Origin: an uncultured Gemmatimonadaceae bacterium
GTDB lineage: Bacteria; Gemmatimonadota; Gemmatimonadetes; Gemmatimonadales; Gemmatimonadaceae
DNA length: 64,000 nucleotides
Direction of reading: 5' to 3'
Assembly: GCA_963829055.1 (NCBI GenBank)
Contig: CAWHHI010000012.1
Span: forward strand, 384,001-448,000
Part shown: in pieces, positions 1-64,000 of the stretch
Layout: each line of letters begins with the position of its first letter
How positions within the stretch are numbered: position 1 is the stretch's first letter
Position numbers and translations under genes: made by a program
Notes under the pieces: generated by a model
What the model was told of the DNA's origin: nothing
Databases searched by the model: none
The model's input: the letters and a program-made list of their open reading frames with translations, nothing else

Positions 1-31
1 GGGCACCGCGACGGCGGCGCCGTCTGACGCG

Positions 32-1066
32 CTACGCCGCGCGCTGCGACGCGAGGCCGCGGCGAGCGCGCGCGCCGGGCGAAGTCGCGGGGACACCACT
101 GCGTGACGGCGCAGTCGTGCGCGCACCAGTGACGATGAGCACCACCGCGATCACGATCACGCCCATGGCCACGCCGGTGCGCATCGTAAACGCCTCACCG
201 AGAATCGCCCAGCCGAGCAATACTGCCACAACCGGATTCACGTACGCATGCGTCGCGACGCGCGACGGCACGGAGACGCGCATGAGCCACAGGTACGCGC
301 TGAACCCAACGAGCGCACCGGCAACCACGAGATACGCGATGGCCACGACCGAGCTCGGCGTAATGGCCGCCAGCGACACGCGATGATGTTCCCCGAGCAC
401 GAAGCCAATTCCGAGGGATAGCACGGCTCCCGCGATCATCTGCATTCCGGTCGCCCGAGCTGGCGCCGCCGGGAGCGCCGCGCGACGCGAGTACAGCGCA
501 CCGCCAGACCACGTGAGCGCCGCGAGCGCCAGCGCGCCGACGCCTAACAAGTCGACACCCGAACCAGGCGCGGCGAGTGACGGTCCAATCAGAATGGCCA
601 GGCCGCCGATGCCAACCGCGACGCCAGCAATGACGCGGGGCGCTGGCGCCTGCCGGGCACTCAGGGCTTCGAGCAACACCATCCAGAGCGGTGTCGTCGC
701 CAGCACGAGCGACGTGATGCCGGAGGGAACGGAGAGCTCCGCCCAACTGACGAGCGCAGTCCCGCCGACGATCAGCATGGCTCCGACCAGGAACGCATCG
801 CGCCACGCGCGAACGCGGCTACTCACACGAAGCGCCGGATCCTCACTCGGCGTCCCTTTCGCTCTCCAGCCGGACCAGGCGTACAGCAGCACGCCGGCAA
901 TCAGGAAGCGCGTCCCCGTCATGAGGAACGGCGGCACCGTTTCGATCGCGTACTTGATCGCGAGGTACGTCGAGCCCCAGATGAGATAGATCGCCGCAAA
1001 CGCGGCGCCGAGCATCAGGCGCGACGGTGCGGCGGCGGGTTCGGTCGGCCGATCAACGGTTGTCAT
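32..1066 (-). CDS. EamA/DMT family transporter (YedA-like)
   Basis: AIYLIWGSTYLAIK and HAYVNPVVAVLLG motifs, ~10 TM segments; likely start MTTVDRP at 1066. Confidence 0.9.
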   Translation of the reverse strand: MTTVDRPTEPAAAPSRLMLGAAFAAIYLIWGSTYLAIKYAIETVPPFLMTGTRFLIAGVLLYAWSGWRAKGTPSEDPALRVSSRVRAWRDAFLVGAMLIVGGTALVSWAELSVPSGITSLVLATTPLWMVLLEALSARQAPAPRVIAGVAVGIGGLAILIGPSLAAPGSGVDLLGVGALALAALTWSGGALYSRRAALPAAPARATGMQMIAGAVLSLGIGFVLGEHHRVSLAAITPSSVVAIAYLVVAGALVGFSAYLWLMRVSVPSRVATHAYVNPVVAVLLGWAILGEAFTMRTGVAMGVIVIAVVLIVTGARTTAPSRSGVPATSPGARARRGLASQRAA

Positions 1067-1550
1067 CTCCAGCCTCACGAGACCGCCCGACATCGGCGCC
1101 AGCAATGGGAATCGTCGATGTCTCTTTGGCGGTCCGCAGGACGATGGTGGTCTTCGTCGATCCGATCCCATCGAGCGCGCCAATGCGTTCGGAGAGCAAC
1201 TGGTTGAGGGCCGTCGTGTCGCGCACACGCACCTTCAACATGAAGCAGTCTTCACCGGCGATGTGGTGAACTTCCTGGACCTCCGGCATGGCGACGAGCG
1301 CAGCTTCGGTGAGCGGCGCACCTCGCCGTTCCTCCGAGCGAACCAGCACGAACGCCAGCAGGCCGAGGTCAACGGCGGCGGGGTCGATGTTCGCGTTGTA
1401 GCCCCTGACCGCCCCCCGCTCTTCGAGCTTGCGGATACGCTCGAACACGGCGGACGGGGCGAGTCCGACGCGACGCCCGAGCTCCGCGTTCGAGATCCGG
1501 GCGTCCGCCTGAAGCGTCTCGAGAATGGCGAGTGAGGTTTGGTCGATCAT
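1053..1550 (-). CDS. Lrp/AsnC family transcriptional regulator
   Basis: N-terminal HTH (ISNAELGRRVGLAPSAVFERIRKLE) and C-terminal RAM domain. Confidence 0.95.
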   Translation of the reverse strand: MIDQTSLAILETLQADARISNAELGRRVGLAPSAVFERIRKLEERGAVRGYNANIDPAAVDLGLLAFVLVRSEERRGAPLTEAALVAMPEVQEVHHIAGEDCFMLKVRVRDTTALNQLLSERIGALDGIGSTKTTIVLRTAKETSTIPIAGADVGRSREAGDDNR

Positions 1551-1586
1551 ACGGCCAAACCTAGTGATTTACAGTCGAATCGTCAA

Positions 1587-2474
1587 CTACAGTGCCGTTT
1601 CACAGGCGATTCGTCTGTCTACGACGGTCGGACGCAACTCCAGCGCTACGCAGAGCGCATCGGCCATCTGGCCCGCCGTCATGTAGCGCTCGGCAGGATC
1701 CGCCACGAGCGATCGCCGGAGCACGGTCGCAAGCTCGTCCGGCACGTCGCGTCTGAGCGTCCGAATATCCGGCGGGGGCTCATCGATTCGCCGCTGCATC
1801 GACTCCCGCGGCGAGGAGGCCGCGAACGGCAACTGGCCCGTGAGCATCTCCAGCAGCACGCATCCCAGCGAATAGAGATCCGACCGGGAGTCGGCCACCC
1901 GCCGGCCGGCGACCTGTTCGGGGCTGATGTAGTTCGCCGTGCCGACAATGTATTTCTTCGGGTCGCGGGAGTCGGCGGCGGACGTCAGCGCCGGTGCGCG
2001 CGCATGCCCGAAATCGAGCAGGACAGCCGCGTTAGGCGTGAGCAGGATGTTGTCCGGCTTCACGTCGCGGTGCACGACGCCGTGCGAGTGCACGTGACCG
2101 AGTGCCAGTGCGATGTCGCGGGCGATACGCGCGGCATCGCTCGTGGAAAACGCGCCGTCGCGCGCGAGACGCTGGCGTATCGTCTCGCCTTCGAGGAACG
2201 GCATGGCGAAGAACAGCGTGCCCTGCGCCTCACCCGCATCGCGGATGGGCACGATGTTGGGGTGCGACATCTTCTGCAGGATCTGCATCTCGAGCAGGAA
2301 GAACTTCGACCGTTCCACCGCCGCCGCGCCGGTCTTCATGACTTTCACGACCACGCGCTCACCGTCGCGCTCACGCGTCGCGAGGTATACACGCGACGTC
2401 GCGCCAGTCCCGAGCTCGCCCGCGATGGACCAGCCGGTGCCCAGCCGCGATTCAATGGCGGCGATAAGATTCAT
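1587..2474 (-). CDS. Hanks-type Ser/Thr protein kinase (kinase domain only)
   Basis: GxG loop, VVVK, HRDVKPDN, DFG, GTANYISPEQ, SDLYSLG. Confidence 0.93.
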   Translation of the reverse strand: MNLIAAIESRLGTGWSIAGELGTGATSRVYLATRERDGERVVVKVMKTGAAAVERSKFFLLEMQILQKMSHPNIVPIRDAGEAQGTLFFAMPFLEGETIRQRLARDGAFSTSDAARIARDIALALGHVHSHGVVHRDVKPDNILLTPNAAVLLDFGHARAPALTSAADSRDPKKYIVGTANYISPEQVAGRRVADSRSDLYSLGCVLLEMLTGQLPFAASSPRESMQRRIDEPPPDIRTLRRDVPDELATVLRRSLVADPAERYMTAGQMADALCVALELRPTVVDRRIACETAL

Positions 2475-2528
2475 TGTCGTGTGAAGGGTCCCGTCGTCAC
2501 TCGGTCACCAGATAGACGACCGAACGGG

Positions 2529-5096
2529 TCAGACGGCTACGGCTTCCTCGGGCTCCGGGCTAACGACGTCCCATTCATTGCCACACTTGACGCACTTTCG
2601 GAACTCGCCCCGAGTCTTGTTCGACTTCATCTCGGCGCCGAGGTATCCGCATTCCGGGCACTTCTCGGGTACCGGCTTGTCCCAACACACGAAGTCGCAG
2701 TTCGGATAGTTGGAGCAGCCGTAGAACGCCTTGCCACGTTTCTTGGAGCGACGCTCGGCGATCTCGCCGCCGTCTTTCGGACAGATCACGCCCGTGGGCA
2801 TCGACCGTGTCCCACGACACTTCGGAAAGCGACTGCAACCGAGGAAAAAGCCGGACCGGCCGTCACGTTTGAGCATTGGCGCGCCGCACTCGTGACATAT
2901 GTACGACGTTGGCTCGGCTGGCTTGCGGTCACCCTTGAGGGGTCGGGTGAACTTACACGTCTTGGGGTGGTTCTCACAGGCGACGAACGGTCCGAAGAAC
3001 CCGCCTTTGGCCATGAGTCGGCCGCCGCAGTCCGGGCATTTCTCCGTCGCCAGCGCCGACAGGTCATGCGCCTCGGCGATGAGGCTCTCGACCTGCACAG
3101 AATTGAGGGACTTCTCGAACGGGCCATAGAACTCGCTGAGGACGCGCCGCCACGGCATGGCGCCTTCCTCGATCTTGTCGAGCTCGCCTTCCATCCCCGA
3201 GGTGAAGCCGACGTTGAAGATGTCGGGGAATTGCTTCACCATCACGCGTTCGACACTCTCGCCTAACGACGTCGGGAAGAACCGCCGCTGTTCGAGCTGC
3301 GTGTAGTGGCGATCTACCAGAGTGGAAATAATCTGGGCATAGGTAGAAGGGCGGCCGATCCCGAGTCGCTCGAGCTCTTTCACGAGGCTCGCTTCCGAGA
3401 AGCGTGGGGGCGGCTCGGTGAAGTGCTGTGAGGGCGTGATCTCACGCACCGGGACACAGCTGTCCCTTTTCCAGCACGGGCAGCGCCTGCTCGTCTTCCA
3501 GGGCGCGGTGGTCGCCTTCCTCGTGCGTCTCGCGATAGAGCGCGAGGAAGCCGGGGAACTTGATCACGCTTCCCGTCGAGCGGAATAGATACGTGTGGGA
3601 CGTCTGGATGCCGACGTCCGCCTGGGCGAGGTCGTAGTCGACCGTGGTCGTGTCGAACACCGCCGGCGCCATCTGCGACGCCATGAAGCGCTGCCAGATG
3701 AGCTGGTAGAGCTTGAACTGGTCGTCCTTGAGATAGCGCCTAACGAGATCCGGCCGGCGTGACGGGTCGGTCGGTCGAATCCCTTCGTGCGCGTCCTGCG
3801 CGTTCTGCGCGTTGTTCTTGCCGCCGCCATAGAGCATTGGCGACGCGGCGAGATAATCCGCGCCGAACAGGGTGCGCAGGTGGTCACGCGCCTGGAGCGC
3901 GGCACTCTCGGCCACACGCGTCGAGTCCGTGCGCATGTACGTGATGAGCCCGACCGCGCCCTCGGCGGGGCCGATGTCGATGCCCTCGTAGAGGTCCTGC
4001 GCGAGACGCATCGTGCGCTTCGACCCGAAGCTGAGCTTCTTCGCGGCTTCCTGCTGCAGCGTGCTGGTCGTGAATGGCGGCGACGAGTTCTTGCGACGCT
4101 CGCGGCGCTTTACCTCGGTGACCGGGAATGCCCCGATCACTTCCCCGTTCGGCGAACGCTGATCACGTCGAGCGACAGCCGCGGCTACGCGCTCGACTTC
4201 ACCGACCATGGCCTGCGCGTCGGGCCCGTTACCAATCTCCGGCTTCTTGCCGTCGACGTGATGGAGCTTCGCCGTGAAGCGCTGCGCGTTCGCCTCGAGC
4301 TGTGCCTCGATGGTCCAATACTCGACCGCCTTGAACGCGCGAATCTCTCGCTCGCGCTCGACGATCAGCCTGAGCGCGACCGTTTGCACGCGGCCCGCGG
4401 AGATGCCCTTCTTGACCGTCTTCCAGAGGATTGGGCTCGCCTTGTAGCCGACGAGTCGATCGAGCACGCGTCGCGCCTGCTGGGCTTCGACCTTCTTGTC
4501 GTCGATCTGGCCGGCATTCGCGATAGCGCGCTGCACGGCGTCCTTCGTGATCTCATGGAACATCACGCGCCGCACGGGGGCCCCGCCGCGCCGCTTGATC
4601 TGTTCCGACACGTGCCAGGCGATCGCTTCGCCTTCCCGGTCAGGGTCGGTCGCGAGGAAGACTTCCTTGGAATCGTGCGCGGCAGACTTGAGATCCGCGA
4701 GCGTTTTCTCCTTTCCCGAGATGGTGACGTACTCGGGCTCGAAGCCGTTCGCGATGTCGATACCGAGCTTCTTCTCAGGCAAGTCCCGCAGATGCCCGAC
4801 GGTCGCCTTCACGCGGTAGCCACGACCAAGGTACTTGCCGATGGTCTTGGCTTTCGCGGGCGATTCGACGATCACGAGCGACGTCGAACCGGCGGGTGCC
4901 GGTGTCGCATCGTCCTCGCCCGGAACGGTCGCGGCGACCTTGCGGCCGCGCGCTTTCGTCGCGGCCTTCTTCTTCGCCGCTGGACGGCGACGAGGCGTCT
5001 TGGCCGCCGGGCGCGCGGCGCTCCCGCGCCCCGCTACCCGACGGGTGCGACTGGTTCTTCGGTCGATTCGGACGACGGTTCCTTCTTTCGGGCCAT
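2529..5096 (-). CDS. topA: DNA topoisomerase I; frameshift near 3445 and probably near 5035
   Basis: IVESPAKAKTI, ATDPDREGE, SAGRVQ, GLITYMRTDS (ORF 3442-4875); GIGRPSTYA and C4 zinc ribbons (ORF 2529-3449); upstream ATG at 5096. Confidence 0.93.
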
Positions 5097-5100
5097 TCTG

Positions 5101-5535
5101 TCAGTGAACGGTAGCGTGATCGGACGACGGGCCGGACGGGTCGTACCCTGAACCCTCCATAAGCGCCCGCAGGTCGTCGAGCGCAATACGACCATCGATC
5201 TGCATGAGCGCCCGCTCGATCACGTGCTCGAGCTCGGCGGTGGTCAGCGCCCCGGAACCGGTGAGCGTCAGCAAGTGGCCCCAGGCATCAGGGGCGAACC
5301 GACCACGCTCGTGCGGGCCCATCACGCGAAAGGTCATGTGGTTGTGAACGACCGACTGAGCGCCGGTCGCGCGAATAGGAATCTCTGAGAACAGCAGCGA
5401 CAGAATCTCACCAATCTGGCGCCTATCGTACCCTTCGTACGACAAAAACGCTTCGACCTCCTCGACGTTCGCGTCTGCGGCGAACCGCTCGCGCAACACC
5501 GACAGGAGGTCTGCCAACCGATCATCCATGGCCAA
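5101..5535 (-). CDS. smg: DUF494/Smg family protein
   Basis: Size, RVMGPHERGRF...ELEHVIERAL pattern, and the typical position upstream of topA. Confidence 0.7.
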   Translation of the reverse strand: MAMDDRLADLLSVLRERFAADANVEEVEAFLSYEGYDRRQIGEILSLLFSEIPIRATGAQSVVHNHMTFRVMGPHERGRFAPDAWGHLLTLTGSGALTTAELEHVIERALMQIDGRIALDDLRALMEGSGYDPSGPSSDHATVH

Positions 5536-5537
5536 AC

Positions 5538-6107
5538 CTATCCGGCCTTTATAGTAGAGGCAAGCTCGACGAGTTTATCTACAACTCTTTTCACGTCAAG
5601 CAGTTCCGCGCTTACGACGTGATCCGCCTGGGCATAGAGCTTTTCGCGGTCCACGAGAAAACGCTTGAGCTCAGCGAGCGGATCAGGCCTGGAAAGTAGC
5701 GGCCGGGCCGAGCGCTGGGAGCCCAAACGGGCGAGCGCGGTTTCCGGCTTGACCTTGAGATAGAGCAGGATCGCCGGCGGTCGAATGATCTCGACCACGC
5801 CCTTGTTGGTGACCCAACCACCACCCGGCGCGACGACCATGTTCCCGCACTGCCGGAGCTCCAGCGTCAGCTCCTGCTCGAGCTGGCGGAAGTACGGTTC
5901 GCCGCGGACCGCGAAGATCTCGGAGATCGTAGACCCTTCGCGGCGCTCGATCTCGCGATCGAAATCGAGAAACGACCGGTTCAGCCGCTCGGCCAGTGCT
6001 TCGCCGACGACGCTCTTTCCCGCGCCGGGCAGCCCGACGAGGATGAGGTGTGGCTTCCCGACTTCAACGTCGGAGACGTTCTGCGACGTGCGAAAGATAG
6101 CTGTCAT
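5538..6107 (-). CDS. aroK: Shikimate kinase
   Basis: GLPGAGKS P-loop, DFDREIE, GEPYFR, GGG, RPLL. Confidence 0.95.
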
Positions 6108-7255
6108 AGTTGCGCCTCGTTTCCGCGAGCGAATCGCCGCCGAACTTTTCGAGAGCCGCCTGCGCCAATACGAACGCCGTCATCGCTTCCGCAATGACGC
6201 CCATGGCTGGGACGGCGGTCACGTCGCTGCGCTCCGCCGTTGCCGACGCGCTCTCCCCTGTCGCTACGTCCACGGTCGCCAACGGGCGCATGAGCGTGCT
6301 GATAGGCTTCATGGCCACCCGCAACACCAGTGGCTCCCCCGTTGTCATGCCGCCTTCGAGCCCTCCGGCTCGATTCGTCCTGCGACGAACATTGCCTGCC
6401 AGCGTTCGGCCCGGCGCCGGCTCCATCTCGTCGTGCACGTCGGCTCCAGTGCGTCGTGCTGCCTCGAACCCAATGCCGACTTCTACTCCCTTGACGGCCG
6501 GAATGGACATGAGCGCGGCAGCGAGCCGGCCGTCCAGCTTTCGATCCCACGACACGTGAGACCCGAGCCCCACCGGTAACCCGCGACACACGACTTCACA
6601 GATGCCACCGAGCGTGTTGCCTTCCCGCTTGATCGCATCGATATGCGTAATCATCACCGCCTCAGCGGCACGGTCAAGCGTCCTGAGCGGCGACGCATCG
6701 GCCGCGCCGTTGATGTCATCCGGCAGCGGATCCGGCACGCTCGCGTCGATGCCGCCCAGGTGCACGAGGTGACTTCCGATCTGCACGTCGAGCTCGGACA
6801 AGCAGCCGCTTGCAGATCGCCCCCGCCGCGACGCGCGCGGTCGTCTCGCGTGCGGACGCACGCTCGAGGATGTCGCGTGCATCATCGCGGTCGTACTTGA
6901 GTAGACCCGTGAGGTCCGCGTGTCCCGGACGCACGCGCGTCACGGCGCGGCGGCGCGGATCAGGATCTCCATCGCGCGGCGCCGCATCCATCACGTCCTG
7001 CCAATTCTTCCAATCGCGATTCGCTATGGACATCGCGATCGGCGAACCGATCGTCTGGCCCGCCCTAACGCCTGAAAGAAACTGCACCACATCGGATTCG
7101 ATCTGCATCCGCCGGCCGCGCCCGTACCCCTGTTGGCGTCTCGAGAGCTCGACGTCGACATGCTCGGCCAGAAGCGGAAGCCCGGCCGGCATTCCTTCGA
7201 GTACGCTGACGAGCGCCGGCCCGTGTGATTCTCCAGCGGTGGTGAAGCGCAACAT
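6064..7255 (-). CDS. aroC: Chorismate synthase (frameshift ~6800)
   Basis: [26 protein letters not shown] in one frame; [21 protein letters not shown] in another. Confidence 0.95.
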
Positions 7256-7277
7256 GACGATGGTATCACCTTAAATG

Positions 7278-7306
7278 CGCGAGCCCGACCAAGGCCGGGC
7301 TCGCGA
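7278..7306 (-). terminator. GC-rich hairpin between the lipoprotein gene and aroC
   Basis: cgcgagccc-N~10-gggctcgcg. Confidence 0.4.
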
Positions 7307-7336
7307 GTCAATGCGGATCAGCGGAGCTGTGCGTCG

Positions 7337-9785
7337 CTATTTGATATCGCTCGCGTGCACATCAATCATAACCAATCCTTCCGGCGTCAACCCGAACAGC
7401 TTCACGACCAGTGAGGCATCGGCTGCTTTCTCGGCCGTCGTCGGGTATACCGCGCGGAGCGGTCCATAGAGATTGCTGCGAATCGGAATGCGACCACGCA
7501 GTCGGTAGCTGTAGCTGTCGACGATCTGGATCGAGAAGTCACCCGAGGCGACGAACGCGACGCGCGCGGAGAGATCGGCGGTCTGCTCGTCCACGTTTCC
7601 GGGGTGGAACGCCACGCCAGCACCCGCGGCGAACGTAGCGTACTTGCCCTGCAGGCGCAGCGCCGAATCGGAGAAGAACGTCTCGACGCCGTGCACCACG
7701 ATGTTCGTACTGTTGTTGTTGATCGCGAGACCGAACACCCGGTCCGACGCGTTGTTGGTCAAATCCTTCACTTCGATCGGCGGCGAGTACTGCTCGCTGT
7801 ACGCGGGAGTTCCGCTCGGGTCGAACACGACGACGACCCGACCCGCGCCGCCACCGGTGTTCGCTTCGCCGAACGCGACACGCCGACGATCGCCGCCAAC
7901 AGCGACGAAGTTGGTATCGGGCAGCGCGAGCGAGCCGACGCTCAGGTCCTTCACGTCATCGGCGTTCGCGCCGAGCGCGCGCAGCGCCGCAATGGCCCCG
8001 GGGATCGTCGCGTCCTGGACGCACTGGCTGGTGCTCGGATCCGCACCTACCGCGTGATCGCAGACGATGATCGAATCCGGCACGCCATTCTGGCCGGCGA
8101 GCACGTCGACGTCGTCGGCGTTGAGGATGACCCAGCGACCGCGAGCGATCGTACCATACTGCCAGATCTGACGCGGCTCAGCGCGCGGATCGAGGAAGTT
8201 GTCGATGCGGCGGAGCGTGCCCGGAGAAGCTTCCTGCGTGGGACGCGTCGAGTAGTAGAGCGCACCGCTTGCCGACTGCGCGATGATACTGCGGGCGGTC
8301 GGAGTAGTCGATCGGCGCGGACACGCTGTACTTGTAGCCGCCGCTCGTCTGGTCCTTCGACCAGCTGACGTCGAAGATATACGCGTTCGCGGTCTTGATG
8401 CGGCCAGACTCGCTGCGGCTCGCTAGGTCCACGCGGCTGATGTTCGTGCCGCCGGAGTTCGCGACGAGCAGCATGGAACCGCTGTTGTCGATCGCCATGC
8501 CCCATGGCTGCGCGCCGACGGACACCGCGGCCAGCTTGGACACCGTGGCGCCGTAGTCGAACGCCTCGAGCTCGTTCTTGTTGATGTTCGAGACGTAGAC
8601 GCGAGACCGCACGGTGTCGACGGCGATGTCCGCACCGAGGCTGCCGACGGGCAGGCTCGTGGTATGGCCGAACGCGAAGACCGTAGGATCGCGTTTCGCG
8701 ATGGCGTCGCTCGAGGTCGGAATGTTCGCTCCGCTCGCGACGGCAAAGCCCTTGTGGTTCGCCTGATCGACGGCGTACCCGATCACGAACAGCCCGCGTC
8801 CGCGCAGGGTTGCCGGGACGTTCCATTCGATGCGTCGCACGACCTGCTGCGCCGGCGTGGCGATCGGAATCTCGAACGAGCCGACCTGCAAGCCGGTCGA
8901 GTCCTTCACGATGTACCCCAGCGCCTTGATCAGCCCGTCCGGGTCGCGGCCGGTGAGATCCAGTGAGTCGCCGGCCTCCATGCGGGGCGGGACGGTCTGA
9001 TAGACGAGCGGGGTCTGCGTGTCGGCGCCGGGCGCCCCGACGCGGACGGTCATGGCGTCACCCGTGCCTTGCAGCCCGTTCCGGTTTTCGGCAAACGGTG
9101 TGACGGTGAACGTCGCGCCAACAGCGACGGACGACGGCACGGTGAACGAGAAGGTGACCGTGTCGTTCTTTGGGTAGGGCACCGAGAAGAGCGAACTATC
9201 CGAACGCGTCAGCGCGGACGGCCCACTCGACCGGTACCCGAGTTTGGTGATGCCGAGCGTGTCGATACCCTGCACGCTGAGCGTGTAGGTGCCGCCAGCA
9301 ATGACGGCCGCGTCGGGATTCAGGAGGAGGACGCCTGGAATCGTCGGATCGAACGCGACAGCGGTGACCTCGGCGGTTCCCTTGTTGCCGCCGGCATCGA
9401 TGACGGTCGCGCGAATGATCATCGCTCGCCCCGAGGGAACGCCCGAGAGCTGCAACTTGGAACTGCGCGAGACTGTATTCAAGCCGGCGGTCGTCGCGAC
9501 GCTATCGGCCTTGAGGACCGTGCCGTCAACGACGACACTCGTCACGATCGCCTGGATCGCGGCGTTGTCGGTCGCGTTCACCGTCACGCTGAGCGGCAAG
9601 CGAATGTTCACCGAGTCGACTTTCGGTGGCGCGTTCTTCACGCCTTCCACCGAGAGAGTCACCGTCGGGACGATGAGATCGCCCGACGATGAGGTGAGAT
9701 TGGTACTGTCGCAGCCCGCGAGCGCGGCGGCCAGCACGCCAGCAGACAGCGCACCGGGTGCCGCGCGACGAACGAAGTGATTCAT
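7337..9785 (-). CDS. Large lipoprotein with beta-rich (Ig-like) N-terminal region and YncE/YVTN-like propeller; frameshift ~8290
   Basis: Lipobox LAGC; RVYVSN, VGAQPWGMAI, LLVANSGGTNISRVDL; ORFs 8178-9785 and 7337-8104 join. Confidence 0.65.
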
Positions 9786-9819
9786 CAGAGGAGATATCGA
9801 GGGAAGATTCCGGATTCGA

Positions 9820-11742
9820 TCAGCGGGCGCCGCCGGGGGGCCGAACAGCCTCCCCTTCGTCGATGATGTGCGGGGTGATCAGCACGAGCAGGTCGCGCTT
9901 CTCTTCGCGGCTGTCCGTCTGCGAGAACAGCTTGCCGATGAGCGGCAGCTGGCTGAGGATCGGAATGCCGGAGCGGTTGCGAACGACCTGGGTCTGCGTG
10001 AGACCGCCGATGACCGCGGTCTCGCCGTCGGCGACGAGGAGCTGGTTGTCGGCGCGGCTCTTGTCGAAGAAGAACCCGAGGTCACCACCGACGACGTTCA
10101 GCCGCGATTGCTCGGCGTGGACGGTCATGCGGATCTGGCGGTTGCTCGTGATGTGCGGGGTGACGCGGAGAATGATGCCGCTTTCCTTGAACTGCACGTT
10201 GGCGCGGGCGGTAACGCCGACCTGGCCGGCGCTTCCCGCGTCGATCACGCGGATCGGCGTTTCCTGACCGACGAGAATCTCCGCCATGCGATTGTCGAGC
10301 GTGACGATGCTCGGTTCGGCCTGGAGGTCAGCGAGGTTTTCCTCGTGCAGCGCGTCGAGGAACGACGTTAGGCTGTAATTGCCAATGGCTGTAGAGAACA
10401 GGAGACTGAGCGCGGATCCGACGCGGTACTTGCGGCTCGCGTTCGCGATGCCGGCGAGCGCCTCACCACCGAGCTGCACCTGGGACTCGAGGGTGGACGC
10501 CGGCTGGCCCGGGTACGAGTGCGGCGCGAGCGTGTTGAAGTAGGCAGCCGGGCTGGCGAGGTCGTAGCTGATACCGAGATTCTCGATCGACGTGCGGTTG
10601 ACCGAGATGATCTTGGCGCGCAGCGCCACCTGTGGCGTGCGGACATCGAGGTTCTTGATGTAGCTCATCAGGTCCGGCATCCGCGACGCAACCTCGGTGA
10701 CGAGGAGCGTGTTCGTCGATGTGTCGGCGACGACGCCGCCGCGGACGATGCACGTCGCAGCACCGACAACGTTCTGCTGGTTACCGCCACCCGCACCCGA
10801 CGCCGCGGTTGTGAGACCGGCCTTGGAGCAATCCTTCGAGAGAAGCGAGGCGATCGTCTGCACGAGCGACGACGCGCTCGCGTAATTGACCGCGACGAGC
10901 TGCGTAGTCAGCGGCTCGTTCGCTTCCTTGGCGAGAATGTTCGCGTAGCTATCCACCGAGATGATCCCGGTGTTCTCTTCCGACGCGGCGAGACCCTGCG
11001 CCTGCAGGATCGCCTGCAAGGCGACATCCCACGGCTGATCCTTGATCTCGGCGGTAACCGTGCCCTGAACGTCGCGGCCGATCACGATTGTGCGCTGCGA
11101 GAACGACGCGAACGCCGCGATCACGTCGCGGATGTCGGAGTTCTGATAGGTGACGGTGATACGCGGCTGCTGTGAGCGCTGCGGATTGAACGTCAGCTTC
11201 TCGCGCGCCGCGGCAGCCGCGGTCGTGCGCGCACCGTCGTTGCGCGTCTCGGCGGCCACGCTGCCCGCCGACGCGGCGGCGACCCGATCGCCGGCGTGCC
11301 AGGCGACGAACTTCTCGGCGCCGACGACGGCGATGCGAATCTCGTTGTCATGGCGCGTCACTTCATACTCACGGCTGGCGTCGAGCTCCAGCACGAGGCG
11401 GACGACGTCCGGCTTGTACTGGGCGAGCCTAACGTTGGTGATACCCGCGCGGGATATCTTGTCGTACATCTGCAGGGGCAGGCCCAGACGCGCGCCGGTC
11501 AGGTCGATCACGACGCGATCGGGACCCGTCAGCACGAAATCAGAGACGTCGACGGGACCACTAATGCCCACGACCACTTCAGCACGTCCCGAGGACGGCA
11601 CGATGCTCACGCCAGTGACGGCGTTGACGCCCTCACGAGCGCGGGCGGGTGCGGGGGCCGTGACGTGCGCGGCGCTCGCGCGGCCGGCGCTCCCGAGCAG
11701 GGCGGCGGCCGTCAGTGCGACCAGCGTACAGACTCGACTCAT
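9820..11742 (-). CDS. pilQ: Type IV pilus secretin with AMIN domain
   Basis: AMIN motifs PDRVVIDL and VRLVLEL; secretin motifs PSIVTLDN, ILRVTPHI, GIPILSQLPLIGKLF. Confidence 0.95.
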   Translation of the reverse strand: MSRVCTLVALTAAALLGSAGRASAAHVTAPAPARAREGVNAVTGVSIVPSSGRAEVVVGISGPVDVSDFVLTGPDRVVIDLTGARLGLPLQMYDKISRAGITNVRLAQYKPDVVRLVLELDASREYEVTRHDNEIRIAVVGAEKFVAWHAGDRVAAASAGSVAAETRNDGARTTAAAAAREKLTFNPQRSQQPRITVTYQNSDIRDVIAAFASFSQRTIVIGRDVQGTVTAEIKDQPWDVALQAILQAQGLAASEENTGIISVDSYANILAKEANEPLTTQLVAVNYASASSLVQTIASLLSKDCSKAGLTTAASGAGGGNQQNVVGAATCIVRGGVVADTSTNTLLVTEVASRMPDLMSYIKNLDVRTPQVALRAKIISVNRTSIENLGISYDLASPAAYFNTLAPHSYPGQPASTLESQVQLGGEALAGIANASRKYRVGSALSLLFSTAIGNYSLTSFLDALHEENLADLQAEPSIVTLDNRMAEILVGQETPIRVIDAGSAGQVGVTARANVQFKESGIILRVTPHITSNRQIRMTVHAEQSRLNVVGGDLGFFFDKSRADNQLLVADGETAVIGGLTQTQVVRNRSGIPILSQLPLIGKLFSQTDSREEKRDLLVLITPHIIDEGEAVRPPGGAR

Positions 11743-12408
11743 TTCGTCCTCGCTTGATTTGAATCATCCATCGCCAGCTCCTGCTGACGGCTGAAACCGA
11801 ATTCCTCGATCGTGAACGTCACCGCTTTCTGCGAGATGCGGGCGACGCGCATGCGGCCGATTTGTTGCCCAACTTTGATGCGGTATTGTTCGTGGCTCGT
11901 GACATCGCGAAGGATCGCCACCGAGTTACGACCGGCGGGATCGATCAGAATCCCGCTGATCGTCAGGTCGCTGATCATCGGGCGAAGCTCGCCGATGGTC
12001 ATGAGCGAGACGAAGGGGTCGCGACGACCGCTCTGCTCGTAGGCGTAGACTTCGCGACGCAGCACGACCCTGCCTGCGGTGTCCATCGGTGCGCTGGCGC
12101 GCGTTGCCGCGCCTGCCGCGCGTCGCCCGCACCCCGCGCGAGCGCGACGTGTCCGCGGGACTCTCGACCACGCGCTTGGCAGCGCTCGAGGAGGAGCCCC
12201 CGCGCACGTTCGCGCTCGCGGCAGACGCCGCGGCATTCGCGCTGTCGACGTTCGTCATCGCCAGCGTGTGCGTGTTGGTCTTCGCGACCGCCGAGTTGGT
12301 GGTCTGTTTGATCCGCGAAATGTTAGGCAGCGACTGCGCCTGGGTCGTCGCGACCGCGGTGGTCGAGACGATCGCGAGCGCACCGGCCAGAACGAGGCGA
12401 CGCATCAT
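11739..12408 (-). CDS. pilP: PilP-like pilus assembly protein (frameshift ~12130-12230)
   Basis: Signal peptide, YAYEQSGRRDPF, KVGQQIG; lies between pilO and pilQ. Confidence 0.7.
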
Positions 12409-13037
12409 GACTTACTCCCACCCGCCGGAGCGGGACGCGGGGCGGCGGTCTTCGCGACGTAGGTCTGCAGCTCAAACCGAGAGTCGAGGACCGAGTTGTT
12501 GTTCTTGAGGGCTTTCTTGCGCTGATCGGCCGCGGCACCACTGCCGAGCGGCGACAGCGCCAGGTTCACCGGCGCGACGATGCGCGTCAGCGAGCCGACG
12601 TTGGCGAGGAACTCGCCGAGCGCGTGGTAATCGCCAATGACGGCGACCTGATATCGATAGGTGTCGAACTGCTCTCCTTCGACCACCGGCTGCGGCTTCA
12701 CGGTGGCGAGGTCGAGGCCGACGCGACGCGCGGCCGTCGAGACCTGCTCGAGCAGCGCCGGCACTTCGTTGCTCGTCGGCACGAGCTGGCGCATCACTTC
12801 GAGATTCTCTTGCAGCTTCACCGCTTCGGCGCGCAGCTGGTCGACGTTGCCTTTCGCGAGCTCCGCCTTTGCCCGCTGGTTGTTCACATCGAGCGAATCA
12901 ACGTGCGCCTGCAGGCTGGCGAGGACGTCGGCCTTCGGCGAGAAGACGTATGCGTAGTACAGTCCGATCAGGGCGACGGCGACGATGACGAGAAGCACCA
13001 TCACCTGGTCGCGCTGATTCTTCGGGAGCAGGGCCAT
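12405..13037 (-). CDS. pilO: Type IVa pilus protein PilO
   Basis: TM, coiled coil, VPTSNEVPALL, GDYHALGEFLANV..L.RIV. Confidence 0.9.
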   Translation of the reverse strand: MALLPKNQRDQVMVLLVIVAVALIGLYYAYVFSPKADVLASLQAHVDSLDVNNQRAKAELAKGNVDQLRAEAVKLQENLEVMRQLVPTSNEVPALLEQVSTAARRVGLDLATVKPQPVVEGEQFDTYRYQVAVIGDYHALGEFLANVGSLTRIVAPVNLALSPLGSGAAADQRKKALKNNNSVLDSRFELQTYVAKTAAPRPAPAGGSKS

Positions 13038-13046
13038 GGTAGCCTC

Positions 13047-13772
13047 TTACTTGGACGACAGGGTAACGGGGACGGTCGCAATCGCCGACGCGTCAGGACG
13101 CTCGTACTCGGCCTCGAGGAGGAACTCCTGCACTTCCTTGCCTTCGAGGGTCACCAGTTCGGCCTTCGCGATCGTGACGTTCTTCACGAACGGCGAGGAC
13201 TCGAGCAGCTTCATGAAGCGCGTGAGCGCCTGGATATCGACCGTGTTGCCGGAGATCTGGAACTTCAGCGTCGCCGGAGCAGGCGGCGGAGGCGGAACGG
13301 GCTTGCCCTTGCCGTCCTTCGCCGGAGCCGGTGCAGGTGTGGGCGTCGCGGCCGCGACCATCGCGCTCTGCGCGATGGTCTTGAGCCACGTGTACGGCGG
13401 CAGCGAGCGGCTCACCTCGTCCATGATGTGCGCCCACACGAAGCGGTCGTTGTCGATGCTCTTGATGATCTCGAGCTGGCGACGAACCGAGTCCCGTTGC
13501 GACTCGGCGCGATTGCGCTCGCGGAGCACGGCGACGTAGCGGGTCGAGTCCTGCACCGAGCGACGCTCTCGCTCGGTGAGCTCCTCGGCGCGACCGGCCT
13601 GCGACAGATGCAGGGCGCCGATGGCGCCGACGGCGGCGATGATGCTCACCGCTGCCGCGATCATGAATGGGTCCTTGACGCGCGCCCCCGCCTTACCAGC
13701 GATGGCGGTGAGGCTGAAGCCGGTGGAGCGGTTTTTCTTACCGCTACCCGGCAGAAGATTGATCTCGATCAT
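13047..13772 (-). CDS. pilN: Type IVa pilus protein PilN
   Basis: MIEINLLP motif, TM, PPYTWL, FMKLLESSPF. Confidence 0.9.
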   Translation of the reverse strand: MIEINLLPGSGKKNRSTGFSLTAIAGKAGARVKDPFMIAAAVSIIAAVGAIGALHLSQAGRAEELTERERRSVQDSTRYVAVLRERNRAESQRDSVRRQLEIIKSIDNDRFVWAHIMDEVSRSLPPYTWLKTIAQSAMVAAATPTPAPAPAKDGKGKPVPPPPPAPATLKFQISGNTVDIQALTRFMKLLESSPFVKNVTIAKAELVTLEGKEVQEFLLEAEYERPDASAIATVPVTLSSK

Positions 13773-13795
13773 CGGAGTTCGGTCGCGGTGAAGGA

Positions 13796-14839
13796 CTAGG
13801 CGGCCTGACGAAGCGCGAGCCCGATCGGGAGCATGAGCAGCGGTGCCACTTCGTCGGTCACGAGCGAATCCAGCGCGCCTTCGCGCACCTTGAGGTTCGC
13901 GAGCGGGTTGGCCTGCTCGACGCGCACACGCAAGCGGTTGGCGAGCGCCTCGGTGAGTCCGGGCACGCGGGCGCCGCCACCGCACGTATAGACCGCACGC
14001 ATCTGATTGCCCGACCGTGAAGAGGACGCGAGGAACGCGGCGGCGCGCTCGATGCCAACAGCGATCTCTTCGCCGCGGCTCTCGATCACCGCGTCCAGGT
14101 GCGGCGACCGGTCGTAGCCCTGGAGCAACAGCTCGGCCTCTTCGGCGCCCAGTCCACGCTCACGCTGCAGATCCTCGCGGAAGCGGCGCGTGCCCACCGT
14201 GATGTCACGGGTGAGGATCGGTACGCCATCGTCGAGAATGTTGATGTTCGTGACTTCGTGTCCGATGTTGATCAGGCCGACGACGCCGTTCATCGCGTCG
14301 GGGTGGTTGAGCTCGAACGCGTTATGCAGCGCGAACGCATCGACGTCGACGACGGTCGGCGTTAGGCCGGCATCCGTCAGGAGGTGCATCTTCGACTCGA
14401 TGAGGTCGCGCTTGGCGGCCACGAGGAGGACGCTCATCTCCATGCCGTCGCCATCGGGATCGAGGATCTGGAAGTCCAGCTCCACCGACTCCATGTCGAA
14501 CGGAACGTGCTGCTCGGCCTCCCAGCGCATCAGCTCGCGGGCCTGGCTCTCGCGCACGCGCTCGATCTGGATCTTCTTGATGATCACGTCGCGGCCGCCG
14601 ACGGCGGTCACGATCTCTTTCGACTTGATGCCGGCCGCCTCGATGGCGTTCCGCACGGCCTCGGTCACGATGCCCGGGTCCATGACTTCGCCCTCGACGA
14701 TCGCGTCGGCGAGCAGCGGCATGATGGCCACCTTGGTCAGCTCGGGCTCACCGCGCGAGTGATCGATGACCGCGACCTTGATGAGGCCGGAGCCAATGTC
14801 GAGGCCGATCGTTGTCTTCTTGCGTCCGAAGAGCGCCAT
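13796..14839 (-). CDS. pilM: Type IV pilus assembly protein PilM
   Basis: IGLDIGS, EAEQHVPF, GGGARVPGL, IGLALR; start MALFGRKK. Confidence 0.95.
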   Translation of the reverse strand: MALFGRKKTTIGLDIGSGLIKVAVIDHSRGEPELTKVAIMPLLADAIVEGEVMDPGIVTEAVRNAIEAAGIKSKEIVTAVGGRDVIIKKIQIERVRESQARELMRWEAEQHVPFDMESVELDFQILDPDGDGMEMSVLLVAAKRDLIESKMHLLTDAGLTPTVVDVDAFALHNAFELNHPDAMNGVVGLINIGHEVTNINILDDGVPILTRDITVGTRRFREDLQRERGLGAEEAELLLQGYDRSPHLDAVIESRGEEIAVGIERAAAFLASSSRSGNQMRAVYTCGGGARVPGLTEALANRLRVRVEQANPLANLKVREGALDSLVTDEVAPLLMLPIGLALRQAA

Positions 14840-15330
14840 AGCGAGGGTGCCGAGTCGAGGTGGATCGTGCGACGCCGACGAAGGCGCCGTGCTGTCGTTG
14901 CCATCGCCCTGCATGCGCCGCGGACTGACCGATCGTTCCGCTCCGCGCATCGCCGGACCAGCCTAACGTGACACAGTCGCCCGGGCGAGCTACACCACGG
15001 CAACCGATGACAAGAGGCATTTTGACCACAGGCCCGGTCGAATCTGCCAACAACACGATTGCGCGTTGCCGCTGGTAACAGCGTGTGACGCCACACGTTC
15101 GGACGTGCATCGTTGTGTGTTGAGAGTCACGCTAACAGCGTGGGAATAACCACGCGTGAAGGGTTTTCCCGGGAGAAGTACACCCATACCTCTCACGACG
15201 ACGCACGCGCCTCACGCGGTACCGTCGCGCGGCGATGTGACGCACGGCACCACGCACCGTCCGACTCGACACCCGGCATCACAGCGCCGTCGTTATGCAA
15301 GCACGTCGTGACGGCGCGCGACATGACGCG

Positions 15331-16497
15331 TCAGCGCAACTCTACCCACCAACGCTCGGGTGTGCGCGTGAGCCGCGACGTTCCAAGCACGGCACGGCTC
15401 ACCGCACAGCTCGCGAAGCGAATCGTGCCACCGTCCGCGATACGCGAGCCACCGGCTCGATCGCCATCCTGCGCGAACGCAATGCCGACGATCTCTGCGC
15501 CGGTGCCGGCGACGACGATGTCATCGCCAACGATGACCACGCCGACGAAACGCGCACCGGCTTCGACGCGAAGACTGCCATCAACGAGCAGAATTCCCTG
15601 CCCTACCGAGCCAGCGGCCAGGACGAGCGAACCTCGGACGTGCACGAGCGCGTAATAGTCGGCGCACGCGCCCGCGCGCCCCGGGTCGCCCCAGTTGAGC
15701 GGATCCGCGCGATCACACTGGCTTGCACGAACTGACGGGCGAGGCGCTAGTGTCCCGCCGGGCAAATCGATCGACGCGCGATCGGCAAGCGCCGCAGCTG
15801 CGTCAATGCCACCGGACGCCCCGGTGGAATCATTCGTTAGGCCCGTTGCTAAGACGACTGGCGGGGTACCGGTCACACCGGCCGGGGGAACACCAGAGCA
15901 TTGTGCACCGCACACGAGCGTCGTGTCAGGCACCGCAACGCCCGCCACACTCGACGCAGCGCCTTCGTTGCAGAGACCGCCTGGCGCGGCCGTCGTGGTG
16001 TCGATGCCCTCTATGACTCCACCGTCGACGGTCACCACTCCGCCGGCGGTCAGCGTCGCACGGAGTGGAATCCTCGCGTTAACGAGGCTTAGCGATGCGG
16101 CAATGGTGTGACGAGTCGGAATGCCACGGCCATCGCTGGCGTAAGCGCCGTACGCGGTGATCAGAAATCCGCTGCGTTGCACGCGTGTGGCGGTGACAAC
16201 GACCCGATCACCCATCGTCGCAACGCCATCGTCCGCGGTGTCGCCCACGAACTCGGACGCACCGATGGCCAGCGAGGTATTGCGCCGAGGATCCCAGGCT
16301 GCGATCGCGCGCTCGAGAGCCCATTCCGCCGTGGCCATGGCGCGCTGGTCAGCGAGGTCGGTTCGGCCGGCCCGCAGCTCCTCAGTCGAGACGAACAGTG
16401 CGCCGGCGACGAGCGCCGACAGCAGCACGAGCGCCATGATTGCCGCCGGGAGCGCGAAGCCGCCACGGTCTGCGTGCGCCATGCGAGTTGAGCTCAT
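15331..16497 (-). CDS. PilX/GspK-like minor pilin
   Basis: RGG|FALPAAIMALVLL prepilin signal lacking Glu5, AEWALE. Confidence 0.75.
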   Translation of the reverse strand: MSSTRMAHADRGGFALPAAIMALVLLSALVAGALFVSTEELRAGRTDLADQRAMATAEWALERAIAAWDPRRNTSLAIGASEFVGDTADDGVATMGDRVVVTATRVQRSGFLITAYGAYASDGRGIPTRHTIAASLSLVNARIPLRATLTAGGVVTVDGGVIEGIDTTTAAPGGLCNEGAASSVAGVAVPDTTLVCGAQCSGVPPAGVTGTPPVVLATGLTNDSTGASGGIDAAAALADRASIDLPGGTLAPRPSVRASQCDRADPLNWGDPGRAGACADYYALVHVRGSLVLAAGSVGQGILLVDGSLRVEAGARFVGVVIVGDDIVVAGTGAEIVGIAFAQDGDRAGGSRIADGGTIRFASCAVSRAVLGTSRLTRTPERWWVELR

Positions 16498-17414
16498 CGG
16501 TTTCTCACGCGCACGGTGACGGTCTGCGAGTCGGTGTACGCACGCGAGCTTCCTGACATGCCAGCGCCAGGCGTACCACGCACGACGATCTCGATACGCG
16601 CGATGCGCGCGGCATCGGCGGCCGACGAAACCAGGCCGCCCGAGTCATCGAAATAGCGTAGCGAAAGCCCGCTTCCCCCACGGCGAGAATAGGCGGAATA
16701 CGGCCCGCTGACGGGCTGCACCACTCCGAAAGCGGTACCATCCCATTCCGAGTAGCCGAGGAACCAGTCGTTCGTGCTGGCGCGGTAGAAGCGGTAGCGG
16801 ACGCGGCGCAATACGCGCACGAACGCACCGGGACCAACCGACGGCGGAATGCGCGTGCCGGCCGTAAATCGCAGCTGGAGGCGCGCTGCCGGAGTCGAGC
16901 CCGTAGGGTCGATCAGCGGTGACGTGGCGCACACGTCCATGCGAGTCGCCGCGCTCGCGACGTCCAGTCGCGTCCACCCAGTGGTTGATGAATCGCGCGG
17001 TGAGTCGGCCGACGCGTCCGAGTCATACACGAGCGCGATGTCGCCGGATTGCGGGGTGGTGGCGAACGCCGTGAGACGTTGCGCGCTCGCGGCCTGGGCC
17101 GGCACGAGGTCGATCGCTCCGCCGCCGGCCACGGTATCACACGCTACCGCGGCGCCGATGGTCGCGCGGACCTCGAGCGCGGAGTCCGAGAAGGCGAGCA
17201 CGTCACCGGCGGTTGGCGAGAGCGCGCGCAGCTCACCGGGCAGGATGCCCGTTGCATCTCGGAGGGAGACGCGCTGCTCGACGAGAGACGCCGCGTTCGT
17301 GAAGAAGCGCTGCTGGCGCCGCAGCACGCCGCCGATGGCCGCGGCGACGATGCCGCCCAGCACCATCACGATGAGGAGCTCGATCGTGGAGAACCCCGCG
17401 CGTGTCACTCGCAT
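16494..17414 (-). CDS. PilW-like minor pilin
   Basis: MRVTRAG|FSTIELLIVM prepilin motif; C-terminal VRVRN. Confidence 0.8.
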   Translation of the reverse strand: MRVTRAGFSTIELLIVMVLGGIVAAAIGGVLRRQQRFFTNAASLVEQRVSLRDATGILPGELRALSPTAGDVLAFSDSALEVRATIGAAVACDTVAGGGAIDLVPAQAASAQRLTAFATTPQSGDIALVYDSDASADSPRDSSTTGWTRLDVASAATRMDVCATSPLIDPTGSTPAARLQLRFTAGTRIPPSVGPGAFVRVLRRVRYRFYRASTNDWFLGYSEWDGTAFGVVQPVSGPYSAYSRRGGSGLSLRYFDDSGGLVSSAADAARIARIEIVVRGTPGAGMSGSSRAYTDSQTVTVRVRNR

Positions 17415-17743
17415 GGCACGAGCGCGCGATAGGCGTCTCGCCGAGCTCCCCGTCGGAGCGCCGAGCCGACGCTCAGGTCGACGCGTGCCGCGGCCGAGTC
17501 GCGCGCGACGGTCCACCGCAGCGTCGTGCGATCACGCGCGACCGAGCTGCTCGTTAGGCTCGCGCAGGGCGTCGCGGTGAGCGAATCGAGAATGGAGCGG
17601 GCGAGGTGGGCGGTGCTCGTGAGCTGCCCGCCCTCTCCGACCTGTGACGCGACCAGACCGGCCGTCGCGGCGAGCGCGAGCACGCCGACGGTCAGGACGA
17701 CGATGGCGACGAGGAGCTCGATGATGGTGAACGCTGGGCGCAT
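17405..17743 (-). CDS. PilV-like minor pilin
   Basis: MRPA|FTIIELLVAIVVLTVGVLALA. Confidence 0.75.
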   Translation of the reverse strand: MRPAFTIIELLVAIVVLTVGVLALAATAGLVASQVGEGGQLTSTAHLARSILDSLTATPCASLTSSSVARDRTTLRWTVARDSAAARVDLSVGSALRRGARRDAYRALVPCE

Positions 17744-17872
17744 GCCGACCAAGATGGGCGGCATGCCTCGGGTGTCGGCATCGTTCGCGCTCCGTTGTCA
17801 TCGTTTTCCTCCGCGTCGCGCCTCGTTATGCGCGAGCTGCCGCGGTCCCAGTAGGCGACCTACGGGATGCAA

Positions 17873-17903
17873 GAAGGGCGGTGGCCAGAGGCCACCGCCC
17901 TTC
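17873..17903 (-). terminator. Intrinsic terminator after the downstream pilA
   Basis: gaagggcggtggcc-aga-ggccaccgcccttc perfect stem, ending in TTCTT on the minus strand. Confidence 0.75.
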
Positions 17904-17934
17904 TCCTGCACCGCTGGGAAACCGCTCAGGCGCG

Positions 17935-18339
17935 TTAGTTACACTTCGGCTCCGCCTCGACGGTCGCGGGACCGACCGCGGCGACGCCGATGAAGATCGA
18001 GCAGGTGCGGGTCGTCGCGCTGTGCGCCGCCGTGGCGCTCCAGCCCGAGCCGCCCGTCGCCACCGCGGCCACTGCCACGCCCGCCGACGGGACGAACCCG
18101 GCCAGCGACGTCGTGGTCCCGGCCTGATTGGAGCCGCTGCCGGTCGTGTAGACCTGGAAGTCGGAGAAGTAGCCTTCCTGCACCGTCGCCATGTTGCGGA
18201 GGTCGGACTTCATCGACGCCAGGTACGCCTTCTCCTTCGTGTTCGCGAACTTCGGGATCGCGATCGCGGCGAGAATACCGATGATCACGACGACGATCAG
18301 GAGCTCGATCAGGGTGAAGCCCTTTCGATTAGTACGCAT
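17935..18339 (-). CDS. pilA: Type IVa major pilin, downstream copy
   Basis: KG|FTLIELLIVVVIIGILAAIAIPKF, C-terminal Cys pair, AGGA RBS. Confidence 0.93.
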   Translation of the reverse strand: MRTNRKGFTLIELLIVVVIIGILAAIAIPKFANTKEKAYLASMKSDLRNMATVQEGYFSDFQVYTTGSGSNQAGTTTSLAGFVPSAGVAVAAVATGGSGWSATAAHSATTRTCSIFIGVAAVGPATVEAEPKCN

Positions 18340-18401
18340 AGACGGTGTCTTCCTTAGGTAGCGAGGTCGTACGAGGTGCGCCGCCGCAGCGGGGCGAGAT
18401 C

Positions 18402-18432
18402 GGCGGGGGTCGCCGTTAGGCGGCCCCCCGCC
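18402..18432 (-). terminator. GC hairpin between the pilA copies (terminator or RNA-stabilising)
   Basis: ggcgggggtcgcc-gtta-ggcggccccccgcc; no U-tract. Confidence 0.55.
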
Positions 18433-18446
18433 AGTACAGCAAGAGC

Positions 18447-18854
18447 TTAGTTACACTTCGGTTCAGCTTCGACGGTCGCGGGACCGACCGCGGCGACGCC
18501 GATGAAGATCGAGCAGGTGCGGGTCGTCGCGCTGTGCGCCGCCGTGGCGCTCCAGCCCGAGCCGCCCGTCGCCACCGCGGCCACTGCCACGCCCGCCGAC
18601 GGGACGAACCCGGCCAGCGACGCGGTGGTGCCGGCTTGGTTCTTCCCGCTGCCGGTCGTGTAGACCTGGAAGTCGGAGAAGTAGCCTTCCTGCACCGTCG
18701 CCATGTTGCGGAGGTCGGACTTCATCGACGCGAGGTACGCCTTCTCCTTCGTGTTCGCGAACTTCGGGATCGCGATCGCGGCGAGAATACCGATGATCAC
18801 GACGACGATCAGAAGTTCGATCAGGGTGAAGCCCTTGCGAGTGGTGTTGCGCAT
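18447..18854 (-). CDS. pilA: Type IVa major pilin, upstream copy
   Basis: MRNTTRKG|FTLIELL; mature protein differs from the other copy at 2 residues; GGAG RBS. Confidence 0.93.
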   Translation of the reverse strand: MRNTTRKGFTLIELLIVVVIIGILAAIAIPKFANTKEKAYLASMKSDLRNMATVQEGYFSDFQVYTTGSGKNQAGTTASLAGFVPSAGVAVAAVATGGSGWSATAAHSATTRTCSIFIGVAAVGPATVEAEPKCN

Positions 18855-18932
18855 GCGTGTTACTCTCCGAATGCCTGAGGGGGTCTCAACGTGCGTCTGA
18901 CGTTGCAGTGCACGATTCACGGTCGAGGGTAA

Positions 18933-18949
18933 GGCAACGCGCGGACCAA
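18933..18949 (-). promoter_or_regulatory. Putative sigma54 (-24/-12) pilA promoter
   Basis: Minus strand TTGGTCCGCGCGTTGCC has GG-N10-GC spacing, ~80 bp upstream of the ATG; PilR is encoded nearby. Confidence 0.7.
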
Positions 18950-19198
18950 CGGCTCTGGACGCACGTTCAGCGTTTACCGGCAACGACTTGGGCGAATAGT
19001 GCGGTACGTCGCAACGCTAAAAACGGGGAGTGTTTTGCGCTCTCTCTTGCAGTCTGCCACGGCAATCACCGTCTCCCCTTTCCGGCCAGACCGCCTCAGC
19101 GCGAGCGTGGCCAATTCGCCAGTACTACGCCGCGCGCCTCGAGGGAAAGACGCATTCCGAAAACCGCGGTAACCACTGCATGCATAACGCGATGCGCA

Positions 19199-20002
19199 TC
19201 ACGGAGCGAACACGTTGTATCGCACGATGTGCCAGAACGCCGCAACACCATCCTTCCATCCGATCTTCTTCCCCTCGGCGTAGGTGCGCCCGGAGTACGA
19301 GATCGGCACCTCGTAAATGCGAGTTTTCGCCTGTGCGAGTCTCGCCGTCACCTCGGGCTCGAAGCCGAAGCGATCAGACGTCAGGACGAGCTCCCGCGCG
19401 ACCTCACCACGGATCGCCTTGTAGCACGTCTCCATGTCGGTGAGGTTGAGGTTCGTGAACATGTTGCTCAACAACGTGAGCATCTTGTTCCCGACCGAGT
19501 GCCAGAAGTACAGCACGCGATGCGGTCCGCTCAGAAAGCGTGAGCCGAACACCGCGTCGGCGAGTCCCGAGATGATCGGCTCGAGCAGCGCCGGCCAGTC
19601 GGCGGGATCGTACTCGAGATCTGCGTCCTGCACGATCACGACGTTCCCGGTGCTCGCCGCCAAGGCTGTGCGGATCGCGGCGCCCTTCCCCATGTTGCGC
19701 GGCTGGTGGATGAGGCGATGAATCCGGCCGTCAGCGTACAGGCGATCGAGAATCTCCTTCGTGCCGTCCGTCGAGAAGTCGTTGACGCAGATGATCTCTT
19801 TCCGAACCGGCACCGCGTGCACCTGGTTGAGAATGAGCTCGATCGTGTTGCGCTCGTTGTAGACCGGGATGAGCACGGACAGTACGAGCGAGTCGCGATC
19901 GATGGGCGTGCGGCCGCGCATGCGCGGCGTGGATCCTGGGACGGCGGTTTCCGGCGCACGCACGACCGGTTCGGTCGGGGTCAGTCTTCGGGTCGAGGTC
20001 AT
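19199..20002 (-). CDS. GT2 glycosyltransferase, DPM1-like (polyprenol-phosphate sugar synthase)
   Basis: SVLIPVYNE, NDFSTDGT, NMGKGAA, QDADLEYDP, TDMETCYK, FGFEPE, GKKIGWKDG. Confidence 0.92.
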   Translation of the reverse strand: MTSTRRLTPTEPVVRAPETAVPGSTPRMRGRTPIDRDSLVLSVLIPVYNERNTIELILNQVHAVPVRKEIICVNDFSTDGTKEILDRLYADGRIHRLIHQPRNMGKGAAIRTALAASTGNVVIVQDADLEYDPADWPALLEPIISGLADAVFGSRFLSGPHRVLYFWHSVGNKMLTLLSNMFTNLNLTDMETCYKAIRGEVARELVLTSDRFGFEPEVTARLAQAKTRIYEVPISYSGRTYAEGKKIGWKDGVAAFWHIVRYNVFAP

Positions 20003-21598
20003 TTCGGGACAGGTTCGTAAACGCGGGCCACGCTGATGCTGCCCGCATACCGCAGCTTGGGTGGGTGGGCCTCGATCAGCAAGGTCGCCGACGCGATGCC
20101 CTGCTCCGTCGACGCAATGAACCACCGCGGGTGGATGCGCTCGATCATATCCTCGAGCACGGCGGCGTTCTGTGCGGGTGTCAGCGGCGTGATGTGGCCG
20201 AGCGCCGTGAATTTGGCGGTCGGAACCGCGCGTCTTCCGGCGTAGAGATACACGATGAGATCGTGGTCGGTGGCAACCACGTCGTCCGGGCGCGTCGAGC
20301 GAGCGACCCATTCGGCGATCGGCTTCGCCTGTGTTCCGGCATCGCTCTGGATGTTGACCCACCATTTATCGCGCACGCCGCGCGTGTTGTGCGCGGCGTA
20401 ACCAGCCGTGACGATCGCGACTCCGGCCATTGCCGCCAGACGCAGCGCACGCGTGCCTGACGCATCTGGGCGCCAGGCCCAGGTCGTACGGACGCCAGCG
20501 ACGAACAGTCCCGCCAACACCGGCCACCAGACAAGCGCGAACCGTGTCGGTTCGAACGGCCACGCGAGAATCACTACGGCGTAGCCGCCGAGGAACACCA
20601 ACGTGACCGGAATGCGACGCCACAGCGTTGCCGCCGCCACACCGAGCATGGCGAGCACCACACCTAACGAGACGAGCCGTGGCGCGACCGGCGGCACCGG
20701 CAGCGTGACGTATCCGAGGAACCCGAACAGCTCGTTGGCATTCTTCGCGATCACCGCCTTCGCGAACGCGAGGCCGCCCGCTCGGTAGCCTTCGGACAGC
20801 CACGGCCCGTACGCACCGTATTTCCCAACGAATGGTGCGGGCATCTCGCCCTGATACGCTGGATACCCACAGCTGCCACGGCACGATGAACACCATCGCC
20901 ACCACACCCAGCACGAGCGCAGACCGCCAGCGACGCCGCAGGAGCAGGACGAGCAGCGCGGCCGGTAGCATGAAAACACCGACGGTGCGCACGAGCGCCA
21001 GGACGCCGATGAGCGCACCCGCGCCCGCGGCCGACCTGACCTCGCCATCGTCGGCCGCGCGCTCCGCCACCAGTAGCGTTGGCAGCACGAGCGCCATGTA
21101 CAGTGGTTCCGAGAGCACCACGCCTGTGATCACCAGCACGACGACCGAGATCGTGCCCACCATGGCGGCGATACATGCGCCCAGCGATCCGAGCGCGAGC
21201 CGCGTCCGCGAGAAGCGATACGTCCCGACAGCCGTGACCGCCAGGAACAGCGCGTTCACGAACTTGAAAACGACGATATTGTCGGGAAAGGATGGAAAGA
21301 GCTTCCACAGCCCGGCGAGCAGCAGCGGGTATCCGGGGGGAAAGTGCGTCGCGTGCGGCGATCCCGGCATGTTGATCATGCGGAACCCTTCACCAGTCGC
21401 GAGTGCCTTGGCGAGCGTCACATAGATCGCGTCATCCTGAAAGACTCCGACCGGCCACGGCGTGACCGTCAGAAGCGCGACCGCGAGCGCGATAGCGCCA
21501 ACCACGAACGGTGCGACACGATCAGCCGAAAGACCGCGTGAGCCATGCGTCGCGTGCGCGAGCGGCGCTGCTCGATCGAGCTCGCCAATAGCCGTCAT
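19999..21598 (-). CDS. GT-C fold (ArnT/PMT-like) membrane glycosyltransferase; frameshift ~20855
   Basis: GVFQDDAIYVTLAKALATG, HFPPGYP, LSEPLY, many TMs. Confidence 0.75.
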
Positions 21599-23228
21599 CG
21601 CGACCACCGGCGCGAAGATGGCCGCCGTCGGCAGCAGCGCGTGAACACGTAGCTCGGGCGGTGTCCGCATCGACAGCGCGCGCGCCGAGATCACCGCGTA
21701 CGACGTCGTGCCGATGACGTACGTGGGCTGGTAGCGCGCGACGATCGTGCGCAGCGTTTCCGTCGCGAAAGCGTACGTCTGCTCCTTCAGGTATTCCTCG
21801 GGCGTGAACGTCCCCACCGGGACCGCCCGGCGGCCGGTGTAGAGAAAGACGAGCGGGTCGTCTTCCATTGCGATGATATCGGTGGGGCGTGTCGATGCGC
21901 GAATCCATTCCACTACTGGAGTCGCGCGAGCCGCGGTCACGCGAGGTACGGAGTCGCGCCAGTGCTGCCGCACACCGTTCACGTTGTACCACGCGAAGCC
22001 CGCCACGACCAGGATGCACGCCCCCAGCGCGACGTACCGGCCAACTCGCCGTGGCACGCTCCCAGGCCGTTGCTCGATGACGAACCCGACACCGAGCGCG
22101 AGCATCGCGGCGAACAGCGGCAGCAGCGCCCACACGAAGCGCGTCGGCTCGAACGGCCACACGACGACGAGCGCCATGTAGGCGGCGACGAACCAGATCG
22201 TCACCGGCGCACGACGCGCGAGACGCCACGCACCGATCGCGATGAGCGCCGTGCGCAACGACCGCGGCCGGCATGCGTAGCGGACTCGGTGACGCCTCAC
22301 TGCCTGTGAACATTGTCCACATCATGCCGTAGAGCGCGCGCGCGTTGCGCGCTACGACCTGCCACACGAACGTCAGGCCGTGTTCTCGCACCGCGTTGGA
22401 CATCCACGCGTCGTATGGTCCGTACTTCCCCATGAGCACGGGTGGAATCTCGGAGCCGTGCGCCGCAACCCAGATGTGCCACGGAACGATGAACAGCGCG
22501 CACGCAGCAAGCGCCAACACTGCGGGCACGAACTTCCGTCGCATGACGAGCACGAGCGCGAACGCCGGGATCACGAACATTCCAGCCGTGCGCACCATCG
22601 CGAGCGCGCCGCCGGCCAGCCCCACAAACAGCGCGCTGCGCCAGTCGGCCTGATCGGCCACACGCTCGGCGTAGACCAAGAGCAGCATCAGGAGCGCCAT
22701 GAACATGGGCTCCGAGAGCACGAAGACGCCGAAGATGAGCGCCGGCATCGACACGGTGCCCGCCACACCCACAGTAGCCGAGCCTAACGCCGACAGCCCG
22801 AGGCGGTCTCGGCCGAAGCGGAACGCCGCGAACGCCGCGAGCGCGAGGAACCCTGCGTTCGCGAACGTGAACACGGCGACGTTCTGCGGGAATTGCGGCG
22901 AGAGCTTCCAGAGCAGCGCGAGGAATAGTGGATAGCCGGGCGGATAGTGTGTCGCGTACGGTGCGCCGGGCAAGTTCAGGTAGCGATATCCTTCCCCGCT
23001 CGCGAGCGCCTTGCCGAGCACGACGTAGATCCCGTCGTCCTGGAACACGCCGACAGGCCAATTTGGAATCGCAACGAAGGCGATGGCAAGCGCCACAGCC
23101 GCGACCAGGACACCGATCGCTCGTGAATCGCCGAACGTCGCGCGGATACCGGGGTCCGGGTACGCGGTGCTGCCGAAGTCTTCGGGCACTGCGCCAACGC
23201 CCTCGGGGGTGCGTAGAGAGATGCTCAT
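21595..23228 (-). CDS. Second GT-C fold membrane glycosyltransferase (paralog); frameshift ~22260
   Basis: GVFQDDGIYVVLGKALASG, HYPPGYP, LSEPMF, WPFEPTRF. Confidence 0.75.
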
Positions 23229-24727
23229 TTCCGCGGGAGCGGGAGAGTGCGCGCGATGCGAGCAGAGTCCAGCAGCGCGATAGCTGCGGCCGCTCGCTGT
23301 TGACGCTCGGCGACGTTTGCCGCCTCTCGGTACACGACGGAATCGCGCGGGAACAGCCGCCGTGCGATCACGAGCTCTCGTTCGGCCTCATCGAGTGCAT
23401 TCGCGCCACGAAGCACGCGACCGGCAGCGAGATGCGCCTCGTACGATTCGGGATGATCGGTGAGCAGCGCCAGCAGATACGTCCGATCGTCGTGCCATAC
23501 GGGCGTCCGCGTCCATGTGCGAACGCCGAATGCCACTACCACCGATGCCGTAGCGGCCGCGACCATCGCGGATCGCGTGAAGAGATAGCGCTCTGCCACG
23601 GCGCCGGCAGCCAGGCAAATCCCCACGCTGGCGAGGTAGAGCGTTCGCTCGGCGAGGAGGACGCCTGAAGCGAAGATCACGTTCGACACCGGGGCCAGCG
23701 CGATAGGGACCCACAGGATCGCGAAGGCCAATACAGCCCATCGTGCACGGCGCAGTAGCACCACGACCGCGACCCCGAGCAGCACGGCGATCACGACGCC
23801 CAACAGCGTCATGGCCGACAGCCCTGGCGACGGTGAGATGACGTTAGGCGCGTAGCTGGCCGACAGGTCAGCGGGCGCGATGAGCAGGCGAGCGTAATGC
23901 GGGATCACTCGGGCGACGAGCTCGAGCCGAGACCCGAATGTCGTTCCGGCGAACACCCGCGCCGGCGCAGTGATCTCGCGGGCGTGGAAAACGGCGAGCA
24001 GCACGACGGCGTAAGCGGCCGTCACGGCACCGTATGCCGCGTACATCCGCCGACGCAATCGCAGCGACGCGCGCCAGTCGCGCTCGAGCACGAAATCATT
24101 CGCCGCGGCCAACGCGAGAAAGACGATTGCGCTCTCCTTGCTGAGGAGCCCGAGCGCGAAGAACGGAACAGCCATCCAGCTCGAGCGTCGGTGCGCGAGC
24201 AGCGCAGCGATAGCGAACACCGTACCCATCGGCTCGAGCCGGCCCACGACGTTGGAGATCGCCTCGACGTGAACGGGATGCACCGCGAACAGGAGCGCGG
24301 CGATGCCGGCCGCGACCGGCGCGAGCAGCTCGGCGGCGAGCAACCACACCATGAGTGTCGCCAGCGCGTGCCAGAGCACGTTGACGGCGTGAAACCATCG
24401 CGCATCGCCGCCGGACACGACCCAGTCGAACGCGAACGACAGAATCCCTAGTGGTCGGTACTGGCCGCCACCAATGGCCTCGGGCCAGTACGGGAGTGCG
24501 AACGCTCTCCATGCGCTCGCGGGCGATGTCACGAGCGGGTTGCGCACGATGACGCCGCCGTCGTCCAGGACGAATCCGTTCGCGAGCGCGTTCGCGTAGA
24601 CGAGCATCGCCGCGGCCATCGCACCCACCATCGCGACGCGCTTCACGCGCAGGCGGCCGGTGAGATCGACAAACGCCGGCGTCGCGGCCCCGCGCGAACG
24701 GCCCTGCGGCACGGCGCCCGCTGTCAC
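23225..24727 (-). CDS. TMTC-like protein O-mannosyltransferase with short TPR tail
   Basis: GFVLDD, YRPL, FHAVNVLWH, LFAVHPVHVEAISNVVGR, LSKE, AERTLYL; GTG overlaps the pilR stop. Confidence 0.8.
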   Translation of the reverse strand: MTAGAVPQGRSRGAATPAFVDLTGRLRVKRVAMVGAMAAAMLVYANALANGFVLDDGGVIVRNPLVTSPASAWRAFALPYWPEAIGGGQYRPLGILSFAFDWVVSGGDARWFHAVNVLWHALATLMVWLLAAELLAPVAAGIAALLFAVHPVHVEAISNVVGRLEPMGTVFAIAALLAHRRSSWMAVPFFALGLLSKESAIVFLALAAANDFVLERDWRASLRLRRRMYAAYGAVTAAYAVVLLAVFHAREITAPARVFAGTTFGSRLELVARVIPHYARLLIAPADLSASYAPNVISPSPGLSAMTLLGVVIAVLLGVAVVVLLRRARWAVLAFAILWVPIALAPVSNVIFASGVLLAERTLYLASVGICLAAGAVAERYLFTRSAMVAAATASVVVAFGVRTWTRTPVWHDDRTYLLALLTDHPESYEAHLAAGRVLRGANALDEAERELVIARRLFPRDSVVYREAANVAERQQRAAAAIALLDSARIARTLPLPRK

Positions 24728-26103
24728 GCCTCGGCCCCGAACCGCGACAGCTTGCGATGCAACGTCGACGGGTCGATGCCTAACGTCTCGGCCGCGCGGG
24801 TCTTGTTGCCCGCCTCGCTCTGCAGCACCCACATGATGTACGCGCGCTCGATCGTCTCGAGCGTCGGATTCCGAACCGGACGCTCTTCCACCAGTTTGAC
24901 CGGGTCCGGCGCCATGATGCGGTCGGGGAGACCGTCGATCTCGATGACCTCGCCCGGCGTGAGAATCACGGCCCGCTCGAGCGCGTTCTCCAGCTCTCGA
25001 ACGTTGCCTGGCCACGAGTAGTTCATCAGCGCATCCTGAGCGTTCGCGCTGAGCCGTTTCGGGGTTTCGCCGCGCTGCATGCCCGACCGATCGAGGAACG
25101 ATCCGGCCAGCAACGGAATGTCGTCGCGGCGCTCGCGAAGCGGCGGCAGGTAGATCGCGATGACGTTGAGCCGGTAGTAGAGATCGCGCCGGAAGATGCC
25201 ACGGCGAATATCCTCCTCGAGATCACGATTCGTGGCCGCGACGAGCCGAGTGTCGATGGGCTGCGACTCCGTCGCGCCGACAGGAATCACTTCGCGATGC
25301 TGCAGCACGCGCAGCAACTTCACCTGCGTCGCGGGCGTCGTTTCGCCGATCTCGTCGAGAAAGAACGTGCCCTTCGCGGCCGCCGTAAACAGACCGCTCT
25401 TGTCCTTCACGGCTCCAGTGAACGAACCCTTCACGTGGCCGAACAACTCGCTCTCGAGCAGACTCTCGGGAAGCGCGCCGCAGTTGATCGAGAGGAACGG
25501 CCCCTCGGTCCGATTCGACAGGTCGTGAATGTAGCGGGAGATCACTTCCTTACCCGTACCGGATTCACCCTGAATGAGTACGGTCGATTCCGTAGGCGCG
25601 ACCGTTTCGGCGAGTCGCAACACGTCGAGCCAGTTGCGGCTGTTGCCGATCGGCCGCGAGCCCACGTGCTTGTCGCGCCGACGGATCTCCTGCTTGAGCG
25701 ACGAGTTCTCGACACGCAAATGCCGATGCTCGGCAGCGCGTCGAAGGATCGCGACCAGCTCGTCGTTCCGAAACGGCTTCTGAATGTAGTAGAACGCACC
25801 TTCGTTCACGGCCTGCATCGCCGACTGCAGAGTCGCCTGCGCCGTCATCAGGATGACGGGCGTGTTCGGGTCACGCTGTCGCGCCGCGGACAACACCTGC
25901 AAGCCACTCACGGTCGGCATGCGAACGTCGCTCAGCACGATGTCCGGCGACAGCGACTCGATCTGATCGAGTCCGGCCTTTCCGCCGAGAGCGACGTGAG
26001 GCACGAACCCTTCGTTCTTCAGGAGGATGCGCAGTGAGTCCAGGATCCCGGCCTCATCGTCGATGATCAGGACGTTAGGTGCGCCGTTCGAACGCTCGCT
26101 CAC
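24724..26103 (-). CDS. pilR: Sigma54-dependent response regulator, PilR-like
   Basis: REC domain, GESGTGKE, GSFTGA, FLDEIGE, WPGNVRELEN, Fis HTH; position in the pilus locus. Confidence 0.85.
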   Translation of the reverse strand: MSERSNGAPNVLIIDDEAGILDSLRILLKNEGFVPHVALGGKAGLDQIESLSPDIVLSDVRMPTVSGLQVLSAARQRDPNTPVILMTAQATLQSAMQAVNEGAFYYIQKPFRNDELVAILRRAAEHRHLRVENSSLKQEIRRRDKHVGSRPIGNSRNWLDVLRLAETVAPTESTVLIQGESGTGKEVISRYIHDLSNRTEGPFLSINCGALPESLLESELFGHVKGSFTGAVKDKSGLFTAAAKGTFFLDEIGETTPATQVKLLRVLQHREVIPVGATESQPIDTRLVAATNRDLEEDIRRGIFRRDLYYRLNVIAIYLPPLRERRDDIPLLAGSFLDRSGMQRGETPKRLSANAQDALMNYSWPGNVRELENALERAVILTPGEVIEIDGLPDRIMAPDPVKLVEERPVRNPTLETIERAYIMWVLQSEAGNKTRAAETLGIDPSTLHRKLSRFGAEA

Positions 26104-27794
26104 ACGAGTTCTCCATTGTCGGACTGATGAGACGGCAACAGTACGGTCACGCGGGTTCCACGATCATCGCTGTCCACGAACACGAAGCCCGAGTGGGCTT
26201 CGATGGCGCGGTGCACGATGCTGAGCCCGAGACCACTGCCGCCGGGCTTCGTGGTAAAAAAGGGATCGAACAATCGATCGCGGATCTCGAGCGGGATGCC
26301 GGGCCCGTCGTCGGAAACGCGCAGCGCGACGCCGCCGAGGTCGAACGACACTCCTGCGGGCACCTCATCCATCGAAAGCGGTGCGAGCTCGACGCGCACG
26401 CGGCCACCGTCCGGCGATGCCTGTACGGCGTTGAGCGCGAGATTGAACACGGCGCGATGCAGTAGGTCCTCGTCGCCATCCACGATCATTCCCTCCGCCA
26501 TACCGCAGACGACCTCTACGTTACTTGGTCGATCTGGGTGTGCCGACGCGAGGCTCGCAGCGCCGCGCGCCACGGCCGAGAGGTCGACGGGCTCGACGCG
26601 GGCTACGCGGACACGGGCAAAGTCCAGAAATTCCGACAGCAACCGCGACAGGCGATCGGACTCCCGAACGACCAACTCCGCCAGCGTGCGCTCGTCAACC
26701 GTCGTGCGAGGCGACCGAGCGAGTTGCTCGATCGCGCTCCGGATGGACGCCAGCGGGTTCTTGATCTCGTGCGCGAGCGATGCGCTCAGCTCGGCCACCG
26801 CCTCGAGCCGCTCGGCCCGCGCGTGGAGGGAGTCGAGGCGCTTCTGGTCGGAAATATCCTGAAAGATCGCGGTCGCCGTAGCCTCGGCTGCGCCATTGTC
26901 GCCCGCGGAGTTGGTCGTATTCAGCCCGATCGGAAAGCGACGATCGTGCACCGTCACCGTGCCCTCGGCCCGAGTCGTGCGTGTCCCGTCCTGCGCTGCA
27001 CGTTCGAGCGCGCGTGCCAATTCCGGCGCGGTGTTCGCGATCGTCTCGATGACCGGCGAGCCGACATGCTCATCGAGCTGCAACCCGAGGAGTTGGGACG
27101 CTGCGGGGTTCGCATAGACGAGCCCGCCGGTGGCGTCGACCGTGACGATCCCGCTGCGTATGTTCCGAAGGATGTCGGCGGCCTGTAGACGCACCTTCAC
27201 CAGTTCGGCCGCGAGTTGCTCGGTACCGGCGCCCGCCTGGCGCAGCCGAGCGGCGATGTATCCGCTGCCCAGCGCGACTGCGGAGAAGACACCCAGCTGC
27301 AACCAGACACCCAGGTCGATCTGTGTGCCCGGCGCGAGGAGTACGTCCGCGAAGTACAGGACGCATCCGAGCGCCGCGACCAGCAGTCCGCCCGAGAACG
27401 GAAGGAGCAGCGACGCCGCCGCGATCACCAGGATATAGAGGGCGGCGAACTGCGACGTGCCGCCGCCCGTCACGTGAACGATCGCCGTCACGACCACGAG
27501 GTCGAACAGCGACTGGATATAGAGGAATCCGGGACGAAGCGGAGACCGATAGACGATGCTGTACAGCGCTGACCCGGCGGTGAACGCGAGGGCGCCGATG
27601 ATGAGCAGCGACGCCACGAGCGTGAGCCCGGCATCGGCATTCTTCCACGCGACGACGGCCGCGATGAAGATCGCGGCGGACATGGCCAGTCGGCCGAGAT
27701 AGACCCAGCGCAGAATCCTGTGCGGGTCCAGAATCGGCGGACGACGGGAATCGTCGGCGCGGGTGATCGGGATCACCGGCAGGGGATGTTGCAA
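26100..27794 (-). CDS. pilS: Sensor histidine kinase, PilS-like
   Basis: Multi-TM N-terminus with TGGGTSQFAALY, PAS, AHEIKNPL, DDGPG, GSGLGL. Confidence 0.85.
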   Translation of the reverse strand: MQHPLPVIPITRADDSRRPPILDPHRILRWVYLGRLAMSAAIFIAAVVAWKNADAGLTLVASLLIIGALAFTAGSALYSIVYRSPLRPGFLYIQSLFDLVVVTAIVHVTGGGTSQFAALYILVIAAASLLLPFSGGLLVAALGCVLYFADVLLAPGTQIDLGVWLQLGVFSAVALGSGYIAARLRQAGAGTEQLAAELVKVRLQAADILRNIRSGIVTVDATGGLVYANPAASQLLGLQLDEHVGSPVIETIANTAPELARALERAAQDGTRTTRAEGTVTVHDRRFPIGLNTTNSAGDNGAAEATATAIFQDISDQKRLDSLHARAERLEAVAELSASLAHEIKNPLASIRSAIEQLARSPRTTVDERTLAELVVRESDRLSRLLSEFLDFARVRVARVEPVDLSAVARGAASLASAHPDRPSNVEVVCGMAEGMIVDGDEDLLHRAVFNLALNAVQASPDGGRVRVELAPLSMDEVPAGVSFDLGGVALRVSDDGPGIPLEIRDRLFDPFFTTKPGGSGLGLSIVHRAIEAHSGFVFVDSDDRGTRVTVLLPSHQSDNGELV

Positions 27795-27908
27795 ATTGCG
27801 CTGAAGTAGACTTCGGGGGATCTATGGCATTCTGCTACGATCTGGACGATCTGGTTTGGAGGTTGTTTCCGAGTGCAACTGGCTGAGCATCTGAGCTTTG
27901 GCGCGTAC

Positions 27909-29240
27909 ATGTGGCGCCTGGTGGTGGTCATTCTGCTCGTTCTCGCCAACGCGTTCTTCGTTGCGGCGGAGTTCGCGCTCGTCGGGTCGCGGCGGAGCAA
28001 GATCGATCAGATGGCGGGTGAAGGAGACCGGCTCGCGAAGGCGGCGCAGACCGCGCTCAAAGACCTGGATCGGTACATCTCGGCCACGCAGCTGGGGATC
28101 ACGCTCGCATCGCTCGGGTTGGGGTGGATCGGCGAACCCGCGCTCGCGGGTCTGGTCGATCGGTTTCTCGCCCTGTTCGGCGTCCACCCGCCGGCGGCCG
28201 CCGTGCACACCGCGGCCGGAGTGGTCACGGCCTTCGTCATCATCACGTTCCTTCACATCGTGCTCGGCGAGTTGGCGCCGAAGTCGATGGCCCTGGTGAA
28301 GCCCGAAGGCGTGAGCCGGGCGCTGGCGATCCCGCTCATGGTATTCGCCCGCGTCATGTCGCCGGCGATCACGCTGCTGAATGGCACCGCGAACTGGCTC
28401 ATGCGACGGCTCGGCATCGCGCCGCAGTCGGAAGCGCAGCATGTGCACTCACCGGAAGAGCTACGACTTCTCGTGATGCAGGCGCGCGCGCACGGCACGC
28501 TCGACGAGGCCGATTCGGCGATGTTGGCCGGGGTGTTCGACTTCCACGAGAAGAAGGCGTACGACGTCATGCGACCACGCACCGAAGTCGCGGCGCTCGA
28601 CATCGAATCCACCGCGGCCGAGGTGTGGGAATTCGTGCGACGCGAGCGCTACTCGCGGTATCCGGTGTATCGCGATACGCTCGACGACGTCGCCGGCGTG
28701 TTCCTGGCGAAGGACCTCTGGCTTTATGACGGACAGGAGCCGTTCTCGCTCGAGACCTTCGTGCGGCAGGCGCTGTACGTGCCGTCGAGTCGGGCGGCCG
28801 AACGCGTGCTCGACGACCTGCGGAAGACGCGGGCGCAGATGGCCGTGGTGCTGGACGAATACGGCGGCACCGCCGGCATCGTGACGATGGAAGACCTCAT
28901 CGAGGAAGTCGTCGGAGACATTGCAGACGAGTACGACTTCGCCTCGCGTACGGCAGTGATGACGGACGGCGTGCTCGAGCTGGCCGGCTCGCTGTCGCTC
29001 GTGGACGTGCGGTCGGACTACGGGCTCCGAATTCCGGAAGGCGACTGGTCGACGTTAGGCGGCTACGCGTTCGGCCGCGTGGGCCGCGTGCCGAAGATCG
29101 GCGACCGGGTGCCCTTCCCCGGCGGCGAGTTGGAAGTCATTGCGATGGATGGTCGCCGGGTGGCGGGACTCCGCGTACACCGCGACAACGCGACGAAGAC
29201 CGATACGCCCGCAACGGCGGCCGCTGCTCTGCATCCATGA
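27909..29240 (+). CDS. Hemolysin/CNNM family protein (DUF21-CBS-CorC)
   Basis: NAFFVAAEFA, TQLGIT, GELAPK, YSRYPV, DEYGGTAG. Confidence 0.93.
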   Translation: MWRLVVVILLVLANAFFVAAEFALVGSRRSKIDQMAGEGDRLAKAAQTALKDLDRYISATQLGITLASLGLGWIGEPALAGLVDRFLALFGVHPPAAAVHTAAGVVTAFVIITFLHIVLGELAPKSMALVKPEGVSRALAIPLMVFARVMSPAITLLNGTANWLMRRLGIAPQSEAQHVHSPEELRLLVMQARAHGTLDEADSAMLAGVFDFHEKKAYDVMRPRTEVAALDIESTAAEVWEFVRRERYSRYPVYRDTLDDVAGVFLAKDLWLYDGQEPFSLETFVRQALYVPSSRAAERVLDDLRKTRAQMAVVLDEYGGTAGIVTMEDLIEEVVGDIADEYDFASRTAVMTDGVLELAGSLSLVDVRSDYGLRIPEGDWSTLGGYAFGRVGRVPKIGDRVPFPGGELEVIAMDGRRVAGLRVHRDNATKTDTPATAAAALHP

Positions 29241-29258
29241 AGGGACAGTGTGGACTGC

Positions 29259-29535
29259 AACGGCTTTGACAGGATGGGCAGAATGGGCAGGATGACGGCA
29301 ACGGCAACGGCAACTACATGACAGGATTGGCAGGATGGACAGGATTGAACAGAGGCTCCGTGTCGCGCCCAACGTCCCTCCCGCAACGAGCCCAGTGTGA
29401 GAGGAACGGCCGCTCAGGACGCCACTCGCTCCGAGATGTGTTCCCACATTCGTTAGGCCCCGGCGACACGCTCCCCGACGCCGAGACAGTCATCCTGCCA
29501 ATCCTGCCAATCCTGGCCATCCTGTCAAAGCCGTT
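29259..29535. repeat. MITE/REP-like element with inverted termini built from 9-bp CAGGAT(T/G)GG units
   Basis: aacggctttgacaggatgggcagaatgggcaggatgac ... gtcatcctgccaatcctgccaatcctggccatcctgtcaaagccgtt. Confidence 0.75.
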
Positions 29536-29569
29536 TCGTAGTTTCCTGTCCGGCAGATAGCGCCGACCA

Positions 29570-30007
29570 ATGATCGACGAATCCACCGAGGGCCTTCGCG
29601 TCAACGACAGTGTCGTCATTCCTCGTGACGAGCTCGCGACGCGCGCGTCCCGCGCTGGCGGTGCGGGCGGGCAGCACGTGAACACGTCGTCCACGCGCAT
29701 CGAGCTGCTGTGGAACGTCGGCACGACGCGCGCGCTGTCGGAAGAGCAGCGCGCGCGCGTGTTGCAGAAGCTCTCGTCGCGGCTGGACAGCGAACAAACC
29801 GTTCGTGTCGTGGCGAGCGATCGGCGGAGCCAGCGTCAGAATCGCGAGAGCGCCGAAGAACGGCTGGCCGATCTCGTGCGCGCCGCGCTCGTCGTCCCGA
29901 AGAAGCGTCGGCCAACGAAGCCGAGTCGCGCGGCGAAGCAGGCGCGGCTGGATTCGAAGAAACGAACGAGCGACAAGAAGCGCCAGCGGCGCTGGCAAGG
30001 CGACTGA
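29570..30007 (+). CDS. arfB: Alternative ribosome rescue peptidyl-tRNA hydrolase
   Basis: GGQHVN, RSQRQN, basic tail KRRPTKPS. Confidence 0.95.
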   Translation: MIDESTEGLRVNDSVVIPRDELATRASRAGGAGGQHVNTSSTRIELLWNVGTTRALSEEQRARVLQKLSSRLDSEQTVRVVASDRRSQRQNRESAEERLADLVRAALVVPKKRRPTKPSRAAKQARLDSKKRTSDKKRQRRWQGD

Positions 30008-30160
30008 GCGTCGGCGTGGCTCACGGACGCATGACGGGCTGTCTGCGACATGCCCGATTGGAAAGGGGGCTCACCAATCCTGCATGAAGCAAACAGCCCG
30101 TCAACAGACGTCGGCCGTACTCCGGCGCCTAACGCACGACGCCGGTCCAGTGTGGCTCTC

Positions 30161-30886
30161 TCAGTGCGTCGGAATCCCGATCGACACGCCGAAGCGATAG
30201 GTGACGAAGTTCGCTTCGCTCCGGATCGGATTGATGACGATGCTCCCGTCCGGCCTGTCCCTGATGCTTCCCTCGCGGAGGTACGTCGCTTCGCCGTTCC
30301 GGTGGAACGTAGCACCGAGATCGAGGAGCACCGGCGTGCGACCCAGGAACAATGGGATCATGAAGCCGCCACCGCCTGTGAGCGCGAACACGACATCGTC
30401 GTGATTCGTCGTATCGAACAGATTCTCGGCGTCGTTGTTCCCGCTCAGCGATGAATGCGTGAAGAAGTAGCTCATCCCCGCCGTAGCGTTGATGTATGGA
30501 CGCAGCGGCCCGGCGGGAACAGTGATCTGCGGGCCGATGCCAGCGAACGCGATGTCGTTGCTCGTGTTCACATTCACGTCGACGCGGCAGCTGAACGGAC
30601 AGATGGTCGTGTTCTCACTGCCGTACTGCAGGAACCCGCCTTCGGCGCGAATGCCGAACACCCGATCGCGATCGAGATTCCAGACGAATCCGCCGGTGAC
30701 GCCGTACCCCTGACCGATGAAATCATTGAAAGCGCCAATGGGCTGCGCGACGGCGAAATTGATGTCGCCGTAGGCACGCGGAAGCGTCGCGTCGGTGCGG
30801 CGGGCCGGCGTACCCTGTGCCGAGAGCGTCGATGCGATTGCACTCGTGAGTACGAGCGCGCTGAAAATGCGAGGTGCGCGAAACAT
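30161..30886 (-). CDS. Putative outer-membrane beta-barrel protein
   Basis: Signal peptide, alternating strands, C-terminal YRFGVSIG. Confidence 0.6.
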   Translation of the reverse strand: MFRAPRIFSALVLTSAIASTLSAQGTPARRTDATLPRAYGDINFAVAQPIGAFNDFIGQGYGVTGGFVWNLDRDRVFGIRAEGGFLQYGSENTTICPFSCRVDVNVNTSNDIAFAGIGPQITVPAGPLRPYINATAGMSYFFTHSSLSGNNDAENLFDTTNHDDVVFALTGGGGFMIPLFLGRTPVLLDLGATFHRNGEATYLREGSIRDRPDGSIVINPIRSEANFVTYRFGVSIGIPTH

Positions 30887-31085
30887 GAGACCCGTTAGGT
30901 AGAGTCGCCGCAGGAGACGCGGCTTCTGGTTTCGAAGCAATACGTCCCCGCGCATTGAACGTTTCACGATCGACGTCGGCCGTCCCTGGGCGATGATACC
31001 GCTCGATCGCGCAAAAAGTGCCCGAAGGCAAACTGCTGAACCCATCGGGCACTGCGGGCGTCACCGGCCGGTCGTTCCGCTCAAC

Positions 31086-33638
31086 TCACCACGGAATGTC
31101 CTCACCGAACGGATCACCCGGCGGCGGACGAAGTGCCGGGCTCGGCGTCGGAAGCTCGCGACGCTCGATCCAGCGTACGAAGTCGCCGGCAAGGCTCGCG
31201 AAGTGCGCGCGCTGCTCGACCGTGCCCGCGCGTGACTGGCTGCGCGCTCGCGGCAGCAGCTCCGTGATCTTCAGCTCCGCCATCGCCCGGACCTCCGGCG
31301 CCGCACCGCTGTCGGCGGCGAGCGAGAGCAACCGGTCGGCGACAGCGCGCTGTGCGACGCGCGACAGCGCCGCCATCTTCGGCGAGGCGGGAGCGGCACG
31401 ACCCCATGTTCCATCGATGAGCGCGTCGATCGTCTGCGCCAGCGTTAGGCTGCGCTCGCCGTACGCCCCCTGCTGCACGAGACGGGCAGCCCGTTCGCGT
31501 TGGAGGACGCCGTCGACGATCATCTGCGCGAGCGTGCGGGCGGCGCCGAGCTCATCGAATGCCGGTCGAGTGCGCGTTCCGAACAGCTCGACGGACCCGC
31601 TGTACGAGAATGGCCGCGGCGCGAGCAGCGTCAGGACGGTGTCGGGGATCGCGAGCTCCGCTGGCTGTAGTCCCGCGACGAGCGCGGCAAGCGCCTGTCG
31701 TTGCCGCGCGGCACTGACTGGGCGCGATGCCTGCTGGCCATCGCCCGCGAGCGCGTTGCTGTACTCGAGCCCTCCAACCGCCTTCGTCGTGGAGTTGATC
31801 GCGAAGCGGTGGAAGAAGTAGAGCGGCGCAAAACGCTCCTGCAGCAGCGCCACCGGCTCGCCGGGTCGAAGATTCGCGAGTCCGAATCGGCTCATCGCCA
31901 CGCGGCGTACGTCCGTCTGATGCCGAAGGAATTCCAGCTCGGTCGCGGCGTCGTCCCAGAGATTCGTGCGCGGGTCCGAGGCGAAGTCGGGACGTGCGTC
32001 GTTGTCGGAGAGAAACAGATAGCCTTTGCGCAGCCCCTCGCGCACGATGGCGTCGAGCGAGTCTCGCTCGCTTGCCGCCGGGAACGTTCCGTACGCCCAG
32101 TGCACTGCCCACACGTCATAGGGGCCCGGGCCGCGGTCATAGGCGGCGCTCAGGTCGATCTGACCGGCGGCGTTGAGCCTAACGCGCGGTGCCGGATAGT
32201 CCATGACTGACCCGCGCTCGTACGTGCTGGCGATGTAGTTGTGCGCCATGCCGATCGTGTGGCCGATCTCGTGGGCCGTCACCTGACGGATGCGCGCGAG
32301 AATGAACGCGGTGTCCGCGGCCGCCGGCGCAGCGCCCACCAGGGCCGCGTAGATGTTGTAGTCGGTGCGATTGCGATGCGAGTCCATGTGGGCGACACCC
32401 TTGATGATCTGCCCGGTGCGTGGATCGCCCTGCGAGCCACCGAACGACCAGCCGCGTTCGTTGCGGTTCACCCACATCACCGCGTTATAGCGAGCGTCCA
32501 TCGGGTCGGCGTCGGCAGGTAGCATCTCCACGCGGAACCCTCCGCGAAGTCCGGCCTGGTTGAACGCCTCCTCCCAGAACCGAGCCCCCTGCACCGTCGC
32601 GGTCCGCAACGGTTCAGGAATGCCCGGGTCGATGTAATAGATGATGGGCTTCCGGAACCCGCTGTTCGGATCGTTAGGGTTCGTGCGCTCGAGTCGGTGG
32701 CGCGAGATCCAGCGCTGCTCGAGCGAGCCCTGGATCGGCTGTGAGTAATCCTTGAATGTGATACCGAAGAATCCGACGCGCGGATCGAGCACGCGCGGCC
32801 GGTAGCCCGCGTCAGGCAACTGCACGAACGAGATGTGTTGTCGCAGCGTAAACGCGCGGCCGTCAGGCACGATGGATGAGACGGTGCCGCCGGGCCTGCC
32901 CTGCGCCGCGAACGTCAGCGCGACGTCGATCTCCGTGTTCTCGGGAAATGCTTTCGTGTGGGCCCGGTCGATGCTCGAGCGGTCGCGCGCGAAGGAGTAG
33001 TTGCCCTCGTTGCTCCCCGCGAGCGTCCCACTGATGTCGAGCCAATCGCGGTACACGAAGTCGGTCGCGTCGACCAGCAGGCGACCGCCCTCGACGGCGA
33101 GCAGCGGCAGCGCCGCAACGGTGCTCGCTGGAAACGACTCGGCCACGGTCTTCGCCAGGCCGGCGTCGCTCTGCGACGTACCGCGATAGCTCCAGTTCTC
33201 GAAGACCACCAGGACGTGGTCGCCGTTGCGGTCGAAGCGGGCAACCTGGTCGGGCCCGTTGGCGCCGCGGTCGATGCCGATCGGATTGGAGCCGAGCCCG
33301 GTGGATTGCAGGAAGAACGCGAGCACGCGCAACGAGTCGCGCGGGATCTCGAGAAAGAGTCGCCCCTGACGATCGTCGAGATAGATCGGGATGAGACCGT
33401 CGCGGCGCTCCATACCCGTTGTCCGCGAGGCAATGCTGGTCGCGATCGGTGCGGCCTGCCCCGATCCCCCGCCGCTGCCCGCCGGAGCGTTAGGCGACCC
33501 GCCACCCTGGGGAGCGGCGGTCTCCGGCACGCGCGCCGGAGCAGGCGTGGGTGACGGGGTCGCGGACTTGCACCCCGCGATGATCAGCGTCGCGATGATG
33601 AGCGTCGCGACGGCCCCGAGCGAACGAGCTGCACGCAT
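31086..33638 (-). CDS. Zn-dependent metalloprotease lipoprotein (DUF5117/DUF4953-type)
   Basis: Lipobox IAGC, DPRVGFF, HEIGHTIGMAHN, Met-turn SVMDY. Confidence 0.88.
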   Translation of the reverse strand: MRAARSLGAVATLIIATLIIAGCKSATPSPTPAPARVPETAAPQGGGSPNAPAGSGGGSGQAAPIATSIASRTTGMERRDGLIPIYLDDRQGRLFLEIPRDSLRVLAFFLQSTGLGSNPIGIDRGANGPDQVARFDRNGDHVLVVFENWSYRGTSQSDAGLAKTVAESFPASTVAALPLLAVEGGRLLVDATDFVYRDWLDISGTLAGSNEGNYSFARDRSSIDRAHTKAFPENTEIDVALTFAAQGRPGGTVSSIVPDGRAFTLRQHISFVQLPDAGYRPRVLDPRVGFFGITFKDYSQPIQGSLEQRWISRHRLERTNPNDPNSGFRKPIIYYIDPGIPEPLRTATVQGARFWEEAFNQAGLRGGFRVEMLPADADPMDARYNAVMWVNRNERGWSFGGSQGDPRTGQIIKGVAHMDSHRNRTDYNIYAALVGAAPAAADTAFILARIRQVTAHEIGHTIGMAHNYIASTYERGSVMDYPAPRVRLNAAGQIDLSAAYDRGPGPYDVWAVHWAYGTFPAASERDSLDAIVREGLRKGYLFLSDNDARPDFASDPRTNLWDDAATELEFLRHQTDVRRVAMSRFGLANLRPGEPVALLQERFAPLYFFHRFAINSTTKAVGGLEYSNALAGDGQQASRPVSAARQRQALAALVAGLQPAELAIPDTVLTLLAPRPFSYSGSVELFGTRTRPAFDELGAARTLAQMIVDGVLQRERAARLVQQGAYGERSLTLAQTIDALIDGTWGRAAPASPKMAALSRVAQRAVADRLLSLAADSGAAPEVRAMAELKITELLPRARSQSRAGTVEQRAHFASLAGDFVRWIERRELPTPSPALRPPPGDPFGEDIPW

Positions 33639-34089
33639 GTGGTCGGTGTGTGTCGGTCAATGAAGGGAGGTATCGTGAGCGACGGCGAATGTCTGCCCGG
33701 TGCTGGGCGGGCGCAAGCGAGTGGTCGCGGTTAACTGGGAGTTTCCGTTAGAGCAGAACTGCTTCGACACACATCCAGAATCGAGAGTGTGAACGGAAAC
33801 ACCCGGAAACACCTGAAACGGCCCGATCCGATCGCGACCCGGACAGATCGTGGAGCGGCGCTCATCGAAAAGGGAACGGCTTCGTGAGACCATGCGTCGC
33901 CGAGCCGTCCCCCTTTCAATGGCGGCTCATTGCGTCGTCGCCTGTGCCGTCATGCGACCGATCCGCCCGATCCGCTGTTTCCGGCCGTTTCGGCCAGCAC
34001 GCTGGGTTCTGGATGCTTGTCGAAGCAGGGCTCGGGATCTTCGGTGGTGATTGCTGCTTGTGTTCCAGCATCCAGCGACCGAAATCGGC

Positions 34090-34332
34090 CTACCGCCTGA
34101 GCATGTCCCGCAGGACGATCAGGATCAGGACGATCGCGATGATGCTGAAGCAGATCGACGATATGCTCCAGCCGACGCCTGGTCGCGAAGCGGCGGCGAC
34201 GCTGAGACCGAGCGCTCCGATCGCGATCGCGAGCGGAGACACCCAGGCAGGAATGCGAGAGCGCTCTCGGCGCGACGCCAGCCACAGCAGTGCCGCGCCA
34301 ATGAGGAGAGTTGCCGCCAACGCCAGTCGCAC
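34090..34332 (-). CDS. Small membrane protein
   Basis: 80 aa with three hydrophobic segments. Confidence 0.5.
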   Translation of the reverse strand: MRLALAATLLIGAALLWLASRRERSRIPAWVSPLAIAIGALGLSVAAASRPGVGWSISSICFSIIAIVLILIVLRDMLRR

Positions 34333-34374
34333 CTGACCGCCCCCGCTCGTGAAGCCGTGTCGCGATCGCTGGCG

Positions 34375-35082
34375 CTAGTTCGCGTCGGCGATGATCGACA
34401 GTGCGGTCGGTAGACCGCCGCCGGGCGCGTCCGTCAGCAGCAACGTGCGCACCGAGCCGCTGGCGAGCGTGAGATTACCGGAATCGACGATCACAGTACC
34501 GGACGCACCAAGCCGCGTGACGCGAACGCGGTAGGTTCCCGGCATCACCGCGGCGTAGTCAGAGGAGGCCGCGAAGACGAGGAGCGGGATGACAGGCGTC
34601 GCGGACGAGAGATCCGTTGTCGGCGCGGTCACGTACACCGAGACCGGTCCCGGAGCGGCGGCGACATGGACGATGCGGAGCGTCGCCTGGCCCGCGGGTG
34701 CCGTCGGGTTGTCGGCAATGAACAGCGCGCCGAACTGCCCGAGGCCGGGCGCCGGAATCAGGCTGAACGCGCCCTGGCTGTTGAGGTCTCGCGTGAAGTC
34801 GACGAGCGTCGTGCCGGTGTTGGTGGCCTGTGCCTGCAGACGGTGCGACCCCAGCGTCACCGGGACGTAGGGTGACGCCGAACCGAAGCCGACCGCCGAT
34901 GATGCCACCTGTGCGTCGACAACGAACGACAGGGACGGCGAAGTCGTGAGCGCATTCAGCAGCCGTACGCTGACACCGTCCACGGGGCCAGTGACCAGCA
35001 CACCACTCGCGCGCCCATCGCAGGCGACCGACGTGGCAACAAGCAGCAGAGCGGAGACGGTCGTACGGAGTCGACGGCGCAT
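34375..35082 (-). CDS. DUF4397-type lipoprotein
   Basis: Lipobox SVAC, VRLLNA, LRIVHVAAAPGPVSVYVT, GTYRVRVT. Confidence 0.75.
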   Translation of the reverse strand: MRRRLRTTVSALLLVATSVACDGRASGVLVTGPVDGVSVRLLNALTTSPSLSFVVDAQVASSAVGFGSASPYVPVTLGSHRLQAQATNTGTTLVDFTRDLNSQGAFSLIPAPGLGQFGALFIADNPTAPAGQATLRIVHVAAAPGPVSVYVTAPTTDLSSATPVIPLLVFAASSDYAAVMPGTYRVRVTRLGASGTVIVDSGNLTLASGSVRTLLLTDAPGGGLPTALSIIADAN

Positions 35083-35239
35083 GGGCGGGGTCCTCGCGTG
35101 GGATCGGTGCCTGGCTACGAACGCTATCGTGGCGAGTGCCCTCGCGTCGGTGAGCGGACTCACCGGCGCCAGGCACCCAATCGCTGACCCTCCACGCTCG
35201 ACCGGCCACCCCGACCAAGGCCGATCAACTGGCGATCCC

Positions 35240-35614
35240 TTACGCTTGTTCGTTGCCGTTGAGGGAACGCGGGTCCGCGGGCGCGACGTCCGCCCGCGAA
35301 GGCGTGGCCCGGCGCTCAGCCGATTTCTCCGCTGAGTCGAGCGAGTCACCGACATTTGCAACACGATGCTGTGCCGACCTGAACCGTGCAACCACCGTGC
35401 TCGCGCGATCGAGTAGCGACTCGAGTTGCATCGGGCTGAGCCCGCGCCAGTCGTCCGGGTAGTGCCACAGCCGCCTAACCTCGAGATCACTCTCGAATCG
35501 CAACCAGGTCGTTCCCGGCGGAACGACCGCCGCGATCGACCGCGCCTCTTCGGCGCCATCTTCCCTAACGATCCAAACCACACCGTCGCTATCGGTGAAT
35601 ACCGTCTTCTCCAT
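35240..35614 (-). CDS. Hypothetical protein
   Basis: FTDSDGVVWIVRE...WLRFES..EVRRLW.YPDDW; RBS-like GAGG. Confidence 0.6.
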   Translation of the reverse strand: MEKTVFTDSDGVVWIVREDGAEEARSIAAVVPPGTTWLRFESDLEVRRLWHYPDDWRGLSPMQLESLLDRASTVVARFRSAQHRVANVGDSLDSAEKSAERRATPSRADVAPADPRSLNGNEQA

Positions 35615-35788
35615 TCGCCCTCATCTGCACTGAAAATCCGGGTAACCGACTGCAAGTAATCCGCCAACCCGCTCGTACACCCGTCGCTTGCCCGAACGTG
35701 GACGGGCAGACTGACCGATCTTCTCGGGTTGATGACGCCGCCGAGCGACTCCGTGCGGAGATGGCGCGAGGCGATTACATCTCGCGTG

Positions 35789-36046
35789 ATGAGCCAGAAC
35801 GGCGACGACCCAGACTACGATCCCGAAGAGGATTTCCCGCTCGGTGACGGCACAGCTGAAACGGAAGCCACCGTGGTGTGTCCCTACTGCGGCGAGGAAA
35901 ACGAGATCGCACTCGACCCCGGCAGCGGCGCCTCGCAGGAGTACATTGAGGACTGTCAGGTGTGCTGCCGTCCGTGGCGCGTGATGGTATCGTACAACGA
36001 GGAGGGCGACGTGCATGTCGATGTGGAGGCCGCCGACGATGCCTGA
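35789..36046 (+). CDS. CPXCG-motif cysteine-rich protein
   Basis: CPYCGE...YIEDCQVCCRP. Confidence 0.88.
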   Translation: MSQNGDDPDYDPEEDFPLGDGTAETEATVVCPYCGEENEIALDPGSGASQEYIEDCQVCCRPWRVMVSYNEEGDVHVDVEAADDA

Positions 36047-37046
36047 GACTCGAGAACGCGTGAGAGAGCCTGCGATGTGGCCAGTCGACCTCGACGCGAT
36101 CGCCAGCGCCCGCGAGCGCATCGCGCCGTACGTGCCACCGTCTCCGCTGCGGAGCTACGGCGTGCTCGACGCCGAGGTGGGGGTCGGGATTCGGGTGATG
36201 GTGAAGCACGAGAACTTCAATCCAACGGGATCGTTCAAGGTCCGTAACGCGTTCTCGTTCATGACGGCGCTGAGCCAGGATGAGCGCCGGTACGGCATCG
36301 TCGCGGCCACGCGCGGTAACCACGGGCTCGGACTGGCGTACGCCGGCAGGACGTTCGACGTCCCGGTCACGATCTGTGTCCCGTTAGGCAACAACCCGGA
36401 GAAGAACGCCGGCATGCGCGCGCTCGGCGCGCGTCTCATCGAGGAAGGGCGCGACTACGACGAGTCGCTGGCCGTCGCCGAGCGTATCGTGCGCGACGAA
36501 GGTGCACGGCTCGCCCATTCGACGAACGACGCCCGCATCATCGCTGGCGCGGGCACCATGTCACTGGAAATGGCGGAGCAGGATCCGACGCTCGACGCCA
36601 TCGTGATATCAGTGGGCGGAGGATCGCAGGCCGTCGGCGCGATGGCGGTGATGCGCGCGCTCCGCCCGAACGTCCGTGTGTACGGGGTGCAGGCGGCCGG
36701 TGCGCCCGCGACGCACGACTCGTGGCACGCGGGCGTGCCGCAGACGACCGACCGCGCGGTGACCATCGCCGACGGGCTGGCGACGCGCAGCACGTACGAG
36801 CTGACGTTCCCTGCCCTCCGCGAGGGACTCGCCGACTTCATCACGGTGACCGAGGCCGAGATCGCGAGCGCGATCCGGCTTCTGCTGCGCACCACGCACT
36901 CGCTCGTCGAAGGCGCTGGCGCGACGGGAATGGCGGGGCTGCTGGCGCTGCGCGAGCGACTCGCGGGCCAGCGCGTCGCCGTCGTGATCAGTGGCGGAAA
37001 CATCGATGCGCAGACGCTGCGTCGGGTCGTGACCCAGGAGATCTGA
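36039..37046 (+). CDS. PLP-dependent threonine/serine dehydratase
   Basis: PTGSFKVR, TRGNHG, VGGGS, IADGL, VEGAGA, SGGN. Confidence 0.9.
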   Translation: MPETRERVREPAMWPVDLDAIASARERIAPYVPPSPLRSYGVLDAEVGVGIRVMVKHENFNPTGSFKVRNAFSFMTALSQDERRYGIVAATRGNHGLGLAYAGRTFDVPVTICVPLGNNPEKNAGMRALGARLIEEGRDYDESLAVAERIVRDEGARLAHSTNDARIIAGAGTMSLEMAEQDPTLDAIVISVGGGSQAVGAMAVMRALRPNVRVYGVQAAGAPATHDSWHAGVPQTTDRAVTIADGLATRSTYELTFPALREGLADFITVTEAEIASAIRLLLRTTHSLVEGAGATGMAGLLALRERLAGQRVAVVISGGNIDAQTLRRVVTQEI

Positions 37047-37060
37047 TCGCGGCAGCGGTC

Positions 37061-37196
37061 GTCATTCCGAGCGGAGGCCGGAGGCGCGGAGTCGAGGAAT
37101 CGTTGACGTCCCGGTAGAGAGCCCTCTACGGGGAGAGCAAGGATTCCTCATCGCCCACGTTCGGTGGGCTCCCGGCTCCGCTCGCTCGGAATGACG
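37061..37196. repeat. Palindromic REP-like element GTCATTCCGAGCG...CGCTCGGAATGAC
   Basis: Terminal IR plus inner GAGGAATC/GATTCCTC pairing, between convergent genes. Confidence 0.8.
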
Positions 37197-37204
37197 GCCC
37201 TGCG

Positions 37205-37876
37205 CTAGTTGGCGACGGGCGTGCCGCCGACGCCTCCGCCAGCAACGCCTAACGCGACCAGGCGGCAGATCTCGGGGGCGATCGCCGAGAGCGGAAGCAC
37301 GAACGAGACCGCCCCGGACTCGATTGCCTCGCGCGGCATGCTGAAGAACTGCGAGCTCGCCTCGTCCTGTGCGATGACGACCCCGCCATGCCGATGAACG
37401 ACCGGAACCCCGTCCGAGCCGTCGTTCCCGGTCCCCGTGAGAATGATCGCCAGCGTGCGCGATCCAAACGCCTGCGCCGCCGATGCGAACAACATGTCCA
37501 CGGACGGGCGGGAGTAGTGGATCCGCGGCGATTGCACGAGCAGGAGGGTACCGTCGGCTTTGAAGACCACGTGGTGATTCGGCGGAGCGACGTGCACCGT
37601 GCCAGCCTCGAGCCGGCCTCCGTCCACTGCCCACTGGACGCGCAGCCGCGTGCGCCGCGCGAGCACATCCACGAGCAGGCTCGGACGATCCGGACTCAGA
37701 TGCAGCACGAGCACCACCGGCACCGGAAACGCGCTCGGCAAGCCATCGAGCAGCGCGGCCACCGCGGACAGACCACCGGCTGACGTACCTATCACCACGA
37801 CATCGAACGCTGGCGAGGCACCGCCGGTCGGCGTCCGTGCATCGGCCGCTCCCGGTCGTACCCGTTGCGGGATCAC
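37205..37876 (-). CDS. Stand-alone CheB-type methylesterase
   Basis: GTSAGG, LHL, RPSVD, LTGTGNDG, QDEASS, MP; no REC domain. Confidence 0.9.
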   Translation of the reverse strand: MIPQRVRPGAADARTPTGGASPAFDVVVIGTSAGGLSAVAALLDGLPSAFPVPVVLVLHLSPDRPSLLVDVLARRTRLRVQWAVDGGRLEAGTVHVAPPNHHVVFKADGTLLLVQSPRIHYSRPSVDMLFASAAQAFGSRTLAIILTGTGNDGSDGVPVVHRHGGVVIAQDEASSQFFSMPREAIESGAVSFVLPLSAIAPEICRLVALGVAGGGVGGTPVAN

Positions 37877-37898
37877 AGGCTGCTCGATTCACGAGGAC

Positions 37899-37971
37899 CC
37901 GGCGCCACGCGCCGGTACAAAGTGCCGGCGCCACGCGCCGGTACAAAGTGCCGGCGCCACGCGCCGGTACA
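37899..37971. repeat. 26-bp tandem repeat, ~2.8 copies
   Basis: Unit ccggcgccacgcgccggtacaaagtg. Confidence 0.9.
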
Positions 37972-37996
37972 GCCAGCGCGAGCGCGACGCAGGATG

Positions 37997-39865
37997 CTAC
38001 GATAGCGATGCGTCCGGCGTTGCGCGAGAGAGAGAAAGTTCGAAGGTCGAGCCAACCCCCGGTTCGCTCTCCAGCGTGAGGTCGCCGCCCATCGCGTGCG
38101 CGAGCCCGCGACTGATCGCGAGTCCGAGCCCGACGCCTTCCGACGTCGAACCGCTGCCTCGATGCACCTGCACGAACGGATCGAACACAATCGCCTGCTT
38201 CGAGTGCGGGATGCCAATGCCCGTGTCGTGCACCGCGATCACGATGCGACCCTCGTCGGCGAAACACTTCACCTGCACCGTTCCGCCCGCGGGCGTGAAC
38301 TTCACGGCGTTCGTCAGGAGATTCAGCAGCACCTGCCGCAGCTTGTCGGCGTCGCCCATCGCGATCAGTTCGCCGTCAGCACACTCCACCGTGGTTGCGA
38401 TCGACCGCGCCGTGGCCTGCGGCGCAATGAGTTCGACCATATCCGTGACCGCGTCTCGTACCGACAGCGGTGATACCAGCGCGGCGACGTCGCCTCGCTC
38501 GATTCGGGCAGAGTTGAGCAGCTCGTTGATGAGACCGAGCAGGTGCCGTTCGGCGCGGAGGATGCGGCGAAGGTCCTCCGCTTGCTCCGCCGTGACCGGG
38601 CCGCGCACACCCATTTCGAGCAGCTGCGCGTAGCCGCCGATCGCATTGAGCGGTGTCCGCAGCTCGTGGCTCAGCGTCGCGAGGAACTCGCTCTTCGCGC
38701 GACTCGCTGCTTCCGCAGCAGAGCGCGCGGTGCGTTCGGTGAACAGCGCCCGTTCGCGCGCGTGGGCGCGATGCTCGCTCGTGACATCTTCGTGCGTCAC
38801 GACGGCCATCGGTGGCTCGGGCCCCTCGCACCGCGTCGCACGCAGTGCGTACCACGAGTCGGTCGCGCTGCTCTCGTACTCGGTGTCGGTGCCAACGGCA
38901 TCGGAATAGAGCGCGTCCACCGTCGACTCTTCGCCTTGCAGAACGCGCAGCACCGCCGACTGCGCCACGGCGGCGCCCGTGTGTCCATCGGCGATCGCTC
39001 GCGCGCACAGGTCGAGATAGTTGGAGCCGGCACCTGCCGCGTCGAACAGCCCCGCTGGCGATTCCGCGTCTCGCCATGCTCGGTTCACGGTGACGATCGT
39101 GCCATCGGCCAGGACGACCGCGACGTGCGTCGAGAGCGCGTCGATCGCGGAACGCAGAATCGCGGCGGGAGTGCGCTCCCACACGACGCCGGCACGACGG
39201 TTGGACACGTCGCGAATGAGCCAGCGGAGCCCGGTGACGTTACCGCGAGCGTCGAGCAGCGGACTCGCGGCGACGAGTGCGCGCATCGGCTCTCCGTCCC
39301 GCGGCGTGAGCGCGACGGTCCACGCTTCTTCCGCACCGCTCCACGCGTGCGCGATACACGCGGACACGGAATGCTCGGCGATCGGCCGGCACGACGAACA
39401 CCGCGAGTGGCTTGCCGACGAGGTAGTCAACGGGAAGGTTCAGCAACGCGCCCGCCGTGCGATTGGCCTCGCGGATCACGCCATTCACGTCGGTGATGAT
39501 GTGCCCTTCGGACGCCACCTCGAACAGCTCGCGAAAGCGCTCGCGCTCGGCGTCGAGCAGGTGCCGCGCGTGCTCCAGCTCGACAGCATGCCGGCGCAGT
39601 TGCGCCTGCGCGTTGGCCAATTGCTGCGTCAGGTCGGCGAGCGACGCCGCGAGTGCGGCGGACGTCGACGCAGTCGATGGCGGTGGCAGCGGCAGATCAT
39701 CCGCCTGCCGTCGCGTCCGCTCGTCTGCTCGCGCGCTTCCCGCGCATCGAGCGCGTCGCGCTGTGCGTCGCTCGGCGGCCGCGCCTGCTGCTCCGGCCCC
39801 CGCATGCCGTGCGGCACCTCGACATCGGGGTGTCGGTCGTTCGCCTGGAATCGGTCAATCGCCAT
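37997..39865 (-). CDS. PAS sensor histidine kinase (frameshifted)
   Basis: PAS segments, [25 protein letters not shown]. Confidence 0.85.
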
Positions 39866-39959
39866 CTAGCCCTCGCTCACACCAGCCGTCGCGTCCGCTC
39901 GTCCGATCGTGCCTAACGCGACCAATCCGGCGTTCCGGATCACTGCGGTCACCCGTCGG

Positions 39960-41849
39960 TCACCCGTCGGTCACGGGCTGCGGCGACGCACCCACCGCCA
40001 TCGATCGTGCGCCCGCTTCCTCCATCACGACAATCACGCCGCGGACCTCGGCGCTGCCCGACCGGCGCAGCGGGCTGCACGTCACCTCGCATACCATCGG
40101 TTTTCCGCGGCGGTTGATCGCATCGAGCACCGTCACTTCGCCGTCGGACTCTCCCGTCAGACACGATCGGATCGCCTTCGCGAGCGACTGCACGGGCAGG
40201 CCAATGTCGAGCATCATGAAATGTACGCCGCGAACCTCGCTGTCCCGCATGCCCCACAGGTCGAACGCCCTCTCGTTCCAGACTTCGACGCGCAGGTCGC
40301 TATCGAGCACCGCGACACCACCGCGCAGGCTCGCCAGGATCGCTTCCATGAAGTCGTTCACGTCATTCAATTCGTCGCTGCGGTGGCGCAGCTCGTCGTT
40401 GATGGTCGTCAGCTCCTCGTTCGTCGACTGCAGCTCCTCGTTCATTGTCTCGAGCTCTTCGTTCGTCGACTGGAGCTCCTCGTTCGTGGTCTCGAGCTCC
40501 TCGACGGTCGACTGCAGTTCTTCGTTCGTGGTCTCGAGCTCTTCGTTCGTGGACTGCAACTCCTCGTACGCACGCTCGAGCTCGGCGTTCGACGTCTCCA
40601 GTTCGCGGTGAAGCTGCCGGAAGGCGGTGACGTCATCGAAGCTGATGGCGACACCGAGCATGTGCGCACCGCCGGTGATCGGCGTCGCCTGGACGTCGAG
40701 CCACCGCGTCTCGCCGCCACGGAACGGCCACTCGACGTTGCGAACGACGAGCGGTTTCCGGCTCACAGACGCCTGGTCGATCATCGATCGCAGGTCCGTC
40801 GGCCGGTACGAGAGCTCGAGATCCTGAAACGGTCGTCCGAAGTCGACGCTGCCGAGATTGAACAGCGATCGCGCATGGTCGTTCGCGCCGACGAGCTGCC
40901 CTTTCGCGTCGACAATGATCTGCGCCAGGGGACTCGCGTCCCATGATGTCTCTCGCAAGCGAACCTCCGATGGTACCGGCTCCGAGGCCGGGCCTTGCGC
41001 GGCAACCGCCGCCAGGACGCGGTTCCGACGGTTCGGCTTGGGAACCTTCATGAAAATGCGCCGCTTGAGATCGACCGGTGCGAAGAATTCACTGTGCGAC
41101 AGCAGCGTTTCCGCACGACCGAGCAACAGGTAGCCGGTGTCGCTGAGCGCGAAGTGAAACCGCGCGAGAATCTTCGCTTGCGTTGCCGCGTTGAAGTACA
41201 TGAGCGTGTTGCGGCACACGAGCACGTCGATACGCGAGATCGGCGCATCCTGTACGAGATCGTTGCGACCGAAGATCACGTGGCGGCGCAGGTCCTTCCG
41301 GAAACAGCGCCGGCCATCCACGCGTTCGAAGTACTTCTCGAGCAACTCAGGCGCTATCCCCTCCGTCTGCTTGGCGTCATACGTCGCGTGGCGTCCGACG
41401 GTGAGCGCGTGCTCGTCGACGTCGGTCGCATAGATCTTCACACGCGAGCGAAACGCGTCGTAGCCGAGCGCCTCGGCGAGGACCATGGCGAGCGTGTACG
41501 CCTCCTCGCCCGATGCACACCCGGCGCTCCAGACGCGAATTGGTTCACCCTCCTGCTTGGCCTCGAGGATGCGGGGCACGATGTCGGTCCCCAGCGCCGT
41601 CCATGGCACCTCGTCGCGGAAAAACGCGGTCACGTTGATCAGCACCGTGTTGAAGAGGTGATCGTACTCGGCCGGATTCTCCTCGAGGAAGCGCGCGAAC
41701 TCGCCGTAGTTCATCACGCCGACGGCCTGCATCCGCTTGTCGATGCGCCTCGTTAGGCTCGCCCGCTTGTAGCCGGTGAAGTCGAAGCCGCGCGTGCGCT
41801 TGAGCAGATCGAGAAGCTCGTCGAAGTCGCTCGTACTCTCTGTCGTCAA
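39960..41849 (-). CDS. CheR-type methyltransferase with PAS domains and ELQSTNEELET coiled coil
   Basis: VTAFFRD, RVWSAGCASGEEAY, CRNTLMYF, heptad repeats. Confidence 0.92.
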   Translation of the reverse strand: MTTESTSDFDELLDLLKRTRGFDFTGYKRASLTRRIDKRMQAVGVMNYGEFARFLEENPAEYDHLFNTVLINVTAFFRDEVPWTALGTDIVPRILEAKQEGEPIRVWSAGCASGEEAYTLAMVLAEALGYDAFRSRVKIYATDVDEHALTVGRHATYDAKQTEGIAPELLEKYFERVDGRRCFRKDLRRHVIFGRNDLVQDAPISRIDVLVCRNTLMYFNAATQAKILARFHFALSDTGYLLLGRAETLLSHSEFFAPVDLKRRIFMKVPKPNRRNRVLAAVAAQGPASEPVPSEVRLRETSWDASPLAQIIVDAKGQLVGANDHARSLFNLGSVDFGRPFQDLELSYRPTDLRSMIDQASVSRKPLVVRNVEWPFRGGETRWLDVQATPITGGAHMLGVAISFDDVTAFRQLHRELETSNAELERAYEELQSTNEELETTNEELQSTVEELETTNEELQSTNEELETMNEELQSTNEELTTINDELRHRSDELNDVNDFMEAILASLRGGVAVLDSDLRVEVWNERAFDLWGMRDSEVRGVHFMMLDIGLPVQSLAKAIRSCLTGESDGEVTVLDAINRRGKPMVCEVTCSPLRRSGSAEVRGVIVVMEEAGARSMAVGASPQPVTDG

Positions 41850-42996
41850 TGCGGTTGCGGTAGCTGGGAAAGGGCAGCTTCCTGGAACGCTGGTGTGCCC
41901 ATGACGTCGTCGACGTCGATACGACGAATTGAGACCGCGTGGCGCGATTCGACAAGCCCCTGTGCGGTGCCGCGGTCCGAGCGCCCCGCGCCCCTACGCC
42001 ACAACCGGGTCGCCACCGCTCCGCAGCGCGTCACGAACAATCCGCGCGCGAGCTTCCATGGCGCGCGCCTGCTTTTGAAACCGCTCGCTCGACCGAACGT
42101 GCTGCCGGTCGTGAGCGCGCTTGGCCAACCGGTGCAGCAGCGCCGCGTTCTCCTCGAGCGCGCGAAGCGCGATCCACAGCGCCTCGTCGAGCGCCTTTCG
42201 ATTGCGCGGCCACGAGCGATTCGGCGCTGTATGCGTGTCCCGTGCGACACCGAAAACGTTCGAGCGTCCCGTCCGGTCGTTCGAATAATACGCCGTGGCA
42301 CTCCGGACAGCTGAATGGCGATGGGACCGCGGTCCATTGTTCGGGGTGAAGATTTCCCGCCTCAATCTCGACCGCGTCGAGCTCATCCGCCCCATCGCTC
42401 CGCGGCTCCGGTTCGTCTGCACTGGATGCCAGGACGTCCACCAACCGCACCAACTCATTCGCGACGGCCGGCACATCGCCCACGAAGTCCACGAGGACGT
42501 TTTCGATCGCGCTCTGCGGCATCCCGGCGAACATGGCGTCGTTCGGATCCTGCACCAGCGCCCTGCCCCCGTGTTCCTTGATCGCCAGCAGACCAGCCGT
42601 GCCGTCGTCGAGGGAACCAGAGAGCACCACCCCCAGCACGCGCCGCCCGTGCGCGCGCGCCGCGGTGCGGAAGAGCGGATCGACGGCGGGACGGTGGCCG
42701 TTCTCGTTAGGGCCTTTCACGACGCGCATGTTGTGGCGCTTCACGAGAAGGTGATGACCCGGCGGTGCGACGTAGATGCGGCCGTGCAGGAGCGGCTCTC
42801 CGTCCACCGCGTGCGTCGCCCTGAGGGCACCTCCTCGCGTGAGGATCTGAGGCAGGCTGCTCGTCGATTCTTCCGGAACGTGGAGCGCAACCGCCATGGC
42901 GGCAGGCAACTCCTGCGGCAACATGCTGACGAGCGCGGTGAGTGAAGACACGCCTCCCGCTGATGCTCCGATGACAATGACGTTGCAGGGTGCCAT
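41846..42996 (-). CDS. CheB-type methylesterase with C-terminal Zn-finger/coiled extension; frameshift ~42190
   Basis: GASAGG, RPAVDPLF, LDDG, CPECHG..RFRCRTGH, LWIALRALEE. Confidence 0.88.
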
Positions 42997-43012
42997 GAGC
43001 GCTTCTACCGCC

Positions 43013-43055
43013 AGAAATCGGCCACGAGAAATCGGCCACGAGAAATCGGCCACGA
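43013..43055. repeat. 14-bp tandem repeat x3 upstream of cheB
   Basis: agaaatcggccacg x3. Confidence 0.9.
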
Positions 43056-43344
43056 TTGTGAGTCTCGCCAATCCGGAATTGCCGCTGCGCGCGATCGTCC
43101 TCTTCCGGTCACGGCAAGTGTCTCGCCGTGTGCACACCAGGGCGTCTCGTAGCATCTCTCGATCACCGGTAGTCTTTTGCCGAACAATGACTTGGGCGTG
43201 TGAGTCGGCTGCGGCCCCGGGGATGCTTCAGCGACTCCTGCCGCAGCGAGAGGTGCTCATGCATTCGAAGTCCACTACGGTCCTGCTCCGGTGGGAGACA
43301 GCGCACGCGCGACGGGCGGTGCGCCAATCTCGCGTCGGAACCGC

Positions 43345-43940
43345 CATGCTCACGATGTTCGTCGCGCTGACCGTGGCCGCGGCGACGGCGAACGCACAAT
43401 CGCGCTACCTGCTCTCGCCGTTCGCTGCTCGCAACGCCTCGCTCGATGGAACGCCGACGCTCGTCGGCGCGGCGGTCACGATGTATGGGGGCTCGCTCGG
43501 TGGAATGGCCGGCCTGCGATTCGGAGGTGCGTACGACGTGCGATCGCTCGCCGGTTCCACGACGACGACCGACACGGAGCGCGCCTGGGGTATGGACGCG
43601 GACGCCGTGCTGTCGCCAGCGAGGTTGCCCGTCATCGGTCCGTTGCTCGGCGGCTTTCTTCCGACGGTCTTCTCCGGGATCGGAGTAGAAGGTGTTCGGC
43701 GCAGTGACGGCACGGGTGGCCAATCCATCGTGACGAGCTACGGCGCTGGTGTAACGAGAACCATCGCGGGTCTGCTATCGATCGATACCGAAGCGCGACG
43801 ACGCATCCCGGTGAGTTGGACGGGTGCGTCGAGCGACGGCTCGCAGGCGAGCGCGATCGCGAATCGGGGGTGGGAGTATCGCCTTGGCATTTCGATCGGC
43901 TTCGGCGGGCAATCGGCGCCGCGACGGGGCCTTGGGAAGG
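43345..43940 (+). CDS. Putative outer-membrane beta-barrel protein; C-terminus runs into a repeat element
   Basis: Signal peptide ending ANA-QS, beta strands, WEYRLGISIGF; start and end approximate. Confidence 0.55.
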
Positions 43941-44160
43941 AGGCCATAGGAAGGAGGCCGCAGGACGGAGGGCGGAGGGCGGACGGCGGACGGCGGAGAA
44001 AGGCATGTCATCCCGAGGAGCGCGCAGCGAGCGAAGGGACCTTCTGTGACAGATCTCGTGGCTCGTGTACCGCCACAAGAACGATCGAGAAGATCCCTCG
44101 CTGCGCTTCGCTGCGCTCGGGATGACACGCTGCTCCTTCCTCCTCAGGCCTCCTTCCTAA
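43938..44160. repeat. Nested repeat: 7-bp purine-rich tandem plus TGTCATCCCGAG...CTCGGGATGACA palindrome
   Basis: ggacgga/gggcgga/ggacggc units; IR at ~44007-44127. Confidence 0.75.
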
Positions 44161-44178
44161 GACCTGGCCTCGTCGGTC

Positions 44179-47105
44179 TCACGGATTGTACCTGACCCCC
44201 GCGTACACCCCGACGCGATGACGGAACGGGTCATCCCACGAATACGCCGCGCCCGCGCGGATCGCGATCGCCGGAATGGCGAACGCCGGAAAGGCCGGCA
44301 CCGCGTAGTCCGCGTCGACGCCCGCCACCCGCGCCCACCCGGTCATGTTCTCCCGCGTCGTGCCGATCCAGTAGAACGGACGCAGCGGGCCGAACGCGGT
44401 AGACGCACGGAACGTCATCGCGTGCGTACCGAGCGCGAAGCCGACGGGCAGCGCCGGCATCACGATGCGCTGCGACAGAACGGGGGCATCGACCAGCGGT
44501 GTCGTCGAGCCGCCGATCGCGAACCGCTCGAACGCGCCGCCGCCGCCGTCACTGCCGGCAACGATCGCATCGATACGACCGCCGCCGAACGGAGTCGCCA
44601 CGTCGGCGGTGAGTGAGCCGATCGCGCGTGCCCAGCCGAGGCCGTCCGTCGCGCCGCGCGACGCGTGCACGCCTAACGACAGGTCGGTGCGATAGCCGCC
44701 GCGTCGCATGCGCATCGCGCCGCGCGCTTCGCCGAACGCGAGCCCGCGTACCGCACCGTCGACATCCGGCTGGTCCAGCGTCCCGAGGTTCGCGCCGATG
44801 CGCAGTCGGAGTGCCGCGCGCCCGTAGTCGCGCGTCGTCGACGTGCTGATCGTCGCGCCGCTGTACGTCGCGTCGAGCAGCGAGCCAAACGGTGCCCCCT
44901 CGTCGCGAAACGCTCGTTGGGCCGAGGGACGCTGCTCGGCGTGAAACAGCGTGCCGTCGATGCTCATCGATCCGGGGACGATGGCAGGCGTGCCCCGCCA
45001 CGACGCCGTGAGCGACGCACCGCGCCACGTCGAGCGCTCGCCGTACGCGCCGTTGAGCGCATACGCGAATCGTCCCACTGGGTCCAGACCGAGCAACATC
45101 AACGACGCGTAGCCGCCCTCGGGCGAATAGCTGCCACCCGGCAGCACGCGGTGCTGGTGCGGACCGGCTCCGTACGCGCGTGGCGAGCCTGGAGTCGCGC
45201 GCGGGAACGTGTCGACGCGTTCGACTGGAGTGGGCACAGCCGGCGCGAGCGACGTCGGGAGCGCAACGGTCCGGCTCTCACGTCGGTCTCCGAGCGTGAT
45301 GCGACGCAGGTCCAACCCGCGGGCGTGCAGAGTGAGAAAGAAGACCGAGCTGTCGGCGGGATTCGGCGCCGGAGCCATCACCGCGCTGGCGACGCGCGTC
45401 ACGCGTCGTGGACGTCCGGCTGTCAAGGTCGATCGTCTCGACGTTAGGCACGCCGCCGGCATCGGACACGCAGACGAGCGTCCGACCACCCGGCACGAAG
45501 TCCGCGTCGTAGCGGTTCGCGCCGTCGTCCGGATCGACGAAGGTGAGCGTGGCATCGCCGTCCGCAGCGGTGGGCTCGAGCGGCACCATGGCGAGCCGCC
45601 ACCTGCCCTCGCGCTGCACCGAGACCAGAACGGACTGCCCATCCGGCGCGACACGCGGGCGATAGAACGGCGTCGACGGCGTCGCGCGCCGAATGACGAC
45701 GACCGCGCCAGTCACGAGGTCCACACGCACGAGATCGCACAGACCGTTCTCGCATCGGACGCCGACGGCGGTCCGGCCGTCCGCCAGCGGATCGGCATCG
45801 CGCACCGATGCGCCCTTCGTGATGCGGCGCAGCGCACCCCGGCGATAGTTCCATTCGTACAGGTCGGAGCGGTAGGCGCCATCGCCTAACGGCTCATCGT
45901 GCGACACGAGCAGCCGCAGCGAGTCGGCGAAGAAGCGCGGCGACTGGAACGCGCGCCCGGCGGCGGGACGGAGTACCGCGAGCGGCGTTTTCGGCCGCGG
46001 CTCCCCCGGAATCGCAGGCACGTCCTGTGGATCGAGCGCCAGCAGCCGCTCGCGCGCTCGTCGCTCGCGCGTCGTATCGACGCGTTCTACGGTGCGCCAC
46101 ACGACCACCGGACCAGGCAGCGTGCGACTCTCGGCAGTTCGATCGCCATGCGACCTCCCGTCAGCCGACACGGCCGGCTAGCCGGTCGACCAGCGTCGTC
46201 GCTGCACCAGGACACCGGTGTCCAGTCCGGCCGCCGCGAGCGTGTCTCGCACCGCGAGCGCGCGGCGGGTGAGGTCGACCGTGAAGCGACCGTACAACTC
46301 GTCAGGCGGCGCGCCGTACACGCCGGCGAACGCCTGCGCGAACGACCGTGGCTGCCGCGCACTCAGTCGGCGCCAGACGGCGACGAGACTCGAGTCTCCG
46401 CGCTGCGCGACGAGCCACTCGAGGTACGCCGAGCCGACGAGGTACGCCATCGCACCGGCCGCGAAGTCGCCGCCTGACGAGAGCTGCGCGTACGTCGGGA
46501 GCTTTCCTTCGAGCGCCCACTGTCGCAGGTAGGCGGCGCGAGCCGCACCGTGCGGTCGTCCGCTTCCCGTTAGGCGGCCTTCGACGTACGTCGCGTACCC
46601 TTCCACGGCCCAGCGTGGCGTCCGCAGCGGGACCGGCCCGAGGCGCAGCGGCAGCAATCTGCCAGAAGCGCCGCTCGCTTGGGATTGCGCGTCGGCCGCT
46701 CGAGGTGCGCGATGTGCGCGTACTCGTGGACGGCGAGCAACTCCGGCCAGTCGCGATACGTCCCGAGCATCCCGGACGGGTCGGGTGGCGTCGGCCAGAG
46801 CACGATGAGCGGATCCGCGAGCGGCGCGTTCGCGAATCCGTTCGATTGATTGATCGGATCCTCGATGATCAGCGTGATGCGCCGGCGCGGCGAATATCCC
46901 ACCATCGCCGATACGGCATCGTGCGACGCCATCGAGCCGCGTCGTGAGCTCCCGCGTCCACTCCGTCATCGACGACGGGTAGTGCACCTCGAAGTACCGC
47001 GTGCGTACCGTCATCCAGTCGAGCGCCGGCCGCGCGACGTTGGACTGCGCACCGAGTGAAGCCGACAGCGCAGAGCGACGCGGCAACCGCGACGCGAGCG
47101 AGCAT
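44179..47105 (-). CDS. Large OM-associated protein with HExxH domain, TolB/PD40-like propeller and beta-barrel; multiple frameshifts
   Basis: RTRYFEVHY, HEYAH, PRWAVEGYA, APDG repeats, C-terminal VYAGVRY; start approximate. Confidence 0.65.
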
Positions 47106-47140
47106 GGCGCGTGCGCGACTTGCCGACGCACGCTGATCGT

Positions 47141-48008
47141 CTACTCGCTCTTCCAGGTCGCCGCCAGGAACGGCGTCGTCGTCGGCTGCGGCGAGCCGCC
47201 GGTCGGCTCGTCCGTCACAGCGGTGACCGCAATGCGAAGTCCCGGCCGGCAGCGCCAACGACGCGAGCGCGCGGCCGCTCGAGTCGGTGTTGAACGTGCC
47301 GAGGCTCACCGGCGGACGGCCGGTCTCGATTCCCCACAGCTGGTACGTGCGGCCCGCGCGCCGCCGGCGGCAGCGAGCTCGCGGCGATGACGATCCGGCC
47401 TGCCACGTCGGTCGAGGAAATACCGCGCCGACGGACTGCGGGCCCGTACCGCTGACATTCACGGCCTGCACGTCGGGCGCACACGAGCGATGGCGATGAG
47501 CGAGTCGCGACGCGCGAGCGTCGCACCCGTCGAATCCATCGTGAGTCGCGCGCTCGCCAGTGCCTGCTCGGCGGCCAGCGCGCGCGTCGCGCTCACCGCG
47601 ATAGCGCTGGCCGAGTACGACGGCGATGACGATGGCCGCGGCGGCAGCAAGCCAGGGCAGCGATCGTGCGCGCCGAGGCTCGCCGATGCACGCGACTCGC
47701 CAGCGCGCGGTCGCGCCGGGCGGTTCGGGAGCCGGCGCAGTGGCGTCGCGAGTCGCGGACTGCGCGACGCTCGAGATCGGACGCACGGCCCGCGCGTCGG
47801 CGAGAATGCGATCGCGCAGCGCCGGGCGGAGGAGCGACCTGCTTGATGCCCTGGCCGATCAGCCCGGCGACGTCGCTGCAGCTCACGGACCTCCGCGGCA
47901 CAGACGTCGCACGACGCGAGGTGCGCCTCGAACGACACGCGCTCGTTTTCGTCGAGCGCGCCGAGCGCGTACGGGGCCGCGTGCTCGAGCCAGGACGTGG
48001 GACGTCAT
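47141..48008 (-). CDS. Anti-sigma factor, RskA-like (frameshifted)
   Basis: [14 protein letters not shown] motif, TM, TYQLWGI, PVSLGTF. Confidence 0.8.
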
Positions 48009-48609
48009 GCGCCGGCCTCGAGCACGGGACGCAGCGCCTGCCGCAGTTTCTCCATCGCCGGCGCGCATTCGCGTCTTCACGGTCCCGAGCGGCTCGGACA
48101 GCTGCGCCGCGATCTCGCTCTGCGAGAGCCCACCGAAGTACGCGAGCTCGATGACCCGCCGTTGCGGCAGCCGGCAGCTCCGCGAGCGACCGCCGCACGA
48201 TCGCGCTCGTCTCCGACAGCTCCGCGCCGCGGTCCGCTGACTCGACCGTCGGCGCGAGCACGAGCGTCTCGCCTTCGTCGGTCACGACCGCCGCTTCCTC
48301 GAGCACGCGCGCTCGTCGTTTCCGCGACCGGACGAGGTCGAGTGCGCGCGTTCGCACGATCGTCGCGACCCACGCGGCGACGCTGCCTCGCGCAGGGTCG
48401 AAGCCGGATGCCGAGCGCCATATCTGGGCGAACGCGTCGGCAACGACCTCCTCGGCGTCGGCGTGCTCGCCGACGATGGCGCAGGCGAGCGAGAATGCCA
48501 TGCCCCCGTACCGATCGTACAGGTCGCCGAGGGCACGCTCGTCACCGCTAGCGGCCAGCGCAACGAGCGCAGAGTCAGGGGATTGGACCCCTGCCGGGTG
48601 AGTCGGCAT
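48005..48609 (-). CDS. ECF sigma factor, SigK-like (frameshifted)
   Basis: [35 protein letters not shown]; region 4 in a shifted frame. Confidence 0.88.
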
Positions 48610-48849
48610 AACCTCCGAGAAGTGGCACGCGGCCGGAACCGCGCTCAAATTGCTCCGCGGAACGTCGGCGCACCGGGCATGCGTCCGAATGGATGTCGAG
48701 CAGCATGAGCATCGGCATCTGGCATGGATCGCAGCGGCTCGGTCGGCAGACAGCGAGCTCCGGATGTCGACGATCGGCCGAACCCCGGATACGTCCCCTG
48801 GCGATCGCACGCGATGAGCCGATGCAAAGCCGATCGGTGGTTCGCAGTC

Positions 48850-51800
48850 CGCGCGATCGTGCCCACCGGCCGCCGGATCTGCGCGATGGCCTGGTCGCGT
48901 CCAGCGCCTCGCGCACCTGCGTCGTGGCGAGCGTCTCGGACGGTGAAGTGGCTTCGCCGAGAACGCCTGCGGCCGAGGTCGCCGCCCGACGCCGGCCAGC
49001 TCGCCGTCGTCGTTGTAGCCCGGACATGAACAGGATCGGCAGCCCCGGACGAGCTGCCGCCGAGCGCGCGCGACAGCTCGCGGCCACCCATGCCCGGCAT
49101 GATCACGTCGCTCAGCACGAGGTCGATCGCGTCGCCGCGCTGGGCGCAGACCCGGAGCGCCTCGTTGCCGTCGCGGGCCTCGACGAATCGCGTAGCCCTG
49201 CGCCTCGAGCACGCGCCTGACGATCAGTCGGACCGCGTCCTCGTCCTCGACCACGAGCACCGTCTCCGTGCCCGCGCGGCAGCGCGTGTGCCGATCGGCG
49301 TGCTCGCCTTCGCGCGGGACCGTCGCCGACACCTGCGGCAGGATGATGTCGAACGTCGTCCCGCGGCCCGGCGCGCTTCGCACGTCGATGTGCCCGCCGC
49401 TCTGACGCACGATGCCGTACACCGTCGACAGGCCGAGGCCGGTGCCCTTCCCCTTGGCCTTGGTCGTGAAGAACGGCTCGAAGATGCGCTGCTGCGTCTG
49501 CGCATCCATGCCGACGCCGGTGTCGCGCACGGAGAACACGACGTGCCTGCCCGGGTTCACGCCGGCGTGGCGACGCGCGTACGCGGCGTCGAGCTGCACG
49601 ACGCGCGTCGAGATCGCGAGCACACCGCCGTTCGGCATCGCGTCGCGCGCGTTCACGACGAGGTTCATCACGACCTGCTCGATCTGGCCACGATCGGCGC
49701 GCACGGCGCCAATGCTGTTCTCGAACTGCGTCACGAGCGCGATGTCCTCGCTGATCACGCGGCGGAGCAGGCGCTCCATGTCGCCGATGACGTCGTTCAG
49801 ATCGAGCACCTGCGGCTGCAGCACCTGACGACGCGAGAACGCGAGCAGCTGTCGCGTCAGCGACGCCGCACGCGCCGCCGCCTGCGTGATCTGATGCGCG
49901 TCCGACCGCCGCGGATCCTGCTCGGGAAGCGCGTTGAGCAGGAACTGACCGTAGCTCGTGATGACCGTGAGCAGGTTGTTGAAGTCGTGCGCGACGCCGC
50001 CGGCGAGCTGGCCGACGGCGTCCATCTTCTGCGCCTGACGCAGCTGCTCCTCCATCATCTTCCGCTCGGTGACGTCGGCCATGACCCACACGGTCCCGAG
50101 CACGCCGCCAATGCCACGCAGCACTGCCGTCGAGACGTAGACATCCACGAGCGTGCCGTCCTTCCGCGCGCAGCGCGTCTCGTAGCCGGTGAACGAGTGC
50201 TCGCCCGTCGCCGAGAGTCGTCGCATGTCGTCCTCGAGCTGCTCGACCGGAAGGATCGGGATCGGGCGCCCGAGCACGTCGCCGGCGAACCATCCGAACA
50301 TGCGCTCGGCGGCGACGTTCCATTCGCTCACCGTGCCGTTGATGTCCGTCGTGACGATGGCGAGCGGCGACGCCTGGATGAGCGTCTGCAGCGTGTCGTT
50401 CGTCTCGCGCAGCTCACGCTCGGCGCGGTGGCGCTCCGTGACGTCGTGCGCCAGCGTTAGGCGTGCCGGCCGGTCGAGCACCGACAGCGCGTGCGTCACG
50501 ACCTCGACCGAGATGATGCGGCCGTCCTTCGTGCGATGCTGCCATACGCCACCGTCGAACTCCGGCGAATCCGGCGCGCGCGCCGCGGCGAGCAGCTTCG
50601 GGACTTCCTCAGCCGGGCGGATGTCGGTGATCCGCATGCCGAGGAATTCGGCGCGCGAGTAGCCATAGTGCTTCACGGCCGCATCGTTCACCGCGACGAA
50701 CGCGAGCGTCTCGATGTCGTAGACCCACATCGGCAACGGGTTCGCGTCGAACAGGAGCCGGTACCACTCCTCCGACGCGCGCAGCCGCTCTTCCGCGCGC
50801 TTCTGCTCGGTGATGTCGCGCGCGACGGCGTACACGTGGCCCTGCTCCTTGCCCGACGACTGGATCGTCCAGCCGAGCCACTTGTAGCTGCCGTCCTTGC
50901 AGCGGAGGCGGTTCTCGTATCGCTGCGAGGCGTCGCCTGACGCGAGCGAGCCGCAGCGCCATCGATGGCGACCGGCGCGGTCGTCCGGATGAATCGAGCT
51001 CGAGCACCGGCATCGCCAGCAGCTCGTCCGGCTCGTAGCCGAGCACCGCGCAGAACGCCGGGTTCACGCGAATGAACTGCCCGCGTGAACGACGCGATGC
51101 AGAACATGTCGGCGGAGAGCGAGAAGAACCGATCTCGTTCGCGCTCGGCGGCCCGACGCTCGGTGAGGTTGAGCATCGAGCCGATCATGCGGCGCGGCGC
51201 GCCGTTCGCGTCCCGAAGCACGTAGCCGCGGTCGAGCATCTCGGCGTACGTGCCGTCGCCGCAGCGGAAGCGATACTCGGCGGTCCAGATCTGCGTGTCG
51301 GAGTCGAGCGCGTCGGTGAGGCTGCGCGAGCGTCGCGTCGCGATCGTCCGGGTGGATGCGATCCGACCACCACTCGATGCTCGCGGCCGAGAGCTCGTCC
51401 GTCGGCGCGCGGAACGCGAGGCTCGCGCCTTCGCTCCACTGCGACGGCGCTCGTGCGAATGTCCCAATCCCAGATGACGTCGTTCGTCGCGCGCGCGGCG
51501 AGTCGGTGACGCTCTTCGCTCGCCGCGAGTGCAACGGTTCGCGTCTGCGAGCGTCGCCGCCATGTGGTTGAACGACGCCGCGAGCGTTCCGACCTCGCCG
51601 GGCGCGCGCACGTCGGTGCGCGCCCCGAGGTCGCCGGACCCGAACCGCGCGGCGTCGGCGGTCAGCTTGCGCAGCGGATCGGCAATCCGCGGCGCCACGA
51701 GCGCCGCGAGGAACAGCGCGCCGCCGAGGCCCAGCGCGCCGAACAGCGCGAGGAATCGCCACTCGGGCTCATTGGCGAGCGGAGAATCGTCGGCTCGACT

Positions 51801-52640
51801 CGGCCGACGACGACGAGCCACGGCGCCGCCGTGACGCGTTGGTACGCGTACTCGTCGCCGAGGCTGCGCATCGGCCGAATCGACGAACCCGGAGTCGGCC
51901 TCGTCGCATGCGTTGGACAGCCGTCCGGCGTCGACGAGTCGCGTGCCGACCGGAATCGGCGTGCCGCCGACTCGGGCGAGCACGGTCCCGTCATCGTCGA
52001 GGAGCGTGATGATGCTGCCGGATCGTCCGGCGTCGCCGACCGCGAGGAATCGCGCGAGGCTGTCGAGTCGCGCGGATACGGACGCGACGCCGGCGATGCG
52101 CCACCGTCATGTCGGATGCGCCGCGCCATCGTTAGGCTCCAGCCGCCGCTCTCGCGACTCTCGATCGGGCGACCGACCGTCAGGTGAGTCGCCGCGAGCG
52201 CCTCGCGGAAGAACCGGTGCGCGGCGACTTCCATCTTGCGCGCCCTCGCCGGGTCCGGTCGGACGAGCCAATGTTGTGGCCGTCGTTGCCCCAGAGCGCG
52301 AGGTTCGTGAACGTAGGACGGAAGCTCCGACCGCAGCCGGCGCAGCATCGCGTCGTTCCTTGCGATCGACGCCGGTGTCCGTGGACGCCGCCTGCGGCGA
52401 TCGCGACCAGCAGCCCCTCGATGGTCCCGAGCTGGTCGTCGACGCGCGCGCCGACCTGAGCGGCCAGGTCCCGTGAGCCTGGCGCGCGTGTCACGGTCGT
52501 GATCGCGCTCGATAACTCGCGTACGTGGTCGCGAAGAGCGCGATCCACGGCAGCAGCATCGCCAGCACCAGCAGCACCAGGCGCTCGCGGATCCCGAGCG
52601 CCGCCAGTCGCGCGCGCAATTGCGCCGCAATTCGTGTCAC
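48850..52640 (-). CDS. Hybrid histidine kinase (sensor-HAMP-multi-PAS-HisKA-HATPase-REC); multiple frameshifts
   Basis: HAMP GEVGTLAASFNHM, QAQKMDAVGQLAGGVAHDFNN, GTGLGL, LSDVIMPG; ends approximate. Confidence 0.85.
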
Positions 52641-52802
52641 GAGTGGCGCACCCTCCCCGCTACAGATGGAACACACGCCGGCCAGCACGACCAGAGGCGG
52701 AGACATGACAGAGGGTGACGGCACAGTGCGCGTAAACGTAACCCGCGGCCGGCGGCATCCCACAGTCACCGCACGTTCGACCGACTCTGAGGAGAGATCT
52801 GC

Positions 52803-53302
52803 ATGACCGCTTCACCCTTCGCGCACTCGTGCCTTCGTCGCCGCCGCCTCGTTCGCGCTCGTCGCCGCCGCCCCCTCATTCGGGCCGCCGTGGATCTCGA
52901 TCGAGACACCACCCAACCCGTTGATCCGACGTCGCGCGGCGCCTTTCTCGTCGTCCACACGTTTCACCACCGCGAGGCATCGTCGCGTCGGGCGTGACCG
53001 GCACCGCCGAAGGCATCGTCTCCGGCGCGCGGCGCAGCATTCCGCTGGCGTTCGATACGACCTCGCGACGCGGCACCTACGCCCTGCGGAAACAGTGGCC
53101 GACCGATGGGACGTGGATGCTCGTGATCAACACCGGCGGCCAGGCCCAGGGCGTGACCGCGCTCGTGGACATTTCGTCCGCAGGGCGACGTCGCGCGCGT
53201 GCGCGTGCCGACCGACGATCGCGATGGCTGGGATCTTGCCGCGCAGGTGACCGCGCGAGACATCGACGCGGCACTCGCAGGCGCGAACATGACAGGGCGT
53301 GA
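52803..53302 (+). CDS. Hypothetical exported protein (frameshifted)
   Basis: GPPWISIETP, GAFLVVHTFHH, GTAEG, KQWPTDGTW across frames. Confidence 0.5.
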
Positions 53303-53392
53303 GCGCCCAGAGGTAACGCGGTCGTCCGAAGCGGCACGGCACGGCGCCACAATTGCAAGAGTGCGCGGGAGCGAAAGACGGCACCGGGAGCG

Positions 53393-54764
53393 ATGCAGAT
53401 GCGGCGCCCGGTGCCGCGACATCGCCCGCTTTCGCTCCACGGAGACCTGCACGTGCTCGTCGTTCTCTGGACGCTCGGCGCCATCGCCGCTGCTGCTCCT
53501 GCTCGCGCTGGCGCTCATCGGCCTTCGCTACCTCACGCGCGGCACGCCGGTGGCGAGACGTCAGCGACGCGGAAGGAAATCGCGAGCTGCCGCAGACCGA
53601 CGATGAGCTGTTCGAGTGCTTCGATCGAGCTGCTGACCGGCACGACGTTCACGTCAGGGAATCACGCCGAGCTGTGTCTCAACGGCGACGGCACGTACGA
53701 CCGATTGTTCGCGGATCTCGCGTCCGCGCGACGAGACGATCACGCTGCAGATGTACTACTGCCAGCCGGGCAAGGTCGCCGATCGATTCGCCGAGGTCAT
53801 GCGCGAGCGCGCGAAGGCCGGCGTTCGCGTGCTCTTCCTGCTCGATGCCTTCGGGTCGGCGACGCTCACCGAAGGACTACCTCCGAGTCGCTCGCGGCTG
53901 CTGGCGTCGAGGTCGCGAAGTTCCGGCCCGTGCAACTGGTACGCGCTCGAGAAGGCGTACGCGCGCTCGCACATCCGGGTCGTCGTCGTCGATGGACGCA
54001 TCGGCTACACCGGCGGCTTCGGCATGGACGACAAGTGGCTCGGCGACGGACGCCACGCGGACCAGTGGCGCGATACGAACGTGCGCTTCACCGGGCCGGC
54101 GGTGCAGCAGCTTCAGGCGACGTTCGCGACGGGCTGGGCCGAGGCGACCGGTGAGTTGCTCACGGGCCCCGACCATGTTTCCCGACGCCTCCGACGATGG
54201 CAACGGGCGCGATGCGCGCGACGCTGCTGCACACGGCGCCGACGATCGGCAGCACGGCCGCGGAGCGCTTGCTCGCGCTGTCGATCGCCGCGGCTCGACA
54301 CACGCTCTACATCACGAACTCGTACTTCGTGCCTGACGATGATTTCGTTCGTCTGCTGCGCGAAGCCGCCGCGTCGCGGCGTCGATGTCCGCGTGCTCAC
54401 GCCCGGAAAGCTCAACGACGTGAAGAGCACGTGGTACGCAGGTCGTGCGCAGTACGAGCGACTGCTCGAGGGCGGCGTGCGAATCTTCTGGTATCAGCCC
54501 GCGATGATCCACGCGAAGGCATTCGTCGTGGACGGCTGCTGGGCATCCGATCGGGACGATGAACTTCGACAACCGGTCGCTCGCGTTCAACGACGAGTCG
54601 AACCTGCTCGTGCTCGACGATGCGTTTCGGCGCGACGGTGCGCGACATGTTTCTCGATGACCTCACGCGTTCGAAGGAAGTGACGCTCGAAGCGTTCCGG
54701 CGGCGTCCGCGGAAGGAGCGACTCCTCGAGTGGGGTGCGAGTCGGGTGGCGCGTAGTCCTGTAG
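53393..54764 (+). CDS. cls: Cardiolipin synthase / PLD family (frameshifted)
   Basis: RSHIRVVVVDG..GYTGG, WRDT, HAKAFVVDG, NFDNRS. Confidence 0.8.
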
Positions 54765-54788
54765 GACCCGCAAGCTAGATTCGGCAGC

Positions 54789-55197
54789 ATGCAGCAGCGA
54801 CGAAGACGAAACTCACGAGCGCGTCCGGCTCGACAAGTGGCTCTGGGCCGCACGGTTCTTCAAGACGCGCGCGCTCGCGGCGGAGGCCATCGACGGTGGC
54901 AAGGTCGACGTGAACGACACGCGCGCGAAGCGCGCGAAGATGGTGCAGGTCGGCGACGCGGTACGCGTGCGGCAGACACCGTTCGAGCACGTCGTCACGT
55001 TCGCGGCATGTCGGACCGACGTGGGCCGGCGAGCGTCGCGGCGACGCTGTACGAGGAGACGGCCGAGAGCAAGAGCCAGGCGCGAGGCGCTCGCGACGCA
55101 GATTCGAAGCATGCCCGCGGACGACTGGGAGAGCGGGTCGCCCGACGAAGCGCGATCGCCGCGAGATCGAGCGCGTTCGAGCGTCGGCAGCCGGTAG
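54789..55197 (+). CDS. hslR: S4-domain heat shock protein Hsp15 (frameshifted)
   Basis: RLDKWLWAARFFKTR, GGKVDVN, LYEETAES. Confidence 0.85.
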
Positions 55198-55226
55198 ATC
55201 GGTAGCCGGCAGCTATCGACTGACGG

Positions 55227-55946
55227 CTAACGATGCGGTAGGGTCGCGGTGTCGAGCCGGTGCCCGCCGTCGAACGAGACAGCCGTGCGTGCGATTCCCG
55301 CCGCGCTGAATCGGCCGAGCTGCGACGTCGGCACCGGCCCACGACGCGAGCTCGTCACGCGTGCCGACGACGAAGCACCACCGGAGCAGCCCGCGAGCCG
55401 GTCCGCCAACGATGTGACAGATCGACGTCGGGCGGAAATGCGCCGGCCCACAGGATCACTTCGTCGGCGCGCACGCGCCGTCCACGCACGACCCAGCGGC
55501 CCACGGTCGCGACGCCCTGCGAGAAGCCGAACACGCGAAGCCTAACGCGGCTCGCGCTCGCGGGTGGCCGGACGTGGTCGTGCAGCGCGTCGAGGTACGC
55601 GATCTGATCGGCGATCTCCGCGCGTCGGTCCTCGCGCGTCATCCACGTCGCGCCCACTCCGGCGCTGCTGTATTCACGCCGACCCCGACGGCGCGTCGAG
55701 ATAGAATCGCGAGAGCGCCTCGGGCGCGATAATGCGTCGCGACGGGGTGGCGACACGGACGAACGACTCGAGGAACGGCGCCGCCAGCTGCCCGTACCCA
55801 TGGCACACGATCCACAGCTCGGTAATGTCGTCAGGCGCGTCCGGCGAAGGCCCGCCGAGGGCGTAGTACCGCGCCGTGCGCTGCACGGTGAGGTGATGCT
55901 CGCGCGGTGCGCGTGGCTCGCGGCGCTCGTTAGGCCCGACCGTCAC
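55227..55946 (-). CDS. Alpha/beta hydrolase (phospholipase/carboxylesterase), frameshifted
   Basis: TARYY, CHGYGQLA, APEALSRFY, GFSQG, FDGGH. Confidence 0.8.
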
Positions 55947-56763
55947 GTGCGCGTTTTGACGAGCAGTCGCTGGCCGACCTCGATCTTGGGCGACGGCAGC
56001 GAGTTCCACTCGAGAATCTGCTCCGACGCCACGTTGTACTGTCGCGCCGATCAGCTCGAGCGCCTCGCCGCGCTGCACGACGTGGTAGATCGGCTGACGC
56101 GCCGGAACGGCCGTCGCGAGCGCCCGCTGCCGTTCGTCTTCATCGGCTATCGCGAATCGCCTGCTGCCGGCGCCGTCATGAGCGAGAGCACGCTGTCGAG
56201 ACGCGAGCCGTTCGCTCGCCGCGACGCCGAACGTACGCATCTGGACCGGGCGCGCGAATGACGACGCCGCTCAGCGTCCCGAGGAACACGCGGCCTCGCC
56301 AGATCGTCGATCGGCCGGTCGTACGGGAACGACGACTCCTCGAGCAGCTGCGGCTCCGGCTCGCGCGGCAGGATCTCCTCGGGCGGAACGCCGACGTAGA
56401 GCAGCCGGCGATTCGTCGCCGCCAGGACGCCGTGCGTCACGCGGAAGTAGTGCCACCAGTGCCGCGCGATCACCGGCGCGCGCCAGTCGATCGCCTCGCC
56501 GCGCTCGAGCATGAGCTCGAGCTCGCGGTTCGCGATCCGGGCCGAGCCTTCCGCGTCGCCCGCGGTGGATGAACAGCAGTGCTGCCGACGATGCCCGCGA
56601 GACCAGCGTGACGACCAATGCTCCACGCCGACACGCGGAGCGCCACTCGCCAACGCGGCAGCGGCGGCGGCGCCGGGCGGCGCGGACGCCGAGCGGCGGC
56701 CTCCATCTCCTCGGTCCACCCGGTGGACGGGGCTGAGAACGGGGGCTCGGTCAGTTGACTCAC
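55943..56763 (-). CDS. Membrane-anchored protein with C-terminal LysM-like motif (frameshifted)
   Basis: [24 protein letters not shown]. Confidence 0.5.
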
Positions 56764-56889
56764 CGCGTGGGTGCCTGGTGGTCCGTCGTGCGCATCATCG
56801 ACCCCGCCACGCTAGAAACACGCAGCGGCCCCGCGCAAGCGCGGAGCCGCCTTCGAGCCAGATTTCCCGGACGGTTCTGCCGCGTCTCG

Positions 56890-57103
56890 TCAGTGTGCCT
56901 TCCGCTGCGAGGCAGAGTCCGCGCCTTCGACTTCTCCTTCCTGGTACTCGGCCGTCACGTCGGTCGGCGCGCGGAACGTCTTCTTGTGAATCAAACCGGC
57001 CGTGACGAACGAGCCGACAGCCAGGGCGGTGATGAACAACGCGATCGGCCAGCCCTGCGAGAAGCTTCCTTCGATGCGTCGGCGCTTGGTCGGTCAGTGC
57101 CAT
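56890..57103 (-). CDS. Small membrane protein (frameshifted)
   Basis: MALTDQ; GWPIALFITALAVGSFVTAGLIHKKTF. Confidence 0.45.
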
Positions 57104-57147
57104 GGGTTCCGTGAAGGACGGGTGAAGTCCGAGCAATGTAGTCGAGC

Positions 57148-58923
57148 CTATCGTAGCTTCGCCACCCGTTCGGACGCCGGCGCGTTGCACGGCCGACTGG
57201 GCCGCCGACGATCGCTCGCTCGGTCTCGGCGGACGATCCGCCGACCTCGATCTCCGACATCGTGCCGAATCGCGCGGCGGTACCAGTCGGTCCACGGTCT
57301 CGAGGATCAGCCGTTCCTTGCCGCGATCGCCACCGCTGGCGATGCGCCGCGCGCGACAGCGCGGTCTCGACGTCGAGCCGGGCGATCGCGGCACGTTCGA
57401 CTTCGGCGACGAGCGCGCGCGCGGTCGCACCGTCGGCCGACGCCGAGCGTGAGCGCGGACACGAGCGCCGACACGCCGACGTTCGTCGAGCTCGCGCGGC
57501 GACACGTTAGGCAGCCGGTCGTTGTCCGTGTGATAGTAGACGTCGGTGAAGTGCCAGAACAGGAGTCCGGGCTTCTTCGCGTCGAGGAACGGCACGTGGT
57601 CGCTCCCGCCCTCGAACGGGTTCGTGCGCACGACCCAGCCCGTCACCGCCGCCTGGTCGAGGCAGCGACGCAGGACGAAGTCGTTGAAGAAGTGCGGCGT
57701 CAGCTGGTCCACGCGCAGCGGGCTGCCGCCCCATTCGGTGTGGTGGTCGTCGCCGCGCGTCCACACGGCGGACGGGTCGGGCATCTTCTCGATGAGGAAC
57801 GTGCCGCCGGTCTTCTCGGTGTCCTCGCCCACCATGTCGAGGCTCACGCCCCAGCTGCACCGTCGCCGCGCGCGCACGCGTCCGCGAGATAGCGACGCGT
57901 CTGCGCGATCTCGTTGCCCCAGATGAACGTGATCGAGCGACGCGGGTCGACCGTGCCGGCCTGGACGAGCGACGCGGCGACGCGCGCCATCTCCGACCTG
58001 CGCGCCGACGCCGGACGCGTTGTCGTTCGCGCCGGGCTCCTGCACGTGCGCGCTGAAGACGAATCGCTCGTTAGGCTTCGCCGCTCCCGCGAACGTCGGC
58101 GATGACCGTGCGCTCGACGGACGTGGAGAACCGCGACTGCGTCATCACGCGGACGCGCACCGGACCCGCGGCGAGCGCGCGCTGCAGCGCCTCGCGCGCG
58201 TCGTACGACAGCAGCAGTCCCCACGCCTTCGCGGCGGTGTCCGCCTGAGATCGACGAGAACTGGATCGACGTGCGATGCGTCTCGGGCTTCGTGTACGCG
58301 GGCATGGCGTACGCGAGCACGCCGATCGCGCCACGCTTGCGGGCCTCGCTCGACAGGCTTGCCGACCGACATGTCCCCGAACACGATCTTGCCGGCGAGC
58401 GGAACGCGATCGAACGCGCCGCCGTCGCCCTTGCCGACCGAGACGACTTCCGCTTCCACGCCACCAGCCGGCGTCGACGACGAGTTCACCGCGAGCATGT
58501 TGCGGTTCGTCGCGAAGCGCAGCACCGGCGTGCTCGCGCCGACGATCGTGAGCGACGCATCGAGCGGATCCCACGCCGGCCCCGACATTGCGCGCTGACT
58601 CGATGCGGAACGTCAGGCGGTCCGTCGGCTGTCGCGGCCTTCTCCTCGACGTAGCCCGCTGCGCGGAGCTGCTCGACCACGTGGTCGATGCTCTCCTCGA
58701 AGCCACGATTGCCCGGCCACCGCCACCGCTGCTCGACGAACGCCACCGTCGTGAGCGCGCGATCGCCCGAGTATTCCGGTCGGACGAGCGCGAACAGCTG
58801 CGCGACCGCTGGCGGCGGCTCGCGTCGATGACGGCTGCCCGCACTGGTCGCGCGGCGCCGAGCATCGCGGCGCGCGCGACGAGCGATCGCGAGGCGCCGA
58901 AACAACGAAGACGCCGCGGTCAC
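57148..58923 (-). CDS. M28 family peptidase with PA domain (frameshifted)
   Basis: PGANDNASG, WGNE, LDMVG, GGSDH, YYHTDND. Confidence 0.85.
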
Positions 58924-58966
58924 GCGGCGCCTCGATGCAATCTGAATGTGACCATTGCGCGTTGGA

Positions 58967-59692
58967 TCAGCTGGCAGCGCGCGTCACGACCTCGCGTCGT
59001 GGCAGCGGGACCGAGACGCGCGCGAGGTGCTCCGTCATCGCCTGCTCGGCGCGTTCGCCGTCGCAGTCCTCGATGGCGTCCACGATCTCGCGATGATCGG
59101 CGAACGCCGCTCGCGAGCGATGCTGTCGAAGTCGTCGCGATACAAGCCGCTCGGTGCGGAGCAGCGCGACGATGGTCTGACTGAGCAGGACGAGCACAGG
59201 ATTGCCCGTCGCCCGCGCCACTTCGACGTGGAACTCCGTGTCGCCGTCGACGAGTCGTGGCGAGAGCGAGTTGTTCCTCCTCGAGCTCCGACTCGATAGC
59301 GCGGAGGCGCGCGACATGCGCGTCGCTCCTGCGCGCTGCGGCGAGGCGTGCCGTCGGGATCTCGAGCAGCTCACGAGCCTCCTGCAGGCTCGCGACGTTG
59401 TGCTGCTCGTTGCGAAGCAGCAGCGTGATCGACTCGACCACTCGGTCGGTCGAGAGGTTCGTCACGAACGTGCCGCGGCCGACGAACACCTCGATCAGAC
59501 CCTTTTCGGTGAGCGACTTGATCGCTTCGCGCACCGCGGTGCGGCTCACACCAAATCGTTCAGCGAGATCTCGCTCGGCAGGAATCTGGTCGCCCGGTTT
59601 GAGGGCACCCGAGACAGAATCTGCTGCTGGATCTGGTCGACGATCTCCTGGTAGAGCCGCTCCTTCGGCTTGATCGGTAGGTACACAGGCAT
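58967..59692 (-). CDS. GntR/FadR family regulator (frameshifted)
   Basis: RLYQEIV, PAERDLAERFGVSRTAVREA, GRGTFV, FCD domain. Confidence 0.9.
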
Positions 59693-59939
59693 CTGTTTCC
59701 GTCCTCGAGCCAGAGGCGACACGTCGGAGCGACCGAGCTCGCCGATGAAACCGATCGCGTCGCCGTGCGAGCGCGCGCGTATTTGCCCGACTACGCACCT
59801 GTCCAGAAAAACGCTGACGTGGACCGCGAGCGTTGGCGTTGGTGCGACGGCCGGCACGCATGCGAGCAGGCTCGGTGGCGCATCCGCGCGGGCCGAGTTC
59901 CCTAGTGGCGGCCGCCCGCCGCCCGTAGCTTCTCGGGCC

Positions 59940-60754
59940 ATGCAACTCACCCCGGTCTCGCGGCGGACGCCGCTCTCGCTCGACGATCGCTCCGCCGCGC
60001 GGCCCGCCGGGCTGCCCGACGACGACGAGCTGAAGCGAGCAGACAAGCCGAGCTGCTCAAGCGGCTCGGCGAGCTGCAGGCGACGCTGTACGCCGACGGG
60101 CGATACGCGCTGCTCGTCGTGCTCCAGGCGCGCGATGCCGGCGGGAAGGACGGCACCGTCCGCAAGGTGTTCGGCGCCTGCAACCCACTCGGCTGTCAGG
60201 TGACGTCGTTCAAGACGCCGACGCCGCTCGAGCTCGAGTCACGACTACCTCTGGCGCGTGCATCAGGCGGTTCCCGCCAAGGGAATGGTCGGGATCTTCA
60301 ACCGCTCGCACTACGAGGACGTGCTCGTCGTGCGCGTGAAGGACCTCGTGCCGAAAGCCGGTCTGGTCCAAGCGGTACGATCAGATCAACGAGTTCGAGC
60401 AGCATGCTCGATGACAACCGCGTGAAGATCCTCAAGTTCTTTCTGCACATCTCGCGCGACGAGCAGGCGAAGCCGCCTGCGCGACCGATTGTCCGATCCC
60501 GAAGAAGAACTGGAAGTTCCGCGCGGGCGATCTCGACGACCGCGACCTCTGGGACGAGTACACCAAGGCGTATCGCGACGCGCTGCGGCAGTGCAGCACG
60601 CCGTGGGCGCCATGGTACGTGGTTCCCGCCGACGACAAGAAGGCGCGCAACTACTTACATCGCGCAGACCGTGGTCGACACGCTCGAAGGACTGGGACTG
60701 CGCTACCCGAAGGCCGACCGCGAGGTGTTGAAGCTCAAGCGGAAGCTCAAGTGA
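59940..60754 (+). CDS. ppk2: PPK2 family polyphosphate:nucleotide phosphotransferase (frameshifted)
   Basis: [37 protein letters not shown]. Confidence 0.88.
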
Positions 60755-60797
60755 GCATCGGGTACCGGCGCGTGCCAGGCCCATCGAGCGCCGCACC

Positions 60798-61083
60798 GTG
60801 TCGCGCAAGACGCCGGGCGACGGCAAGCTCGAGATCACGAAGATCGCCGCGACGCGGCTCGAATCGTTAGGTGAGCGAGTTCGTGGTCGCGGTCGACGAC
60901 ACGCGAAGGCGAGGCCGCGCTCGGCACGATGCCGTGTACCTGCCGAGGCGACGACGCGCCACACGTGCATTACTTCGTCGAGAGCGAGCTGCTGCCTGTC
61001 GATCGCTCGACGGCGGGAAGCGAAGTCGATCTCTTCGCTCGACGATGGCCGCGCCGGCAGCTGCTCGTCGTGACCACGCCTGA
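60798..61083 (+). CDS. Hypothetical protein (frameshifted)
   Basis: SRKTPGDGKLEIT; MPCTC..HVHYFVES. Confidence 0.45.
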
Positions 61084-61147
61084 CGGTCACGCCGACCGTC
61101 ACGCTTTCGCACGGAGTCTCACATGGCCTCTGCCCACGCCCGAGTTC

Positions 61148-61474
61148 ATGACGACGACCGCGAACTTCCTCGACGGCTACCGGACCGTCCGCACGTTCGG
61201 CGTGGTTCGTGGCATCACCGTCCGATCACGCTCGGTCTTCGGCACCCTTGGCGCCGCGCTCCAGCAGCTGCGCGGCGGTGAGGTCTCGCTGCTCACCGAG
61301 CTCTGCGAGCGAACGCGTCATGATGCGTTCGCGCTCGCGATCGAGCACGCGCGCGACCTCGGCGCGAATGCCCTCGATGGCGCTACGGTACGACGCCACG
61401 GAGATCATGTCCGGCGTGTCGGAAGTGCTGTGCTACGGCACGGCCGTGCGGGTCGTTCCTGCGCGCGACACTGA
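61148..61474 (+). CDS. YbjQ/UPF0145 family protein (frameshifted)
   Basis: GVVRGITVRSR, GANA, RYDATEI, EVLCYGTAV. Confidence 0.85.
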   Translation: MTTTANFLDGYRTVRTFGVVRGITVRSRSVFGTLGAALQQLRGGEVSLLTELCERTRHDAFALAIEHARDLGANALDGATVRRHGDHVRRVGSAVLRHGRAGRSCARH

Positions 61475-61520
61475 CGCCGCCGTGACGCTAGCCTTCCACT
61501 CCTTCCCGATTCCCGACTCC

Positions 61521-62530
61521 GTGCTTCTCGCTGGCGACATCGGCGGCACGAAGACCCGGCTCGCGCCTCTACGAGGAAACGAGCGGCGGCGCTTCGTCTC
61601 GCGCAGTCGGCGCTGTACGAGAGTAAATCCACGTCCGACGCTCGAAGAGATCGTCGTCCGCTTTCTCGACACCAGCGGACAACCCCGACACCGACGGCCG
61701 CTTGCTTCGGTGTCGCCGGCGCGGTCGTCGGCGGGCAGGTGCGCGCCACCAACCTGCCGTGGCACGTAAGCGAGGCGGGCCTCGCGCGCGAGCTCTCGAT
61801 TCCGCACGTGCGACTACTCAACGATCTCGAGGCGGCGGCGTACGGCGTCGTCGCCATCACCGAGCCGAGCGTCGCTGCTGACGCTCCAGGCGGGGAAACC
61901 GCCGGACGGAGCATCGCGCGCTCGCGCTTGTGTCGGCGGGCACGGGACTCGGCGTTGCGATGATGTCGTGGAACGGGCATCGCTACAAGGTCGCGCCGTC
62001 CGAAGGCGGTCACGCCGACTTCGCGCCGCAGGACGATGTGGAAGACGCCATGTTGCGCATGGCTGCGGAAGAAGTTCGGACACGTGAGCTACGAGCGCGT
62101 CTCTCGGGCCCGGGTCTGGTGAACCTCTATCGCTTCCTGCGGAGCACTGGCGCAACAGCCCGAGCCGGCGTGGCTCACGGCCCGCATCGGCGACGGCGAT
62201 CCCGCGCCGGTGTATCGCGAGGCGGCGCTCGCCCACGAGGATGCCATCTGCGACGAGACCCTAACGCGGTTCGTGTCGCATCTACGGCGCCGCGGCCGGC
62301 AACTATCGCGCTCACGGCGCTCGCTGTGGGCGGCGTGTTCCTCGGCGGAGGGATCGCGCCGAAGATCCTTCCCGCCTCGAGAACGGACCGTTCCTGCGAG
62401 CGCTTCGCGGCGAAGGGCCGGTTTGCGATGCGATGCGGAAGATTCCGGTGCACGTCGTGCTGGCCCCGGACGTGGCTCTGCTCGGCGCAGCCGCCTGCGT
62501 CGCGAGAACGGCGTGACGCGAAGCGTGTAA
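61521..62530 (+). CDS. glk: Glucokinase (frameshifted)
   Basis: LAGDIGGTKT, TNLPW, LNDLEA, GTGLG, SEGGH, GGIAPKI. Confidence 0.9.
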
Positions 62531-62591
62531 GGTCAGGCGGCGCAGTCGCTTAACGGCTGACACGGGGGCCGCTCAGGTATTTCGGCCCGCC

Positions 62592-62744
62592 GTCGACGGT
62601 CTGGTGCCGCTCGCGGTCGGCAACGGGCTCACGAATCTGTTCGGAGCGATCGCGTTGGCCACGGCTGGAGGAACGATCTTTGGCACGTTAGGCGCCATGC
62701 TCGTCATGCCAGCGATCCTCGTTGGGAGAAGAGCGGGCAAGTAG
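62592..62744 (+). pseudogene. Orphan fragment resembling the last TM helices of an RND (AcrB-family) transporter
   Basis: LVPLAVGNGLTNLFGAIALATAGGTIFGTLGAMLVMPAILV...stop; no upstream gene body. Confidence 0.5.
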
Positions 62745-62833
62745 CCGGGTCGACTGCGGCGCGTGAACCCGGGGGTGCTGGCATCCGGCGGTGGCATGGC
62801 CAGTACCAAGTGCGTCAGCGACTGCTCAGCAGC

Positions 62834-62943
62834 AGGTGTCAGGCATCAGGTCCCGTATCCGCCGGCTTGGGTCGCGCGCTTGGCGTCGCGCTTGGCGTTG
62901 CGCCGGACTGCCGACTGGGCTCGGAGACTGATGCCTGACACCT
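62834..62943. repeat. Element with perfect 16-bp inverted repeats
   Basis: aggtgtcaggcatcag ... ctgatgcctgacacct. Confidence 0.8.
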
Positions 62944-63005
62944 CGTACTCAATGCTGGCGTGCTGAGTCACTGGCCAGGACGTCGCGACAATGCCAGGAA
63001 CTCGA

Positions 63006-64000
63006 TCACGCCGCCGGCAGCGTCAGCGTGAACGTGCTTCCCTTCCCGATCGACGCTCTCGGCGACGAGATCGCCGCCCATCGCGCGCGAGAGATCGCGG
63101 CTGATCGCGAGGCCAAGTCCCACGCCTTCGCTCGGTGCGCCGGCCGAGCGCGCGACCTGAACGAACGGCTCGAAGATCGTCCGACAGCTTATCGGCCGGG
63201 ATGCCGCGGCCCGTGTCGCGCACACGGACCGTGACCTGGCCGCCGGTCCTCGTCGCACTCGAGCGTGATCTCCCCGTTAGGCTCCGTGAACTTGATCGCG
63301 TTCGTCATCAGGTTCACGAGGATCTGCTCCACCTTCTCACGGTCCGCGCGAACACGCAGGTCGCCATCGCAGTTGCGGCGTACGAAGCGGAGCTCGCGCG
63401 CGCGAAGCTGCGGTGTCGGTGACGTCCTCCACGCCGCGGATCGCTTCCGCCAGCTCGAACTCGCGGATCTCGTAGCGTACCGTGCCCGCATCGAGCCTAA
63501 CGAAGTTCAGCACGTCGTTGATGAGCGACAGCAGATGCTTCTGGCTGCGGCGAATGCGTCGAATGTCCTCGCGCTGCGCCGCGCGTGACCGGTCCGCGCA
63601 CCTCGAGCTCGATCAGCTCCGCGTAGCCGTCGATCGCGTTGAGCGGCGTGCGGAGCTCGTGACTCATCACCGCCAGGAACTCCGACTTCGCGCGACTCGC
63701 CTTCTCCGCTTCGGCACGCGCCGCCTCGGCCTCGAGGCGGGAGATCTCCGCCTCCTTCCGCGCGCGCTCGCGTGTTCGCCAACAACTTCGCGCGCTCCTC
63801 GCTCGGCGACGCGGCGTTCGGTGTGTCCGCGATGACCGCGACGACCGTCGGCGCGACCTGATCGCGCGGCGGCATCGGGTAGAGCGAACCGAGAACCAGC
63901 GATCGTCGATGACGCGACGTCGTACAGCAGCGGCTGTCCCGTGGCGACGACGTCGGCGATGCTGCCCGCCGGGGCGTCGCTGGATGGCGGGAGCAGGTCG
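63006..64000 (-). CDS. Sensor histidine kinase, partial and frameshifted
   Basis: [33 protein letters not shown]. Confidence 0.85.

Follow-up and report, generated by a model that had tools for sequence, protein, structure and literature searches.

A dispersed octamer resembling DNA uptake sequences in a Gemmatimonadaceae genome, and its identity with an integron attC core end

Dispersed DNA words serve Neisseria (DUS) and Haemophilus (USS) as self-tags for DNA uptake. Over-even spacing has been described for the Haemophilus USS, inverted DUS pairs that form terminators are typical of Neisseria and, to our knowledge, all Neisseriaceae carry DUS dialects. A comparably abundant octamer is HIP1 of cyanobacteria, which is linked to methyltransferases, while Chi in E. 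coli is enriched only a few-fold. The word described here was found in a 64,000 nt stretch of the genome of an uncultured Gemmatimonadaceae soil bacterium (the window; the genome, 85.9% complete, is referred to as G000) and resembles the Neisseria and Haemophilus self-tags in being dispersed in about 5,000 copies. Tentatively, and with a probability of roughly 40%, it is suggested to be a genome-wide self-word that was built up by an uptake-sequence-like molecular drive with a putative reader.

The octamer and its copies in the window

The initial annotation had listed 45 exact copies of CGTTAGG, 27 on the plus and 18 on the minus strand, and an exact count over the 64,000 nt reproduced all of its coordinates. 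In 100 dinucleotide-preserving shuffles the heptamer occurred 2.81 times on average (sd 1.46, largest value 6) and none of the 100 reached 45, hence the expectation of about seven copies derived from base composition was too high, as was, slightly, the assumed GC content of about 68% (64.6-71.0% in 4-kb windows; 66.4% for contig C12). Most heptamers, namely 36 of the 45, do extend to CGTTAGGC as had been proposed, and the true unit is this octamer, which contains CGTTAGG and is tolerated roughly in the form YGTTAGGB.

Octamer copies read in sense locate to a topA fragment (3262..3268, minus strand, TCG-TTA-GGC, Ser-Leu-Gly; 3739..3745, minus, GTT-AGG, Val-Arg), pilQ (11428..11434, minus, GTT-AGG, Val-Arg), pilR (24779..24785, minus, ACG-TTA-GGC), a CNNM transporter gene (29053..29059, plus, ACG-TTA-GGC), a met-zincin gene (32178..32184, minus, GTT-AGG), a PLP-enzyme gene (36382..36388, plus, CCG-TTA-GGC), cheB (37248..37254, minus, GCG-TTA-GGC) and 44672..44678 (minus, TCG-TTA-GGC). 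Antisense copies, each on the plus strand, were found in the kinase gene 1587-2474(-) (2030..2036, read CCT-AAC, Pro-Asn), pilQ (10366..10372, CTA-ACG, Leu-Thr), pilM (14360..14366, CTA-ACG), the PilX-like gene 15331-16497(-) (15835..15841), ORF 23225-25015(-) (23842..23848, CCT-AAC), the met-zincin gene (31443..31449), a gene part not alignable to relatives (33488..33494), cheR (41751..41757), a gene for a 1,080-aa kinase/sigma-factor protein (50455..50461) and ORF 56795-58045(-) (57505..57511), as well as at 45442..45448 (CTA-ACG) and 55928..55934 (CCT-AAC). Further octamers lie between genes at 14962..14968 (minus), 17552..17558 (plus), 18414..18420 (plus, between two tandem pilin genes), 29451..29457 (plus), 30128..30134 (minus) and 39912..39918 (minus), and outside called genes at 45885..45891 (minus), 55541..55547 (minus), 62686..62692 (plus), 63275..63281 (plus) and 63496..63502 (minus). 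Weak ORF calls hold the copies at 22783..22789 (minus, CCT-AAC reading) and 52130..52136 (plus, GTT-AGG reading), with 46568..46574 (plus) at the edge of another such call and 58069..58075 (plus) at the junction of two ORFs. The remaining sites are heptamers only, followed by T at 20663..20669 (minus, sense, GTT-AGG), 26073..26079 (plus, antisense in pilR), 30893..30899 (plus, antisense, CTA-ACG) and 60865..60871 (plus), and by G at 7064..7070 (minus, outside called genes), 32672..32678 (plus, antisense), 35564..35570 (minus, sense, TCG-TTA-GGG), 42705..42711 (plus, antisense) and 62260..62266 (minus). As genomic context, a type IVa pilus cluster with pilQ, pilO, pilM, PilX-like, PilW-like and two near-identical PilA-like pilin genes occupies 9820..18983 on the minus strand.

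Abundance, DNA-level origin and strand symmetry

Genome-wide, CGTTAGGC occurs 5,004 times in 7.78 Mb (0.64 per kb) among 6,391 heptamers, with 0.64-1.09 heptamers per kb on every one of the 20 contigs. Under Markov models of order 1 and 2, 102-131 octamers are predicted, which corresponds to a 38- to 49-fold excess, and this abundance is comparable in scale to that of known uptake sequences, as an uptake drive would have it. The enrichment also survives the codon-shuffled null that had been proposed as a check, as called coding sequences hold 3,222 octamers versus 140-171 in ten within-gene synonymous shuffles (about 20-fold). The likewise proposed Markov nulls gave a divided answer, since under an order-4 model the excess is only 1.7-fold and maximal-order models did not flag the word in G000. 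The excess is small under high-order models because the sub-words they are trained on are mostly copies of the word itself; 7,103 of 8,933 TTAG tetramers lie within GTTAGG.

All four open reading phases are occupied in G000 (1,256 NCG-TTA-GGC, 458 GTT-AGG, 894 CCT-AAC and 593 CTA-ACG), while 1,446 octamers lie between called genes and 357 at gene edges. The word contains 1,260 of the 2,886 TTA codons in the G000 coding sequences and encodes 1,260 of 5,742 [SPTA]LG and 900 of 1,981 xPN[GAVDE] tripeptides; the DNA rather than the protein carries the signal, and the word runs against the genome's own codon habits. Flanks in G000 are conserved for at most one base on each side, the base at -1 being G in 41% and C in 13% of the genomic copies, and consequently the word is not a mobile repeat. 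All seven genomes of the genus are word-rich (2,501-5,112 copies each), and as they were assembled into 20 to 1,170 contigs, an assembly artefact does not account for the word. The 1.7-fold figure and the split genes of the assembly (topA, AddAB) might have suggested that the enrichment is unreal and stems from codon usage or peptides, from a mobile repeat in decay, or from basecalling or polishing errors, yet the synonymous shuffles, the occupied phases and intergenic DNA, the flanks and the recurrence of the word in different assemblies and in another phylum contradict this, rendering its probability close to nil.

Both orientations are about equally frequent (2,547 forward, 2,457 reverse), and the copies in G000 showed no preferred orientation with respect to neighbouring genes. 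Replichore polarity is absent, with 51.5% of the copies on the G-rich strand genome-wide, and the 55% found on the two arms of contig C16 matches the expectation from gene orientation alone. The initial annotation was therefore right to describe a dispersed, non-palindromic and non-polarised signature resembling DUS and USS rather than Chi or KOPS. If AddAB or RecBCD recognised the word as a Chi-like hotspot of recombination, its asymmetry and its enrichment in native DNA would be explained, and an AddAB-like locus is present on contig C15 of G000. This explanation is contradicted by the absent polarity, both genome-wide and on the C16 arms, and by the failure to find AddAB and RecC in most of the rich genomes searched: the G000 AddB fragment is without homologue in G001, G014, G236 and G300, the profile PF12705 detects nothing of AddAB size in rich G001, G002, G005, G014, G236, G293, G189, G288, G115, G125, G010, G207 and G168, its hits in G300 and G160 are limited to ORFs of about 430 aa, and RecC was found in one of these 15 genomes (G160). 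A Chi function is hence considered highly improbable.

A methyltransferase acting together with mismatch repair might protect or create the word in a HIP1-like or very-short-patch-like drive, an idea to which the HIP1 analogy and the single D12-class methyltransferase of G000 lend themselves. However, a profile search of the 85.9% complete genome found neither Vsr nor a PF00145, PF01555 or PF02384 methyltransferase, and the D12 family does not track the word, as it occurs in rich and poor genomes alike and is missing from rich G014, G300 (100% complete), G115 and G010 and from four of five Chthoniobacterales. Moreover, the word is non-palindromic and known very-short-patch effects are under two-fold. 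Such a pair is considered a very improbable source of the word. From the earlier proposal of an uptake, recombination or methylation system the general DNA-level signature is thus retained, and methylation is not supported, nor is the suggested co-occurrence with a methyltransferase.

Spacing, distribution and turnover of sites

Like the Haemophilus USS, the word is over-evenly spaced, as gaps below 200 bp number 213 where 610 are expected, and those of 400-1,600 bp number 2,593 where 2,085 are expected; neighbouring copies rarely lie within about 200-400 bp of each other. Unlike in Neisseria, few of the close pairs are inverted (13 of 38). Across related genomes the word is lineage-restricted: the whole genus (seven genomes), scattered Gemmatimonadaceae genera and the Chthoniobacterales are word-rich, i.e., the same word occurs in two phyla, other lineages are depleted, and copy numbers form a gradient from about 170 to 6,360. 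In contrast to the Neisseriaceae with their dialects, word-poor G008, G017 and G029 showed no over-represented word of their own in the 100 kb sampled per genome.

Comparison with G300, a rich genome of another genus, revealed 8 of 60 and 8 of 62 sites (13%) to be shared versus 18 of 123 for control octamers. Sharing is no higher than for the controls, yet both genomes carry about 0.6 copies per kb, and hence word positions turn over at constant density. Within the genus, four of six alignable window sites are kept. The pilR copy is kept in G005, G001 and G003, with the one-off form CGTTAGGT in G014 and CGCTTGGA in word-poor G007, which has ordinary Leu codons where G000 carries the word. The CNNM transporter copy is kept in G005, G001 and G014, the sense met-zincin copy in G005 and G001 with CGTTCGGC in G014, and the PLP-enzyme copy in G005, G001 and G014 with CGGTAGGC in G003. 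The antisense met-zincin copy is specific to G000 among the aligned genomes, and at the cheR copy G001 has GCCTGACG. In this alignment, copies in conserved genes arise by point substitution, without indels. Foreign DNA lacks the word, and three copy-free stretches of 31-50 kb carry second, divergent FolD and TrpG copies. In a provirus region that encodes terminase, portal and head proteins, 19 copies lie within 15 kb.

Even spacing and a constant density with free positions fit any model of one site per stretch, including one in which a putative intracellular DNA-binding system reads the word, with weak organism-level selection keeping about one site per 1-1.5 kb. Examples would be a self-marker that spares or guides a nuclease, helicase, repair or chromosome-organising machine, and the copies in the provirus fit selection acting on DNA within the cell, as does the outcome of the search for an uptake receptor described below. 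Against such a reader stands that none of those tested (AddAB, RecC, five families of methyltransferases or repair enzymes, and the integron integrase IntI) tracks the word, and that an excess of at least 40-fold, compared with the few-fold enrichment of E. coli Chi, is paid for in rarest codons and amino-acid changes and needs an unusually strong advantage per site. Reading inside the cell is thus regarded as possible, though rather unlikely.

A drive through packaging, in which the word is the starting or preferred point of packaging for a transducing phage or gene-transfer-agent-like particle, which spreads word-bearing host DNA among kin, predicts the same population-genetic signature as uptake drive, i.e., symmetry, density, turnover and word-free foreign DNA, and the terminase, portal and major head genes of the provirus lie in DNA full of the word. 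However, no terminase or particle was linked to the word, the complete phage genome G317 is barely enriched (18 copies versus 12 of a control word), and known pac sites are single and longer than this short, dispersed word. Packaging therefore appears improbable.

Import genes, uptake drive and the integron core

The preferred uptake drive would find its route in the import genes ComEC, DprA, PilQ, PilM and PilO of G000 (DprA being searched in this genome only). All 30 genomes tested for PilM and all 24 tested for ComEC have the gene in question, whether rich or poor and every rich one included, so these genes do not explain which genomes have the word. The initial annotation had considered self-uptake attractive in view of the type IVa pilus and had proposed co-occurrence with comEC as a check; the genes are there, but neither PilM nor ComEC discriminates rich from poor genomes. 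It had also identified no receptor, and the receptor search agrees: no ComP-like receptor was found in G000, where ComP_DUS reaches 14 bits (cut-off 27.3) on two PilA-like genes, orthologues of the stand-alone pilin at C11 are confined to the genus, generic pilins about 40% identical to this pilin occur in rich and poor genomes alike, and none of the pilins tested was linked to word-richness.

Uptake may be the step that reads the word, and a component of the DNA-import machinery would be the putative word-binder, preferring word-bearing double-stranded DNA to other DNA. Kin-derived fragments with the word would then enter through the type IV pilus, ComEC and DprA and recombine more frequently, so that new copies formed by point mutation could spread even at the price of rare codons or amino-acid changes. 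This build-up would stop near one copy per 1-1.5 kb, where further close copies add no gain. Abundance, DNA-level origin, strand symmetry, over-even spacing, turnover at constant density, lineage restriction, word-free foreign DNA and the import genes are shown and speak for this drive, whereas uptake as the reading step and the nature of the word-binder are inferred. Against uptake drive count the outcome of the receptor search, the import genes of word-poor relatives, the lack of an own word in the three poor genomes sampled and the rarity of inverted pairs. In addition, a word-binding component common to both phyla, or evolved convergently, would be needed, the provirus fits only if the element has long been resident, and the identity of the word with an integron core is not predicted by the model.

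This identity had been missed by the initial annotation: attC sites of the same order have CGTTAGGC, its 5' C included, as their R' core end (3' end). Passages of two reports (PMC3053210, PMC12901181) give the attC core consensus as GTTRRRY and place the crossover between bases one and two. Sites of attC with the octamer end were identified in cassette arrays of word-poor relatives (27 sites in L001 and L002, eight in L003), and the octamer ends attC sites in nine of 11 inspected IMG/VR contigs. An IntI hit above threshold was obtained for 18 of the 31 relatives and for 20 of another 24 genomes, among them rich G300, G189 and G115 as well as four of five Chthoniobacterales, one of which has four copies; both word-bearing lineages are thus integron-rich.

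With the octamer being identical to the R' end, the word might be made or used by the integron system, either because strand exchange by IntI between a folded attC and a near-cognate site in the genome aborts and shifts the latter towards the R' core, or because the copies are docking (attG-like) sites for cassettes. This is judged unlikely, since IntI is no commoner in rich than in poor genomes, being equally common in word-poor G007, G008, G009, G016, G089, G124, G274, G289 and others and not found over the cut-off in rich G002, G004, G010 and G125, with the copy of G014 split over three frames. Furthermore, genomic copies are without attC structure and differ from the attC flank at -1, they arise in conserved genes by the indel-free substitutions described above, most of them lie inside genes, where an inserted cassette would be harmful, and cleavage-prone sites would be expected to disappear rather than to accumulate. 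For uptake drive, the shared core end allows the speculation that the word-binding preference arose on integron cassette DNA.

Abundance and placement of the word

The initial annotation had counted by eye 45 exact copies of the heptamer CGTTAGG (reverse CCTAACG) in the window, all of which were recovered at identical positions, 27 on the plus and 18 on the minus strand, whereas 100 dinucleotide shuffles of the window averaged 2.81 copies and never exceeded six. Extension to CGTTAGGC, as had been claimed for most copies, was found for 36 of the 45. Looking beyond the window, which corresponds to C12:384001-448000 of the source genome G000, this genome (7,784,024 bases, 20 contigs, 66-67% GC) holds 6,391 heptamers (3,237 forward, 3,154 reverse), distributed over every one of its contigs. 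Alignment of the heptamer copies identified the octamer CGTTAGGC, in the following referred to as the word, to be the real unit: at base 8 the aligned copies have C (78%), T (13%), G (7%) or A (2%), while the preceding base is G in 41%, T in 28%, A in 18% and C in 13%. Variants are tolerated with T as first base (435 copies) or with T (827) or G (428) as last base, and CGTTATGC is mildly enriched, too (583 copies in G000). The flank logo proposed earlier confined the information to positions -1 to +8; besides codon periodicity, it contains at most 0.07 bits past one base on each side.

The word occurs 5,004 times in G000, against 131, 102 and 258 copies expected under Markov models of order 1, 2 and 3, respectively, has the highest z-score of all octamers in each of these models and, in terms of raw count, is 31st out of 65,147, although its centre is A+T-rich and the genome GC-rich. 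Regarding the earlier concern that the excess would vanish under higher-order or codon-aware models, the excess survives orders 1 to 3, shrinks to 1.7-fold at order 4 and is not flagged by maximal-order models. This shrinkage is not a refutation, since high-order models learn the word from its own sub-words, 7,103 of the 8,933 TTAG tetramers being located within GTTAGG; order-4 and maximal-order nulls, which absorb these sub-words, were hence dropped as tests, and order-1 to order-3 models together with synonymous shuffles were used. Ten within-gene synonymous codon shuffles yielded 140-171 octamers, as compared to 3,222 observed in the called coding sequences. Furthermore, TTAG tetramers that are not part of the word are depleted about five-fold in G000, so that relative to comparable words the actual excess is even larger. 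An artefactual origin of the enrichment, for which the order-4 result might be quoted, is largely excluded by the remaining tests and has a negligible probability.

The placement of copies was assessed with home-made, crude gene calls (6,496 genes, 74.7% of G000 covered), a first gene caller having been discarded as too strict (about 45% coverage). By these calls, 1,714 octamers are sense, 1,487 antisense, 357 locate to gene edges and 1,446 lie between genes, whereby part of this last class probably represents uncalled genes, as gene calling is incomplete. Every stop-free phase is occupied (NCG-TTA-GGC, 1,256; GTT-AGG, 458; CCT-AAC, 894; CTA-ACG, 593). The word context holds 1,260 of the 2,886 TTA codons but only 1.3% of the CTC codons, and the word encodes 1,260 of 5,742 [SPTA]LG, 598 of 3,005 [SGRC]LT, 900 of 1,981 xPN[GAVDE] and 464 of 4,859 xVR[LPHQR] tripeptides. 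The initial annotation had described copies on both strands of the window; throughout G000, both strands are used equally (2,547 forward and 2,457 reverse octamers), and the replichore polarity that was to be checked for is missing, with the G-rich strand holding 51.5% of the copies. On contig C16, which possesses a clear skew switch, the two arms hold 366 and 297 copies, roughly what gene orientation alone predicts, and intergenic copies show no orientation relative to their neighbouring genes. Close copies are avoided, gaps below 200 bp being found 213 times where random placement predicts 610, while gaps of 400-1,600 bp are found 2,593 times instead of the 2,085 expected. Inverted pairs make up just 13 of the 38 pairs within 60 bp.

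Turnover and distribution of copies

Six window genes were codon-aligned with those of three genus members (about 80% nucleotide identity), of the word-rich genome G014 and of the word-poor genome G007, rich and poor denoting many and few octamer copies in a genome. At the positions of G000 copies the relatives show ordinary codons, e.g., CGCTCGGC, CGCTGGGC or CGCTTGGA, and copies were found to originate from synonymous switches to the rarest Leu codon, at times together with an altered amino acid (e.g., SQGD to SLGD). Of the six alignable G000 sites, four are retained in the genomes G001 and G005 and two of these in G014 as well. The comparison with G300, a word-rich genome from another genus, comprised 98 orthologue pairs (104.5 kb, 64% amino-acid and 54% third-position identity), in which coinciding sites (8 of 60 in G000 and 8 of 62 in G300, i.e., 13%) are not above those of control octamers (18 of 123). 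Where a site is not shared, the two genomes encode different amino acids in 35 of 52 cases for G000 and in 47 of 54 for G300. Because so few sites are shared while either orthologue set has about 0.6 copies per kb, positions turn over at a held density, which points to an ongoing process that values copy number and not particular sites.

The comparison across related genomes, which had been proposed as well, found all seven genus genomes to be word-rich (2,501-5,112 copies each); in the same family, G014 holds 6,360 copies in 5.1 Mb and G010 holds 605, while most other relatives possess 6-50 copies as compared to 100-400 of the reversed control word. Among 301 sampled genomes of the phylum, including the unpublished and word-poor G013, G079, G118 and G199, on which no individual statement is based, richness was found only in scattered genera of the Gemmatimonadaceae and in one genus of another family (g70; 337-1,061 copies in four genomes), whereby related genomes are not independent samples and the relatives are mostly MAGs, for which 'not found' does not equal absent. 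The rich Gemmatimonadaceae include G300 (4,469 copies), G236 and G293 (about 3,900-4,100) and several genomes with 450-1,100 copies; G289 has just 66, although it is congeneric with G236 and G293. A cross-phylum scan for three words in + - + order, taking one genome per species, yielded 37 stretches, 13 from Gemmatimonadaceae/Gemmatimonadota, 22 from Chthoniobacterales/Verrucomicrobiae/Verrucomicrobiota and, by title, one each from Bacteroidia and Terriglobales, hence the same word marks two phyla. Nine of the 22 verrucomicrobial matches (L179, L186, L189, L192, L197, L198, L201, L204 and L210) have the identical length of 517 nt, which hints at a single conserved gene that carries three copies at constant positions throughout many species of Chthoniobacterales. 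No alternative hyper-abundant word, i.e., no dialect, was found in 100-kb samples of each of the word-poor genomes G008, G017 and G029. The top-ranking word of the G029 sample is a tandem (GGTRAGA)n array, and inverted pairs of such heptamer arrays were seen at three loci of this genome, which belongs to another family (L169-L173, G029:C1:200001-300000).

Three word-free stretches of 31-50 kb each locate to contig ends of G000 (C6:5440-55037, C11:1-46789 and C6:591808-623330). These carry ordinary metabolic genes, to which the start of C6 adds a transposase and a D5_N primase-like gene. A divergent second FolD (59% identity) and TrpG (55%) are encoded therein, which argues for the stretches being either acquired DNA or chimeric joins. 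As a practical marker, the word could separate native from foreign or mis-assembled DNA and might serve as an assembly purity check. The G000 assembly is 85.9% complete with 3.95% contamination and contains split genes. In the window, two overlapping ORFs make up topA (2529-4875), with the split near 3442-3449, and the ORF for chorismate synthase (6064-6885) is devoid of its N-terminal third; both frameshifts may be assembly indels or real pseudogenes.

Known systems and candidate readers

The uptake sequences of Pasteurellaceae (USS) and Neisseriaceae (DUS) are short asymmetric words that occur about once per 1-1.5 kb, tens of times above expectation, equally on both strands and within genes in several phases at a codon and amino-acid cost; they are spaced more evenly than random, common to close relatives and missing from recently acquired DNA. 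With these the word shares its abundance, strand symmetry, multi-phase genic use, codon cost, even spacing and occurrence among kin, as well as its absence from recently acquired DNA, and G000 encodes ComEC, DprA and a type IV pilus. Together with the turnover at constant density and the lineage restriction, this pattern is best matched by a molecular drive of the uptake-sequence kind, a tentative reading to which we assign a probability of roughly 0.4 and which refers to resemblance in pattern and not to class membership. To our knowledge, uptake-sequence-like words have been established only in Neisseriaceae and Pasteurellaceae. Among the matches listed for the octamer, our literature search found only primers or unrelated matter and no published account of a repeated word, and it found none of a DNA uptake sequence in gemmatimonads; PMC4670013 was considered as precedent for the heptamer and set aside, the relevant terms being absent from its main text.

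Three features fall outside the predictions derived from DUS and USS, namely the missing dialects in the three word-poor relatives sampled, the presence of one word in two phyla and its identity with the integron attC core. Unlike DUS, the word is rarely found in terminator-like inverted pairs and comes without a ComP-family receptor: in the profile search of G000, PF16732 (ComP_DUS) reached at best 14.8 bits (cut-off 27.3), on two near-identical PilA-like genes of the window. The suggested co-occurrence with competence genes holds insofar as ComEC, DprA, PilQ, PilO and PilM are present in G000; it does not discriminate, as all genomes tested for ComEC (24 of 24) and for PilM (30 of 30) encode it, be they rich, poor or Chthoniobacterales. 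Import machinery, which uptake requires, is thus present without being discriminating. Pilin-like genes are few in G000, and a pilin on contig C11 was rejected as receptor, its orthologues (64-79% identity) being restricted to the genus with matches of about 40% identity everywhere else. The two PilA-like genes of the window are tandem and almost identical (17935-18339 and 18447-18983); PilW-like and PilX-like genes come next and, further downstream, pilMNOPQ.

Alternatively, a protein or system acting inside the cell might recognise the word, which is possible, albeit unlikely. Cyanobacterial HIP1 is a palindromic, methyltransferase-associated octamer whose mechanism is unsettled; the word resembles it in length, in its comparable density and in its intragenic location but is asymmetric. 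The methylation system which the initial annotation had considered is not supported for G000, where searches for Vsr, PF00145, PF01555 and PF02384 were negative and no cognate methyltransferase was found; the single D12 methyltransferase of G000 was rejected as reader, its family being unlinked to word-richness. A drive by methylation or very-short-patch repair is, given these tests, largely ruled out and very improbable.

Chi and KOPS/AIMS are polarised, asymmetric octamers over-represented in native DNA, and the word, too, is an asymmetric octamer in excess in native DNA. Unlike these, however, it lacks replichore polarity and co-orientation with replication, and most rich genomes show neither AddAB nor RecC as reader. 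RecC was not found in G000. Several separate ORFs make up the AddAB-like locus that this genome has on C15, and no homologue of this locus was found in G001, G014, G236 or G300. A PF12705 protein of AddAB size was not found in 13 rich genomes, two more possess only ORFs of about 430 amino acids, and RecC is present in one of these 15. The word being Chi is consequently an explanation that the tests largely exclude and that we regard as extremely improbable. A negative association between AddAB and the word, hinted at by the first 17 genomes, was broken by 74 more, including the rich genomes G003, G004 and G006 with AddAB. When C16 was screened for polarised words of the Chi or KOPS kind, gene-strand bias dominated and no clear candidate emerged. 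AddAB is patchy in Gemmatimonadaceae, even inside one genus, and many complete genomes (e.g., G300, G189 and G115) show neither AddAB nor RecC, raising the question of how double-strand ends are processed. The splits in the AddAB-like genes of C15 are of the same kind as that in topA.

Relation to the integron attC core

In word-poor relatives the few copies are clustered at contig ends on a single strand, 500-650 bp apart. These polarised clusters were considered as phage or plasmid DNA but turned out to be integron cassette arrays, the copies being the 3' ends of attC cassette recombination sites of about 100 nt, which have R''/L'' and L'/R' boxes that match and number 27 in L001 and L002 and 8 in L003. 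In two sources (PMC3053210, PMC12901181), the R' core consensus is given as GTTRRRY and the inverse core as RYYYAAC, with the crossover point between core bases 1 and 2. The word contains GTTAGGC, in agreement with this consensus at the attC 3' end, and in same-order arrays the octamer is letter-for-letter identical to the attC 3' end, including the C before GTTAGGC. Unlike the R' core, however, the 5,004 genomic copies possess neither R'', L'' and L' boxes in inverted-repeat arrangement around them nor conserved flanks or a single orientation, and they arise from point substitution inside conserved genes. Lacking the partner boxes, preceded by another -1 base and originating by substitution, genomic copies are not attC sites. 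Loot et al. are said to have worked on attG in 2024.

G000 itself owns an integrase gene (intI; C20:208041-208958, minus strand, 265.7 bits at a cut-off of 265) and, on its 3' side, two clear attC-like sites (205101 and 207188) and three copies with attC-like ends. In this integron (C20:197000-209000) the attC-like sites are co-oriented with intI, an arrangement which we take to be the 'inverted integrase' layout, and the cassette DNA is almost free of additional word copies. IntI as reader was rejected, since it exceeds the cut-off in poor as well as rich genomes (18 of 31 and 20 of 24), as was a truncated IntI N-terminus (C4:2862-3170), which is not linked to word-richness. That an integron-linked process produces the word would explain the identity with the attC end, whereas the genomic copies are not attC sites, and we regard this explanation as doubtful. 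Equally doubtful is the joint reading, according to which the self-word was copied from the integron and spread from there by drive. Here, some Gemmatimonadaceae and Chthoniobacterales would possess a reader, for DNA import or another kind of self-recognition, that prefers the core end of attC; such a reader would favour cassette-bearing DNA for capture, and a runaway drive would then have filled the chromosomes of these bacteria with thousands of copies of the cassette tag. If true, natural transformation would be coupled to integron cassette recruitment, and a gene-exchange community would be common to two phyla. The origin of uptake-sequence specificity is an old question, and the identity of the word with a cassette recombination core offers a concrete, testable idea on its source. 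The word, statistically of the uptake-sequence kind, is found in soil lineages from two phyla that are abundant and for the most part uncultured. Its reader, if found, would be a new DNA-recognition system and a means to study gene flow within soil communities.

Spreading of the word by a packaging drive was considered with regard to phage DNA. A provirus fragment with terminase, portal and major-head genes (L062) holds 19 copies in 15 kb, and its full 25.5-kb record (G318) holds 26 on both strands, as compared to two control words; the complete phage G317 has 17 forward and one reverse copies but 12 control words. This explanation is considered improbable. An IMG/VR scan for same-strand word pairs, a selection that favours attC arrays and gives little information on phages, identified attC ends with the octamer in nine of the 11 contigs inspected (30-67% GC). 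Contigs catalogued as viral therein and carrying long cassette arrays with octamer-ended attC sites (48-67% GC) are L034, L041, L046, L047, L067, L069, L093 and L110.

Regarding repeat families, the word shows no conserved sequence or structure beyond its core, as MITE or REP elements would. Between genes, at 37058-37200 of the window, lies a palindromic element about 140 bp long, whose terminal inverted repeats are GTCATTCCGAGCG...CGCTCGGAATGAC and which has 311 BLASTN matches in G000 and dozens of short ones in the genomes G001 and G003. It is a member of a MITE- or REP-like family, to which the over-representation of other k-mers, TCGGAATGA and TGTCATTC, is due.

Follow-up and report, generated by a model that had tools for sequence, protein, structure and literature searches.

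A hyper-abundant octamer that overrides codon choice in a Gemmatimonadaceae genome, and a candidate AP2-fold protein as its reader

An octamer, CGTTAGGC (hereafter the word), occurs in 5,004 copies in a Gemmatimonadaceae genome (G000), 49 times the expectation, and imposes otherwise disfavoured codons on genes that carry it. The word is probably read by a small AP2-fold protein that acts as a nucleoid organiser, represses its own gene and derives from an integron cassette. In the proposed mechanism, CGTTAGGC would be the double-stranded binding site of this small, basic, cytoplasmic protein, which would act as a repressor on tandem copies next to the -35 box of its own promoter; with one site occupied every kb or so, it would most likely serve as a sequence-addressed nucleoid organiser. 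Since the benefit of a bound copy would span a few hundred bp, a new copy would be favoured where none lies within ~300 bp and almost redundant beside another, and this benefit would outweigh codon bias. An integron cassette was probably the form in which the gene family spread; the encoded protein would have recognised the attC core, identical in sequence to the word, before the gene became fixed in the chromosome.

Abundance of the word and its cost in codons

The word is non-palindromic (the other strand reads GCCTAACG), has the consensus YGTTAKGY and is present in both orientations in G000 (2,547 forward, 2,457 reverse); GTTAGG totals 7,103 across 7.78 Mb of an assembly that is 86% complete. 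In the window, meaning the whole 64,000-nucleotide stretch of DNA that was analysed, CGTTAGG was found 45 times, against 2.8 +/- 1.5 and a maximum of 6 in 100 shuffled windows. The original prediction, that this motif forces rare codons inside conserved genes in several reading frames, was based on nine sites, all of which were read in the correct frame and placed to within 1 base, in genes whose names agree with NCBIfam matches. The sites are real within the span first given for the feature (3261..36390), but the feature is not confined to that span and is genome-wide. The dispersed set and the nine sites, with their retention in orthologues, are as follows.

543..63502, both orientations, whole dispersed set in the window: 48 GTTAGG/CCTAAC, median gap 936 bp, 2 of 47 gaps below 388 bp
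2030..2037, plus strand, CGTTAGGC in the Ser/Thr kinase gene (1587-2474): minus-strand read ACG CCT AAC (PN); missing from 4 of 4 genus orthologues, whose residues differ there
3261..3268, minus strand, CGTTAGGC in the 3' part of topA (2529-3449): TCG TTA GGC (SLG); also at this position in 14 of the 54 sequences aligned from the family
3738..3745, minus strand, CGTTAGGC in the 5' part of topA (3442-4875): GTT AGG (VR); retained in 5 of 5 genus orthologues
10366..10373, plus strand, CGTTAGGC in pilQ (minus-strand gene): CTA ACG (LT); retained in 4 of 5 genus orthologues
11427..11434, minus strand, CGTTAGGC in pilQ: GTT AGG (VR); missing from 6 of 6 genus orthologues, 4 with the same residues; a young site
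14360..14367, plus strand, CGTTAGGC in pilM (minus-strand gene): CTA ACG (LT); 4 of 4 genus orthologues lack it and share the residues; likewise a young site
24778..24785, minus strand, CGTTAGGC in pilR: ACG TTA GGC (TLG); retained in 5 of 5 genus orthologues
29053..29060, plus strand, CGTTAGGC in the CNNM/hemolysin-family gene: ACG TTA GGC (TLG); retained in 3 of 4 genus orthologues
36382..36389, plus strand, CGTTAGGC in the threonine dehydratase gene: CCG TTA GGC (PLG); retained in 3 of 5 genus orthologues, the other two with a copy 283 bp off

Among 33 confidently called genes of the window, 8 of 10 TTA, 8 of 27 CTA, 3 of 26 AGG and 5 of 46 CCT codons lie inside the word. Genome-wide, in 4,950 genes from a purpose-made hexamer caller, the word contains 1,450 of 2,438 TTA (59.5%), 694 of 3,129 CTA (22%), 449 of 4,718 AGG (9.5%) and 1,054 of 6,928 CCT codons, together with 210 of 641 TAA and 158 of 1,301 TAG stop codons; TTA, CTA and AGG were not equally frequent outside it. 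Forcing of rare codons is strong for TTA and weakest for AGG, ~90% of which falls outside the word. Leucine is written as TTA in 1,451 of 3,913 nCG-Leu-Gly contexts (37%), and in 0.3-0.7% where the preceding G or the following Gly is absent.

Inside the word, 28 of 30 TTA and 13 of 16 CCT codons are retained in genus orthologues; outside it, retention is 17 of 123 for CCT and 351 of 1,703 for other rare codons. Conservation is weaker for CTA (4 of 13 inside, 7 of 67 outside) and no better inside the word for AGG (8 of 22 against 22 of 50). Three lines of evidence support the proposal that the DNA word, and not the protein, is the target of selection or drive: the word occurs in four reading frames and in the two stop frames, its TTA and CCT codons are retained in genus orthologues while rare codons outside it are not, and its use depends on distance.

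Distance between copies

At synonymous-only opportunities, the word is used in 5.5% of cases less than 50 bp from another copy and in 52% at 500-1,000 bp. With rising distance, use in the Leu-Gly context (n = 3,900) runs through 5.5, 16, 24, 28, 35, 40, 44, 48 and 52%, and from near to far it goes from 4 to 48% in the LT context and from 22 to 79% in the PN context. The neighbour effect is fitted by -3.1 × exp(-d/142 bp) log-odds per neighbour, equal for same and opposite orientation, and no helical phase was found in it. Pair density below 75 bp is 0.28-0.36 of random (mean ~1.1 and minimum 0.81 for 25 control 7-mers), and the same short-range gap is present in loci from other word-rich genomes. 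No inverted pairing of copies was found, opposite-orientation pairs below 50 bp being depleted like direct pairs. How often the word is used thus varies with the spacing to its nearest copy in any orientation, which argues for selection on DNA at a scale of ~140-330 bp; this distance law would let selection on individual intragenic binding sites be read off directly.

A weak variant, CGTTATGC, is enriched 4-fold genome-wide and avoids strong sites as strong sites avoid each other. It occurs in the window as follows.

14320..14327, plus strand, CGTTATGC in pilM, read CAT AAC (HN); further copies at 15291, 17824 and 19182

An apparent second dialect in locus L072 was rejected as a tandem (CGTCTAT)n repeat.

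A candidate reader and its distribution in the family

The candidate reader was chosen by eye from two lists and tested afterwards. Its gene lies outside the window.

G000 contig C3, 271467-271769, plus strand, candidate reader gene, 100 amino acids

The protein is very basic (pI 11.4), with Lys/Ala-rich tails, and its predicted model (pLDDT 91.5; strands 4-9, 14-21 and 35-40, helix 47-61) is a three-stranded antiparallel sheet packed on one helix, in agreement with AP2 architecture. The top structural matches of the model are three Toxoplasma mitoribosome chains (Z 7.0, 6.5 and 6.3), and the AP2 domains of PfSIP2 on DNA (6sy0) match at Z 6.0 and rmsd 2.3 with 50 aligned; all Z values are below 8, that is, middling. 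Foldseek with the model gave no match at E<=0.001, and the protein sequence had no Pfam match and no PDB sequence match. A profile of the protein retrieved relatives in which the matched stretch is covered by PF00847 (P0169, E 2e-8; paralogue L238, E 3.8e-6), and in the Atlas AP2 stands at rank 10 (score 0.86; 15% of members AP2). The candidate is predicted from these data to be an AP2-fold protein. Sheet and helix are shared with AP2/ERF and ApiAP2 domains such as Plasmodium SIP2 on SPE2; in contrast to these, the candidate is bacterial, single-domain, flanked by its basic tails and below Pfam detection, and its proposed target is thousands of intragenic sites.

With 4 word copies in the 200 bp upstream, the candidate gene is the single highest of 7,582 called genes, and 30 homologues carry 59 copies in the same interval where ~7 are expected from their flanks. 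Tandem GTTAGG lies just 5' of a TTGGA-like/TATCTT promoter in 25 of 25 distinct genus-type metagenome homologues, these being the ones whose upstream sequence extends over 110 bp. Where a word-poor genome has just one upstream copy, this may be the core site of the cassette itself and not an operator. The promoter tandem and the co-occurrence of gene and word suggest, indirectly, that the candidate binds double-stranded DNA sequence-specifically. Autoregulation is typical of nucleoid proteins. AP2 domains are also described as able to bind RNA (PMC11652630). Contigs of RNA runs from 4 studies cover the candidate gene at high identity; these runs were found with this stretch and may contain DNA, so they are not taken to show how strongly the gene is expressed. 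A single weak homologue of the gene was seen in a virus, and among 31 viral loci, searched at low sensitivity, no clear word-rich virus was found.

Across 301 family genomes, which are kin and not independent, CGTTAGG reaches 35 per Mb or more (median 343) in 81 of the 82 with a strong candidate-gene match, and 199 of the 219 without one stay below that density (median 12); the gene-bearing rich genomes span 25 genera, with only two independent rich gene-bearing lineages placed on the tree. Of 23 rich genomes that bear the gene, 19 contain more CGTTATGC than its reversed control, against 0 of 12 gene-lacking genomes of g43, g73 and g52. Fourteen family genomes lack the gene yet have at least 150 copies per Mb (g52, six; g73, four; g43 and g37, two each), and 12 of them use a stricter GTTAGGC dialect. 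Profiles A2, A3 and PF00847 gave E 0.095 at best in the strict-dialect genomes tried, which means that at least 12 of the 14 must have another reader; tandem-cluster searches in such genomes indicated no shared gene. In genus g52 the gene/word contrast runs in the wrong direction, and in family f3 three of four word-rich genomes have no candidate-gene match. The gene is present without an abundant word in 12 word-poor carriers, namely G303 and 11 of 12 strong-match genomes of the other two families. No other hyper-abundant word was seen in small samples (14-88 kb) of gene-bearing word-poor G374, G338, G303, G377, G343, G323 and G333, in a search that found its positive control.

Core sites of attC are R'' (RYYYAAC) and R' (GTTRRRY), a consensus with which the G000 integron array agrees. 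The attC ends of this array read GCCTAACG...CGTTAGGY, with a GCATAACG variant, and the word is identical to the attC core, down to the T/C flanks and with the GTTATGC variant as well. In G323, one distant homologue of the reader gene is itself a cassette: its stop codon falls within the R'' box of an attC-like hairpin 88 bp long. A GCCGCC-stop ending recurs in four more homologues, the G328 gene comes after an attC, and cassette relics accompany the homologues of G343, G333, G023 and G114. Cassette structure (core site plus attC, stop in R'') is complete in G323 only and the G000 copy does not fit it; no intI was found within the examined loci of the cassette-type homologues.

Alternative readings and known systems

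The original prediction likened the word to uptake sequences. Neisseriaceae DUS and Pasteurellaceae USS are described as non-palindromic, present ~1 per kb on both strands, intragenic in several frames, missing from foreign DNA and rRNA, and enriching peptides (PMC2817400, PMC7811141), and these features recur in the G000 word. Its density of ~1 per kb is that of Haemophilus USS (PMC7811141), PN is commoner than NP in G000 (3,253 vs 2,869), like the tripeptide effect in PMC2817400, and no replichore or gene-strand bias was found. The word is missing from two tracts of 48 kb and 37 kb, which from their unlike composition and second housekeeping genes appear foreign, and from 8.4 kb around one rRNA operon, the other 16S marker having a copy 0.8 kb away. 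Were the word an uptake sequence, a pilus or periplasmic receptor would prefer it and short-fragment recombination would spread it, with the AP2 gene a fellow traveller or second user; a fragment model also gives orientation-independent saturation and fits about equally well, and ComEC is present in 37 of 37 rich genomes. However, ComEC is likewise present in 28 of 31 poor genomes, PilQ in 33 of 36 rich and 31 of 31 poor ones, ComEA-like matches were obtained in 5 of 5 genomes tested, rich and poor, and among 39 loci no pil-locus gene splits rich from poor. G000 has four stand-alone pilin-like genes outside the pil-locus comparison. A scale of 140-330 bp is small for transforming DNA, there is no excess of inverted pairs in terminators, and the promoter tandem and co-occurrence of the AP2 gene would go unexplained. 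Unlike DUS and USS, the word has a shorter core, disfavoured codons and a strong gap below 300 bp, and its candidate reader would be cytoplasmic, not a pilin. The comparison with uptake sequences thus holds as a likeness, but uptake is unlikely as the mechanism, since the competence and pilus genes are the same in rich and poor genomes and the AP2-fold protein tracks the word.

It is rather improbable that, in binding the word, the AP2-fold protein acts as a boundary factor or a global regulator of transcription (control at gene ends, of antisense or of read-through) and not in packaging. AP2 proteins are described as transcription factors in plants and apicomplexans, the candidate appears to regulate its own promoter, and copies are densest between convergent genes (1.93 per kb, against 1.41 in tandem intergenic, 0.54 in divergent intergenic and 0.82 in coding DNA), with ~2x baseline density in the 60 bp after stop codons. 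Nevertheless, 4,116 of 6,391 copies are intragenic, fairly even along genes and in both orientations, and weaker constraint with stop-codon overlap would also yield an excess at gene ends.

A nucleoid organiser, the preferred reading, would resemble chromosome-organising systems in that a protein-read word is imprinted on the chromosome. The sites of matS/MatP, NBS/Noc, SBS/SlmA, KOPS, Chi, IHF and Fis number tens to hundreds, or are regional, polarised or degenerate, whereas the G000 word is exact, unpolarised, genome-wide and present in thousands of copies. In contrast to Chi and KOPS it has no replication polarity, and the seven largest G000 contigs showed no consistent orientation skew, even where the GC skew switches in C16. 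Pattern search gave no dif site.

Because the word equals the attC core, an integron integrase might seed or read it, and G000 attC ends do share it; in word-poor genomes most listed copies lie in co-oriented arrays 500-600 bp apart. This origin is very doubtful: paired R''/R' ends of a 40-150 bp hairpin that flank cassette genes are limited to a few array copies on contig C20, the thousands elsewhere being single, unpaired and in conserved genes, and attC hairpin-like matches in G000 number only 102, many of them entered once for each strand. For insertion into the genome, IntI is described as requiring no more than GWT (bioRxiv 2022.09.11.507474). IntI occurs in 28 of 37 rich genomes and in 22 of 31 poor ones, and the richest genus has it in broken form or not at all, which largely refutes the integrase as sole cause, and its SAM-4 domain does not track the word.

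Cyanobacterial HIP1 (GCGATCGC) is described as a hyper-abundant octamer in coding DNA, maintained by selection and non-randomly spaced (PMC5861425), features common to the G000 word, and its driver is still termed undefined (PMC13756078). That a DNA methyltransferase, or a repair ratchet keyed to one, makes and keeps the G000 word in HIP1-like manner is highly improbable: there are adenines on both of its strands and a frameshifted MethyltransfD12 gene at C8:134570-135776, but the word is not palindromic and no co-occurring methylase was found among three families searched in incomplete genomes (PF02086 in 14 of 37 rich vs 22 of 31 poor; PF02384 not found in G000, 86% complete; PF01555 in 1 of 5 rich), the C5 type being searched by pattern in G000 only. 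The word is also patchy within the family and even within genera, and it shows a short-range avoidance that HIP1 lacks on one plasmid of Synechococcus (NC_007595; n=95, 1.5-1.6x at 25-100 bp), a Nostoc plasmid sample of 42 sites being too small for spacing.

To our knowledge, hyper-abundant words that override codon choice have so far been tied to uptake (DUS, USS) or methylation (HIP1), and no paper on this word or protein was found in a literature search that left most subscription journals and supplements outside its coverage. The genome-level pattern resembles those known words, and the new part would be the reader: a DNA-binding protein of the cytoplasm whose reach can be measured would be a third route, for which a concrete pair, a 100-residue protein and an 8-bp site, is named. 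In practice, the word marks self DNA and reveals chimeric contigs in metagenome bins. It is possible, though speculative, that an attC-core-reading AP2 cassette was domesticated more than once as a chromatin protein in Gemmatimonadaceae, that hosts rewrote thousands of codons and some amino acids to hold a site every ~1 kb with a ~300-bp exclusion, and that other lineages converged with a different reader. Such a cassette link would join integron biology to chromosome architecture.

The word in the window and the source genome

All nine sites at which the original prediction had placed a motif forcing rare codons were found with the codon readings it gave, and all are instances of one word, CGTTAGGC (core GTTAGG/CCTAAC). 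CGTTAGG occurs 45 times in the window against 2.8 expected. The source genome (G000; 7.78 Mb in 20 contigs, 86% complete, placed with Gemmatimonadaceae by its PilQ neighbours) holds 5,004 copies of CGTTAGGC, 49 times the order-2 Markov expectation, with totals of 6,391 for CGTTAGG and 7,103 for GTTAGG. The core in this genome is preceded by C (90%) or T (7%) and followed by C (79%) or T (12%), with no added motif in the flanks beyond these adjoining bases; CGTTATGC (583 copies, 4-fold enriched) is a weak variant.

Genes were called with our own hexamer caller (7,582 genes, 75% coding; some starts and frameshifted genes missed), and codon tallies were limited to the best 4,950. As predicted, the word carries rare codons in several frames, four being used (1,450 copies as xLG, 1,054 as PNx, 694 as xLT and 449 as xVR). 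The share of each rare codon lying inside CGTTAGG was highest for TTA (59.5%), followed by CTA (22.2%) and CCT (15.2%), and was lowest for AGG (9.5%); for stops it was 210/641 TAA and 158/1,301 TAG. Synonymous-site conservation was assessed in genus orthologues of the window genes, where codons were identical at 62% of same-residue positions. It held for TTA (kept within the word in 28/30 comparisons) and CCT (13/16, against 17/123 for free CCT), and was weaker for CTA (4/13 in the word, 7/67 outside) and null for AGG (8/22 and 22/50); other rare codons were kept in 351/1,703. Overall, 52 of 92 site-by-genome pairs were kept (23 sites, a few in doubtfully called genes), so retention and turnover both occur.

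Features other than the word were also noted.
Window 2529-4875: topA, as two ORFs overlapping at 3442-3449.
Window 15331-18854: a cluster of minor-pilin genes (PilX/W/V-like) with a pair of identical-start pilA genes, upstream of pilMNOPQ; spacers of this region hold words or weak variants at 15291, 17824 and 19182.
Window 50800-64000: few long genes called, word density as elsewhere; probably native DNA, heavily frameshifted.
G000:C6:6854-55038 and G000:C11:7377-44055 (loci L135-L138): two stretches that lack the word, each at the start of its contig, with deviating tetranucleotide use and with housekeeping genes, among them a second aroC; DNA of other organisms has probably been joined on here to give chimeras. 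The start of contig C4 resembles them.
Locus L072:18842-19640: short CGTCTAT tandem arrays, paired, in opposite orientations.

Frameshifts are also present in the aroC, pilP, D12 methylase and one pilin gene of the assembly, and the many frameshifted genes suggest long-read indel errors. Further words that recur across the genome, TCGGAATGACA and GGGATGACA among them, suggest families of REP-like intergenic repeats.

Spacing of the copies

Pairs of words less than 75 bp apart occur at 0.28-0.36 of the random frequency and pairs at 100-175 bp at about 0.5, returning to 1 at 300-500 bp; 25 control 7-mers of similar abundance lack the short-range gap, as does HIP1 on NC_007595. Synonymous choice was then scored at codons where a synonymous change alone would make the word. 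As the nearest other copy moved from <50 bp to 500-700 bp away, word use rose from 5.5% to 52% for Leu-Gly, from 4% to 48% for Leu-Thr and from 22% to 79% for Pro-Asn. In the fit, each neighbour shifts the log-odds of word use by roughly -3.1*exp(-d/142 bp), and a linear dependence that levels off at ~330 bp describes the data almost as well; neighbours in the same and in the opposite orientation have like effects. Dependence on a neighbour over hundreds of bases would not be expected of context-dependent mutation bias, nor would indifference to orientation be expected of a single-strand or directional reader. The same gap is present in loci of other word-rich genomes, where the word density ranges between 0.2 and 2 per kb. 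Coverage is incomplete: for 46% of the source genome a site is no more than 300 bp away, where random placement would give 42%, and per-site selection is therefore weak.

A candidate reader and its distribution

Because close pairs are rare, the places where they occur were checked against 105 listed small basic proteins, and one gene stood out.
G000:C3:271467-271769 (+), outside the window: candidate reader, 100 aa, single copy, pI 11.4, Lys+Arg 26 and Asp+Glu 8, with no hydrophobic stretch.

The 200 bp upstream of this gene hold four word copies, the sole top rank among 7,582 genes, and the corresponding 200-bp regions of thirty homologues hold 59 copies against about 7 expected. Among metagenome homologues of the genus type, all 25 distinct ones whose upstream sequence was long enough have a tandem GTTAGG, which lies close to a conserved TTGGA-like/TATCTT promoter (sigma-70 boxes), on the promoter's 5' side; homologues of other genera have one to three upstream copies, or zero. 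The structure model (pLDDT 91.5) shows a sheet of three strands and a helix, and most resembles chains of the Toxoplasma mitoribosome and the PfSIP2 AP2 domain on DNA; PMC11652630 describes four AP2 proteins in the Toxoplasma mitoribosome, and the matched chains are not necessarily these. A profile search gave 397 representative proteins, with PF00847 in 13/35 scanned. A paralogue with two AP2 domains, about 140 aa long, was also seen in genera g64, g65, g68 and g69, and more distant forms in genus g54 and family f2 (loci L238, L239 and L249 of genomes G190, G129 and G078; L240 of G153; L263 of G366); the G190 copy too ends in an R''-like sequence.

Word abundance is bimodal among 301 family genomes and mostly uniform inside genera, g52 and two genera of another family being split. 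In a tree of four pil proteins (FastTree, unrooted beyond one family outgroup, most outgroup rows dropped), rich lineages fall at four places amid poor ones. Strong matches to the candidate reader (E<1e-30) were found in 82 of the 301 genomes. A density of 35 CGTTAGG per Mb or more was seen in 81 of these (median 343), and of the 219 others, 199 lie below it (median 12); omitting six unpublished genomes (G013, G048, G094, G241, G256, G278) gives 80/81 and 194/214, and all these counts are taken over kin, which overstates independence. Two unpublished genomes counted in the order-level tallies, G013 and G344, are word-poor and gave no match.

Fourteen genomes with at least 150 copies per Mb have no match. 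Twelve of them (genera g43, g52 and g73) use a stricter dialect, in which CGTTAGGC makes up 93-98% of CGTTAGG in the three genomes where both were counted (61-85% is the range for most gene bearers), and CGTTATGC is enriched in 0/12 against 19/23 gene-bearing rich genomes. These need a different reader, which profile and tandem-cluster searches did not reveal. Four genomes (G105, G147, G030, G318) have the gene-type dialect and no match; their bins are fragmented (240-450 contigs for three listed), so a missing match there does not demonstrate gene absence. Conversely, G303, ten f2 genomes and G328 are word-poor with a homologue, so the gene is not sufficient.

Co-oriented arrays make up most copies listed in word-poor genomes. 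Short direct GTTAGGC tandems are fairly common in strict-dialect G053, G083, G165 and G062, each of which gives 35-102 matches, the majority of them at the ends of genes. Plasmids 1 and 2 of Gemmatirosa kalamazoonensis carry the word (104 GTTAGG in 150 kb, C after each), and a viral contig of 56% GC (L192, IMGVR_UViG_3300033067_000767) has 24 GTTAGG/CCTAAC in two clustered stretches.

Rival accounts, integron link and proposed role

Four rival accounts were considered, with gene presence counted in 37 word-rich and 31 word-poor genomes. Uptake-sequence drive, to which the original prediction had likened the word, would have it spread with imported DNA; neither ComEC (37/37 rich, 28/31 poor) nor PilQ (33/36, 31/31) tracks the word, and pil-locus gene content is the same in rich and poor genomes (39 loci). 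Transcription control would suit the copies upstream of the candidate gene and fits less well those in coding frames. Methylation of the word finds a PF02086 methylase in 14/37 rich and 22/31 poor genomes, not tracking it. Seeding by integrase would draw on the sharing of the word with cassette ends, and IntI does not track it either (28/37, 22/31).

That sharing is exact: the attC sites of the source genome have the same word, and the same variant, as their ends.
G000:C20:200000-209000: integron; its cassettes follow the integrase gene on the downstream side and run in the same direction. The integrase scores low (266 bits), with two catalytic motifs apparently altered.
G000:C4:2850-3239: second integrase N-terminus, truncated.

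The G323 homologue, located after a degenerate attC-like element, terminates within GCCTAAC, which contains its stop codon and opens an 88-bp element that closes with CGTTAGGC. Homologues of G343 (within a run of short co-oriented genes), G333, G023 and one G114 copy have GCCGCC-stop ends, and an attC precedes the G328 gene. A 62-residue tree of weak support puts cassette-like forms near the base, with f2 sequences also nesting among f1 ones; no cassette ends were seen at the source-genome gene. We infer that the candidate-reader family spread as a cassette, with attC read first.

The candidate reader is likely to bind the word on double-stranded DNA. A local benefit of such binding would drive accumulation of the word in gene-bearing lineages, and our best guess at that benefit is a nucleoid role. 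Taken jointly, reader binding, drive by local benefit and a nucleoid role form an account that we consider moderately probable.
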